From: Myxococcales bacterium
Lineage (GTDB): Bacteria > Myxococcota_A > UBA9042
Assembly: GCA_037441385.1 (NCBI GenBank)
Contig: JBBISH010000048.1
Span: 1 to 41,482, forward strand
Direction of reading: 5' to 3'
Length of the DNA stretch: 41,482 nucleotides
In this document: positions 1-41,482 of the stretch, one piece after another
Layout: each line of letters begins with the position of its first letter
Position numbering within the stretch: position 1 is the stretch's first letter
Translations under genes and position numbers: made by a program
Notes under the pieces: model-generated
The model's input: the letters and a program-made list of their open reading frames with translations, nothing else
What the model was told of the DNA's origin: nothing
The model's database searches: none

Positions 1-493
1 TACCACGCCGCCGCCGCTGGCGGGCTGGATCCTGCGGAGCGAGGGGCGCTTGCCGCTGCCGTGGCTGGGCTTTGTCGCGGCGGGGGCGCTGCTGGCGCGG
101 GCGCCGCTGGCGGTGGGCCCTGGGCCGGTGCGGGTTGGGCGGCTGGTCGTCGGCCTGGCGGGGCACGCCGCGATTGCGCTGCGGACGCCGGGGTCACCGC
201 GCTTTGACGATTTCTGGTGCTCGCTGGCGATGCCGGGGTCGCTGCTGGCCTTTTTGCTGTGGGCGCCGGTGCTGCTGACCTGGCTCTGGGAGCGGCGGCC
301 CGGCGTGTGGCTTGCGGCGATTGGGCGCAATTCCCTAGCGATCTACCTCAGTCACGTGCTGTTCCTGCGGCAGGGCTGGGCGATCGGCGCGCCGCTCGGG
401 CTAGGGCCGGGGCTGACGATCGCGGCGCTGACGATGGCCGCGGGCTGCGCGATGTATCTACCTATACATAATCGACTTTTTGCTCAGCCGTGA
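1..493 (+). CDS. Membrane protein, acyltransferase/DUF1624-like (5' truncated by window edge)
   Basis: Frame open from the left edge; hydrophobic; PLPWLGF and IGRNSLAIYLSH resemble motifs of membrane acyltransferase/DUF1624 proteins. Confidence 0.5.
   Translation, partial: TTPPPLAGWILRSEGRLPLPWLGFVAAGALLARAPLAVGPGPVRVGRLVVGLAGHAAIALRTPGSPRFDDFWCSLAMPGSLLAFLLWAPVLLTWLWERRPGVWLAAIGRNSLAIYLSHVLFLRQGWAIGAPLGLGPGLTIAALTMAAGCAMYLPIHNRLFAQP
461..488 (-). other. dif-like XerC/XerD recombination site (11-6-11)
   Basis: Minus strand GCTGAGCAAAA-AGTCGA-TTATGTATAGG vs E. coli dif GGTGCGCATAA-TGTATA-TTATGTTAAAT (8/11, 3/6, 7/11); AT-rich patch at a convergent gene junction. Confidence 0.4.
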
Positions 494-1329
494 CCCTTCG
501 CCTTGAGCCACAACGCCGATCCGTCCATCAGCCAGGCCACCGCGACGTGGATGGTGACGCCGCCCCAGATGCTGCGGGTGTCCATGGCCAGGGTGCCGAG
601 GACGGTGCCAGCCAGGATTGAGCCAAGGCACTCGGGCAGTGGTTTGCCGAAGTGGATCATGCAGTAGGGGATGGACATCGCCAAGATCGCCGACGCGCCC
701 ATGTCCGCGGCCAGACCGCGCAAGATGAAGCCGCGGAAGAAGAATTCAAGGGCAAAAAACTGGATGCCGTAGCCGATCTCCCACGCGATCTGGCCGCCGA
801 CGCCGACGTGCGAGGTGTGGAAGGGGTAGTGCATCTGGAACTCGGGGCTCTGCGCCACGCCGATGACCGATAGCGCCACAGGGAGGAAAAGCAGCGCGTA
901 GATCGGCAAGTGCTTGGCGTAGTCGCGCGGCGCCATGTAGAACTCGCTGAGAGGCAAGCCAAAGACGATGCGCACCACCCCGGCGGGGATGACGACGTAG
1001 CCTTGCTGTTCGTGATCGGCAGCAGAGAGGTTGTCGAGCAGCGGGGCGTAGGGGGCGAGCCAGACGCCCAGGCCATTGTCCAGCGCGAAGGCGGCATCGA
1101 CGGCGGCGGCGGCAAGGCGGGCCTGGACCTGCTGATCCATCACGACAAAACGCAGGGTCACCAGCATCAGCGAGGCCGTGACGGCGGTGATGACGGCGGC
1201 GGTGCGCGCGCCGACTTTGCCGACCCGGGCCTGGCCGCGATCGCGGGCGTCGATGCGCGCCCAGGCCTGGACGAAGAAGGTGTGGAGGATGTGTGCGATG
1301 AGGTTGCGGCGGGGTGCGGTGGCGGTCAT
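484..1329 (-). CDS. CPBP (Abi/CAAX protease) family intramembrane metalloprotease
   Basis: FALEFFFRGF, PYCMIHFGKP and GVTIHVAVAWLMD motifs; multiple TM helices. Confidence 0.85.
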   Translation of the reverse strand: MTATAPRRNLIAHILHTFFVQAWARIDARDRGQARVGKVGARTAAVITAVTASLMLVTLRFVVMDQQVQARLAAAAVDAAFALDNGLGVWLAPYAPLLDNLSAADHEQQGYVVIPAGVVRIVFGLPLSEFYMAPRDYAKHLPIYALLFLPVALSVIGVAQSPEFQMHYPFHTSHVGVGGQIAWEIGYGIQFFALEFFFRGFILRGLAADMGASAILAMSIPYCMIHFGKPLPECLGSILAGTVLGTLAMDTRSIWGGVTIHVAVAWLMDGSALWLKAKGHG

Positions 1330-1748
1330 GGGGCAGGCGGTTTAGCGCGTTTGGCCAGCAAGGTCCAGCAGGCCACGGCGGCGGCCGCGCCGGTCGCGTC
1401 GGCAAGGAGGTCCCACGCGTCGCAGGAGCGCCCAGGGACCCAGCTTTGGTGGATCTCGTCCAGGCCGCCAAAGGCCGTCGCGAACACCCAGGCTTGCAGC
1501 GAGGCCCGGCGGCCGCGCAGGCCCAGCCGCCACAGCGCCCCCAACAGCGCGTAGATCGCCGTATGCACGACCTTGTCCGGCGGCACGACCGCGAGCACGG
1601 CCAGCAGCCAGCCCGGCAGCCCGTCGAGCACAGGCCGCGCCTCGGGCCAGGTCCGCGACGACGACCACCAGATCGTCGCGCTCCAGGCCAGGGCCGGCGC
1701 CAGCCGTAGCCGGATCGCAAGGTTGCGGAGATTCATCTTAGATTTCAT
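1326..1748 (-). CDS. VanZ family protein
   Basis: DKVVHTAIY and DEIHQSWVPGRSCDAWDLLAD; start at 1748 or 1736; 4-nt overlap with the next gene. Confidence 0.85.
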   Translation of the reverse strand: MKSKMNLRNLAIRLRLAPALAWSATIWWSSSRTWPEARPVLDGLPGWLLAVLAVVPPDKVVHTAIYALLGALWRLGLRGRRASLQAWVFATAFGGLDEIHQSWVPGRSCDAWDLLADATGAAAAVACWTLLAKRAKPPAP

Positions 1749-1750
1749 AA

Positions 1751-1778
1751 ATCTGACACAAGGGTGCTTCGTGTCAGA
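1751..1778. repeat. Dispersed motif copy 1 (ATCTGACACAAGGGTGC, 1751-1767) with TCTGACAC-N11-GTGTCAGA dyad
   Basis: Exact 17-mer also at 3842 and 16928; lies between the miaB stop and the vanZ start. Confidence 0.9.
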
Positions 1779-3153
1779 CCAACTGGCCACCCAACGAATT
1801 CTGGCCCACCAGGTCAATCCGCACACGGCCCAGCCGGCCGACGAGCGCCGCGAGCTGATCCGGGGTGTCGACCGGCACGTTGACCTTCAGGTTCTCGGGC
1901 GTGCGCCCCATCACCTGCAGGCCGCGGCTCTCGCGGACCTGGCTGAGCTTGCTCTGCGGCCCGGCCTCGTGCAGACGCGACGGCCCCTCGAACAGCACCT
2001 CGACTTCGCGACCGTGGAAGCCGGCCAGCCACTCGGCCGTCATGGCGTCTTGCACAGCCTGCAACCGCTGAAGACGGCGCTTCTTTTCGGCCAGCGGCAC
2101 GTCATCCTTCAGCTCGGCGGCACGCGTCCCCGGCCGGGCCGAGTACATGAAACTGTACAGGGTGGCGTAGCGCACGCGGTCGAGCAGCTGCATCGTCATC
2201 TCAAAATCGTCAAGCGTCTCGCCGGGAAAGCCGACGATCAGGTCCGTGGACAGCGCCACGTGCGGGGCGATCCGCCGCAGCTTGTCCACCTTTTCCAGGT
2301 AGTCGTCCACGCCGTGGTGGCGCCGCATCCCTGCGAGCACGGCCGGCGAGCCCGACTGAATCGGCAAGTGGAAGAACGGCATTAGCTTTTTGCAGGTGGC
2401 GAAGGCTTCGATCAGCGCGTCCGTGCAGTCCATCGGGTGCGAGGTGGTGAAGCGAATGCGCTCCAGGCCGTCCACCGCCGCGACTTGGTGGATGAGCTCG
2501 GCAAAATCGACCTCGCCCTCGCGATCTTTGCCGTAACTGTTGACGTTTTGACCCAGCAGGGTGACCTCGCGCACCCCTGCGTCGACCAGCAACTGCACCT
2601 CGCGAACCACGTCGGCCGCCGGCTTGCTGACCTCGCGGCCGCGGGTAAAGGGCACGATGCAGAAGCTGCAGACCTTGTTGCAGCCCTTCATCACCGTGAC
2701 CATCGAGGTCACCCGGCCGTCGCTCGGCGCCACGGGCTCGGGGAACGCGTAGTCGCGGCGGTGGACAAAGGCGGTGGCGGCTTGGCGCTGGTTCTGGGCG
2801 CGGCGGGCCTCAACCAGGCCGGGCAACTGCGCAATCTGGTCCGGCCCCACCACCAGATCCAAGTGCGGCAGCTTGTCCAGGAGCTTCTGCCCCTCTTGCT
2901 GCGCCACGCAGCCCGCCATGCCAAGGACGAGATCGGGATTGAATTCTTTGAGCTTCTTCCACACACCCAGCAGCGACGTGACCTTGTGCTCGACTTTGTC
3001 GCGCACGGAACAGGTGTTCACGATGGCCAAGTCAGCGCGCTCGACCTCGCTGGTGGGCACATAACCCGCTGACGCCAAAGCCTCTTGCATCCGCTCGGTG
3101 TCGTACACGTTCATCTGGCAGCCCATCGTCTCGATGTAGACATGGCGCTGCAT
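1774..3153 (-). CDS. miaB: tRNA-2-methylthio-N6-dimethylallyladenosine synthase MiaB
   Basis: ETMGCQMNVYD, NTCSVR, GCNKVCSFCIVP (CxxxCxxC), LLGQNVNSY, RIRFTTSHP, C-terminal TRAM domain; alternative start 3234. Confidence 0.95.
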   Translation of the reverse strand: MQRHVYIETMGCQMNVYDTERMQEALASAGYVPTSEVERADLAIVNTCSVRDKVEHKVTSLLGVWKKLKEFNPDLVLGMAGCVAQQEGQKLLDKLPHLDLVVGPDQIAQLPGLVEARRAQNQRQAATAFVHRRDYAFPEPVAPSDGRVTSMVTVMKGCNKVCSFCIVPFTRGREVSKPAADVVREVQLLVDAGVREVTLLGQNVNSYGKDREGEVDFAELIHQVAAVDGLERIRFTTSHPMDCTDALIEAFATCKKLMPFFHLPIQSGSPAVLAGMRRHHGVDDYLEKVDKLRRIAPHVALSTDLIVGFPGETLDDFEMTMQLLDRVRYATLYSFMYSARPGTRAAELKDDVPLAEKKRRLQRLQAVQDAMTAEWLAGFHGREVEVLFEGPSRLHEAGPQSKLSQVRESRGLQVMGRTPENLKVNVPVDTPDQLAALVGRLGRVRIDLVGQNSLGGQLV

Positions 3154-3290
3154 CTGGCTGCCGATCCCCTCCAACTCCGCCTGAGCGTGAGCCTTTTGGG
3201 CAATCGAAAGGGAACTGGCTCCGGTCAAAGTCATGGCGCGGCCGTTGGCGGGCAGCGAGCCCGCGCAGAAAGTTTTGCTAGTTCGGTAGG

Positions 3291-3839
3291 TTAGAGACCA
3301 CCCAGGCTGGGATCGTGCAGCGTCCAGGCATAGCCCTCGAACCGCATCGCGACCTTGCGCTTGTGGCCGGCGCCGTCGCCGATCTCCAGATCCTGAGCAA
3401 CGACGCGGTCGTCCGCCGCAGTCGCCACCAGTTGCAGCGTCTTCAGGTCGGCCAGGGCGAACACGACCACCGGGTCGAAGGGCGCCGCCTGGTCCAGCGC
3501 GGTCCCCTTGTCGGTCGCTCGCGGCAACTTCTTGAGCAGCAACAGGTCTTGCCCCTTGAGCCCAGCCAACTGCGCCCGCTTGACCAGGGCCGCCCGCGTA
3601 TCGCTGGACAGCTGCCCCCAGGCCGCCGCCACGTCGCCGCGCCGCATCGCCGCCACAAACCGCTGGCAGCCGTCGACCGCCGGGTGGGTGCGCCGGCTGA
3701 CGGACACGGTGTGGGCCTTGACGCTCGCCGGCTCGCCCTGCAGCTCCTCGAGCTGGGCGCCGCCACAACTGGCTGCCGCAAGGCCCAGAACCAGCAGCGC
3801 GGGCCGTGCAGAAAATCGCAAATTCGTAAGTATCATCAT
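3291..3839 (-). CDS. Hypothetical lipoprotein
   Basis: Signal peptide ending LAAASC; typical codon usage; start at 3839 or 3836. Confidence 0.65.
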   Translation of the reverse strand: MMILTNLRFSARPALLVLGLAAASCGGAQLEELQGEPASVKAHTVSVSRRTHPAVDGCQRFVAAMRRGDVAAAWGQLSSDTRAALVKRAQLAGLKGQDLLLLKKLPRATDKGTALDQAAPFDPVVVFALADLKTLQLVATAADDRVVAQDLEIGDGAGHKRKVAMRFEGYAWTLHDPSLGGL

Positions 3840-3841
3840 AG

Positions 3842-3858
3842 ATCTGACACAAGGGTGC
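3842..3858. repeat. Dispersed motif copy 2
   Basis: Exact ATCTGACACAAGGGTGC; 2 nt from the ATG of the minus-strand lipoprotein gene. Confidence 0.9.
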
Positions 3859-3887
3859 ATTGGGGAGATGCTGTGTGGGGATGCGGG

Positions 3888-5744
3888 CTAGAAACCGGGC
3901 TGGCGGGTGGCCGTGAAATCGCCCTTGAACGCCTTGCCGGCCGCGCCCTGGACGTTGATGGTGCCCGTCCACACGCCGTCGGTGAGCTTGTCGACCTTCA
4001 GGTCATCGTTGTTGTCTTCCATCATGCACTTGCCGGTGAGCGACAAGTTCGAATCCAGGGCCAGGCCGCCGATGTACTGCTCCAGTGGCAGCACCAACAG
4101 GCTGACGGTGGTGTCGCAGAAGCCCTTCACCGTCGACTCCGACAGGCCCAGCTTGCCCAGGATCGAGTTGCCGATGCCCGAGGCGATGCCGGCGCAGTTC
4201 ACCAGTTTCTGCATGGCGCCGATGAACGTCGTCTCGCCCGTGATCTTCTTGAGGACCACCTGGGTCAGGACGAACAGGATGAGTTTGCCGTAGTTGAGCT
4301 TGATGGTCGACGAGTCGATCGACAGCTTCTTCTGCTCAGACACCGAGCCCGTCAGCGTCCCCGAGAAGAAGTCGAGCGGGAAGTTCGGGTCCGTAGAGGC
4401 CTTGGAGGCATCGAGCGAGAACTTGCCACAATCCGCGTAGTTCGGATCGTTCTTGTCGCAACCCAGCTTCCAGTACAGGTTGACGCCGGTGAAATCGATC
4501 TCACCCTTGATGAAGAAGTCGTTGGTGACCTTGTAGATCTTGAGGACGCCAATCATCTCGAGCTTCTTGACGATCTGCATCACGTCCTGGCCCATCTGGA
4601 AGAAGCTCTGCAGCCAGGGCGGGCTCTTGTTGAGCAGCCAGTCCGTCACGACCTTGCTCAGCGCGTCCTCGAACAGCCCGAACGCCGCGTCGACGACGAT
4701 CGACGGCAGCACCTGCTTGACCAGATTCTTGACTTGAGCAATCAGGAAGGCGCCGGGATCATAGAAGATCTGCACGGCCGTATCGAGGATCTGCCCCAAC
4801 TGCCCAGGGATCGCCCCGGTGAAGTCGAAGTGGTTGATCATGTCGTACGGGCCCGCCGCCTGCAGCGGCAAAGTGGCCAGCGACACGGTCACTTCGGTGG
4901 TCTGCTTGTCGATGACCAGCACGGCGTCCGCACAGCCCGCCGCCGCCAGGTGACCCGCTAGGTCCTTGCCGATCACGTAGACGCCGTACTTCTTGTCTGC
5001 CGGAAGCGGCGTAAATTCAGGCGTATCCGTCAAGATCGTCGTCTGGCTGCCCACCCAGCCCTCGCTGGGGTACACCGGCTTGAAGCCGACGCAGGCAAAC
5101 GGCGACGGCATCACGCGCACGGTGACCTGGCCCAGCGAAACCTGGTTGTCGTACAGCATCTTGACCTTGATGCCGCCCTTGGGGTTGTCGGTGACGGAGA
5201 TGACCACGTCGACCGGATCGGCGGCCTCGCAGCTCACCCGCAGCTTGTAGTCGACCGCGGGGCTTTTGTTCGCGTCAAAGACGTTGCCGGTCAGGCCCGC
5301 ACCATCCGTGAAGGTGTTCGCCGAGTCCAGGGCGCCCGCGCCGGGGCCGTTCATCCCGTTGTTTTCAATGATCTCCCACATCACCGCCACGCCGTCGGCC
5401 GGGCCGCCGTGGGTGTAGTCGATGACCTTGGCGTAGATCGGCAGCTTCCCGCTGGGCGCGAGCATCTGCACGACCTGGGTGTTCAGCATCAGGATGATCT
5501 CGCGTTTGAGCGGGATATCCGCCTGTTCTCCGGCGTCGGGCGTGTTGTCCACGTCGCCGATCGGCGCGGTGTCGCTGACCTTGACGTCCTTCTTGGTGTT
5601 GAGGTTGCCGCCGTCGCCAAATAGCCCGGCGTCGGGGTAGACCACCGTGCCGACCTGGAGCGTGTCGCTGCAAGCCTGGGTGCCAAACGCGAGGAGGAGC
5701 CACCAGGCGATCGGCCAGACTACTCGGCGGACATGGGCCAACAT
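3888..5744 (-). CDS. Large secreted lipoprotein, probable Ig-like domains and disulfides (myxobacterial type)
   Basis: Signal peptide ending GTQAC; GAGGT RBS; strong coding bias; paired cysteines. Confidence 0.75.
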   Translation of the reverse strand: MLAHVRRVVWPIAWWLLLAFGTQACSDTLQVGTVVYPDAGLFGDGGNLNTKKDVKVSDTAPIGDVDNTPDAGEQADIPLKREIILMLNTQVVQMLAPSGKLPIYAKVIDYTHGGPADGVAVMWEIIENNGMNGPGAGALDSANTFTDGAGLTGNVFDANKSPAVDYKLRVSCEAADPVDVVISVTDNPKGGIKVKMLYDNQVSLGQVTVRVMPSPFACVGFKPVYPSEGWVGSQTTILTDTPEFTPLPADKKYGVYVIGKDLAGHLAAAGCADAVLVIDKQTTEVTVSLATLPLQAAGPYDMINHFDFTGAIPGQLGQILDTAVQIFYDPGAFLIAQVKNLVKQVLPSIVVDAAFGLFEDALSKVVTDWLLNKSPPWLQSFFQMGQDVMQIVKKLEMIGVLKIYKVTNDFFIKGEIDFTGVNLYWKLGCDKNDPNYADCGKFSLDASKASTDPNFPLDFFSGTLTGSVSEQKKLSIDSSTIKLNYGKLILFVLTQVVLKKITGETTFIGAMQKLVNCAGIASGIGNSILGKLGLSESTVKGFCDTTVSLLVLPLEQYIGGLALDSNLSLTGKCMMEDNNDDLKVDKLTDGVWTGTINVQGAAGKAFKGDFTATRQPGF

Positions 5745-5834
5745 CGCAACCTCGCAGCGAATTGCCGAGTCATCTCGGCCTGGGTCGGCGCCATCGCACA
5801 CGGGTGGCTGGGGCGCACGCAAGAACCCACCCTG

Positions 5835-5862
5835 AGCATACGGCAAATCGGCCGGTTTTCAA
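5835..5862 (-). promoter_or_regulatory. Putative sigma70 promoter of the leftward gene cluster
   Basis: TTGAAA-N16-TATGCT on the minus strand, about 90 nt upstream of the 5744 start. Confidence 0.45.
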
Positions 5863-5907
5863 TGCCGAACCGCGAGCGAAGGCGACGGCGGGGACTGCGG
5901 TTTTGGG

Positions 5908-5936
5908 TTGACCGCCCCGGACCGCGGGCGTACCAT
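5908..5936 (+). promoter_or_regulatory. Putative sigma70 promoter of rpsA
   Basis: TTGACC-N17-TACCAT, 110 nt upstream of rpsA. Confidence 0.65.
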
Positions 5937-6046
5937 ACCGCGCCCCTGAACAGGGCATTTGGCCGGTCTCGCGAATTCTTCAAGCAGCGCAGCGCCCCTC
6001 ACGTCGAGGTGGCCGCGCGCGAGCGGTCGAGAGCAAAGGAAAGAAT

Positions 6047-7738
6047 ATGTCCGCAAATACGCAAGGTTTCATGATCGACGAGGATTTTGAGAAAGCATTT
6101 CTCGAGTGGGAAAAGCAGCAGAACGTGATCGAGGGCGAGATCGTTCGCGGCAAGGTCCTGTCGGTCAACAAGGACTTCGTGATCGTCGACATCGCCTACA
6201 AGAGCGAAGGTCAGATCCCGCTGGCTGAATTCACCGAACACGACGGTTCGATCAGCGTCCAGCCGGGCGACGAGATCGACGTCTACGTCGAGAACCGCGA
6301 GAACGACAACGGCCTGGTCGAGCTGAGCAAAGAGAAGGCCGACCGCCTGCGTATTTGGGACGAGATCGCCGAAGCCTGCGAGAACGAAGAGCTCGTCGAA
6401 GGCGTCATCACCGGTCGCGTCAAGGGCGGCCTCACGGTCGACATCGGCGTCAAGGCGTTCCTGCCCGGCAGCCAGGTCGATCTGCGCCCGGTCCGCAACC
6501 TCGAGAAGTACATCGGCCAGCGCTTCCACTTCAAGGTCATCAAGTTCAACAAGAAGCGCGGCAACATCGTCCTGAGCCGTCGCGCCCTGCTGGAGAAGCA
6601 GCGCGAGGCCCTGAAGAGCCAGACCCTCGGCAAGCTCGAAGTGGGCATGGTGGTCGACGGCATCGTCAAGAACATCACCGATTACGGTGCGTTCATCGAC
6701 CTGGGCGGCATCGACGGCCTGCTGCACATCACCGACATGAGCTACGCGCGGGTCAACCACCCCAGCGAACTGTTCGAAGTCGGCCAGGAAGTGAAGGTCA
6801 AGGTCCTGAAGTACGACCCGGATCGCGAGCGCGTGAGCCTGGGCCTGAAGCAGAACTTCGAGGATCCGTGGCTGACGATCGAGCAGAAGTACCACGTGGG
6901 CATGCGCGTCAAGGGCAAGGTCGTGAGCCTGGCCGATTACGGCGCGTTCATCGAGCTGGAGGGCGGCGTCGAGGGCCTGATCCACATCAGCGAGATGTCG
7001 TGGACCAAGCGCGTCAAGCACCCCTCCAAGGTTTTGTCCATCGGCGACGACGTCGAGGCGCAGATCCTGGACATCGATCAGCGCAACAAGAAGATCTCGC
7101 TGGGCATGAAGCAGATCGAGCAGAACCCGTGGGACGTGCTGGCCCAGACCTACCCGGTCGGCAGCAAGGTCAAGGGCGTGGTCCGCAACATCACCAACTT
7201 CGGCATCTTCATCGGCATCGAAGACGGCATCGACGGCCTGTGCCACGTGACCGACCTGAGCTGGTCGCACAAGGTCAAGCACCCGCAGGACATCTACAAG
7301 AAGGGCGACGAGCTCGAGGCGGTGGTCCTGGCCATCGACCCCGACAAGGAGCGCTTCAGCCTGGGTATCAAGCAGTTGCAGTCGGATCCGTGGTCCGAAG
7401 TGCAGCGCAAGTACGGCCGCGGCTCGTGCCACGAGGGCAAGGTCGCCAAGATCTTGGACTTCGGCGCGATCGTCGAGCTGGACGACTACATCGAGGGCTT
7501 CCTGCACATCAGCGAAATCGCCGAGGAGAAGGTCGACAACATCCACAACGCGCTGAAGGAAGGCCAGACCGTCAAGGTCAAGGTCATCTCGGTCATCCCC
7601 GAGGAGCGCAAGCTGGGCCTGTCGATCAAGCGGGTGGACAACGATGACGACGAGTCGTCGTTTGAGAACCCGACGGCTGGCGCGACGACGATTGGGGACT
7701 TGGTTCGCGAGAAGTTCGGGAACTTGAAGCTGAACTAG
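6047..7738 (+). CDS. rpsA: 30S ribosomal protein S1
   Basis: Repeated S1 domains (AFLPGSQVD, GAFIDLGGIDGLLHITDMS, GLIHISEMSW); AAGGA RBS; highly biased codons. Confidence 0.97.
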   Translation: MSANTQGFMIDEDFEKAFLEWEKQQNVIEGEIVRGKVLSVNKDFVIVDIAYKSEGQIPLAEFTEHDGSISVQPGDEIDVYVENRENDNGLVELSKEKADRLRIWDEIAEACENEELVEGVITGRVKGGLTVDIGVKAFLPGSQVDLRPVRNLEKYIGQRFHFKVIKFNKKRGNIVLSRRALLEKQREALKSQTLGKLEVGMVVDGIVKNITDYGAFIDLGGIDGLLHITDMSYARVNHPSELFEVGQEVKVKVLKYDPDRERVSLGLKQNFEDPWLTIEQKYHVGMRVKGKVVSLADYGAFIELEGGVEGLIHISEMSWTKRVKHPSKVLSIGDDVEAQILDIDQRNKKISLGMKQIEQNPWDVLAQTYPVGSKVKGVVRNITNFGIFIGIEDGIDGLCHVTDLSWSHKVKHPQDIYKKGDELEAVVLAIDPDKERFSLGIKQLQSDPWSEVQRKYGRGSCHEGKVAKILDFGAIVELDDYIEGFLHISEIAEEKVDNIHNALKEGQTVKVKVISVIPEERKLGLSIKRVDNDDDESSFENPTAGATTIGDLVREKFGNLKLN

Positions 7739-7747
7739 TTCAGCTTC
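7726..7747. repeat. Perfect 22-bp palindrome over the rpsA stop codon
   Basis: GAAGCTGAACTAGTTCAGCTTC is self-complementary. Confidence 0.9.
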
Positions 7748-7857
7748 GCGTTCGCCGTAACGCCGCCTCACACCCCGCCGGCTACGCCGGCAGCCTCCCC
7801 GCTCGCCCGGAGTCCACTGGACTCCGGGCGTGGCGCTTTTTGGCGCCACCGCGGGGT

Positions 7858-7895
7858 CCCCTTCTCCAACGCACTGGAGAGAGGGGCTTTCTTTT
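7858..7895 (+). terminator. Rho-independent terminator after rpsA
   Basis: CCCCTTCTCCA-ACGCAC-TGGAGAGAGGGG stem followed by CTTTCTTTT. Confidence 0.7.
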
Positions 7896-8124
7896 CGGGG
7901 GTTCGGGTGGGGTCGATTTGTGCGCGAAGTGCGGCGGTGGGGCACGGCGTGATGTCGCGCCTGTTCGGCAAGTTCAAGAAGGCGCGCAAATTGGCAGAGT
8001 TGCTGATTTGCGGCAGCCTTAGATCGGTGGCCCGACCTGCTGCTCGCCAGCGAGGCACGGCCAACCTGGCGCAAATTCGCCAAATCTCTAAAGGTGTTGT
8101 GCAGCCCAGGGCCCGGTCAGCGCC

Positions 8125-9429
8125 TCAGCCACCCACGCGAAACCGAAGCACGAGGCGCTGCGCGGGACCGTTGGGCAATGCGAGCCGCACCCTGGTCACT
8201 TGTTCGGCTGCGCAGCGAGCAAGTCCACTATTGCGGGCATGTGGCGGCAAGAGCTTGGCTTGGGTAACCAATCCGTCACCGCGAAGCAGGGCCTGCACGG
8301 TCAACTGCGTAAACACTGGATCATCCGCGTTCAGCAAGTAGCAATTGGCCACCCGCTTCCAGGTCTGGCGGACGATGTCTTGCCCAGCCTTTTCGGCGGC
8401 GTCTGGCACGGCCCGGTCGGCTTTGGCCCGCGCCTGGGCCGCCTGGCAGCGCCCGTTGTCGTCGAGCAACGGCTGCCAATCGGGCAGGCCGTCTGCCGGA
8501 CTTGGCGACACAGCTTGACCAAAGCCATTGCCAATGCTGACTTGCTGCGTGATTTCGTCGAACTTCAGGGCAATCGGATACGTCATCGCGAAGGGCCGTA
8601 CCGTGAGGCCGTTGTATTCCATATCGGCCCAGATGTGGGCGACCAGGGCGTGGTCAAGCACGAATTCGGCTTGCGGGTTAGCGCGATAGCGCTCGTCCAC
8701 CGCGGCTCGCAAGCGCAGGCGGCGCTGGCCCGTGGGCGTTGGCATGGCACAATCGGTCGCACCGGCCGGGGCATCGACGCCGGTCAAGCGCACCAAGCCC
8801 TCGGCGTCGATGGCGAAGTCGTAGCGCCCTCGCTCGTCGTCAAGCGGCACCGCAAAGGTCGGGCTGCTCATGTGGACGTAGAAATAGGGGCCGCGACCGA
8901 CGCCGTCGGAGTGCGCGCACAGGAGGTGCTTGCCGTTCTTGGCCACCTCAAAGGCCTCGCAAGTGCGGCCGAACCAGCCATCGGCGCCTGGCACGGCCCG
9001 CGCCGCCACCAGCAACTTGGGCAAGAAACGCGGCGGGGCAGCCACATAGAGCGACCCGGCATCAGAGAAGACCAAGCCCTGCGACTTGGGCAACCACTGG
9101 ATCTGCCCGACTGCCTGCGTCTCGGACAGCTCGATCGGCCGCGCGCCCGCCTCGATGGACGACACGACCACGCGGCGCCGCATATAGTCTCGTTCGAGAT
9201 GCGGTTGCCGCACGCGCTCGTCGGGCTCGTCGTAGACGACAAACTCCCAGGCACCGTTGGGAGACATCACGGCGGCGCGCGGTTCCGCAGCGGAGGCGGA
9301 GCCGGGCCACGCGAACAGGGCCAAGGCCGTTACCCAACGGAGGTTGAGCAGTTGCAAGCGCCCACGCCACCCGGTGCCGACCGCCGCGCCATCCATCGCA
9401 CACCCGCCAAAACGGACCCTCTGGGCCAT
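8125..9429 (-). CDS. Secreted hypothetical protein, possible N-terminal beta-propeller-like part and C-terminal AgmX/PglI/TonB-C-like domain
   Basis: Signal-like segment WVTALALFAWPGSASA; C-terminal VANCY...G.VTQA...LARCAAE pattern; start uncertain (9429 or 9396). Confidence 0.55.
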   Translation of the reverse strand: MAQRVRFGGCAMDGAAVGTGWRGRLQLLNLRWVTALALFAWPGSASAAEPRAAVMSPNGAWEFVVYDEPDERVRQPHLERDYMRRRVVVSSIEAGARPIELSETQAVGQIQWLPKSQGLVFSDAGSLYVAAPPRFLPKLLVAARAVPGADGWFGRTCEAFEVAKNGKHLLCAHSDGVGRGPYFYVHMSSPTFAVPLDDERGRYDFAIDAEGLVRLTGVDAPAGATDCAMPTPTGQRRLRLRAAVDERYRANPQAEFVLDHALVAHIWADMEYNGLTVRPFAMTYPIALKFDEITQQVSIGNGFGQAVSPSPADGLPDWQPLLDDNGRCQAAQARAKADRAVPDAAEKAGQDIVRQTWKRVANCYLLNADDPVFTQLTVQALLRGDGLVTQAKLLPPHARNSGLARCAAEQVTRVRLALPNGPAQRLVLRFRVGG

Positions 9430-9765
9430 TGCACTGAGGCTACGCCGCGCGCGCGGCCCGCGTCAAAGCGACGCCCTTGCGACGGCAGGTTGCGAAGGCA
9501 GGCTGGGGGCCATTTTCTACTCCCCGTAATCACTGCGGAACGTGCGCCGCGTCAGCGATGCAGGCCCCAGAGGGGTGGCGGCGCGCGGGAGCGTCGCCAC
9601 CGCCGGGAGCAAGAATCCTGGATTCATCCAGGGTTTCGCAACGACCGGCGGCCGCAGCGCGACGGTCCGGGCAGGTAGCCCCGATGCCAGCCCGCGCCCT
9701 GCGACCCGGACCGGGACGCCCAGAACACCGCCCGCATGCTCGATAAGCCAATCCCAAGGCAGGGA

Positions 9766-10596
9766 CTATTGCCCTGGGCGCCAAGCGGTAAAGTCGTAAA
9801 GCGACTCCTCGGTGCGCTCGCTCCGGCCCAGCAAAGTCGCCTGCGCCGAGCGGCCGCCATCCAGCCACAGGCGCTCGCCGCGCAAGTCCGCCGGCAGCGC
9901 GGCCGCTACGGGCCCCGCACCGGTGCGCCCGTCGTAAGAGAGCAGCGTTGGAACCCCCCGCAACTGCAGCTGATACAGGCCGGCCAGCAGTTCCTCGGAG
10001 CGCATCTGCATGGCGTAGCGACGGTCGGCCCCAATCGTGGTGCCCAGGTAGGGCGGGTCGAGAAAGACCAAATCATCCATCGTTGCGTCGTGGACGGTCG
10101 CCAGCCAGTCCCCGGCGCGGACCTCGCACCGCCCAGCCAGCAGCCGATGGGCCTGGCTCACCGCGGCGCGCAGCCGGTCGGGATGTACCCCCAACCGCCG
10201 CCGGTCGGCCGACTGCGAGAAGTCGCCGCGCGCCGAAAACCGCACCGCGTTCTTGACGCAGCGTGCCAACAAGTAGTGAAGATCAAACGGGTCACGCGTC
10301 CGATTGAAGCGCTCGCGCACCGCGTTGTAGCCATCTGGTTCGGCCCAGCGCAGGGCGTAGGCGTCGGCCACGCGGTCGGGTGCGCGCAGGATTTCCGTCC
10401 ACAGTTCAGCGAGTTCAGTCAGAGCGTCGCCGATCACAAAGCGCTCGGCCAGGCCGTGACTCGCGGCGTACAGGGCCATGGCCGCCGAGCCCGCGAACGG
10501 CTCGTACAACACCCTGATTGGGCTAGGAAAATGGCGGGCAATCTGTGGGGCGAGCCGCCGCTTGCTGCCTTGGTATGGGATCGGCTGCTTCAGCAT
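9766..10596 (-). CDS. DNA adenine methyltransferase, D12/Dam class, apparently orphan
   Basis: PIPYQGSK, EPFAGSAA (SAM binding), VFLDPPY (catalytic); no adjacent restriction gene recognised. Confidence 0.9.
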   Translation of the reverse strand: MLKQPIPYQGSKRRLAPQIARHFPSPIRVLYEPFAGSAAMALYAASHGLAERFVIGDALTELAELWTEILRAPDRVADAYALRWAEPDGYNAVRERFNRTRDPFDLHYLLARCVKNAVRFSARGDFSQSADRRRLGVHPDRLRAAVSQAHRLLAGRCEVRAGDWLATVHDATMDDLVFLDPPYLGTTIGADRRYAMQMRSEELLAGLYQLQLRGVPTLLSYDGRTGAGPVAAALPADLRGERLWLDGGRSAQATLLGRSERTEESLYDFTAWRPGQ

Positions 10597-10713
10597 AGCC
10601 GCGATCTTGAGGGAGTTGGGTTGCGCGGGCAAGCGGTCTACAATCGCCGCGCGCCCAGGAAGCAATCGGGAGTCGACCGTGCCTCACCCATCAATTTCAG
10701 AGTATGTTCATGG

Positions 10714-10740
10714 ATCTGACACGAGGGTGCTTTGTTTCAG
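10714..10740. repeat. Dispersed motif copy 3 (ATCTGACACGAGGGTGC, 16/17)
   Basis: One mismatch to the core; imperfect dyad CTGACAC...GTTTCAG; in the divergent MTase/GH36 region. Confidence 0.85.
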
Positions 10741-12643
10741 GAGCAGTATTCTCGCGCTCTCAGTGTTGGTCGGATGCGCCAGCAGCGACGTCGCAGCACC
10801 TGCGTCGGTCCCGAGCGTTGGGCCCGTCGCGGGCAAGGTACACACCACGTCGAAAGCCGGGAACGTCTTGCTGGCGCCGCGTGCCATGGTGAACGGCGAG
10901 TGGCTGGCGCCCACCGGCGCCTGCGTAGGCCTGACGCAGATCGACTACCCGCCCGAATTCGCCTGCCCGCTGGCACCCTTCGGGAAGCTTTGGGTGCGGC
11001 AGCAGGCGGTGGGGGCCACTCCGGGGATTCCCGCCTGGACCGTCGAGCTCGAACTCGCCCAGGACGCGACCGTGCAGGGCTTCGAGCTCGCTGGAACGTG
11101 GTCGGTACCGGGCGCCAACCGGTGGTGGTCCCAGGGCTTCCAGAGCTGGTCGCAGTCCGGCGTCCTCGCCCTGCGCGACGCGCAACCCAGCGAAACAGCG
11201 ACCGCTGCGGCACTGGCCGTGCGCGGCGACAGCGAGGTGATGCGCACCGGCGCCGAGCTCAGCTGGTGGTCGACCGAAGTCAGCGGCGACAAGAATGCAC
11301 TAGTCGTGTCGGCCCTTTCCGCGGACACTTGGCGCAGCTGGGTCCAGGTGTGGAGCGCCCAAGGCTCCGGGGGAATCCGCCTCGTCTCGGGCGCCACCGG
11401 CGAAGCCGTCCACGGAGCAAAGGGGCAGATCGTCCGCAGCGAGCCGTGGGTCATCCTCGGCACCACCGACCGCAAATCGACGTGGCAATCCGTCGCCAAG
11501 CTTTGGAGCGGACGGCGCGACGATCCGGAACTGGGTTGGAACTCGTGGTACGAACTCTGGGATTCCGTCAGCGAGCCCAGCTTCCTCGCCAACCTCGCCA
11601 AAGCCAAGGAAGTCCTCGCCAGCCCCGCCGCGCTCGCCGCCTACCCGACCGCGGGGCGCCGCATCGTGCTGGACGACGGCTGGCAGGTGGCCTGGGGCGA
11701 CTGGCGCAGCAACGATAAGTTCCCCAGCGGTCTCAAGGGCTTGGTCGACAAGGCCAAGGCGGACGGCTTCGCGATGGGCCTGTGGCTGGCGCCGTTGCTG
11801 GTCAGCGAGAAGCTGCCCATCGTCGCCGAACACCCAGACTGGTTCGTGGGCGGCGCGGTCTACAATCACCTGAAGAACGGCAACATGCGCGTCCTGGACG
11901 TGACCCATCCCGACGCAGCTGCGCACCTGTCCGCCGAGATCAAGGCGCTGGCCGACGCCGGGCTCACGCTGCTCAAGATCGATTTCCTGTTCGCCGGCAC
12001 CTGGGAAGGCGCCCGCCACGAGCCTCTGACAGGAATGCAGGCTTATGTCAGATCATTGGAATTGATACAGAAAGCCGCGGGACCCAAGGTCAAGCTCCTC
12101 GCCGTGGGCGCCCCGCCGCTGGGCACGATCGGCCGGGTCGGCGCATGGCGGCAGGGCAGCGACATCGCCCTCGAAACCTTCGGTGCGGTCTGGGCGTTCC
12201 TCCCCAGCCAGTTGCGAACGCTGTCGGTCCGGTGGCCGTACTGCTTTGCGGTGGCGTGCGACGCCGACCCGGTCCTGCTCCGCAGCCTGACCGCCGACGA
12301 GGTCGGCTTTGGCGCCCTGACGGTGGCGGCGGCCGGCGGCGGCTGGTGGCTCAGCGACGACCTGACCAAGCTGCCGGGCGAGCGCCTGGACCAGGCCCTG
12401 CAGACGCCGTGGACCCAGGCCGCCCTCCACGGTCCGGCAATCCCCGAAGCCGCGCTGTCGGGCCTGCCCCCAGCCAGCTTGGTCAGCGGTCTCAAGGACT
12501 TTCTTGGCAAGCAGAGCACCCATGTCCTGCCCACGGTGTGGCGGCTCGGCACCGGCCAGCGCGCCGCCGTCAACCCGACCGACGCCCCCATCACGGTCGA
12601 GGGAACCGCCGTCCCACCCCACGCCGCCCGGCCGCTCCCCTGA
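10727..12643 (+). CDS. GH36-like alpha-galactosidase lipoprotein
   Basis: GWNSWY, VLDDGWQ, GLWLAP and LKIDFL motifs; lipobox LVGC; GTG start inferred. Confidence 0.8.
   Translation: MLCFRSSILALSVLVGCASSDVAAPASVPSVGPVAGKVHTTSKAGNVLLAPRAMVNGEWLAPTGACVGLTQIDYPPEFACPLAPFGKLWVRQQAVGATPGIPAWTVELELAQDATVQGFELAGTWSVPGANRWWSQGFQSWSQSGVLALRDAQPSETATAAALAVRGDSEVMRTGAELSWWSTEVSGDKNALVVSALSADTWRSWVQVWSAQGSGGIRLVSGATGEAVHGAKGQIVRSEPWVILGTTDRKSTWQSVAKLWSGRRDDPELGWNSWYELWDSVSEPSFLANLAKAKEVLASPAALAAYPTAGRRIVLDDGWQVAWGDWRSNDKFPSGLKGLVDKAKADGFAMGLWLAPLLVSEKLPIVAEHPDWFVGGAVYNHLKNGNMRVLDVTHPDAAAHLSAEIKALADAGLTLLKIDFLFAGTWEGARHEPLTGMQAYVRSLELIQKAAGPKVKLLAVGAPPLGTIGRVGAWRQGSDIALETFGAVWAFLPSQLRTLSVRWPYCFAVACDADPVLLRSLTADEVGFGALTVAAAGGGWWLSDDLTKLPGERLDQALQTPWTQAALHGPAIPEAALSGLPPASLVSGLKDFLGKQSTHVLPTVWRLGTGQRAAVNPTDAPITVEGTAVPPHAARPLP
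12025..12053. repeat. Dispersed motif copy 5, inverted (14/17), inside the GH36 gene
   Basis: Reverse complement of 12037-12053 is ATCTGACATAAGCCTGC; dyad TCTGACA-N14-TGTCAGA; run of rare codons. Confidence 0.7.
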
Positions 12644-12827
12644 GCCCCGCCGCAGTTGCCCAAGCGCAGGGGTGGATGGCCCGATCGCGCCGGATCCGGC
12701 GAGCACCGCCCCACCGTCACCGGACCCGATTGCCGCCCCAGGATTCTGTGCTACGCTCGCCCTGGCGGCAGGGCCCTTGGGCACGGTCGCTTCGGCCCCG
12801 GCGGTCCCCCACCACCCTGGAGCCCGC

Positions 12828-14279
12828 ATGGCACGCCTGCTGATCGTTGATGACGAGCTCTCGCTCCGCGAATTCCTGACCATCTTTCTCCGCAAAGAGG
12901 GCCACGAGGTCGAGGTGGCCAGCAACGGCCAGCGCGCCCTGGAGCAGCTCCAGCAGGGGCACTTCGACCTGGTTCTGACCGACCTCCGCATGCCCCGTAT
13001 GGGCGGCTTCGAGCTCCTCGACGCCATCAAGGCCAGCGACTGGAACACGCAAGTTATTGTCATGACAGCGTTCTCTAGCACAGAGACCGCCCTAGATGCC
13101 ATGCGCCGCGGGGCGTACGACTACATCGTCAAGCCCTTCAAGCTCGACGAAGTGCGCCTCATCATCCAGAAATGCCTCGAAAAATCGCAGCTGGTGGCCG
13201 AAAACCAGCAGCTCAAGAAGAAGCTGGCGCAAGGCTCGGCCAAGAAGGCGCAGTTCATCTGGAAATCCAAGGCGATGGACGACGTGGTCCAGCTCATCCG
13301 CCGCGTCGCCAACACGCCCTCGTCCGTGCTCATCCAGGGCGAGTCGGGGACCGGCAAGGAGCTCGTCGCGCGCATGCTCCACGACGGCAGCGAACGCAAA
13401 AGCCGTCCCTTCGTCGCACTGAACTGCGGCGCCATCCCCGAACAGCTCATGGAGAGCGAGCTTTTTGGCCACGTCCGCGGCAGCTTTACCGGCGCCACCA
13501 AAGACAAGAAGGGTCTTTTCGAGGCGGCGAGCAGCGGCACCATCTTCCTGGACGAGATCGGCGAGCTCAGCCTGGGCCTGCAAGTCAAGCTCCTCCGCGT
13601 CCTTCAAGAGCGCGTCGTGACCCCAGTCGGCGATACCCGCGAAGTCCCCGTCGATGTCCGCGTGGTGGCGGCCACCCACCGCAACCTCCGCGAGTCTGTG
13701 CAGGAAGGGCGGTTCCGCGCCGACCTCTATTTCCGCCTCAACGTCATCGAAGTCCGCATGCCACCCCTCCGCGAGCGCCGCGAAGACATCTTGCCGCTGG
13801 CCCGCCACTTCCTCACGCAGTTTGCACAGCGAATGGGTCGCGATATCAAGGATTTCGATCCCGAGGCCGAGGCGATCCTCACGACGCTCCCGTATCCGGG
13901 CAACGTCCGCGAGCTCGAGAACCTGGTTGAGCGCGCGGTGGCCCTGGAGCCCGGCGATCGCATCTCGCCCACTTGGTTGCCCGATCCAGGCCAGTCCAGC
14001 TGGCTAGGCGGCACCGGAGCGAACGCGGCCCGCGAAGAGGCCGTGCTCAAACCCGTCGATCAGGTGCAGCGCACCATCGAGTCTGTGGACCGGTGGCTGG
14101 AAAAGACCAACAGTCCTGTTGACCTAGAGGCCCTCATCGACCGCTTTGAACGCGGGGTGATGGACGCGGCGCTGCGCCAGACCGCCGGCAACAAGACCGA
14201 TGCGGCCCGCCTGCTGGGTCTGACCTTCCGATCGATGCGCTACAAGCTCGCCAAGTACGGTGCGGACAGCAATTCGTAG
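12828..14279 (+). CDS. pilR: Sigma54-dependent response regulator (REC-AAA-Fis HTH), PilR-like
   Basis: LIVDDE, TDLRMP, GESGTGKE, GSFTGA, GNVRELEN, C-terminal LTFRSMRYKL; directly upstream of a pilin gene. Confidence 0.85.
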   Translation: MARLLIVDDELSLREFLTIFLRKEGHEVEVASNGQRALEQLQQGHFDLVLTDLRMPRMGGFELLDAIKASDWNTQVIVMTAFSSTETALDAMRRGAYDYIVKPFKLDEVRLIIQKCLEKSQLVAENQQLKKKLAQGSAKKAQFIWKSKAMDDVVQLIRRVANTPSSVLIQGESGTGKELVARMLHDGSERKSRPFVALNCGAIPEQLMESELFGHVRGSFTGATKDKKGLFEAASSGTIFLDEIGELSLGLQVKLLRVLQERVVTPVGDTREVPVDVRVVAATHRNLRESVQEGRFRADLYFRLNVIEVRMPPLRERREDILPLARHFLTQFAQRMGRDIKDFDPEAEAILTTLPYPGNVRELENLVERAVALEPGDRISPTWLPDPGQSSWLGGTGANAAREEAVLKPVDQVQRTIESVDRWLEKTNSPVDLEALIDRFERGVMDAALRQTAGNKTDAARLLGLTFRSMRYKLAKYGADSNS

Positions 14280-14374
14280 TCCGCGGACCGAACTCTCGCA
14301 ACACGGAAACTTGAATCGGCTTGGCGCCCACGGCCAGCGGGGACCGCCTTGGGTTCGTGCCAGGCGCGGAGCGC

Positions 14375-14389
14375 TGACATTTTTTGTCA
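14375..14389. promoter_or_regulatory. Putative enhancer (UAS) for PilR
   Basis: TGACA-N5-TGTCA inverted repeat about 110 bp upstream of the -24/-12 promoter. Confidence 0.5.
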
Positions 14390-14499
14390 CCCAGGTGCCG
14401 CATCGCGTCCATCCTGGCCCGCGCGAAGGGGCGATGCGGCAGCGAGTGGCACTCATTTATCCAAACGTTTTCATAGTTCTAGAACGAATGCGCCAAGAT

Positions 14500-14515
14500 T
14501 GGCATCGCTCGTGCA
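14500..14515 (+). promoter_or_regulatory. Sigma54 (-24/-12) promoter of pilA
   Basis: TGGCATCGCTCGTGCA has correct GG-N10-GC spacing; preceded by an AT-rich, IHF-like tract (14455-14485). Confidence 0.75.
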
Positions 14516-14705
14516 AGAGTAGCGTGTGCGGCCGCACCGCCGGTCGCGAGAGCCTCCCTCGCGGAACGCTCTAACGGGTATCCAAAATGGCAGCGGTCAT
14601 CCGGGGCCCGATGGGTACCCCAACGTGACAGCGGTTGGCCGACGGCGAGTGCCGGACGGGTCAGCGTGGCGCAGTTGCCGGCAACGCCGGTCAGGAGTAC
14701 AGACA

Positions 14706-15281
14706 ATGCTGAAGAATTTCCGTAACGAAAAGGGCTTCACCCTCATCGAACTCATGATCGTCGTGGCCATCATCGCGATTCTGGCCGTCGTCGCCGTGCC
14801 CCAGTTCACCAAGTACATGCGCTCGGCCAAGGCTGCTGAAGCGAACGAAATGCTGGACCTGATCAAGAAGGGCTCGGCCTCGTACTACAGCGCGCCGCGC
14901 ACCGAGAAGGGCACCGGCAAGAAGATCGAGTGCCAGTTCCCGGCCAACGCCATCGGCACCCCGACCGGCACCTCGTGCTGCATCGACCAGAACGACGCGG
15001 ACAACGACGAGCGCTGCGACGCCAACCCGCTGAACTGGAACAACGCCACTTGGTCGGCGCTGAAGTTCGCCATCACCGATCAGCACTACTTCATCTACAG
15101 CTACCAGAGCTCGGGTCTGTACGGCCAGGCCATCTTCACCGCCGAAGCCAACGCCGACCTGGACTGCGACACCACCATGTCGACCTTCCAGCTCGTGGGC
15201 AAGGGCGATCCGAAGTCCACCGGCGCCGAGTGCGACATGCAGGGTTCGGCCGCCATCTTCCGCGACAACGAGACCGAGTAA
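14706..15281 (+). CDS. pilA: Type IVa major pilin
   Basis: Prepilin leader MLKNFRNEKG|FTLIELMIVVAIIAILAVVAVPQF; AGGAG RBS; sigma54 promoter; own terminator; biased codons. Confidence 0.9.
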   Translation: MLKNFRNEKGFTLIELMIVVAIIAILAVVAVPQFTKYMRSAKAAEANEMLDLIKKGSASYYSAPRTEKGTGKKIECQFPANAIGTPTGTSCCIDQNDADNDERCDANPLNWNNATWSALKFAITDQHYFIYSYQSSGLYGQAIFTAEANADLDCDTTMSTFQLVGKGDPKSTGAECDMQGSAAIFRDNETE

Positions 15282-15303
15282 GTCGGCCTAGCGATAGGAA
15301 AGT

Positions 15304-15345
15304 GCTGGGGGCTCGGGCGGAAACGCTCGGGCCCTTGGCCTTTTT
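15304..15345 (+). terminator. Rho-independent terminator after pilA
   Basis: GCTGGGGGCTCGGGCG-GAAA-CGCTCGGGCCCTTGGC stem followed by CTTTTT. Confidence 0.75.
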
Positions 15346-15351
15346 GGGGCA

Positions 15352-15561
15352 GCTAGGAGCGTGTCGGGATAATCCCGGCACAATCCTAGCGCCGCGTCTT
15401 GCGCGGCGGCAACTGGCTGAAATCGCACGAATTCACTTCGGGCGATTTTCGGCCAGTTGGACAAACGAAAAAGGCTAGGAGACTGGCGACACCCAATAAG
15501 ATCATAATGTATAACTAAATGAACATGTAGTGTCGCCCATTTTGCCTACAGGCTCCTAGCC
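15352..15561 (+). repeat. Chain of four inverted-repeat elements in the pilA-GMC intergenic region
   Basis: Stems at 15352-15390, 15391-15407, 15410-15459 and 15473-15561. Confidence 0.7.
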
Positions 15562-17019
15562 AACCTGCCGCGCGACCGCCTGACCGCACAGCGTCGCCAG
15601 AGCGAGGATCGAGGTCTGCGGGTTGACGCCCGTATTGGTTGGAAACACGCTCGAATCGGCGACCCAGAGCCCCTTGGTGCCGTACAGTGTGAAATCGGGA
15701 GCCACGGCGCCGCGTTGCGGGTCGCTCGCCATCCGGCAAGTGCCAAAGAGGTGCGTCATCGCCATCGGCCACGCGCGCGGGTCTACGGACGCCTCGCGCT
15801 CGAACTGGTCGATCTCGTCAAGGGTTCGCAGCTCGGCCGCCGCGCCGTGCACGCCTGGCATGGCCACCTCGGCCCCCGCCGCCACCATCATCCGCGCCAT
15901 CACCGCCACCCCGCGGCGCACCTTGTGCATGTCCGCCGGTGTCAGGCCATAGCGAACCTGCAGCGGCGTCAAAAGCCCAGGCCGGACCGTGCCTTCCGCT
16001 TCAGCGCGCACGGCGACGCCCCAATGCGCCCAGTGGTCCAGGTCGTCGATCGCCCGCGCGAGCGAGGCCCCCACGCCCTTTTGCCGCATCGCCGCCAGGG
16101 CCGCATCGTAGCCCAAGGCTTCGAACTTCAAGCCCTCTTTGCGCAGGCCGATGACTTCGTGCCCCTGGGTCGCGCCTTGCCACATCCGCACCGGTTCGGC
16201 AAAGCGCCCCGTCAGGGACGCGCCGGGGTGCCCCATCAAGTGCTGGCCCACGTGGCGGTTGCCCAGCCCCGCTTTCTGCAGCAGCGCCGGGGTCTGCAGG
16301 GCGCTCGCGGCCAGCACCACCCCCTTGCAGCGCACTTCGACCGGACCCTGCGGCGACTGGACCAGCAGCCCGTGAGCGGCGCCGTCGCGGTGTAGGACCC
16401 GCAACACCTTGTGATCGGGAAGGATCTTGGCGCCAGCGACCTCCGCGTCGCGCAAATAGGTCAGGTCCATGCTCTGCTTGGCGCCTTGGGGACAACCCTC
16501 TAGGCACTGACCAAACCCCTTGCATCCCAGCGTGTTGCGCGCGATCGGCCGGTGCTCCAACCCTAGCGCCTCGGCGCCCTTGGCCAACAGCAGGTTGTTC
16601 GGGCCGGCGATCGCATCCGGGGTGGGCTGGATGTGCAGGTCGCGCTCGATCTGGTCAAAAAGGTTCTGCAATCGCTGGGGTTCCAAGACTTCGCTCAGCC
16701 CCGGATCGGCGGCGACCCAGGCGTCGCGCACATCGGCCGGCAGGCGCCATGAGATCGCGCCGTTGATGAGCGAACCGCCGCCGACGGCCCGGCCCTGGAT
16801 GAGCGGCAGCATCGCCCGGCCCTGGGCGACCACACCGCCCAGATCGCGGTACAGGTGCGCCAGGGCGAAGAAGCCGTCGCGGCCAAGGTCTTGCGGTTTC
16901 GCGCGAGATCCCTCTTCAAAAACAGCGATCTGACACAAGGGTGCTAGGTGTCGGGCGACCGCGGCGCCGGCCGGGCCAGAGCCGACGACGGCCACGTCGC
17001 AGCAGATCGGCGGGTTCAT
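15556..17019 (-). CDS. GMC family FAD oxidoreductase
   Basis: VVGSGPAG, GRAVGGGSLIN, CKGFGQCLEGCP.GAKQS, HLFGTCRM, DSSVFPT..GVNPQ. Confidence 0.9.
   Translation of the reverse strand: MNPPICCDVAVVGSGPAGAAVARHLAPLCQIAVFEEGSRAKPQDLGRDGFFALAHLYRDLGGVVAQGRAMLPLIQGRAVGGGSLINGAISWRLPADVRDAWVAADPGLSEVLEPQRLQNLFDQIERDLHIQPTPDAIAGPNNLLLAKGAEALGLEHRPIARNTLGCKGFGQCLEGCPQGAKQSMDLTYLRDAEVAGAKILPDHKVLRVLHRDGAAHGLLVQSPQGPVEVRCKGVVLAASALQTPALLQKAGLGNRHVGQHLMGHPGASLTGRFAEPVRMWQGATQGHEVIGLRKEGLKFEALGYDAALAAMRQKGVGASLARAIDDLDHWAHWGVAVRAEAEGTVRPGLLTPLQVRYGLTPADMHKVRRGVAVMARMMVAAGAEVAMPGVHGAAAELRTLDEIDQFEREASVDPRAWPMAMTHLFGTCRMASDPQRGAVAPDFTLYGTKGLWVADSSVFPTNTGVNPQTSILALATLCGQAVARQVG
16928..16955. repeat. Dispersed motif copy 4, inside the GMC gene
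   Basis: Exact ATCTGACACAAGGGTGC at 16928-16944 with right arm GTGTCGGG. Confidence 0.9.
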
Positions 17020-17990
17020 CGCAGGTCAGGCGGCGCGTCGTCGCGGGGCACGAACTCGTCCCAACCGTACTTCTCGGGGTACTCGCGCCAGGGCCCTTCG
17101 CAGACCGGATTCCACGAGCACCTTTCGCACGGCGGGCCGTGGAGCTTGCCGGCCTCCATTCGGTAGCGCTCGTAGTCGCCGATCTCGATATCGCCGTCGT
17201 AGACCGTGGTGCTCGGCAGCCGCGGCTCGATCGCCGCCCACTCGCGCCCGCGCAGGAAGCAGAAGGGTACCGCCTCGGTGATCGTGAAGATCCCGGCGGC
17301 GCGCACGATGTCCAGGGCCAGCGGCAGGTAGCGCTGCACGTCGCGATAACGCGGCACGGTGTCGTCCCAGGTGGCCGCGGCGGTGCCCAAGGCGTGCACG
17401 AACGCGAACTGAATCTGGCTGACCTTCAGCGACACCAAAAGCCGAGCAATTTGAGGCAGAAACGTGACGTTCTGCCGCGTAATCACCGTCTGAGTGAGCA
17501 CCCGCTGGCCCATGTCGGTCAGGTTCTTGATCCCCGCCGTGCACTGCACGAACGCGCCCTTGGCCCCGACCAGACCGTCGTGCAGCGCCGCGACGTGCCC
17601 GTGCAGACTGGGGTTGAACTCGGTCGCGCCCGCCTCGACCAGCGCTTGCGCATAGCTTTTGTACGCCAGCCGACGGCCGTTGGTCTGCACCTGGATGGTG
17701 GTGTAGCCCATATCTTTGGCGGCGCGGATGATCTCGGGCACGTCATCGCGCACGGTGATCTCGCCGCCGGTCAAAAGCAGCCCGTCGCAGTGGGCGCGGG
17801 CGTGGCGCAGGCGCTCGATCGCCTCTTGCGTGGTCAGATCCAGCACGTGATCGCGCTTGTCGCCCTGCACGCAGAACACGCACTTGTTGTTGCAGCGAAA
17901 CCCCAGCTTCAGGTCAAGTTTGTACGTACCGGCCGGCACTTGCGGCGCGGGGAACAGCACCTCGGACGGGCTGCTGGCGGGCTCGGACAT
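17016..17990 (-). CDS. Radical SAM protein with C-terminal Cys cluster (HxsC-like)
   Basis: CNNKCVFC, LTGGEIT, QTNGRRL, C-terminal CERCSWNPVCEG; 4-nt overlap with the GMC gene. Confidence 0.85.
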   Translation of the reverse strand: MSEPASSPSEVLFPAPQVPAGTYKLDLKLGFRCNNKCVFCVQGDKRDHVLDLTTQEAIERLRHARAHCDGLLLTGGEITVRDDVPEIIRAAKDMGYTTIQVQTNGRRLAYKSYAQALVEAGATEFNPSLHGHVAALHDGLVGAKGAFVQCTAGIKNLTDMGQRVLTQTVITRQNVTFLPQIARLLVSLKVSQIQFAFVHALGTAAATWDDTVPRYRDVQRYLPLALDIVRAAGIFTITEAVPFCFLRGREWAAIEPRLPSTTVYDGDIEIGDYERYRMEAGKLHGPPCERCSWNPVCEGPWREYPEKYGWDEFVPRDDAPPDLR

Positions 17991-18098
17991 ACTCACCTCG
18001 GCAGACTTGGGCCCCGCTTGCGCTGGCCTGGCGACCGCTTCAAGCTACCCTGTCGGGGCGGGTGCGAGCAAGCGCCAAAGCCGCGATCGGACAAAGCC

Positions 18099-18623
18099 AT
18101 GGCACGAAGTGGGCCGATTTGCACGCTGGCCGCAGCGCTGATTCTGACGCTGGCCGCCTGCGCCGCGCCGCCGCGGGTGGAGCCGAAGCCGCCGCAGGTG
18201 GGCGAGGTGCTCACCATCGAGGCTACCGACTGGCGCACCGGTCAGCCCGTCGAACTGGCCCAACTCCGCGGCAAAGTCACCCTGATCGAGCTGTGGGCGA
18301 CCTGGTGCGGACCGTGCGCCCAGGCCCTGGCCCACCACAGCCAGCTCTACCAGCGGCTGCAAAGCAAGGGCCTGCGGGCGCTCGCGATCAGCCTGGACGA
18401 GGACCGCGACGCCCTGGTCCGGTTCCTGGCCAGCCGCGAAATTCCGTTTGCGATCGCCTGGGATAGCCAACAGCGGACTGGCGAGCGGCTGCGGCCGCCG
18501 CTGCTTCCGACTACCTATGTGCTGGACGTGGAGGGCAAGATCCTGGGCATCTACCGCGGCGGCGACGATGCGGCGCTGCGGGCCATCCGCGACCAGGTCG
18601 AGTCGGCGCTGGAAAAGCCTTAG
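18099..18623 (+). CDS. TlpA-family thiol-disulfide oxidoreductase lipoprotein
   Basis: WATWCGPC, LPTTYVLD, lipobox LAAC. Confidence 0.9.
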   Translation: MARSGPICTLAAALILTLAACAAPPRVEPKPPQVGEVLTIEATDWRTGQPVELAQLRGKVTLIELWATWCGPCAQALAHHSQLYQRLQSKGLRALAISLDEDRDALVRFLASREIPFAIAWDSQQRTGERLRPPLLPTTYVLDVEGKILGIYRGGDDAALRAIRDQVESALEKP

Positions 18624-18629
18624 ATCTAG

Positions 18630-20036
18630 CTATTTTACTTGGTGCAGCGGCTGACCGGTCGCCGCGAGCGCGGCTTCGAGCATCGCTTCCGCCAGGGTCG
18701 GGTGGGCGTGCACGGTCAGCGCGATGTCCTCGGCTGTGGCCGCCATCTCGACCGCCAGCCCGGCTTCGGCAATCAGTTCGCTCGCTTCCGGCCCCACGAT
18801 GTGCACCGCCAGGATGTCGCCCTTTTCGCCCGTGACGATGCGGGCAAAGCCGTCGCCCGCGTTCGCCGTCAGCGCACGGCCCAGGGCACCAAAATTGAAC
18901 TTGCCGGTCTTGTACTTGACGCCCGCCTTGTCCAGCTCGGCCAGCGTCGGCCCCACGGTGGCGATCTCGGGGTCGGTGTAGACCACGTTGGGGATGCAGG
19001 CCACGTCCATCGCCGCGCCCTGGTGACCGGCGATCACCTCGGCCGCCACCTCGCCTTCGCGGCTGGCCTTGTGGGCGAGCATCGGCGCCCCGGCCACGTC
19101 GCCGATCGCGTACAGACCCGGCACACTGGTCCGCAACTGCTTGTCTACACCGATAAAGCCGCGCGCGTCGGCCTGCAGGCCCACCGTCTCCAGGCCCAGG
19201 CCCGCGCTGTTCGGCCGACGCCCCACCGCCACCAGCACCTTGTCCACGGCCAGCTCGACCGGCTGACCCTTGGCGTCTTCTAGCTGCAGCACCGCGCCGC
19301 CGCCCTCGCCCGGCCGCCAGCCCTTGGCCTTGTGCGAAACCAGGTACTTGATGCCCAGCTTGGCGTGCTTTTGCTGCAGCGGGCGCACCACGTCGGCGTC
19401 AAAGAACGGTAGCACGCGCTCGGCCGCCTCGACCACCGTCACCTGCGTGCCAATACGCGCATAGACCTCACCCAGCTCCAGGCCGATCACGCCGCCGCCG
19501 ATCACGGCCATCCGCGCCGGGATCTCACTCAGGGCCAGCGCGTCCGTCGAGTCCAAGATCGTCTGATGATCAAAGGCAAAACCCGGGATCTGAATCGGCG
19601 ACGAGCCCGTGGCCAGCACGATCGCCTCGGTGTGAACCGTCTCGGTCGTGCCGTCGGCCTTGGTCACCTGCAGCCGGCCGGGGCCGTCCAGCACCGCCTT
19701 GCCCTGCAACACGTCGACTTTGTTCGCCTTGAGCAGCTGACCCACGCCCGACGACAGCTTGCCCGTGATGCCGTCCTTCCACGCCACCATCTGCTTCAGG
19801 TCCACCGAGATGTCCTTGGCGATCACGCCCATCGCCGCGCCGTCCTTGGCCTTTTTGTAGGTCTTGGTGGCGTGGATCAGCGCCTTGGAGGGGATGCAGC
19901 CCACGTTCAGGCACACGCCGCCCAGCTTGCCCGCGTCGATCACCAGGGTTTTCTTGCCGAATTGCCCCAGGCGGATGCCGCACACGTAGCCGCCCGGACC
20001 GCCGCCTACCACCACCGCTTCGTACGAGATCGCCAT
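18630..20036 (-). CDS. lpdA: Dihydrolipoyl dehydrogenase
   Basis: GGGPGGY, GGVCLNVGCIPSK, IGGGVIGLE, LAHKASREG, HAHPTLAE. Confidence 0.95.
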   Translation of the reverse strand: MAISYEAVVVGGGPGGYVCGIRLGQFGKKTLVIDAGKLGGVCLNVGCIPSKALIHATKTYKKAKDGAAMGVIAKDISVDLKQMVAWKDGITGKLSSGVGQLLKANKVDVLQGKAVLDGPGRLQVTKADGTTETVHTEAIVLATGSSPIQIPGFAFDHQTILDSTDALALSEIPARMAVIGGGVIGLELGEVYARIGTQVTVVEAAERVLPFFDADVVRPLQQKHAKLGIKYLVSHKAKGWRPGEGGGAVLQLEDAKGQPVELAVDKVLVAVGRRPNSAGLGLETVGLQADARGFIGVDKQLRTSVPGLYAIGDVAGAPMLAHKASREGEVAAEVIAGHQGAAMDVACIPNVVYTDPEIATVGPTLAELDKAGVKYKTGKFNFGALGRALTANAGDGFARIVTGEKGDILAVHIVGPEASELIAEAGLAVEMAATAEDIALTVHAHPTLAEAMLEAALAATGQPLHQVK

Positions 20037-20163
20037 GTCGAGTCCTTTGCCGGCCGCCAGGCCGCTGGCGCCGCGCATGGTCCGCCGGCCGCCGTCGCCG
20101 GTCAAGCACAGCCACGCTATGCTGCTGCGCGGCCGCACCTCCCTGGCGCGCCCAAGGATCGCC

Positions 20164-20832
20164 ATGCGCTTCGACTCTGCCGCCCTCTCGCCCAAAGACG
20201 CCTACGCCCTGCTGATCTCCACCATCGTGCCGCGGCCGATCGCCTGGGTCTCGACCCTGGATCGCGCCGGCCACAGCAACCTCGCGCCCTTCTCGTTCTT
20301 TACCGGGGTGGCCAGTCGGCCGCCGCTGCTGTGCCTGTCGATCGGCCAGCGCCGAGTGGACGGCACGATGCAACCCAAGGACACGCTTGCCAATATTCAG
20401 GCCACCGGCGAGTTCGTGGTCAACATCCCCAGCGCCGACCAGGCCGCGGCGGTGAACCAATCGGCGGCCGAGCTGCCGCCAGGCACCTCCGAGCTGGAGG
20501 CCCTGCAACTGCCCACCGCGCCAAGTGTTCACGTCGCGCCGCCGCGGGTGACGAGCTGCCGGATCCAGCTGGAGTGCAAGCTCGACCAGATCGTCTGGCT
20601 GGGTCAGCCCGCTACCCAGGCGCTGGTGGTGGGCCAGGTGCTGTGCTTCCACATCGATGACGCCATCTGGAGCGACACACTGCACGGTGTGGACCCGCTG
20701 GCGCTGGATCCGCTATCCCGGCTTGGCGGCAAGGCTTTTGGCACGACTGGTCAAGCGATCGAGCTGGAGCGGCCGGATTGGTTGGCGACGGGGTTCTCGG
20801 CGGCGGTGGCGCGGGATAAGGCAGTCAAGTAG
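20164..20832 (+). CDS. Flavin reductase-like family protein
   Basis: VPRPIAWVST, NLAPFSFF, KDTLANI..TGEFVVN, PLSRLGG. Confidence 0.9.
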   Translation: MRFDSAALSPKDAYALLISTIVPRPIAWVSTLDRAGHSNLAPFSFFTGVASRPPLLCLSIGQRRVDGTMQPKDTLANIQATGEFVVNIPSADQAAAVNQSAAELPPGTSELEALQLPTAPSVHVAPPRVTSCRIQLECKLDQIVWLGQPATQALVVGQVLCFHIDDAIWSDTLHGVDPLALDPLSRLGGKAFGTTGQAIELERPDWLATGFSAAVARDKAVK

Positions 20833-20837
20833 TTGGC

Positions 20838-21737
20838 CTACAAGCAAGACCCCACCGCCGCGCCCTCGCTCCCCGGCTGCCCCAGCTGCACGCACTTCTT
20901 GCCGCCTGGGCATTTCCAGCCCGACTTGCCCGTCATGTCGCAGATCTGCGTGCAAGTGCTGTTGACGCACACCATGCCCTTTTGGCAGTCGATCAAGTAC
21001 TTGCAGGTCTGCCCCAGCGTGGCGGCCCCAGCGCCCAAGCACACGAGCACGCCGCCACTGTAGGGGTAGCACTGCTCGTTCGGCTTGCAGGTCTGCGATC
21101 CAAAGGGATTGCACGGGGTGTTGCTGCACTTGCCGCAATCGCCGGGGCAGCCGTCACAGTCCTCGTTGGCGCCGCAGGTGCCGTCGCCGCAGCTGCCCGG
21201 ACAGTCGCCGCAGTCGCTGGGGCAGCTCACGCAGCTCTCGGTGGGTTCGCAGATCCCGTTGTTGCAGGCGGTGGCGCACGATCCGCAGTCGCTGGGACAG
21301 GTTGCACAGGTCTCGCCGCTGCCGCACTGGCCGTCGCCGCACTGGGCCGTGCACTCGCCGCAGTCGTACGGGCAGCCCAAGCAGTCCTCGCTTTCGCCGC
21401 AGAACGTGTCGCCGCACACGGTGTTCGGTACGGTGATCTCGGGGCCGCTGTCGGCGGCGGCGTCAGTCTTGCTCGCGTCGGTCTTGCCCGTGTCGGTCTT
21501 GCCCGTGTCGGATTTGCCTGCGTCGCTGGCGGTGGCATCGCCCGGACCGACGCCAAGGTCGCTGCTTGCGCTGTCGCTGACCTGCACGTCGCCGGTCTGG
21601 GTGTCGCTGCTCACTTGGGCGAGGTCGGCGCCGGCGCTGCTGTTCAAGCTGGCGCCCGAGTTGGGCGAGCCGCAGCCGGCCAGTGCGAGCAAAGCCGCGA
21701 GCAGGAATCCAACCAGGCGGCGGCAACGGCAAGTCAT
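20838..21737 (-). CDS. Cysteine-rich repeat lipoprotein (myxobacterial type)
   Basis: Lipobox LAGC; Ser/Asp/Thr linker with KTDTG repeats; four CGDGxC..E.C..CP.DCG.C-type repeats. Confidence 0.8.
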   Translation of the reverse strand: MTCRCRRLVGFLLAALLALAGCGSPNSGASLNSSAGADLAQVSSDTQTGDVQVSDSASSDLGVGPGDATASDAGKSDTGKTDTGKTDASKTDAAADSGPEITVPNTVCGDTFCGESEDCLGCPYDCGECTAQCGDGQCGSGETCATCPSDCGSCATACNNGICEPTESCVSCPSDCGDCPGSCGDGTCGANEDCDGCPGDCGKCSNTPCNPFGSQTCKPNEQCYPYSGGVLVCLGAGAATLGQTCKYLIDCQKGMVCVNSTCTQICDMTGKSGWKCPGGKKCVQLGQPGSEGAAVGSCL

Positions 21738-21882
21738 CGAAAATCCTTTGCACACCCGGCAGTGTCGCCGCCAAAGCTTAGCAACGCCCAGGCAACGGCT
21801 CAAGCTATCGACTTCGGGCCGGCTTGGCGCGACAATGGACACCGATGCGGCACTGCACTTGCCGCCCCTTCGCGGAGGACTC

Positions 21883-23268
21883 ATGGCCCGTACCCTCGCC
21901 ATGATCATGGCCGGCGGCAAAGGCTCCCGGCTCGCGCCCCTCACCTCGCACCGCGCCAAGCCTGCTGTACCGTTTGGAGGACGCTACCGCATCATCGACT
22001 TCGTGCTGTCGAACTTCATCAATTCCGGCTACTACCGCATCCATGTACTCACGCAGTACATGGCCAGCTCGCTGATCCGCCACCTGAACCACACCTGGAA
22101 CTTGGGCGGCACCCTCTCGGACCAATTCGTTGAGCCGGTGCCCGCGCAAATGCGCCGCGGCGAGCACTGGTACGAGGGCACGGCCGACGCCATCTACCAG
22201 AACTTGAACCTCATCCACGACGATCACGCGGACCACGTCGCGGTATTCGGCGGCGACCACATCTACAAGTTCGACGTGGGCCAGATGGAGGCCCACCACG
22301 TCGCCATCGACGCCGACCTGACCATCGCCGCGTTCCCGGTGCCCAAGGCCGAAGCGCGCCACTTTGGCGTGATCGAGGTCGACGCGAATGGCCGCATCAC
22401 CGGCTTCCAAGAAAAACCCAGCGTGGACACGGCGGCCACCATCCCCGGCAACCCCGAGCAGTGCCTGGTGTCGATGGGCAACTACTTCTTCAAGCGCAAG
22501 GTCTTGGAAGAGGTGCTGATCCACGACGCCGAGCTTGACGAGAGCAGCCACGACTTTGGCAAGGACATCATCCCGCGCATGGTCCGCGACGGCGCGCGCG
22601 TGTTCATCTACGACTTTGCCACCAACGTGGTGCCCGGCGAGGCCGCCGACGCCAAGCCCTACTGGCGCGACGTGGGCACGCTGGACAGCTACTTTGACGC
22701 CAACATGGACCTGCGGGCGGTGGTGCCCACCTTCAACCTGTACAACCGCAAGTGGCCGATTCGCTCGATGCCGCACCAGCTGCCGCCCGCCAAGTTCGTG
22801 CTCGCCGGCAAGCAGCGCGAATTCGGCCAGGTGGTCGACTCGCTGGTGTGCGAAGGCACGATCGTGTCGGGCGCGATGCTCGTGGGCGTCATTGCCGGTG
22901 TGGACTGCTACTTCCACCGCTTCGCCAGCATCGAGAACAGCGTGCTCTGCAGCCGCGACCGCGTCGGCCGCCACTGCTGGCTCAAGAACGTGCTCGCCGA
23001 CACCAACGTGGTGATCTCGGAGGGTGTGACCATCGGCTACGACAAAGAGGCCGACGCCCAGCGCTTCCCGTTCATCACGCAAAAGGGCATCGTGGTGCTG
23101 CCCAAGGGGACCTTTGTGCCCAAGGACGGCCCGATCGAGGTCGCCTTGGACATGGCGGCCATGCTGGAGCAAGACCAGGCTACCTCTGAACAATTCAAGG
23201 CGCTGCGCGACCGCATCGTGGTCACCACGCGGCACTCCAACGATCCGATTCGCGCCAGCCAGGCGTGA
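21883..23268 (+). CDS. glgC: Glucose-1-phosphate adenylyltransferase
   Basis: MAGGKGSRLAPLT, RAKPAVPFGG, WYEGTADA, GDHIYK, FQEKP, DFGKDIIP, YWRDVGT; GGAGG RBS. Confidence 0.95.
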   Translation: MARTLAMIMAGGKGSRLAPLTSHRAKPAVPFGGRYRIIDFVLSNFINSGYYRIHVLTQYMASSLIRHLNHTWNLGGTLSDQFVEPVPAQMRRGEHWYEGTADAIYQNLNLIHDDHADHVAVFGGDHIYKFDVGQMEAHHVAIDADLTIAAFPVPKAEARHFGVIEVDANGRITGFQEKPSVDTAATIPGNPEQCLVSMGNYFFKRKVLEEVLIHDAELDESSHDFGKDIIPRMVRDGARVFIYDFATNVVPGEAADAKPYWRDVGTLDSYFDANMDLRAVVPTFNLYNRKWPIRSMPHQLPPAKFVLAGKQREFGQVVDSLVCEGTIVSGAMLVGVIAGVDCYFHRFASIENSVLCSRDRVGRHCWLKNVLADTNVVISEGVTIGYDKEADAQRFPFITQKGIVVLPKGTFVPKDGPIEVALDMAAMLEQDQATSEQFKALRDRIVVTTRHSNDPIRASQA

Positions 23269-23323
23269 CGGGCAACGTCGATCGGGTGGTGCGATCGACT
23301 CAGCACAGGGTGGGGGCAAAAAC

Positions 23324-24880
23324 ATGGTCGGCCCATTGCGCGTGGCGTTCGCCGCGGCGGAAGTCACGCCGTGGATCTCGACAGGCGGCCTGGGGGAAGT
23401 GGCCGCGGCGCTGCCCAAAGCGCTGGCCCACCGCGGCTGCGACGTAGCAGTCTACGTGCCGCTCTACACGGCGGTGCGCGCGACCATCGCCAACAAAGGC
23501 GCGCGGCTGGTCGACACCGGCGTGGTGTCGCAAGTTTGGATGGGCGGTCACCGCCTGGACAGCCAGATCTTTCGCATCGTTGCACGCGGTGAACCGCTGG
23601 AGCACCCGGCCTGGAGCCACCACGACGAGGGCGAGGACGGCGAACCGTCGCAGCGCGGCCGCCTTCGCACCTATGCCGTGGATTGTCCTGTGCTTTTTGA
23701 GCGCGACGGCGCCTACGGCCACCGCGACGACGCGGCGCGGTTTTCGACCTTTGCCCGCGCTGTGCTCAATACCGCCCACCGCCTGCTGGGCGGCCACCCC
23801 GACGTCGTGCACGCCCACGACTGGCACGCGTCGCTGTTGCCGGTCTATCTGGCGGGGCCCTACCGGCGCCTGCTGCCCACCACGGCGTCCGTGCTCACGA
23901 TCCACAACCTGGCCTACCAGGGCACCTTTCCGGCGAGTGAGCTGGCCACGATCGGCCTGGGTCCCGAACAATTTCGCCCGGATATCTTGGAGTACTACGG
24001 CGCGATCAACTGGCTCAAGGGCGGCATCGCCACGGCCGACGCCGTCACCACCGTAAGCCCGCGCTACGCCGACGAGATCCGCACCCCGGCCTATGGCGAA
24101 CGCCTAGAGGGCGTGCTGCGCGCCCACGGCAGCCGCCTGTACGGGATCCTGAACGGCATCGACACCGACATCTGGAACCCGGCGCGCGACCCGTACTTGG
24201 CCAAGGGCTACAACGCCCAAGATCTGTCTGGCAAGTGGGCATGCCGGCAGAGCCTTTTGCAGATGGCGCGCATGGACCCAGAGGATAGCCACCCGGTGTT
24301 TGGGGTGGTATCGCGACTGTCGGCGCAAAAGGGCTTGGATTTACTCGCGGACTTGGTGCCGTACTTGGCATCGCGGTCGGTGCGGCTGATCCTGCTGGGC
24401 AAGGGCGAGCCGGCCCTGCAAGAGCGTTTTGAGCAACTGGAAAAGCAGTTCCACAGCCACGTGCGCGTGCGCATCGGCTTCGAGCCCGATCTGGCGCACG
24501 TCCTGCAAGCCGGCGCCGACGCGATCTTGATGCCGAGCCGCTACGAACCCTGTGGTCTCACGCAGATGTACGGCATGCGCTACGGCACGGTGCCGATCGT
24601 GCGCGCGGTGGGCGGTCTGTACGATACGGTCGTGCCGGTCACGCCGCGCAGCGTGGCCGAGGGCACCGCCACCGGCTTTACCTACGATCACGACACCTTG
24701 CAGGGCCTGCAGTGGGCCGCGGATCGCGCCCTGGACGTGTACTACAGCCAACCGAATGTGTGGCGCCAGTTGATGCTGACGGGCATGGCGACCGACTTTT
24801 CGTGGGACCGCTCGGCCGACCGCTACCTGGCCGTCTACGGGCGAGCGCTGGGGCGGGTGCGCCGCGGCCGGCGAGGTTGA
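23324..24880 (+). CDS. glgA: Glycogen synthase
   Basis: (S)TGGLGEV, HAHDWH, TIHNLAYQG, GILNGID, QKGLDL, MPSRYEPCGLTQ, VGGLYDTV; follows glgC. Confidence 0.92.
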   Translation: MVGPLRVAFAAAEVTPWISTGGLGEVAAALPKALAHRGCDVAVYVPLYTAVRATIANKGARLVDTGVVSQVWMGGHRLDSQIFRIVARGEPLEHPAWSHHDEGEDGEPSQRGRLRTYAVDCPVLFERDGAYGHRDDAARFSTFARAVLNTAHRLLGGHPDVVHAHDWHASLLPVYLAGPYRRLLPTTASVLTIHNLAYQGTFPASELATIGLGPEQFRPDILEYYGAINWLKGGIATADAVTTVSPRYADEIRTPAYGERLEGVLRAHGSRLYGILNGIDTDIWNPARDPYLAKGYNAQDLSGKWACRQSLLQMARMDPEDSHPVFGVVSRLSAQKGLDLLADLVPYLASRSVRLILLGKGEPALQERFEQLEKQFHSHVRVRIGFEPDLAHVLQAGADAILMPSRYEPCGLTQMYGMRYGTVPIVRAVGGLYDTVVPVTPRSVAEGTATGFTYDHDTLQGLQWAADRALDVYYSQPNVWRQLMLTGMATDFSWDRSADRYLAVYGRALGRVRRGRRG

Positions 24881-24953
24881 TTTCCTACGAACCCCGGTTC
24901 GGGCCCAAGGAATTGCCAAAGTTTTTCGAGCCGACTCCAAGGGATTTCGCATC

Positions 24954-26321
24954 ATGCACCTGCGCGGAACAACTTTGACTTTTGCCTGGGCACTGGCCGT
25001 GGCGGCAGCGGGATGCCAAAAGGACCCGGCCGCCGCCCCGGCGCCGGTCAAGTCGGCAAGCCAGGCTGCGGCAACCCCGGCAGCCGCGACGCCCAAGGCC
25101 AACCTGGCCGAGCCCGCGAGCCCCACCCAGGCTGCGGCCGAAGGCCCGCAAGGGGGCCCGCTGCTCCGCACCTGGCTTGGGGACTTCGCGGCCAGCGAAC
25201 CCGTGGCTGTGGTGGCCTCGGCCGAGCGCGCCGTGGTCGTGCAGGCCAACGCCGCAGGCCTGCGCGCGGCCGCGATCGACAGCTTGGGGCGGCCCATCTG
25301 GCAAACCTCCGCGGCCGTGGAAGGCGGCGAACCCGTTGCGAAGTTCCAACGCCTGCTGGCCGTGCGGGCCGGGGTGCGCACTTGGGCGGGCCCCCAACTG
25401 GGGCGCATGCTGGCGCAGTGGTCCGCCACCGGCCAAGGCTCGGCGCGCCGTCTGCCGGCCCCCCTGATCGGCCTGGTGGGCCAAGACGATGGCGCGCTCG
25501 TGGTCGTTTTGCAGCAGCCTGCCGGTGCGCGCGCCGCGCGCCTGCACAGCGAGGGCGGCTCGGAGTGGGAGCTGGCGGTGGCGCTGCCCGGCCCCGTCAC
25601 CGCGGCCGTGGGCACCCTGCGCGGCGACGCACTCCTGCTGGGTCGCCCGCCCGCCGGGAGTCGCAGCGGCTGGTGGGTGGCGCGACTCGCCGGCAGCGAC
25701 GGCCACCTACTGTGGCAGCGATCGGTGGACCCCAAGCAACTCCCCACCAACGCAGAGCTTCTGGGCGCGGCCGAAGCACCAGGCGGCTTGGCGATCCTGA
25801 CGGCCGGGCTCCACCCCAGCGACCGCAACGAGCCCTGGTCGGTGGTGCGCGTCGACGCCAATGGCGCGGTCTCTGGCGTGGAGCAAGCGCCGCGGGCCGC
25901 CCCCGAGGCGGAACTGGCTGGCGACGCCAACCTGCTGCTGCTTGGCCAGGCGCGCGACGGTGGGCTGTGGTTGGACGCTTGGGGCGCGCGCTTGCAGAGT
26001 CAATACCGCGCTCCGTGGCTGGGGATCGAGACGCCGCGGGCCCTTGCGCACGCTGGCGGCCAGCAACTGTGGGCGGTGTCCAGTGTGTGGACCGGCAAGG
26101 GTGGCGACCGCTTGCTCCTCAGCCGCGTGCAGTTTGCCGTGGGCGCCTTGCACCCCGGCCCCTGTCAGCACTCGACCTGCACCGCAACCTGGCAAACGGG
26201 CAAGGACTGCGCCGAGTTACCTGTTCGCGACGGCAGCCCGTGCGGACCGGGTGCCGAATGCGTGGCGGGCCAGTGCGGCGGCGGACCGCGGCGGCTCGCA
26301 CCGCAGGGACCCGCCTTGTAA
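24954..26321 (+). CDS. Hypothetical lipoprotein with C-terminal Cys-rich module
   Basis: Lipobox AAGC; Pro/Ala linker; C-terminal DGSPC...CVAGQC. Confidence 0.6.
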   Translation: MHLRGTTLTFAWALAVAAAGCQKDPAAAPAPVKSASQAAATPAAATPKANLAEPASPTQAAAEGPQGGPLLRTWLGDFAASEPVAVVASAERAVVVQANAAGLRAAAIDSLGRPIWQTSAAVEGGEPVAKFQRLLAVRAGVRTWAGPQLGRMLAQWSATGQGSARRLPAPLIGLVGQDDGALVVVLQQPAGARAARLHSEGGSEWELAVALPGPVTAAVGTLRGDALLLGRPPAGSRSGWWVARLAGSDGHLLWQRSVDPKQLPTNAELLGAAEAPGGLAILTAGLHPSDRNEPWSVVRVDANGAVSGVEQAPRAAPEAELAGDANLLLLGQARDGGLWLDAWGARLQSQYRAPWLGIETPRALAHAGGQQLWAVSSVWTGKGGDRLLLSRVQFAVGALHPGPCQHSTCTATWQTGKDCAELPVRDGSPCGPGAECVAGQCGGGPRRLAPQGPAL

Positions 26322-26382
26322 GGGTGTGGCGATTTCTGCGGCCCCACGCGGCGCAGCCCGCCGGGCAAATGGCGGAGATTCC

Positions 26383-26398
26383 TGGCGATTCTTGTGCA
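26383..26398 (+). promoter_or_regulatory. Possible sigma54 promoter upstream of the J-domain gene
   Basis: TGGCGATTCTTGTGCA has GG-N10-GC spacing but is degenerate. Confidence 0.25.
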
Positions 26399-26541
26399 CG
26401 ACCGGCAAGTCGAATGGCGAGCCGCAAAAGCCGTTGCGTCGGCGCCGTCGATCACCTAACCTCACGCCTGCGGTGCTGCCGGCCCCATGGTCGCTGGTTC
26501 GCCGCCCACCGTTCATCCTGCGCCGAAGGCACGTCCACCCC

Positions 26542-27468
26542 ATGAGCTCCCCCCCGCTCGACTCCCAAACTGGCCTGAACTCGGTCCTAGAGGCGCTGGC
26601 CGCCGAGGGGGACCATTTTGCGGTGCTCCAGGTGGCGCGCACGGCGACCCCCGCCGAAGTGCGCGATGCCTACTTCCGGCTGGCCAAGGTGATTCACCCT
26701 GATCTGCCGGCGTTCTTGGTCAGCCCCAAGCTCCGCGCCGACGCCACCCGCGCTTTCCAGGCCATCACCATTGCGCATGCGATGTTGAGCGACACCGCCA
26801 AGCGTGCCGCCTATGTGCAGTCCCTGGACGCCGCGAAGGCGGCCAAGCTGGTCGATGCCATGACGGCGCCTGTGCCGCAAAGCGCCTCGCCCAGTGGCCG
26901 GATGCAGGCGCAGATCACCCCAGAGACCGCCAAGGTGTACCTGGCACGTGGTCGCTTGGCCGTGCAGCGCCGCGATTGGCAGGTGGCCCAAGACGCCTTG
27001 AACTTGGCCTGCCGGGGCTTGAGCGACGGGGAACTGCTCGACGCCAAAATGAATTACGGCTGGGCCATCTTCAACAACACCGCCAACCCCGAGGCGGATC
27101 GCATCAGCCGCCCGCGCGACCAATGGATGGAAGTGGTCGACAGCAAAGATCGATCGACTGCCGTGGCCCAGTCGCACTACTACCTCGCCGTGTGGAACAA
27201 GATGCACGGCGACATGCGCGAGGCCTCCAAGCACGTCGAAGCGTGCCTGGCCCTGGACCCGCGCCACATCGATGCCCAGCGCGAAAAACTGCTGCTGGAA
27301 CGCCGCAAAGCCGGCTCCCCAACGACCAGCCCCACCGGTCGATTCGACGCCGTGCCCGAGCGTCGCACCAGCCGCACCGCCTCGGCTTCGGTGCCGGCGC
27401 CGACCAAAGTGCCGCTCAAGAAGGAACCAAGCTTCTTCGAGAAGCTCTTTGGACCCAAGAAAAGCTGA
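26542..27468 (+). CDS. DnaJ (J-domain) protein with TPR-like repeats
   Basis: HFAVLQV...EVRDAYFRLAKVIHPD...FQAITIAHAMLSD; helical TPR-like C-terminal half. Confidence 0.85.
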   Translation: MSSPPLDSQTGLNSVLEALAAEGDHFAVLQVARTATPAEVRDAYFRLAKVIHPDLPAFLVSPKLRADATRAFQAITIAHAMLSDTAKRAAYVQSLDAAKAAKLVDAMTAPVPQSASPSGRMQAQITPETAKVYLARGRLAVQRRDWQVAQDALNLACRGLSDGELLDAKMNYGWAIFNNTANPEADRISRPRDQWMEVVDSKDRSTAVAQSHYYLAVWNKMHGDMREASKHVEACLALDPRHIDAQREKLLLERRKAGSPTTSPTGRFDAVPERRTSRTASASVPAPTKVPLKKEPSFFEKLFGPKKS

Positions 27469-27492
27469 AGTCCCGCAACATCCGCGACAAAG

Positions 27493-28428
27493 CTACAGCA
27501 ACCGGACGCGGTCGGTCAGCTCTAGCCACAGCGACTTCCCCGCAAATCCAGGAACTTCTGCGCGAACCCGACGCAAGAGCACCACCAGCCAGGGTCGCTG
27601 TGGAGTGCGGTCGGGCAGTTGGTCCGTCAAGGACGCCGGCACGGCAAATTCGCCGTCGTCGCGAAGGTTGCAGCGCAACCAGCTCAAGGTGCCGGGCTCG
27701 TCGCTGCCCACCAGCAGCTCCAATTCGGCGGTGCCGTCGATCGAACCCCAACGCAGCAGCAGCGGCTCGTCGCGTCCGACGCCCTCGACAACTCCTTGAC
27801 GTACGGCCACTTGCCCGATGTGACTGACCCGCACCGGCCGCGGCACGGCCACGGTGGCCGCAAACGCCGCTGCGCCGTCGCCGCCGGTGCCTTGCAGCGT
27901 GAGCGAGCCCGCCTGCAACCACGTGCGCGCCTGGTCGATCGCCAGATCATAGCGAACCCCCCGCGCCGACTCGATAACGGGAGGCACCAGTTGGACGCGC
28001 AGCGGCTCGCGCTTGCCGCCGGCGCGCAGCTCCAGATTGCCCACGTCCAGCAGCTGCATCCAACTATGCGGGCGGGTGGCGCTTGCGGCCCCCAGCGGGC
28101 GGTTCGCCTCGGACTGGCGCACGCAGGTGTCGACCGTCAGCGGCGACGCCGGACTCGCCGGCTGACCGACCAGCGTGCCGAGCAAGCCCAAATCGCGACG
28201 ATCCACGTCGGCAAACACGGCGGCCACGCTGAGCCGATCGCTGCCCGCGGCGGGATTTTGCCATTCGATATGACCGTTTTCAAAGCGCAAACTCACTGCA
28301 GCCGCGCGCTGGCGCAGGTCGTCGGCCTCGCGCGTCTGCTCGGGCTGCGGCGTCTGCGGCGGCAAGTCGCGCGAACACGCCAGGGCGAAGGGCAAGAACA
28401 AGAGCAACTTCAAACGACTAGCGGCCAT
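27493..28428 (-). CDS. Hypothetical lipoprotein
   Basis: Signal peptide ending ALAC; LLDVG and C..RDDGEF segments; long clean ORF. Confidence 0.65.
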   Translation of the reverse strand: MAASRLKLLLFLPFALACSRDLPPQTPQPEQTREADDLRQRAAAVSLRFENGHIEWQNPAAGSDRLSVAAVFADVDRRDLGLLGTLVGQPASPASPLTVDTCVRQSEANRPLGAASATRPHSWMQLLDVGNLELRAGGKREPLRVQLVPPVIESARGVRYDLAIDQARTWLQAGSLTLQGTGGDGAAAFAATVAVPRPVRVSHIGQVAVRQGVVEGVGRDEPLLLRWGSIDGTAELELLVGSDEPGTLSWLRCNLRDDGEFAVPASLTDQLPDRTPQRPWLVVLLRRVRAEVPGFAGKSLWLELTDRVRLL

Positions 28429-28517
28429 GGCCGGCCAAGGATAGCACGGCAGCGGCGGCTGTGGCATGGTGTGCGCCAAGATGCGCCCGCCGCGGCGCTC
28501 GTGGTGGAACCTTGCCG

Positions 28518-29075
28518 ATGCGCATCATCGCCGGAACAAGCAAAGGAATGCGCCTGGTTGCGCCGCCGGGCCTGAGCGTACGACCGACGAGCGATCTGGT
28601 CCGCGGCGCCGCCATGAGCCAGCTGGGCGGCTTCTTCCAGGGCCAAGTGGCGCTCGATCTGTGCGCCGGCACGGGTGCGGTGGCGCTGGAGTGGTTGTCG
28701 CGCGGCTGCAGCCGGGCCGTAGCGGTGGAGCAGAGCCCCGAAGTGGCCAAGCTTCTTCGAGAAAATGCCACACACACCCGCCTGGCCGCCAAGCTGGAAG
28801 TGCTGGTCGCCCCGGCCGAGGCGGCCCTGCACAGCCTGGCCAAACGCGGCGAGAAGTTCGACCTGGTCTGGTTCGATCCGCCGTACGACGCCGGCCTGCA
28901 CCCAGCCATCCTCAAGTTGTTGGCCGAGTTGCCCGTGCTGCAGCCCGACGCGGACGTCTTGGTCGAGAGCCGCAATGGCCTGGACCCGGCTTGGCTGGAC
29001 ACCGACTGGGAGGTCGTGTCGACCCGCCGCTACGGCGCATGCTGGCTGGACCGCCTGACCCGGAGCGCGCCGTGA
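28518..29075 (+). CDS. rsmD: 16S rRNA m2G966 methyltransferase RsmD
   Basis: MRIIAG..KG..L, VRPT, LDLCAGTGA, FDLVWFDPPY, RRYG. Confidence 0.92.
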   Translation: MRIIAGTSKGMRLVAPPGLSVRPTSDLVRGAAMSQLGGFFQGQVALDLCAGTGAVALEWLSRGCSRAVAVEQSPEVAKLLRENATHTRLAAKLEVLVAPAEAALHSLAKRGEKFDLVWFDPPYDAGLHPAILKLLAELPVLQPDADVLVESRNGLDPAWLDTDWEVVSTRRYGACWLDRLTRSAP

Positions 29076-30163
29076 GTTCGCTTCCCCCGCCAACCCCGAT
29101 TGCGCAAGAGGATTTTCGGCTGGAGTCCTACGACTTCGACCTGCCGGAGTCCCTGATCGCCCAGCGCCCGGTGGAGCCGCGCCATGCCGCGCGCCTGCTG
29201 GTGATCGACCGGCAGAACGGCGAGTTGCGACATCAGCGGGTGATCGACCTCCCCAACCTGCTGCCCAAGGGCGCGGTTCTGGTGGTGAACGACACCAAGG
29301 TGGTGCCGGCGCGGCTGCGGGCGCACAAGGCCAGCGGCGGCGCGGTCGAACTGCTGCTCGAGCGACCCTTGGGGGCTACCGACATGGGCCTGCAGGGTCA
29401 GCCAGTGCTGTACAAGTCCTCAAAAGGCTTGAAGGTTGGCCAGGAGCTGAGCATCGAGGGCGGTGCCCGCGCCGTGGTGGTCGACGTGGGCGAAGGCGGC
29501 CGCGCGCGCGTGGATCTGAGCGGCGCCGACGATCTGGCCGAGCTGCTGCAGCGCTGCGGCCACGTGCCCCTGCCGCCCTACATCCGCGGCGGCCGCGACG
29601 ACGACGCCGACAAGCCGCGCTACCAGTGCACGTATGCCCGCCATGCCGGCGCGGTGGCGGCGCCCACAGCCGGGCTGCACCTGTCGACCGAGCTGCTGGC
29701 CGCGCTGCAATCCGCTGGAATTCCTGTCCTTTCCATTACGCTGCACGTGGGCCCCGGTACGTTTCTACCGTTGCGACAGAGCGACCTGAGCCGCCACCAA
29801 GTGCTAGCCGAACGCTATGCGGTGGACGACCAAACCGCCCAACAACTGAGCGATTTTCGGGCTCAGGGCCGGCCGATCGTCGCCATCGGCACCACCACGA
29901 CGCGGGTGCTCGAACACTTGGGACGGCGGGCGGACGGTGGGCAACTGCCGGCCGGGATGGGCGAGACCGACGTGACCATCGTGCCCGGTCATCGCTTTGC
30001 CGTGGTCGACCACCTGCTGACCAATTTCCACCTGCCGCAGTCCAGCCTTCTGGTCCTGGTGGCGTCGCTGCTGGGCCGCGAGCGGACCCTGGCCGCGTAC
30101 CGCTGCGCCGTGGACCAGGGCTACCGCTTCTACAGCTACGGCGACGCGTCGCTCATCCTGTAG
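29072..30163 (+). CDS. queA: S-adenosylmethionine:tRNA ribosyltransferase-isomerase
   Basis: YDFDLPESLIAQ, VNDTKVVPAR, GHVPLPPYI, AAPTAGLH, LHVGPGTF, TNFHLP, YRFYSYGDA; GTGA overlap with rsmD. Confidence 0.95.
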   Translation: MSSLPPPTPIAQEDFRLESYDFDLPESLIAQRPVEPRHAARLLVIDRQNGELRHQRVIDLPNLLPKGAVLVVNDTKVVPARLRAHKASGGAVELLLERPLGATDMGLQGQPVLYKSSKGLKVGQELSIEGGARAVVVDVGEGGRARVDLSGADDLAELLQRCGHVPLPPYIRGGRDDDADKPRYQCTYARHAGAVAAPTAGLHLSTELLAALQSAGIPVLSITLHVGPGTFLPLRQSDLSRHQVLAERYAVDDQTAQQLSDFRAQGRPIVAIGTTTTRVLEHLGRRADGGQLPAGMGETDVTIVPGHRFAVVDHLLTNFHLPQSSLLVLVASLLGRERTLAAYRCAVDQGYRFYSYGDASLIL

Positions 30164-30175
30164 CAAGGGCTGGGG

Positions 30176-30763
30176 CTACTCGCCCAAGACCTGCTTCTTC
30201 AGGTCCTTGTCGTTCGGATTGGGGCCGAACCACATCGAGAACATGTCCTTGGCCAGGCCCTTGTCCGGGCTGCTGAACTTGACGGCGCTGCCGATCTTGA
30301 GCGCGAAGCCGCCGGCCGGCGTGTAGATGAATTGCATGTCCAGGTTCTTGCTGATGTCGCTGGGGAAGGCGGCCTTGATCTTGTCGACGTCGGCGGCAAT
30401 GCGGGCGCGCTCGCCGGCCGGCACGTTCTTTTCCAGGCCGGTGTCGATGGCCTCGCGCATCTTCTCGGCGCCGATGCCGCGCATCATGTGCAGCCACATC
30501 ATCTTGGGCTCGTCGTTGTTGATGAGGGCGCTCGAGCTCTTCTTGGGGTTCGCCATGTACGCGCCCATGACGTAGATGTTCATCATCCACTTGGTGCGCA
30601 CGCCCACGCCCACCAGCTTGACCGCTTGACCAGCAGCTTGGGTGTCGTTGGGGAAGTTGTAGCCCTCGATTTCGGTGGCCTGAGTCGGCGCGGCCGACAG
30701 CATCAGCGAGCCGAGCGTGGCGGCCAGCAGCAATTTCGAAATCCCAAGGAAGTTCTGGATCAT
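30176..30763 (-). CDS. Chalcone isomerase-like family secreted protein
   Basis: LVGVGVRTKW...IYV.GAY and MWFGPNP.DKDLK..LG; signal peptide. Confidence 0.8.
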   Translation of the reverse strand: MIQNFLGISKLLLAATLGSLMLSAAPTQATEIEGYNFPNDTQAAGQAVKLVGVGVRTKWMMNIYVMGAYMANPKKSSSALINNDEPKMMWLHMMRGIGAEKMREAIDTGLEKNVPAGERARIAADVDKIKAAFPSDISKNLDMQFIYTPAGGFALKIGSAVKFSSPDKGLAKDMFSMWFGPNPNDKDLKKQVLGE

Positions 30764-30979
30764 CTTGGCCTCGTGGACTGCGGCGTGCACAGCGCGCAGC
30801 GGTGGTGTGGTGCCCGCCCCGAAAGTGGCATGCCCGCGAGCACCTTGCCCGCGCCGGAGCGGCGGATGTAGCATCCTGACCAGCAGGCCAAGCATAGCGC
30901 AGACCGGCGGTCATCGTCACGCGTCTGAGCACGGCGCCAAGTTGGTAGGCCGCAGGGCCATGGCAGCAGCGAGGACGCA

Positions 30980-33100
30980 ATGCGCAAGACGTGGATCATC
31001 GTAGCTTTATTCATCCTCATCGCCGTTGGCGCCGCCGTGGCGTGGTTCACCTGCGGCAGTTGTGGGGGCCGCAGCAGCCTGCTCGCCGACCTGGACGCCG
31101 AACAAACGGTGGGCGGCGCGGAATTGCGCCATCTGGACCAAAGTGCCGAGCGGCTGCTCGCGATGCTGGACAGCTTGCCGCCGACCCTGCGCCCACCCGA
31201 GGCGAGTCGCAGCGCGATCGTGGCCAAGCTGGGCGCGGATCCGGCCGTTGCCGCAAGCTGGGCCGGTTGGGGCGTGGATCCCGAGCGCGGCGTCGCAGTA
31301 GCCGTGGATCGCCGGCTGATGCGCCACCCAGGCGGCCGCAACGAGCCCCTGCCGGTGCTGCTGCTGCGCGTGCCCGATCGCGGCAAGTTCCAAGCGACGC
31401 TGGGCAAGCTGGGCGCCGACATCAAGCTGGGCAAGCAGGTGGGTGCCGCGCAAGACCTGGAGATCAACAACGAAAAGGCGTGGCTGGGCCAACGCGGCGA
31501 CGATCTGGCGGTGCTGCCGCTGCCGCGCAGTCTGGATGCGGCCGAAGAAGCGACGTTACGGGCCGGCTTTGAAGCCTTTTTGCGTCCCAGCGGGGCCAAG
31601 CTGGCCAGTCAACCCCAGTTCGCCGCGGCGGCGCGCGAGGCAGGCGACCGCCTGGGCCTGGTTTGGCTGGACAGCAAGCAGCTGGAGTCGCTGGAGAATG
31701 ACCAGAAAGTCCGCGCCGACATTGGCTTCTTTGCAGGTCTGTTCCCCAGCGCAGCGGTCTGGCTGAGCGACTCGGCCGGCCTGCGGATCGCGACGAGCGA
31801 GGCGGGCCATCAGGCTCTGGCCGAGGTGCTCAAACCCAAGCGCAACCCACCCAAGTGCTCGCGGCTGTTGCCCAAAACCGGCTGGAGCGCCGCGCGCGTC
31901 TCGGTCAACCTGGTCGACATGATGACGGGTGTGGGCAAGCTGTTGCCACCGTCGACGCCGAGCGAAGCGCGGATGGCGCTGCCCGGCGCGACCATGGGCT
32001 TGGCAATGATCGGCTTGTCGTACGGCGACTTGACCGAGGCGCTGTCGGGCCACGTCTGTGGCGGCGTCGAAGTCGCGTCGTTGATGGCGCTGGCGGGCCA
32101 GGGGCCCAAGGCCAACCCGGCGTGGCTGGGCGTGGTGGGCGTGGTCGACGCGGCCAAGGCCGACGCGCTGCTGGAGCGGGTGATCGGCCTGGCGCAGGGC
32201 AAGGGTGGTCTGCAGCCGCGCGCGGTGCAGGTCAAGGGCAAGAAGGGCTGGCAGATCGACGCCGGGCCGCTGTCGTTGGTGGTGACGCGGATCGACGACA
32301 CCATCCTGGCCGGGCCCAGCGTGGCGGCGATCGAGGCTGCGGTGGACCGCAAGGAGTCGGAATCGCTGGCGAGCACTTCGCTGGCGGCGGCGCTGGACGG
32401 CGACGTGGTCTGGTCCACGGTAGCGGACACCCAGCCGCTCATCGACCTGGCGCGCACCGCAACGGCCATGGGCGGCAAGGACGCGGTGGCGATGATCGAC
32501 AAGATGACCAAGGACTTGGCCGGTCAGCGCTATGCCGGCACCTCGCTCAAGCTGGACGGCGACGGCCTGTTGCTGCAGGCAGTGGGCGATCCGCAACTGC
32601 AGAAAACGGCGCTGGGTGCGGTGCCGATCTTGGCCGCGATCGCCATCCCCAACTTCATGCGCTACACCGAGCGGGCGCGCGAGGTCGAAGCGCGGGTTGA
32701 ACTGCAGCAGATCGGCCGCGGCGCCAAAGTGTACTTCGAGACGCCGCACCCAGAGGCAGGCAGCGCCTGCCAATTTCCTGCCTCGGCACCCCAGAACCCG
32801 CCGCAGAGCTGCTGCGACGCGGCGATGGACAAAGACGGCGACAAACGCTGCGACGAAGGGACGTGGCAAGCTGGACCCACGTGGACCGCGCTCGCGTTCT
32901 CGCCCAGCGGGCCGATCCGCTACCGTTTCAGCTTCGAGTCCAGCGGCACCTTGGGCGACGCGCATTTTACGGCCCGCGCCTACGCCGAGCCGGGCTGCAG
33001 CGGACGCACCTCGGTGTTCGAGCTGACCGGCCACGGCGAGGTAGGCAGCGACGGAGCCTGCACGGCGGTGATCGACAGCGAGCCGCGCGCCGTCGACTAG
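30980..33100 (+). CDS. Membrane-anchored protein with C-terminal PilA-paralogous pilin domain
   Basis: N-terminal TM/signal; last ~160 aa align by eye with PilA of this window, with all six Cys conserved. Confidence 0.8.
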   Translation: MRKTWIIVALFILIAVGAAVAWFTCGSCGGRSSLLADLDAEQTVGGAELRHLDQSAERLLAMLDSLPPTLRPPEASRSAIVAKLGADPAVAASWAGWGVDPERGVAVAVDRRLMRHPGGRNEPLPVLLLRVPDRGKFQATLGKLGADIKLGKQVGAAQDLEINNEKAWLGQRGDDLAVLPLPRSLDAAEEATLRAGFEAFLRPSGAKLASQPQFAAAAREAGDRLGLVWLDSKQLESLENDQKVRADIGFFAGLFPSAAVWLSDSAGLRIATSEAGHQALAEVLKPKRNPPKCSRLLPKTGWSAARVSVNLVDMMTGVGKLLPPSTPSEARMALPGATMGLAMIGLSYGDLTEALSGHVCGGVEVASLMALAGQGPKANPAWLGVVGVVDAAKADALLERVIGLAQGKGGLQPRAVQVKGKKGWQIDAGPLSLVVTRIDDTILAGPSVAAIEAAVDRKESESLASTSLAAALDGDVVWSTVADTQPLIDLARTATAMGGKDAVAMIDKMTKDLAGQRYAGTSLKLDGDGLLLQAVGDPQLQKTALGAVPILAAIAIPNFMRYTERAREVEARVELQQIGRGAKVYFETPHPEAGSACQFPASAPQNPPQSCCDAAMDKDGDKRCDEGTWQAGPTWTALAFSPSGPIRYRFSFESSGTLGDAHFTARAYAEPGCSGRTSVFELTGHGEVGSDGACTAVIDSEPRAVD

Positions 33101-33120
33101 TTGCCCCAAGTCGACTAGTT
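33092..33120 (+). repeat. 11-bp direct repeat GTCGACTAGTT x2
   Basis: Copies at 33092-33102 and 33110-33120; the first contains the stop codon. Confidence 0.8.
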
Positions 33121-33171
33121 TGTAGGCGGCCTGGACTGGTCGATCCCGGTCGCGGCCTGCGGGGGCATGTC

Positions 33172-33804
33172 ATGGCTTCGGGCAAGCAGTATTCGCGCCA
33201 AGAGCTGCAAGAGATCCTAGAGGCTGCACTACGCAAGCAGGCTCAGCCCAGCGATTACGGCCACGACGAGTTGCTGGAGACGGCGCGCGAGCTGGGCCTG
33301 AGCCCAGAGCAGGTGGCGGCGGCCGAGGCCGAGGTGACGGAGCGTCGCGCGCTGCAAACCCTTGCCGATGCACAAAAGGCCAAGGCGCGTCATGGCTTGA
33401 CCAATCACTTGCTGACCTTCGCCCTGGTCAACTTGGGCCTGCTCGCGATCAACGTCATGGTCGGGTCGCCGTGGTGGTTCCAGTGGCCTCTGGTCGGCTG
33501 GGGCTTGGGGGTCGTGGCGCACGTGCTCGCGCTGGCGCGGACCAGCGACCAGCAATGGCTGGCGCGCGCCGAACGGCAGCGCGAGGTAGAGCGGCGCAAG
33601 GCCGAGCGATTGCAGGCCAAGTTGCGGCTGGAGCAGCGGGTGGTGGAATTGCTGGCGCCGCAGACGGCCAGGAAACGCCCCGGAGAACGCGCGTTGGACG
33701 AGGCGGTGGACGAAGCCGTGGATCGCGCCCTGGGCATGGCGGCGCAGGTCCTGCAGCGCGTGAGCAATCCCAAAGATCGCAAGCCCCCAGGCGACCGCCA
33801 CTGA
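33172..33804 (+). CDS. 2TM domain membrane protein
   Basis: HLLTFALVNLGLLAIN...WWFQWPLVGWGLGVVAH; N-terminal YS..ELQEIL..AL...EL...A.ELGL. Confidence 0.8.
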   Translation: MASGKQYSRQELQEILEAALRKQAQPSDYGHDELLETARELGLSPEQVAAAEAEVTERRALQTLADAQKAKARHGLTNHLLTFALVNLGLLAINVMVGSPWWFQWPLVGWGLGVVAHVLALARTSDQQWLARAERQREVERRKAERLQAKLRLEQRVVELLAPQTARKRPGERALDEAVDEAVDRALGMAAQVLQRVSNPKDRKPPGDRH

Positions 33805-33816
33805 GCGACGCCGCGA

Positions 33817-36800
33817 TCAGAGAGTCTTGCTGTCCAAGCGGCCCAGCGTCTCGCGCGCGGCAGCCAACGCTGCAGCTTGGCCGGTCTTTTCGGCGTGCAG
33901 CACGGCCTGTTTGGCGGCCAGACGCGCACCCTCAACCTGGCCCAAGTCGTGCAGAGCGAGCGCCTGCAGGCGCAGCGTCTCGGCCAAGACTTCCAGGCGC
34001 CCGACGCGGCGCTGGGCCTTCTCGCTGTCGCGCAGCAGCTGCAGCGCCTCGCCTGGGCGCCCCAAATCCAGCAGCACGTTGCCCAAGTTGGTCTGTGCGG
34101 TAGCGGCACCCAGGGAGTCGTCCAGGTTTTCGCAGCGCCGCCAGACCCGGCGATAGACCACCTCGGCATCCGCCAACTGCTTGCTGCGCCAGGCCAAATT
34201 GCCCAGCGACAGCTCGGCCATGGCCGCCGCGGCGCCGTCGCCCGCTTCGTCGAAGGCGTGCTGAGCGCGCAGGTAGTTGAGCTCGGCCAGTGCGTGCTCG
34301 CCGCGTCGCGCCGCGGTGTGCCCAAGCCAGGTGTGCAGACGACCGATGCCCAGCAAAAGCTCGCGTTCGCCGTGGGTTTCGCGCCCTGCCGTCTCTTCAA
34401 GCGCCCGCCGCGCCAGTTCCTCGGCCTCGGCCTGTCGCCCGCAACGGAGCAGCACCATCGCCACCAGACTCAAGGCGAAGATCATCGCGCCAAAGCCCGT
34501 ACCGGTGTGCCGCGCGTCGTCGACCGCCAGCCGCAGCGCCGCCAGAGCGTCGTCGGGTTTGCCCAAACTGTCCAGGATCTGGCCGCGAACGCAGCGCGCT
34601 CGCACCCGCTCGCTGGCCAGGTCGTCGCGGTCGCCAGCCGCCGCGATCGCAGCCTCGGTCGCTTCCAGCGCGGCCGCCAATTCGCCAATGCGGAAGCCCG
34701 TTTCTGCTTGCCCAACGCGCGCGCGAACTAAGGCCGCCTGCGAAGCAGGATCGCCCTGTGCCCGCCAGCCCTGTGCCACTTCGGCCGCCAGCGCGTAGGC
34801 GTCGAAACCATCGCGCGTGGCAAAGGCGCGCACGGCTTGATCGGCATTGCGCAACAGATGGCGGACCGCCTCTTCGGCATCGCCGGCCTGCAAGTGGTGA
34901 TGCGCCAAGCGCGCACCCAGGCTCGGCGGCCGCGCGCCCGGCCAACCTTCGAGCCACAGGGCCGCGCGCCGGTGTGACTGTTGCAGGGCCTGCCGCGGCA
35001 TCGCGGCCAGCAGCAACTCGCCCAAGGTGGCGGGCCGGAGCGACCATTCGCGGTGACCGGCATAGGTCTGGGTACGGTTCTCGACCAACAGGCCGGCCTG
35101 TACCAGGCGATCGGTCTCGCTGGGCCGGATCTCGCGCTGCAGCAAGGCTGCCAGCATCCCGCGCGGCGCCGTTCCGCCGGCCACCGCCACCGCCTCGAGC
35201 AAAGAGCGTTCGCTGGGCGCCAGGCGGCCGACGCGCCGCATCAGCAGCTCGGCCAGCGATCGCGCAAGCAGTTGATCCAGGTCGGACTCGCCATGCCAAA
35301 CCCACTGATCTTCCACAAGTTGCAGGCGTTCTTCGTCGACCAGCGTGTCGATGGCCTGCTCGATCCGGCCAGGCAAGCCCTCGCCAAAGCGATGCAGCGC
35401 GGTGGCCAAGCCATGGGGCACCGGATACCCGCCGCACAGCGCTTCGACCAGCTCGGCCGTCTCGTCGCTTTCCAAGCGCTCGAGGTCGACGGTCACCACC
35501 CGCGACGGCGGCAGCTGCAGGGCCTGCAGCACCGGATCGGCAAGGTCTGGGCGCAGCGGCAAGATCAGCGCCAACGGCAAGTCGGCGCACGACCGCGCCA
35601 AGTGGGCCAGCAGTTGGAGCAGCATCGGCTTGGCGTATTGCAGGTCCTCCACGACCAGCGCCATGGGCTGTTGGCGGCACAGGCCGCGCACGACCGCGAC
35701 CCAAGCTTCAAAGGCAGCGGCAAGTTCGGCATCGCTCGCCGGCCGTGGCGCTTGGGCCTCGCTGGCGTCGGCGTCGTCCATCCCCAACATCCGCAGCAGC
35801 GCCTGGGCGCGCCGAGCCGAGCGCTCGGAGTCGTCTTCGTGGATGCCGGGCAAGCGCGACACACGCAGCGCAACGGTCTCGTCTTCGGTCGACACCACCG
35901 CGTCGCGAACCAGGCCAGCCAGCGGCTGCCACCCACTGGGCACACTGAGCGGACTGCAGCGCACCAGCTCAAAACGCCAGCGATCATCCGTGGTTTCAAG
36001 GCGTCGCAGCAGCTCGCCCAACATCCGCGACTTGCCGACCTCGCTGGGCCCCACCACCGCCACCGTCAGCAGCCCTTGATCGCGCCGTACACGCCGGCAG
36101 GCCCGCTGCGCCACCGCCAACTCGGCCGCGCGCCCCACGAACGGCCGCGCAGGGTCGCGGTTCATGTAGTCGCCCAGGGCCTGCAGTGCATCGCGGCGCC
36201 GCAGAACTTGGCGCTGCCGGCCATCGCCACGCACCTCGAACAGGCCGCGGCAATCGCGCCAGGCCCCGTCGCCCACCACGACCGTGCCGGGCTGGGCTTT
36301 TTGGCAGGCCGCGCGCGCCCGTTCGACCACATCGCCGGCCAAAAGCGTCATGCCCCAGGTGATGCCCGTGCCGCGGCTGACCAGCGCCCCCACATCGACG
36401 ACCGCGCGCAGACTGGCCGCGGCGGTGGCGGGGTGGCGCGCGGTCATGGCCAGCGCCGCGTCGACCGCCCGAGCGGTGTCGCCCTCGCGCATGCCGCCCA
36501 AACCGAATACGGCCACAGCGTCGCTACCGATCAGCGCCAAGGTGCGGCCACCTTCGCGCGCCACGGCGGTCACAAAGGTCTCTGCCAACTCGGCCAGTTG
36601 CGCGCCCTGCACGTCGCCCAGTCGGGCCAGCAGCAGCGCGGCGCTCGATGGCCGCAGCGCACCCAAGACCGACGACGACGAACTGGGCCCCTGCAGCAGC
36701 GACGCGCCGCAGACTTCACAATCGTAGCGCTCGCCAGCGCGCTCGGTGCCACAGGCCGAGCAGTGCTCCGCCGGTACCGCGCTGCCACAGTGGACGCAAA

Positions 36801-37731
36801 ACCCGCCGCCAGTCGCGGTGTTGCCGCAGCCCGGACAATGACTACTGTCGCCGTCGGCGCTCCAATTGGTCCGACCCAGGGCCCGGTCGAGCGCCAGTGC
36901 GAATTCGGTCACGCTGCCATGGCGATCTTCGGGGCGTTTGCTCAGGGCCCGGCGCAGCTCGCGGTCGACCGCCGCCGGAATCGAGCGCGCCTGCTCGGGC
37001 GTCAGCGGCGGCGGCTCGTCGATCAGGTGGGCGATGAGCATCGCCTGCATGGTCTCGCGCTGATACGGCAGGTGGCCGGTCAGCATCTGATAGAACATCA
37101 CCGCAAGAGCATACAGATCGGCGCGCCCGTCGACTTTTTGCGCTTGGATCTGCTCGGGCGCCATGTAGGCCGGCGTGCCCAAGATGGCGGTGTCGCGCGT
37201 GACCACATTCGAGTCGCTGCTGACCATCGAGCGTGCCAGGCCAAAATCGGCAACTTTGGCGAGCACTGCACCGGTGGCCAGGGTGCGCAGCAGCACGTTG
37301 CCCGGCTTGATATCGCGATGGACGATGCCCAAGGCGTGCGCCTCGGCAAGGCCAGCCGCGATCTGGCGCGTCAAATCGACCGCGATTTCGACCGACAGCG
37401 CCCCCTCTTGCAGCATCGCCTCCAGGCTGCGGCCCTCGACGTACTCCATGACCAGGTACCAAGTCTCGGCATGGCGACCAAAGGCGTGGATCCCGACCAC
37501 GTTGGGGTGCAACACCCGCGACAAAGCGCGCGCCTCGCGGCGAAAACGCGCCTCGGCCTCTTCACTTGCGGCAATCTCGGCGTGCAGCAGCTTGATCGCC
37601 ACCAAGCGGTCCAGGCGCAGGTCGCGCGCCAGGTACACTTGCCCCATGCCGCCGCCGCCCAGCGAGCGCTCGACCACATAGCCGTCGCCAAGCGTAGCTC
37701 CGGGCGCGAGGATAGGGGTAACGGTGGGCAT
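33817..37731 (-). CDS. Ser/Thr protein kinase with zinc ribbon, degenerate cyclase-like domain, STAND ATPase and TPR repeats
   Basis: GGGGMGQVY, VAIK, HRDIKPGN, DFG, YMAPEQ; CxxC x4; FVGRAAEL, GPSEVGKS, LVVEDLQ; helical repeats. Confidence 0.88.
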   Translation of the reverse strand: MPTVTPILAPGATLGDGYVVERSLGGGGMGQVYLARDLRLDRLVAIKLLHAEIAASEEAEARFRREARALSRVLHPNVVGIHAFGRHAETWYLVMEYVEGRSLEAMLQEGALSVEIAVDLTRQIAAGLAEAHALGIVHRDIKPGNVLLRTLATGAVLAKVADFGLARSMVSSDSNVVTRDTAILGTPAYMAPEQIQAQKVDGRADLYALAVMFYQMLTGHLPYQRETMQAMLIAHLIDEPPPLTPEQARSIPAAVDRELRRALSKRPEDRHGSVTEFALALDRALGRTNWSADGDSSHCPGCGNTATGGGFCVHCGSAVPAEHCSACGTERAGERYDCEVCGASLLQGPSSSSSVLGALRPSSAALLLARLGDVQGAQLAELAETFVTAVAREGGRTLALIGSDAVAVFGLGGMREGDTARAVDAALAMTARHPATAAASLRAVVDVGALVSRGTGITWGMTLLAGDVVERARAACQKAQPGTVVVGDGAWRDCRGLFEVRGDGRQRQVLRRRDALQALGDYMNRDPARPFVGRAAELAVAQRACRRVRRDQGLLTVAVVGPSEVGKSRMLGELLRRLETTDDRWRFELVRCSPLSVPSGWQPLAGLVRDAVVSTEDETVALRVSRLPGIHEDDSERSARRAQALLRMLGMDDADASEAQAPRPASDAELAAAFEAWVAVVRGLCRQQPMALVVEDLQYAKPMLLQLLAHLARSCADLPLALILPLRPDLADPVLQALQLPPSRVVTVDLERLESDETAELVEALCGGYPVPHGLATALHRFGEGLPGRIEQAIDTLVDEERLQLVEDQWVWHGESDLDQLLARSLAELLMRRVGRLAPSERSLLEAVAVAGGTAPRGMLAALLQREIRPSETDRLVQAGLLVENRTQTYAGHREWSLRPATLGELLLAAMPRQALQQSHRRAALWLEGWPGARPPSLGARLAHHHLQAGDAEEAVRHLLRNADQAVRAFATRDGFDAYALAAEVAQGWRAQGDPASQAALVRARVGQAETGFRIGELAAALEATEAAIAAAGDRDDLASERVRARCVRGQILDSLGKPDDALAALRLAVDDARHTGTGFGAMIFALSLVAMVLLRCGRQAEAEELARRALEETAGRETHGERELLLGIGRLHTWLGHTAARRGEHALAELNYLRAQHAFDEAGDGAAAAMAELSLGNLAWRSKQLADAEVVYRRVWRRCENLDDSLGAATAQTNLGNVLLDLGRPGEALQLLRDSEKAQRRVGRLEVLAETLRLQALALHDLGQVEGARLAAKQAVLHAEKTGQAAALAAARETLGRLDSKTL

Positions 37732-38035
37732 GCGGGCGGGGCTCCGGCAGGGCGCGCGCACGATAGCACGGCGCCGGCAGCCGGCACAAAGCACTGGGCC
37801 GGACGTGCCCCAGCAACCCGACGCAGGCATGGTCAACGCGCACCGATGTGGTACGCTCGCTGCCGATTCGGCGCATCGGCAAGTCGATCGAGGGCAGAGG
37901 CCACACCAAATCCTTGGAATTCGGTTCAAACCGCCTGGGGATTCTCTGGGCGCGAACCACGGACTCTGCCTCCTTTCTGGCCGCTGCCCATCGCCTGGCA
38001 GGCCCTTCATGCGTGAATTCGTTGGGGTTGGTATC

Positions 38036-39676
38036 ATGGCACGCTTTCGCTACATCGTCGCAGGGCTGGCAGTCGCCGTCGCGGCAGGACCGTGCACCGC
38101 TTGGGCCGAACTGGTCCCCGCCGTCGACGCCGCGGCATCGGCCACGCCATCGGCGCTTCCGGCCGAGATTTCGCCCAGTTTTGAGCAGCCGGCGGCCCCC
38201 GTGGCGGAGCCACCGGTGGCCCGAGTGAACGGCCCGCGCATGGTGGTCGAAGAGCGCGCCGAGCCCGAAACCCCAGGATGGCACCACGCCTTTGACCTGA
38301 CGGCCCGTCTGCTGGCCGATGGAGTCAGCGCCATCGAGACCCTGGGCCCGCTGGCGACCGACCTGCGCCGCACCAGCGGCCCGGCCCAGATGGATTACCG
38401 CAGCCGCGCCGGTGGCAAAGTGCTGTGGATTGGCGACGGCTTCGTTCGCCGGGCCGAGGGCCGGGTAGAAGTAGAGTTCCGCCGGAGCGACCTGAACACG
38501 CCCGAGACCGACCTGAACGGCACGCAACTGCGCCGCGGCGGCGTGGAACTAACGACGGGCGCCGGTCGCTTCACCGTGGGTCGCACCGTGTCGCAGTGGG
38601 GCCTGGGCCTGGTGGCCAATGACGGCAGCGACGACCCGCTGCAGTTTGGCGGCAAGCGGGGTGGACACACCGTCACCCGGCTGGGCTGGGCGATCCTGCC
38701 GGCGGCGCTGTTCCAGGCCGGCGACCCCACTGCGGCGTTTCCGCTGGCCTTGGCGCTGGGTTACGACTGGGTTGGCCGAGACGACTTGGCCAACCGCAGC
38801 GGCGACAGTGCCCACAATGCGCTGGCCGCCCTGCTGTATCAAGGCAGCATCCTTCACGCGGGCGTGTACGGCGTCCTTCGCGACCAGCGCGATGCCTTGG
38901 GGCTGAACACCGAGGCCAAGATCCTCGACGGCTTTGTGCGCTGGCGCGTCGACGCCCAGCAAGGCCGCTACGCCCTTTTGGCCGGCGAGGGCGCGCTGAT
39001 CCAGGGCCACACCGGCTGGATGAAGACCGTGGGCAACAGCGATGGCTTGGACATCAAGCAGTTTGGTGGTGTCGCCCGCGTCGAGTTGGGCTCGCCGTTC
39101 TGGTCGACACGCATCGAGGCCGGGATCGCCAGCGCGGACGCCCGCCCGCTGGACGGCACCTTGCGCAACTTCCGCTTTGCCAGCGACTACCACGTGGGCT
39201 TGGTGCTTTTCCCACAGGTGCAGCGCGCCATGGCCGACAACGCCGCAGCCAACCTGGGCGATCCCAAGTACAGCGCCTACCCGCCGGCCGGCGTGGAGCG
39301 TCTGGCGACCGGGGGCGCGGTGACCCAGGCCAGCTACATCCACCCGGTGGTGCGCTGGCAAGTTTCGCCGATGGCCGCGGTGCTGCTGGGCGGTCTGTGG
39401 GCCGAGTCGCCCAGCGCGGTCGCCGACCCCTACCGCACCTGGCTGGCGGGCGGCCGGCCGACCGGGCCGCGCGGGGGCGTGGGCTCGCGCGACCTGGGCA
39501 TGGAGTTCGATGCTGGGCTGGAAACGGTCCACGGCACAGCCAGTTGGCTGCAGTTGGTCGCGCGGCTGGACGCGGGCGTCTGGTTCCCGGGCGCCGCCTT
39601 CAACGACGCCGACGGCCGACCGATGGCCGCCGTGGGGGCTTGGCAAGGCACATTGCTGCTGCGAAGCCAGCTGTAA
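38036..39676 (+). CDS. Probable outer-membrane beta-barrel protein (myxobacterial type)
   Basis: Signal peptide; WGLGLVANDG; amphipathic strands; DLGMEFD...G.WFPG.AF near the C-terminus. Confidence 0.65.
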   Translation: MARFRYIVAGLAVAVAAGPCTAWAELVPAVDAAASATPSALPAEISPSFEQPAAPVAEPPVARVNGPRMVVEERAEPETPGWHHAFDLTARLLADGVSAIETLGPLATDLRRTSGPAQMDYRSRAGGKVLWIGDGFVRRAEGRVEVEFRRSDLNTPETDLNGTQLRRGGVELTTGAGRFTVGRTVSQWGLGLVANDGSDDPLQFGGKRGGHTVTRLGWAILPAALFQAGDPTAAFPLALALGYDWVGRDDLANRSGDSAHNALAALLYQGSILHAGVYGVLRDQRDALGLNTEAKILDGFVRWRVDAQQGRYALLAGEGALIQGHTGWMKTVGNSDGLDIKQFGGVARVELGSPFWSTRIEAGIASADARPLDGTLRNFRFASDYHVGLVLFPQVQRAMADNAAANLGDPKYSAYPPAGVERLATGGAVTQASYIHPVVRWQVSPMAAVLLGGLWAESPSAVADPYRTWLAGGRPTGPRGGVGSRDLGMEFDAGLETVHGTASWLQLVARLDAGVWFPGAAFNDADGRPMAAVGAWQGTLLLRSQL

Positions 39677-39756
39677 CTGGCACCATGAAGAAGCACGGCC
39701 ACCGTGCGCGCCGTCTGGCAAGTCTGTTCGCGCTTCCCGCTGGGAGAACCACCATC

Positions 39757-41482
39757 ATGCGCAACTTATTGACTCTGTGCACAATCACCGCCGTACTGGC
39801 CGGGTGCACCAGCTTCTTCGAGCCCGAGAGCAGCGAACCCTACGGCTTGGCCCAGGCCGACAAGAGCACGCCGGGCCCGCAAGTGGTATTCGACCCGCTG
39901 CGGTTGCCCCAGCCCGAAATCCCCTTCCCCAACGATTTGGCCCTGCGCCGGCGCAGCGACGGTGGCACGTTCGTCAACGTCAGCAACCAGAGCGAAACAC
40001 GGGTGGATCGGCTCAACCGCGAGCACTTGGACGACATCGACGGCTTCTCGGGCCTGTCGCCGATCCAGGTCGCCTTTGACGGGCCGGTCGATCTGACCAC
40101 CGTGACCGACAACAGCGTGTTCGTGGTCAATATTCAGCCGGGGAGCGCGCGCTTTGGCGAGCGCTTGCCGCTGGATTTGGGTCGCGGCTGGTTCCCGCAG
40201 ACCGCGGTGCCGCACGCGTACTTCCCGCGGGATCCGTACGCCAAGTTCGATAGTTTCATCATGCCGCCGACAACAAGGTCGACAGCGACGGCGACGGCGC
40301 GCCCGACAAGTGGGTGTACCACTACGAAGTGGAGACCCACACGCTGGATATCCGCCCGCTGATGCCGCTGCAGGCCGGCGCGCAGTACGCGGTGGTGGTC
40401 ACCACGGACATCAAGGGCTGGGACGCCAAGGGGCGCTACGGGCCGATCCGCTCGCCCTTTGACATCGTCAACCACGACACGCAGACGCAGGACTTGCGGC
40501 GGGCGCTGCCGTCTCTGGCCCAGGCCGGCATCCAGCCCAAGGACATCGCTTTTGCCTGGACGCTGACCACCGGCGACCTGTCGCGCACCTTCCGCGCCCT
40601 GCGCGACGGTCTATACGGCAAGGGCAGCTTTGCCTGGCTGGACAAGGAGTTCCCGGCCAAGATCGGCGCCGTGTACGACATGGGCATTTCCTTTGACGGC
40701 GACGGCACCTATGGCGCCCTGGGCGCTCCGCCCTACCCCAAAGTGGCGTGGGACAGCACCTGGGTCTTGCAGGGCGCGTACATGCAGCAAATCGTCAAGT
40801 TCATTGGCAGTTTTGTGCCGGCCGGCGGCTTTGACCACGTCAGTCACCTGGTGTTCGGCGACTTTGACACCGTCAACCTGCGCGCCACGCCCGACAACGT
40901 GTGGAAGTTGGACGTGCAGACCGGGGCGATTCAGGCCGACAAGGCCAAATTCCACGAGAAAGTACCGTTCATGTTGATCGTGCCCAAGACGACCGAGCAG
41001 CACAAACCGCCGTTCCCCGTCGTGGTCTACGCCCACGCCACCGGCACTTCGCGGGTCGAGTGCCTGCTGATGGCCGACCGGCTGGCGCAGGCCGGCATTG
41101 CGGTGTTCTCGATCGACGCGGTGGGCCACGGTCCGGTGCTGACCGATCCGATCAAGATGATTTCGGAAAAAGGCGCCTCGTTCATGCCGGTCATCCGCTC
41201 GCTGCTGCCGCAGCTCATCTACACCGACTACGCGACGCGCTTCCCGGCCAGCATGAGCGACGACGACGTGTTCAAAGAGTTGATGAAGAACGGCTTTATC
41301 CAGCAGCTGGCCGTCAAGGGCCGCGCCACCGACGACGACGGCAACTGCAACAAAGAGGGCGGCGAGGCCTACTACGCGCCCAACGCGTTCCGCTTGCGCG
41401 ACGCCATGCGCCAGACGACCTTGGACTACATCGTGGCGGTGCGGATGTTGCGCTCGCTGACCGCGGCCAACGTGCCCACGCC
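39757..41482 (+). pseudogene. Lipase-like alpha/beta-hydrolase lipoprotein with a 1-nt frameshift near 40266 (runs off the right edge)
   Basis: Lipobox LAGC, IPFPND, DGFS in frame 1; continues in frame 3 from 40269 (DNKVDSDGDG...PVVVYAHATG...IDAVGHG) with no stop to the end. Confidence 0.75.

Follow-up and report, generated by a model that had tools for sequence, protein, structure and literature searches.

Genes and Repeat Copies at the Locus

The window, i.e., the whole stretch of 41,482 nucleotides that was analyzed, contains five copies of a short repeat located between or within genes, among them those coding for a VanZ-like protein, a MiaB/RimO-like radical SAM protein, an orphan Dam-type adenine methyltransferase, a GH36 alpha-galactosidase lipoprotein and a GMC oxidoreductase (Table 1). 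The family assignments bear out the initial annotation, according to which the host genes have no common function. The 17-mer core of the repeat occurs exactly at positions 1751, 3842 and 16928 of the plus strand, with one mismatch at 10714 (plus strand) and with three mismatches at 12037-12053 on the minus strand. The repeat is thus real: with up to three mismatches allowed, 0.06 copies are expected by chance for the five observed, and five were reached in none of 100 shuffles. A separate repeat finder returned the same four plus-strand copies as a single 48-nt family. Scanning of the window at E<=10 with an nhmmer profile made from 17 copies recovered all five copies, four at E 3.5e-16 to 2.7e-11 and the one at 12042-12080 at 7e-4, and no sixth copy; since the profile matches nothing else at this threshold, the reported absence of the repeat past 17 kb stands.

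Table 1. Copies of the repeat and genes associated with them in the window and, for the last row, in the related genome JACRCU01.
Feature	Position	Strand	Description and evidence
Copy 1	1731..1778	+	ATT box 1731-1733, core 1751-1767, 3' arm 1771-1778
Copy 2	3822..3867	+	3' arm decayed
Copy 3	10694..10739	+	Core with 1 mismatch; between divergent dam (-) and GH36 (+)
Copy 4	12028..12073	-	Degenerate (14/17); over conserved GH36 helix (…PLTGMQAYVRSLELIQKA…)
Copy 5	16908..16953	+	Exact core; over GMC oxidoreductase Rossmann-fold alpha1-beta2 loop (…ARHLAPLCQIAVFEEG…)
vanZ-like gene	1326..1748	-	Pfam VanZ E 1.6e-11; directly downstream of copy 1
miaB/rimO-like radical SAM gene	1774..3159 (5' end approximate)	-	Pfam UPF0004, Radical_SAM; GC3 frame track
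Orphan Dam-type (D12) adenine methyltransferase	9766..10665	-	Pfam MethyltransfD12 E 1.5e-22; TIGR00571 80.7 bits, below cutoff
GH36 alpha-galactosidase lipoprotein	10727..12643	+	Pfam Melibiase; PDB 1ZY9 E 2e-20; hosts copy 4, starts inside copy 3
GMC oxidoreductase	15556..17019	-	Pfam GMC_oxred_N, GMC_oxred_C; hosts copy 5
Y1 HUH transposase gene	L008:375-1475	-	Pfam Y1_Tnp 24.8 bits, cutoff 23

Copy 1 occupies the entire spacer extending from the stop of the miaB-like gene to the start of the vanZ-like gene, its arm holding the miaB stop codon TGA (1774-1776); a minus-strand ATG is found at 1748-1746. Copy 2 lies in a 48-nt spacer between the stop of a 652-aa ORF (3888) and the start of a lipoprotein gene (about 3839). 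The methyltransferase had been listed among the host genes; it is encoded on the minus strand, and copy 3 therefore sits between divergent genes, the plus-strand ORF 9736-10719 having no family match. The GTG start codon of the GH36 gene (10727) coincides with core positions 14-16 of copy 3, and the deposited GH36 protein of the relative begins MLFGVLVLGLSAVAGC at the same GTG. All copies had also been described as sitting in AT-rich islands. Using 40-nt windows with GC<=42.5% as a definition, 17 AT-rich islands occur in the window and four of the five copies coincide with one of them; copy 5 misses the threshold.

Architecture of the Repeat Unit

The unit covers about 46 bp on one strand and consists of an A/T-rich 5' flank, an invariant 17-mer and a variable 3' arm. 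The flank carries an ATT box at -20 and TTCAT at -7, the complete order being the ATT box, about 12 nt of A/T-rich DNA, TTCAT, NN and a 27-nt bulged hairpin that reads TCTGACAC-AAG-GGTG-CTT-C-GTGTCRGA. The borders are marked by an information content that goes up at -20 and down after +26 over 17 independent copies. The dyad of roughly 27 bp noticed initially is confirmed by folding: the best copies (-7 to -8.8 kcal/mol) form a stem of 11 bp that carries a single bulged C and is closed by a GGTG loop, and in copy 1 this bulged stem is perfect (-8.8 kcal/mol, z=-3.1). The 5' arm and the loop are invariant, the 5' arm being fixed by the way in which the copies were found, and the 3' arm drifts: it is decayed in copies 2 and 3, and copy 2 yields no significant hairpin (z -0.8). 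G.T wobbles favor a single strand, pair 4-26 consisting of T.G in 8 cases on the plus strand and 0 on the minus strand. Known Rfam RNAs were rejected as identities for the element, Rfam giving no match, and a sigma-70 promoter and an intrinsic terminator were rejected as well.

Copies Located inside Genes

Two copies had been claimed to be truly intragenic and to use rare codons, a claim that is upheld by codon usage. Among 6393 windows of 15 codons from 16 genes, 14 hold at least 9 A/T-ending codons; these correspond to four places, two of which are copies 4 and 5. Copy 4 is accompanied by no indel with respect to the T. maritima enzyme 1ZY9 or the 51 orthologs read, its three core mismatches land in the codons of the invariant Q-A-Y of GH36, and it is kept in the relative. 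At the spot of copy 5, the GMC orthologs read (53-59% identity) have one residue more, with the sequence ARxLARAGxxVVVLEEG or a close variant of it; the protein length is thus unchanged in GH36 and one residue shorter in GMC. According to these alignments, both copies are superimposed on conserved stretches of the ancestral proteins and are not insertions.

Persistence and Distribution of the Element in a Related Genome

The closest relative, the groundwater MAG JACRCU01, is syntenic with the window (77-90% nucleotide identity). The element is present at all four testable orthologous sites, and the gene order is the same in both genomes at the compared sites. At the site orthologous to copy 1 (L022), the core is identical at 17/17 positions and a second tandem copy occurs, so that the copy number differs (one in the window, two in the relative). 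The core of copy 3 forms an island of identity in intergenic DNA otherwise diverged from its counterpart (L007). Over three orthologous pairs, 50 of the 51 core positions are identical, whereas neutral third positions show an identity of 0.681 (P=8e-8), a difference which points to a strong constraint on the core. Together with the rare codons of the intragenic copies, this identity supports the earlier proposal of selection on the DNA itself, in the sense of either selection or homogenization.

A genome scan yielded 22 loci, of which 11 belong to JACRCU01, one to a Myxococcales MAG and 10 are singletons from unrelated taxa. These singletons fit the profile over the core only (18-22 bits versus 39-55 for the family members), and about 69 exact matches are expected by chance in 596 Gb under uniform composition. 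The repeat is probably specific to one uncultured Myxococcota-like ('Deltaproteobacteria') lineage. In the fragmented MAG JACRCU01, 12 exact copies are distributed over 6 contigs, and contigs 230 and 411, which are syntenic with positions 251-3144 and 9779-18444 of the window and contain the Y1 gene, carry nine of the 15 known copies of the relative; the local clustering first noticed in the left 17 kb of the window is thus found in the relative too, on contigs matching its first 18.4 kb. The element points the same way as its host gene in 9 of the 10 cases that are unambiguous (p=0.02); one copy is in the opposite sense (L002) and one lies between convergent genes (L017). Tandem direct copies are 126-160 nt apart and many copies end 2-57 nt ahead of a start codon. 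Contig 477 contains three direct copies, spaced by 1263 and 1028 bp, that bracket single genes.

The Y1 HUH Transposase Gene

In the relative, a Y1 HUH transposase gene occurs just past the 3' end of the dam ortholog and represents the sole Y1_Tnp match among the 39 ORFs scanned; the window itself encodes no homolog, the best tblastn match having E 0.52. The only NCBIfam match of the protein is REP_Tyr_transpos (E 5e-8, profile positions 8-144 of 146), with a score of 32.8 that lies far under the equivalog cutoff of 80. The NH(Y)H and R-Y motifs do not vary among 8 homologs; in a set of 17, H60, H62 and Y121 are invariant and N59 nearly so. PMC6006769 tabulates 12 subclass signatures, none of which agrees with the Y motif RYILGQ. 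Among PDB folds, the AF2 model (pLDDT 74-93 as 10-residue block means, residues 11-210) most closely resembles 4ER8, in which TnpA-REP is bound to a REP hairpin (E 5.7e-7, target TM 0.70, rmsd 3.0); the TnpA proteins of IS200, ISDra2 and IS608 come next. Upstream of the Y1 ORF, at distances of 26 and 186 nt, are two tandem copies of the element, and one full-length copy is present in frame inside the linker of the protein, at a spot where the two closest homologs (53-54% identity) read APSCQIVE and APLCQTHE in an otherwise variable linker. The association of the element with Y1 is drawn from this one relative and from the peptide traces in the two homologs, seen in protein sequence alone.

Possible Nature of the Element

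The most likely role of the element is that of a single-strand DNA site recognized by its cognate enzyme, a divergent Y1 HUH transposase of the IS200/RAYT type, and the 17-mer would probably constitute the core of an atypical, low-copy element of the REP/REPtron type, used as a single-strand DNA substrate by the Y1 enzyme. The recombinase-type site retained initially as a fallback was nearer the mark, except that the enzyme belongs to the HUH/Tyr transposases of single-strand DNA and not to the recombinases acting on a CA-N6-TG core. By analogy with TnpA-REP and IS608 TnpA, the A/T-rich flank would melt during replication or transcription, allowing the Y1 enzyme to bind the folded hairpin and to cut and rejoin nearby. 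Copies would be seeded in this way into short intergenic spacers, where they now provide stop codons (miaB, a radical SAM gene) and start codons (GH36), and the same process may yield the tandem doublets and the in-frame intragenic copies. In this respect, sections of PMC3733652 describe REPs that supply stop codons, form head-tail dimers, lie between unidirectional ORFs or inside genes, and occur as clustered families. REPs inserted in frame within tnpA-REP genes are reported in PMC6006769, as are atypical hairpins devoid of GT[AG]G on the flanks of TnpA-Y1 genes of class 3 and subclass 2.6, those of class 3 having a 5' CnGA foot; the arm of the present element reads CTGA, or CCGA on the opposite strand.

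The mostly intergenic distribution is largely that of an ordinary REP or MITE, an outcome which the initial annotation had set against its own proposal, but the two intragenic copies and the strong constraint exceed what an ordinary selfish REP displays. Retention at four of four orthologous sites together with the 50/51 core identity is not expected of a selfish repeat in decay, and simple transposition leaves the in-place overprints of GH36 and GMC unexplained; the orientation bias with respect to transcription could reflect function instead. Because the core is strongly constrained and the intragenic copies overwrite ancestral segments, a host-selected role is kept in play. A host-maintained DNA cis-site, to which a domesticated Y1 protein or some other factor would bind for some chromosomal process in the ~20-kb neighborhood (regulation, replication or repair transactions, domain organization), would account for the core identity (neutral 0.68), the identity island of copy 3, the occupancy of all testable sites and the clustering in both genomes. 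It would equally suit the GMC loop rewritten in place and intragenic copies that are as near to the consensus as invariant residues permit, the mismatches of copy 4 falling in the Q-A-Y codons. Such a site is nevertheless rather unlikely, considering that the flanking genes are functionally unrelated, that tandem doublets and decayed 3' arms resemble repeat turnover, that copies spread over six contigs of the relative, that the Y1 transposase is the only DNA-binding protein implicated, and that concerted evolution between copies could mimic constraint.

It is more doubtful still that the element works at the mRNA level, as an intercistronic or 5'-UTR hairpin of the sense strand, just upstream of start codons, devoted to processing or stability or to the binding of a regulator or small RNA. 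REPs are reported as RNA elements in sections of PMC3733652, the same strand would be present in the mRNA in 9 of 10 unambiguous cases, and the short distance to many start codons is in line with such a role. However, the G.T wobbles favor folding of the mRNA-antisense strand (pair 4-26, 8 versus 0), the 3' arm, and hence the hairpin, is gone in several copies, Rfam offers no match, and the copies between convergent genes and in the opposite sense do not fit.

The initial annotation had favored an analogy with chromosome-organization sites such as parS, matS, SlmA-SBS and Noc-NBS. These are short symmetric palindromes to which dedicated nucleoid proteins bind. The element resembles them as a clustered, partly intragenic DNA site with a constrained core, five copies being gathered within 17 kb, but its conserved part is asymmetric, its orientation follows the gene (9/10), tandem copies occur 126-160 nt apart, copies are found on six contigs of the relative, the sole linked protein belongs to a transposase family (Y1 HUH), and none of the 39 ORFs scanned encodes a ParB-, MatP-, SlmA- or Noc-like protein; this identity, very improbable, was rejected. 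Finally, a target for a conservative site-specific recombinase (attC-like cassette borders of an integron, or an inversion or shufflon system swapping gene 5' ends) might be suggested by the direct copies bracketing single genes on contig 477, the copies at gene starts and the one inverted copy, but is hardly credible in view of the bracketed housekeeping genes (miaB, rpsA region, rplU), an identical gene order in both genomes at the sites compared, no integrase or invertase among the 39 ORFs scanned, and no R'/R'' GTTRRRY-type ends, which are those of attC.

Resemblances to Known Repeat Systems

Considered as a probable REP-type repeat with a Y1 partner, the element shares with the REP/REPtron and RAYT system (E. 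coli TnpA-REP, also its best structural match, 4ER8) a short imperfect palindrome with a bulge, a mostly extragenic location between unidirectional ORFs, stop-codon overlap, head-tail dimers, and copies that flank and enter a low-copy Y1 HUH/Tyr gene. It differs by the lack of a GT[AG]G or CGTC foot and of inverted doublets (REPIN), the copies around the Y1 gene being direct, by its large conserved loop and 5' arm, by its 20-nt A/T-rich 5' extension, and by only 12 exact copies seen in JACRCU01, which is a fragmented MAG. The Y1 protein itself, under the NCBIfam equivalog cutoff, is distinguished by its 325-366 aa, a C-terminal extension and Y---Q instead of Y---NP. Rickettsia palindromic elements are in-frame repeats that are translated as part of functional genes unrelated to one another. 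The intragenic copies resemble them, and intragenic REPs as presented in sections of PMC3733652; yet those elements add residues as insertions, whereas the present copies keep ancestral invariant residues. When compared by description, the class 3 and subclass 2.6 TnpA-Y1 proteins (Quentin et al. 2018, PMC6006769) come close by their weaker atypical hairpins without GT[AG]G and, for class 3, found in Planctomycetes, Acidobacteria and Proteobacteria, by the 5' CnGA foot and a Q-type Y motif; class 3 proteins differ by NHVH, W[TA], YV[VI]xEQ and a median of 178 aa, in contrast to NHYH, FW/VW, RYILGQ and 325 aa or more (PMC6006769).

With respect to IS200/IS605 (IS608, ISDra2), no discrete IS with defined ends, multiple gene copies or tnpB was seen, the downstream copy is contained within the ORF, and the elements occupy fixed, orthologous positions. 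The likeness consists of a strand-specific DNA hairpin with a predicted Y1 HUH partner, direct copies on either side of the region coding for the catalytic domain, and a short conserved box about 18-20 nt 5' of the hairpin. This box-to-hairpin spacing is reminiscent of the cleavage-site geometry at the left end of IS608.

Element copies in the window and their genomic setting

The 17-mer ATCTGACACAAGGGTGC, which forms the core of the element, occurs exactly at positions 1751, 3842 and 16928 of the window, and as variants at 10714 (one mismatch) and at 12037-12053 on the minus strand (three mismatches), whereas chance would provide 0.06 sites with up to three mismatches to the 17-mer in the window and none of 100 shuffles reached five. 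The four plus-strand copies were recovered as a 48-nt family (D2) by an independent repeat finder, and a profile made of 17 copies returned the five window copies and no other match in the window at E<=10. The initial annotation was thus right that the copies are real and that they are clustered, and the copies of the relative JACRCU01, a syntenic groundwater MAG, cluster too.

A gene map of the window was drawn from GC3 frame analysis and Pfam, and places on the minus strand the methyltransferase (9766-10665) that had been wrongly assigned to the plus strand. Copies 1 and 2 each take up a short spacer separating two minus-strand genes of the same direction, copy 3 stands between two divergent genes with the GTG start of GH36 inside its core, and copies 4 and 5 are housed in the GH36 and GMC genes, respectively.

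Genes of the window (GC3 frame and Pfam map), matching loci and the Y1 gene of the relative JACRCU01
Feature	Position	Strand	Remark
acyltransferase	2-493	+	
CAAX protease	484-1329	-	
vanZ	1326-1748	-	
miaB-like radical SAM	1774 to ~3159	-	
lipoprotein	3291-3839	-	
unknown gene	3888-5846	-	
rpsA	6047-7738	+	
unknown gene	8125-9429	-	
D12/Dam methyltransferase	9766-10665	-	
GH36 alpha-galactosidase lipoprotein	10727-12643	+	
NtrC-type activator	~12843-14279	+	ORF from 12504
pilin-like	14526-15281	+	
GMC oxidoreductase	15556-17019	-	
radical SAM	17016-17996	-	
lpd	18630-20195	-	
locus L022 of the relative	matches window 251-3144		identity 86-90%
locus L007 of the relative	matches window 9779-12231		identity 77%
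locus L003 of the relative	matches window 15565-18444		identity 86%
Y1 ORF of the relative	L008:375-1475	-	366 aa; deposited as 325-aa 'transposase', P0002

Anatomy of the element

The information content of 17 independent copies rises sharply at -20 (ATT), shows a second peak from -7 to -3 (TTCAT), stays high across the 17-mer and fades past +26, so that the unit measures about 46 bp. The core and the 3' part fold as TCTGACAC-AAG-GGTG-CTT-C-GTGTCRGA, a 27-nt hairpin in which one C bulges from an 11-bp stem closed by a GGTG loop. This hairpin falls within the 20-40-nt imperfect palindromes forming a stem-loop in REPs and reaches -7 to -8.8 kcal/mol in the best copies (z=-3.1 for copy 1). In seven of the 17 folded sequences, which include the minus strand of copy 1, itself one of the seven, the minimum free energy structure is this hairpin or a variant lacking outer pairs only (-6.9 to -8.8 kcal/mol); the 3' arm has decayed in copies 2 and 3 and in the copies L008a, L008b and L016. 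Because the exact-match search imposed the 5' arm, the hairpin was judged by pairing occupancy and wobble asymmetry, not by covariation. At its foot the consensus has (A)TCTGA, read as TCCGA on the opposite strand, and carries no GTAG, GTGG or CGTC, which departs from the GT[AG]G/CGTC foot of REPs.

Several functional classes were considered and rejected. With hexamers at 16-18 nt spacing and GC-rich stems followed by a T-run as criteria, none of the four sigma-70 promoter-like and none of the 18 intrinsic terminator-like sites in 1-17100 overlap a copy. Promoters of the sigma-54 (TGGCAC-N5-TTGC), sigma-32 and ECF types, searched by eye on both strands, do not fit by spacing or key bases. The MrpC/CRP-type operator reads GTGTC-N8-GACAC, and the element has these arms in reverse order (GACAC…GTGTC) around an asymmetric and conserved spacer. 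For an integron attC site, no integrase occurs among the ORFs scanned and GTTRRRY ends were not seen. The WTG of the element shares the reading frame of vanZ and of the lipoprotein; in the majority of copies a mini-ORF of 2-9 codons, closed by a stop, begins there, and the WTG is therefore not a general start signal. The Rfam 15 scan of the whole window gave no match at any copy.

Distribution in other genomes

The exact 17-mer was scanned in a collection of 185,579 species genomes, to which the window itself does not belong, and was found at 22 loci, for a uniform-model expectation of about 69 chance exact matches. Half of these loci (11) come from JACRCU01, a MAG labelled as Deltaproteobacteria in which the 12 exact copies are spread over 6 contigs, and one (L004), from a Myxococcales MAG, has flanks of the family type. 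The 10 remaining loci are singletons from unrelated taxa that match the profile over the core alone (18-22 bits), as opposed to the 39-55 bits over 49-58 positions reached by family members. The profile also detected further degenerate copies in the flanks of the relative (L022 1598-1651, L008 650-694 and L007 155-192), which brings the copies seen to 12 exact and 3 degenerate in this fragmented MAG, next to 5 in the 41-kb window. Nine of the 15 known copies of JACRCU01 are located on the two contigs of this MAG that hold the Y1 gene and are syntenic with the first 18 kb of the window. The literature yielded no match to the 17-mer, its reverse complement or two 14-mers, and, for REPs in Myxococcus, nothing relevant judging by titles and first lines of abstracts.

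For all four window copies that could be checked, the element is present at the orthologous site of JACRCU01, the site of copy 2 being uncovered. At copy 1, L022 contains a 123-nt insertion relative to the window (1530-1652) which holds a second, slightly diverged tandem element and, on the gene-sense strand, an 18-codon proline-rich mini-ORF; this doublet results either from a duplication in the relative or, on the side of the window lineage, from a deletion between the copies of a tandem pair. A second tandem pair, 160 nt apart, occurs in L008.

Fourteen of the 17 independent copies are extragenic, distributed between co-directional genes (7, including L022b), convergent genes (1), divergent genes (3) and sites with one flank unknown or far (3), in agreement with the mostly extragenic location of REPs between unidirectional or convergent ORFs. 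Among the 10 cases with an unambiguous transcription direction, either intragenic or between co-directional genes, nine share a common orientation relative to it (p=0.02), the exception being L002, between Rrf2 and rplU. The flanking genes have no common function (vanZ, lipoproteins, dam, GH36, GMC, rplU, FdhD, DUF2330, ADH, radical SAM).

Depending on the site, the element contributes real start and stop codons, with consequences for annotation. Its arm provides the TGA stop of miaB in the window and of a radical SAM gene in L013, and its core the GTG start of GH36, at which the deposited protein of the relative begins (MLFGVLVLGLSAVAGC). The GMC flavoprotein of the relative, P0160 (L003, ortholog of window 16900-17019), has been truncated by the automatic pipeline: it starts with MCQIIVFEEG at a TTG inside the motif and, as deposited, is devoid of the GxGxxG FAD-binding motif, with an ORF that is open and conserved upstream. 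The automatic start call was probably misled by the repeat.

A Y1 transposase gene associated with the element

In JACRCU01, an ORF encoding a protein of the Y1 HUH single-strand DNA transposase class is located just past the dam ortholog, at a spot non-syntenic with the window. Two tandem copies of the element lie upstream of this ORF (L008 1501 and 1661, 26 and 186 nt away) and a full-length copy occurs in frame inside it (L008 650-694), so that the copies accompany a Y1 gene, as REPs do the single-copy Y1 gene of a REPtron, in the relative only and not in the window, where tblastn found no encoded Y1 homolog. These three copies are direct and not inverted as the flanks of a REPIN or BIME would be, and the nearest inverted copy is found about 1 kb beyond them, past dam. 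IS200/IS605 elements are discrete, with hairpins at their left and right ends, several near-identical gene copies and often a tnpB; in comparison, the DNA searched contains one copy of the Y1 gene and no tnpB nearby, on a contig that ends 125 nt past the outermost copy; a tblastn search of P0002 against 72,556 plasmids gave no match.

Among 39 ORFs scanned, the Y1 ORF alone matched Pfam Y1_Tnp (24.8 bits, cutoff 23). The only NCBIfam match of the protein is the REP-associated tyrosine transposase (NF047646, 32.8 bits, E 5e-8, profile 8-144/146), a score well below the equivalog cutoff of 80, and the class 2 Y---NP signature is absent. Eight homologs share without exception the HuH motif NHYH and the R-Y found in RYILGQ (N59, H60, H62, R120 and Y121); in 17 homologs H60, H62 and Y121 remain invariant and N59 nearly so. 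The AlphaFold model, based on the 8-sequence alignment, shows pLDDT of 74-93 (10-residue block means) over residues 11-210, and its best Foldseek match in the PDB is 4ER8, TnpA-REP in complex with a REP hairpin (E 5.7e-7, target TM 0.70, rmsd 3.0 Å), followed by the IS200, ISDra2 and IS608 transposases. The predicted structure thus combines a HuH motif and a catalytic Tyr in an IS200-like fold, as do TnpA-Y1/RAYT proteins.

At E<=1e-30 the Y1 clade comprises 234 clusters, of which about 40 are full-length, and its members P0010-P0158 display the motifs NH[YF]H and RY[IL][LM]x[QHN]G as well as FPxxxFPP, which is conserved at the C-terminus; on 16 sampled members Pfam gave no match for five and a score under the Y1_Tnp cutoff for three more. 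Where P0002 has the element-encoded APLCQTHE, its two closest homologs (53-54% identity) have APSCQIVE and APLCQTHE within an otherwise variable linker. Since element-type peptides occur at the matching linker site of homologs, the internal copy is old in this subclade.

Constraint on the core and the intragenic copies

Of 51 core positions compared over the three orthologous pairs, 50 are identical, as opposed to an identity of 0.681 at the third codon positions of seven syntenic genes (n=2380; P=8e-8), which upholds the earlier proposal that selection acts on the DNA itself. The core of copy 3 stands out as a block of identity from diverged intergenic DNA, with 14 of 29 positions identical outside it.

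Both intragenic copies of the window overlie conserved protein segments. Among 38 N-termini of GMC orthologs (listed identity 53-59%), almost all read ARxLARAGxxVVVLEEG or a close variant; the GMC proteins of the window and JACRCU01 have ARHLAPLCQIAVFEEG in this Rossmann loop, one residue shorter. The GH36 segment aligns without gaps with that of Thermotoga maritima (1ZY9), and 51 orthologs keep TGMQAY or a close variant (Q replaced by E, A or S and M by I or L, with F instead of Y in two orthologs and P instead of G in three), and then have x(R/L)AL..IR(E/K)A. In the window lineage this segment reads TGMQAYVRSLELIQKA, in which derived residues and A/T-ending synonymous codons all shift toward the element, and the three core mismatches of copy 4 fall exactly in the Q-A-Y codons. 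The two copies represent two of only four rare-codon clusters among 6393 windows of 15 codons.

Judged from these alignments, the copies in GMC and GH36 are not insertions, and would correspond either to a templated replacement from another copy followed by reversion at essential codons, or to a selected DNA site. Such constraint and overprinting in place do not fit an ordinary selfish REP.

Nature of the element and comparison with published systems

On balance, the element is likely to be an atypical, low-copy and locally clustered element of the REP/REPtron type, serving as the single-stranded DNA substrate of a divergent Y1 HUH transposase. The association is drawn from one relative and from peptide traces in two homologs, and the Y1 protein would bind, cleave and mobilize the element. 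At the ends of IS608, cleavage takes place about 19 nt away from the hairpin on its 5' side; by analogy, the ATT box at -20 may occupy a comparable position, which is only a lead.

Almost every feature of the element has a precedent in the REP literature drawn upon here. As a rule, tnpA-REP genes have REPs with a 5' GT[AG]G foot on their flanks, those of subclass 2.6 and class 3 have atypical and weaker flanking hairpins devoid of GT[AG]G, with a CnGA foot in class 3, and in-frame REPs are known inside tnpA-REP and unrelated genes (Quentin et al. 2018, PMC6006769). The CTGA/CCGA of the element arm fits the CnGA of class 3, a class compared by its description only, and the signatures of the Y1 protein (RYILGQ) match none of the subclasses tabulated in Table 1 of that article. 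Location between unidirectional or convergent ORFs, REP termini used as stop codons, head-tail dimers, G.T pairing, intragenic REPs and one REP family clustered at few loci have all been described (Di Nocera et al. 2013, PMC3733652). Flanking 16-mers reach abundances of about 12 to 140 in RAYT groups, whereas those of housekeeping genes stay at about 5 (Bertels et al. 2017, PMC5581495).

The main rival, which we consider rather unlikely, is a DNA site selected by the host and possibly served by a domesticated Y1 HUH enzyme, the copies not being relics of a selfish repeat. Selection would then have had the strength to remodel conserved segments of proteins in place, in the Rossmann loop of GMC and in a TIM-barrel helix of GH36, by means of rare codons and only those amino-acid changes tolerated by the protein. 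The sites would be concentrated in one chromosomal neighbourhood around the gene of the enzyme and could have a role in replication- or transcription-coupled DNA transactions; if true, they would represent a new kind of chromosomal cis-element/HUH-protein system.

A role of the element at the mRNA level is distinctly improbable. At pair 4-26, G.T wobbles are confined to one strand, with eight T.G when the plus strand of the element is folded and none for its complement. This asymmetry suggests that the strand which folds is the one antisense to most host genes, and hence that the hairpin forms in DNA rather than in mRNA. There is very little to recommend the chromosome-organisation site of the parS/matS type proposed in the initial annotation: such sites are short symmetric palindromes, bound by a dedicated nucleoid protein and positioned with respect to ori or ter, whereas the core is asymmetric, and no ParB-, MatP-, SlmA- or Noc-like family occurs among the ORFs scanned. 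Slightly less credible still is the site of a conservative recombinase.

Should the REP-type reading be correct, an atypical pair of REP and Y1 transposase would be added from an uncultured Myxococcota-like lineage, characterized by the absence of a GTAG foot, a long conserved loop, an A/T-rich flank, a low copy number and local clustering. What may surprise specialists is that two conserved coding segments are overprinted in place and that the core is conserved near-perfectly at orthologous sites, both of which bear on the question of a selfish, mutualistic or domesticated nature of REP-type elements and of the single-copy transposases that go with them.

Additional features of the window

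The gene at 8125-9429 is a 434-aa ORF of lower GC3 (0.79) with two rare-codon clusters and no Pfam or NCBIfam family; it occupies the flank of dam at which the Y1 gene is found in the relative, and shows no similarity to that gene. The sole Rfam match in the window, SECIS_2 at 8399-8429 on the plus strand (26.5 bits for a gathering threshold of 70, E 0.38), is most likely due to chance. On the 3' side of the pilin-like gene, a strong terminator-like hairpin (15304-15339, plus strand) has 11 G-C among its 16 pairs, precedes a T-run, and lies within the most A/T-rich intergenic stretch of the window, with 15468-15552 close by. At the 5' end of dam, 46 of the 47 bases of 10600-10646 are identical to L007, for a third-position identity of only 0.55 in dam; this block holds TTGGGT-N17-TACAAT on the plus strand, directed toward GH36, possibly as a promoter located within the coding sequence of dam. 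Finally, in 8 of the 17 independent copies the core is preceded by a G (position -1) that completes a GATC (Dam site) at its 5' edge, e.g., at 3841-3844, 10713-10716 and 16927-16930 in the window, where an orphan Dam-type methyltransferase gene adjoins copy 3.
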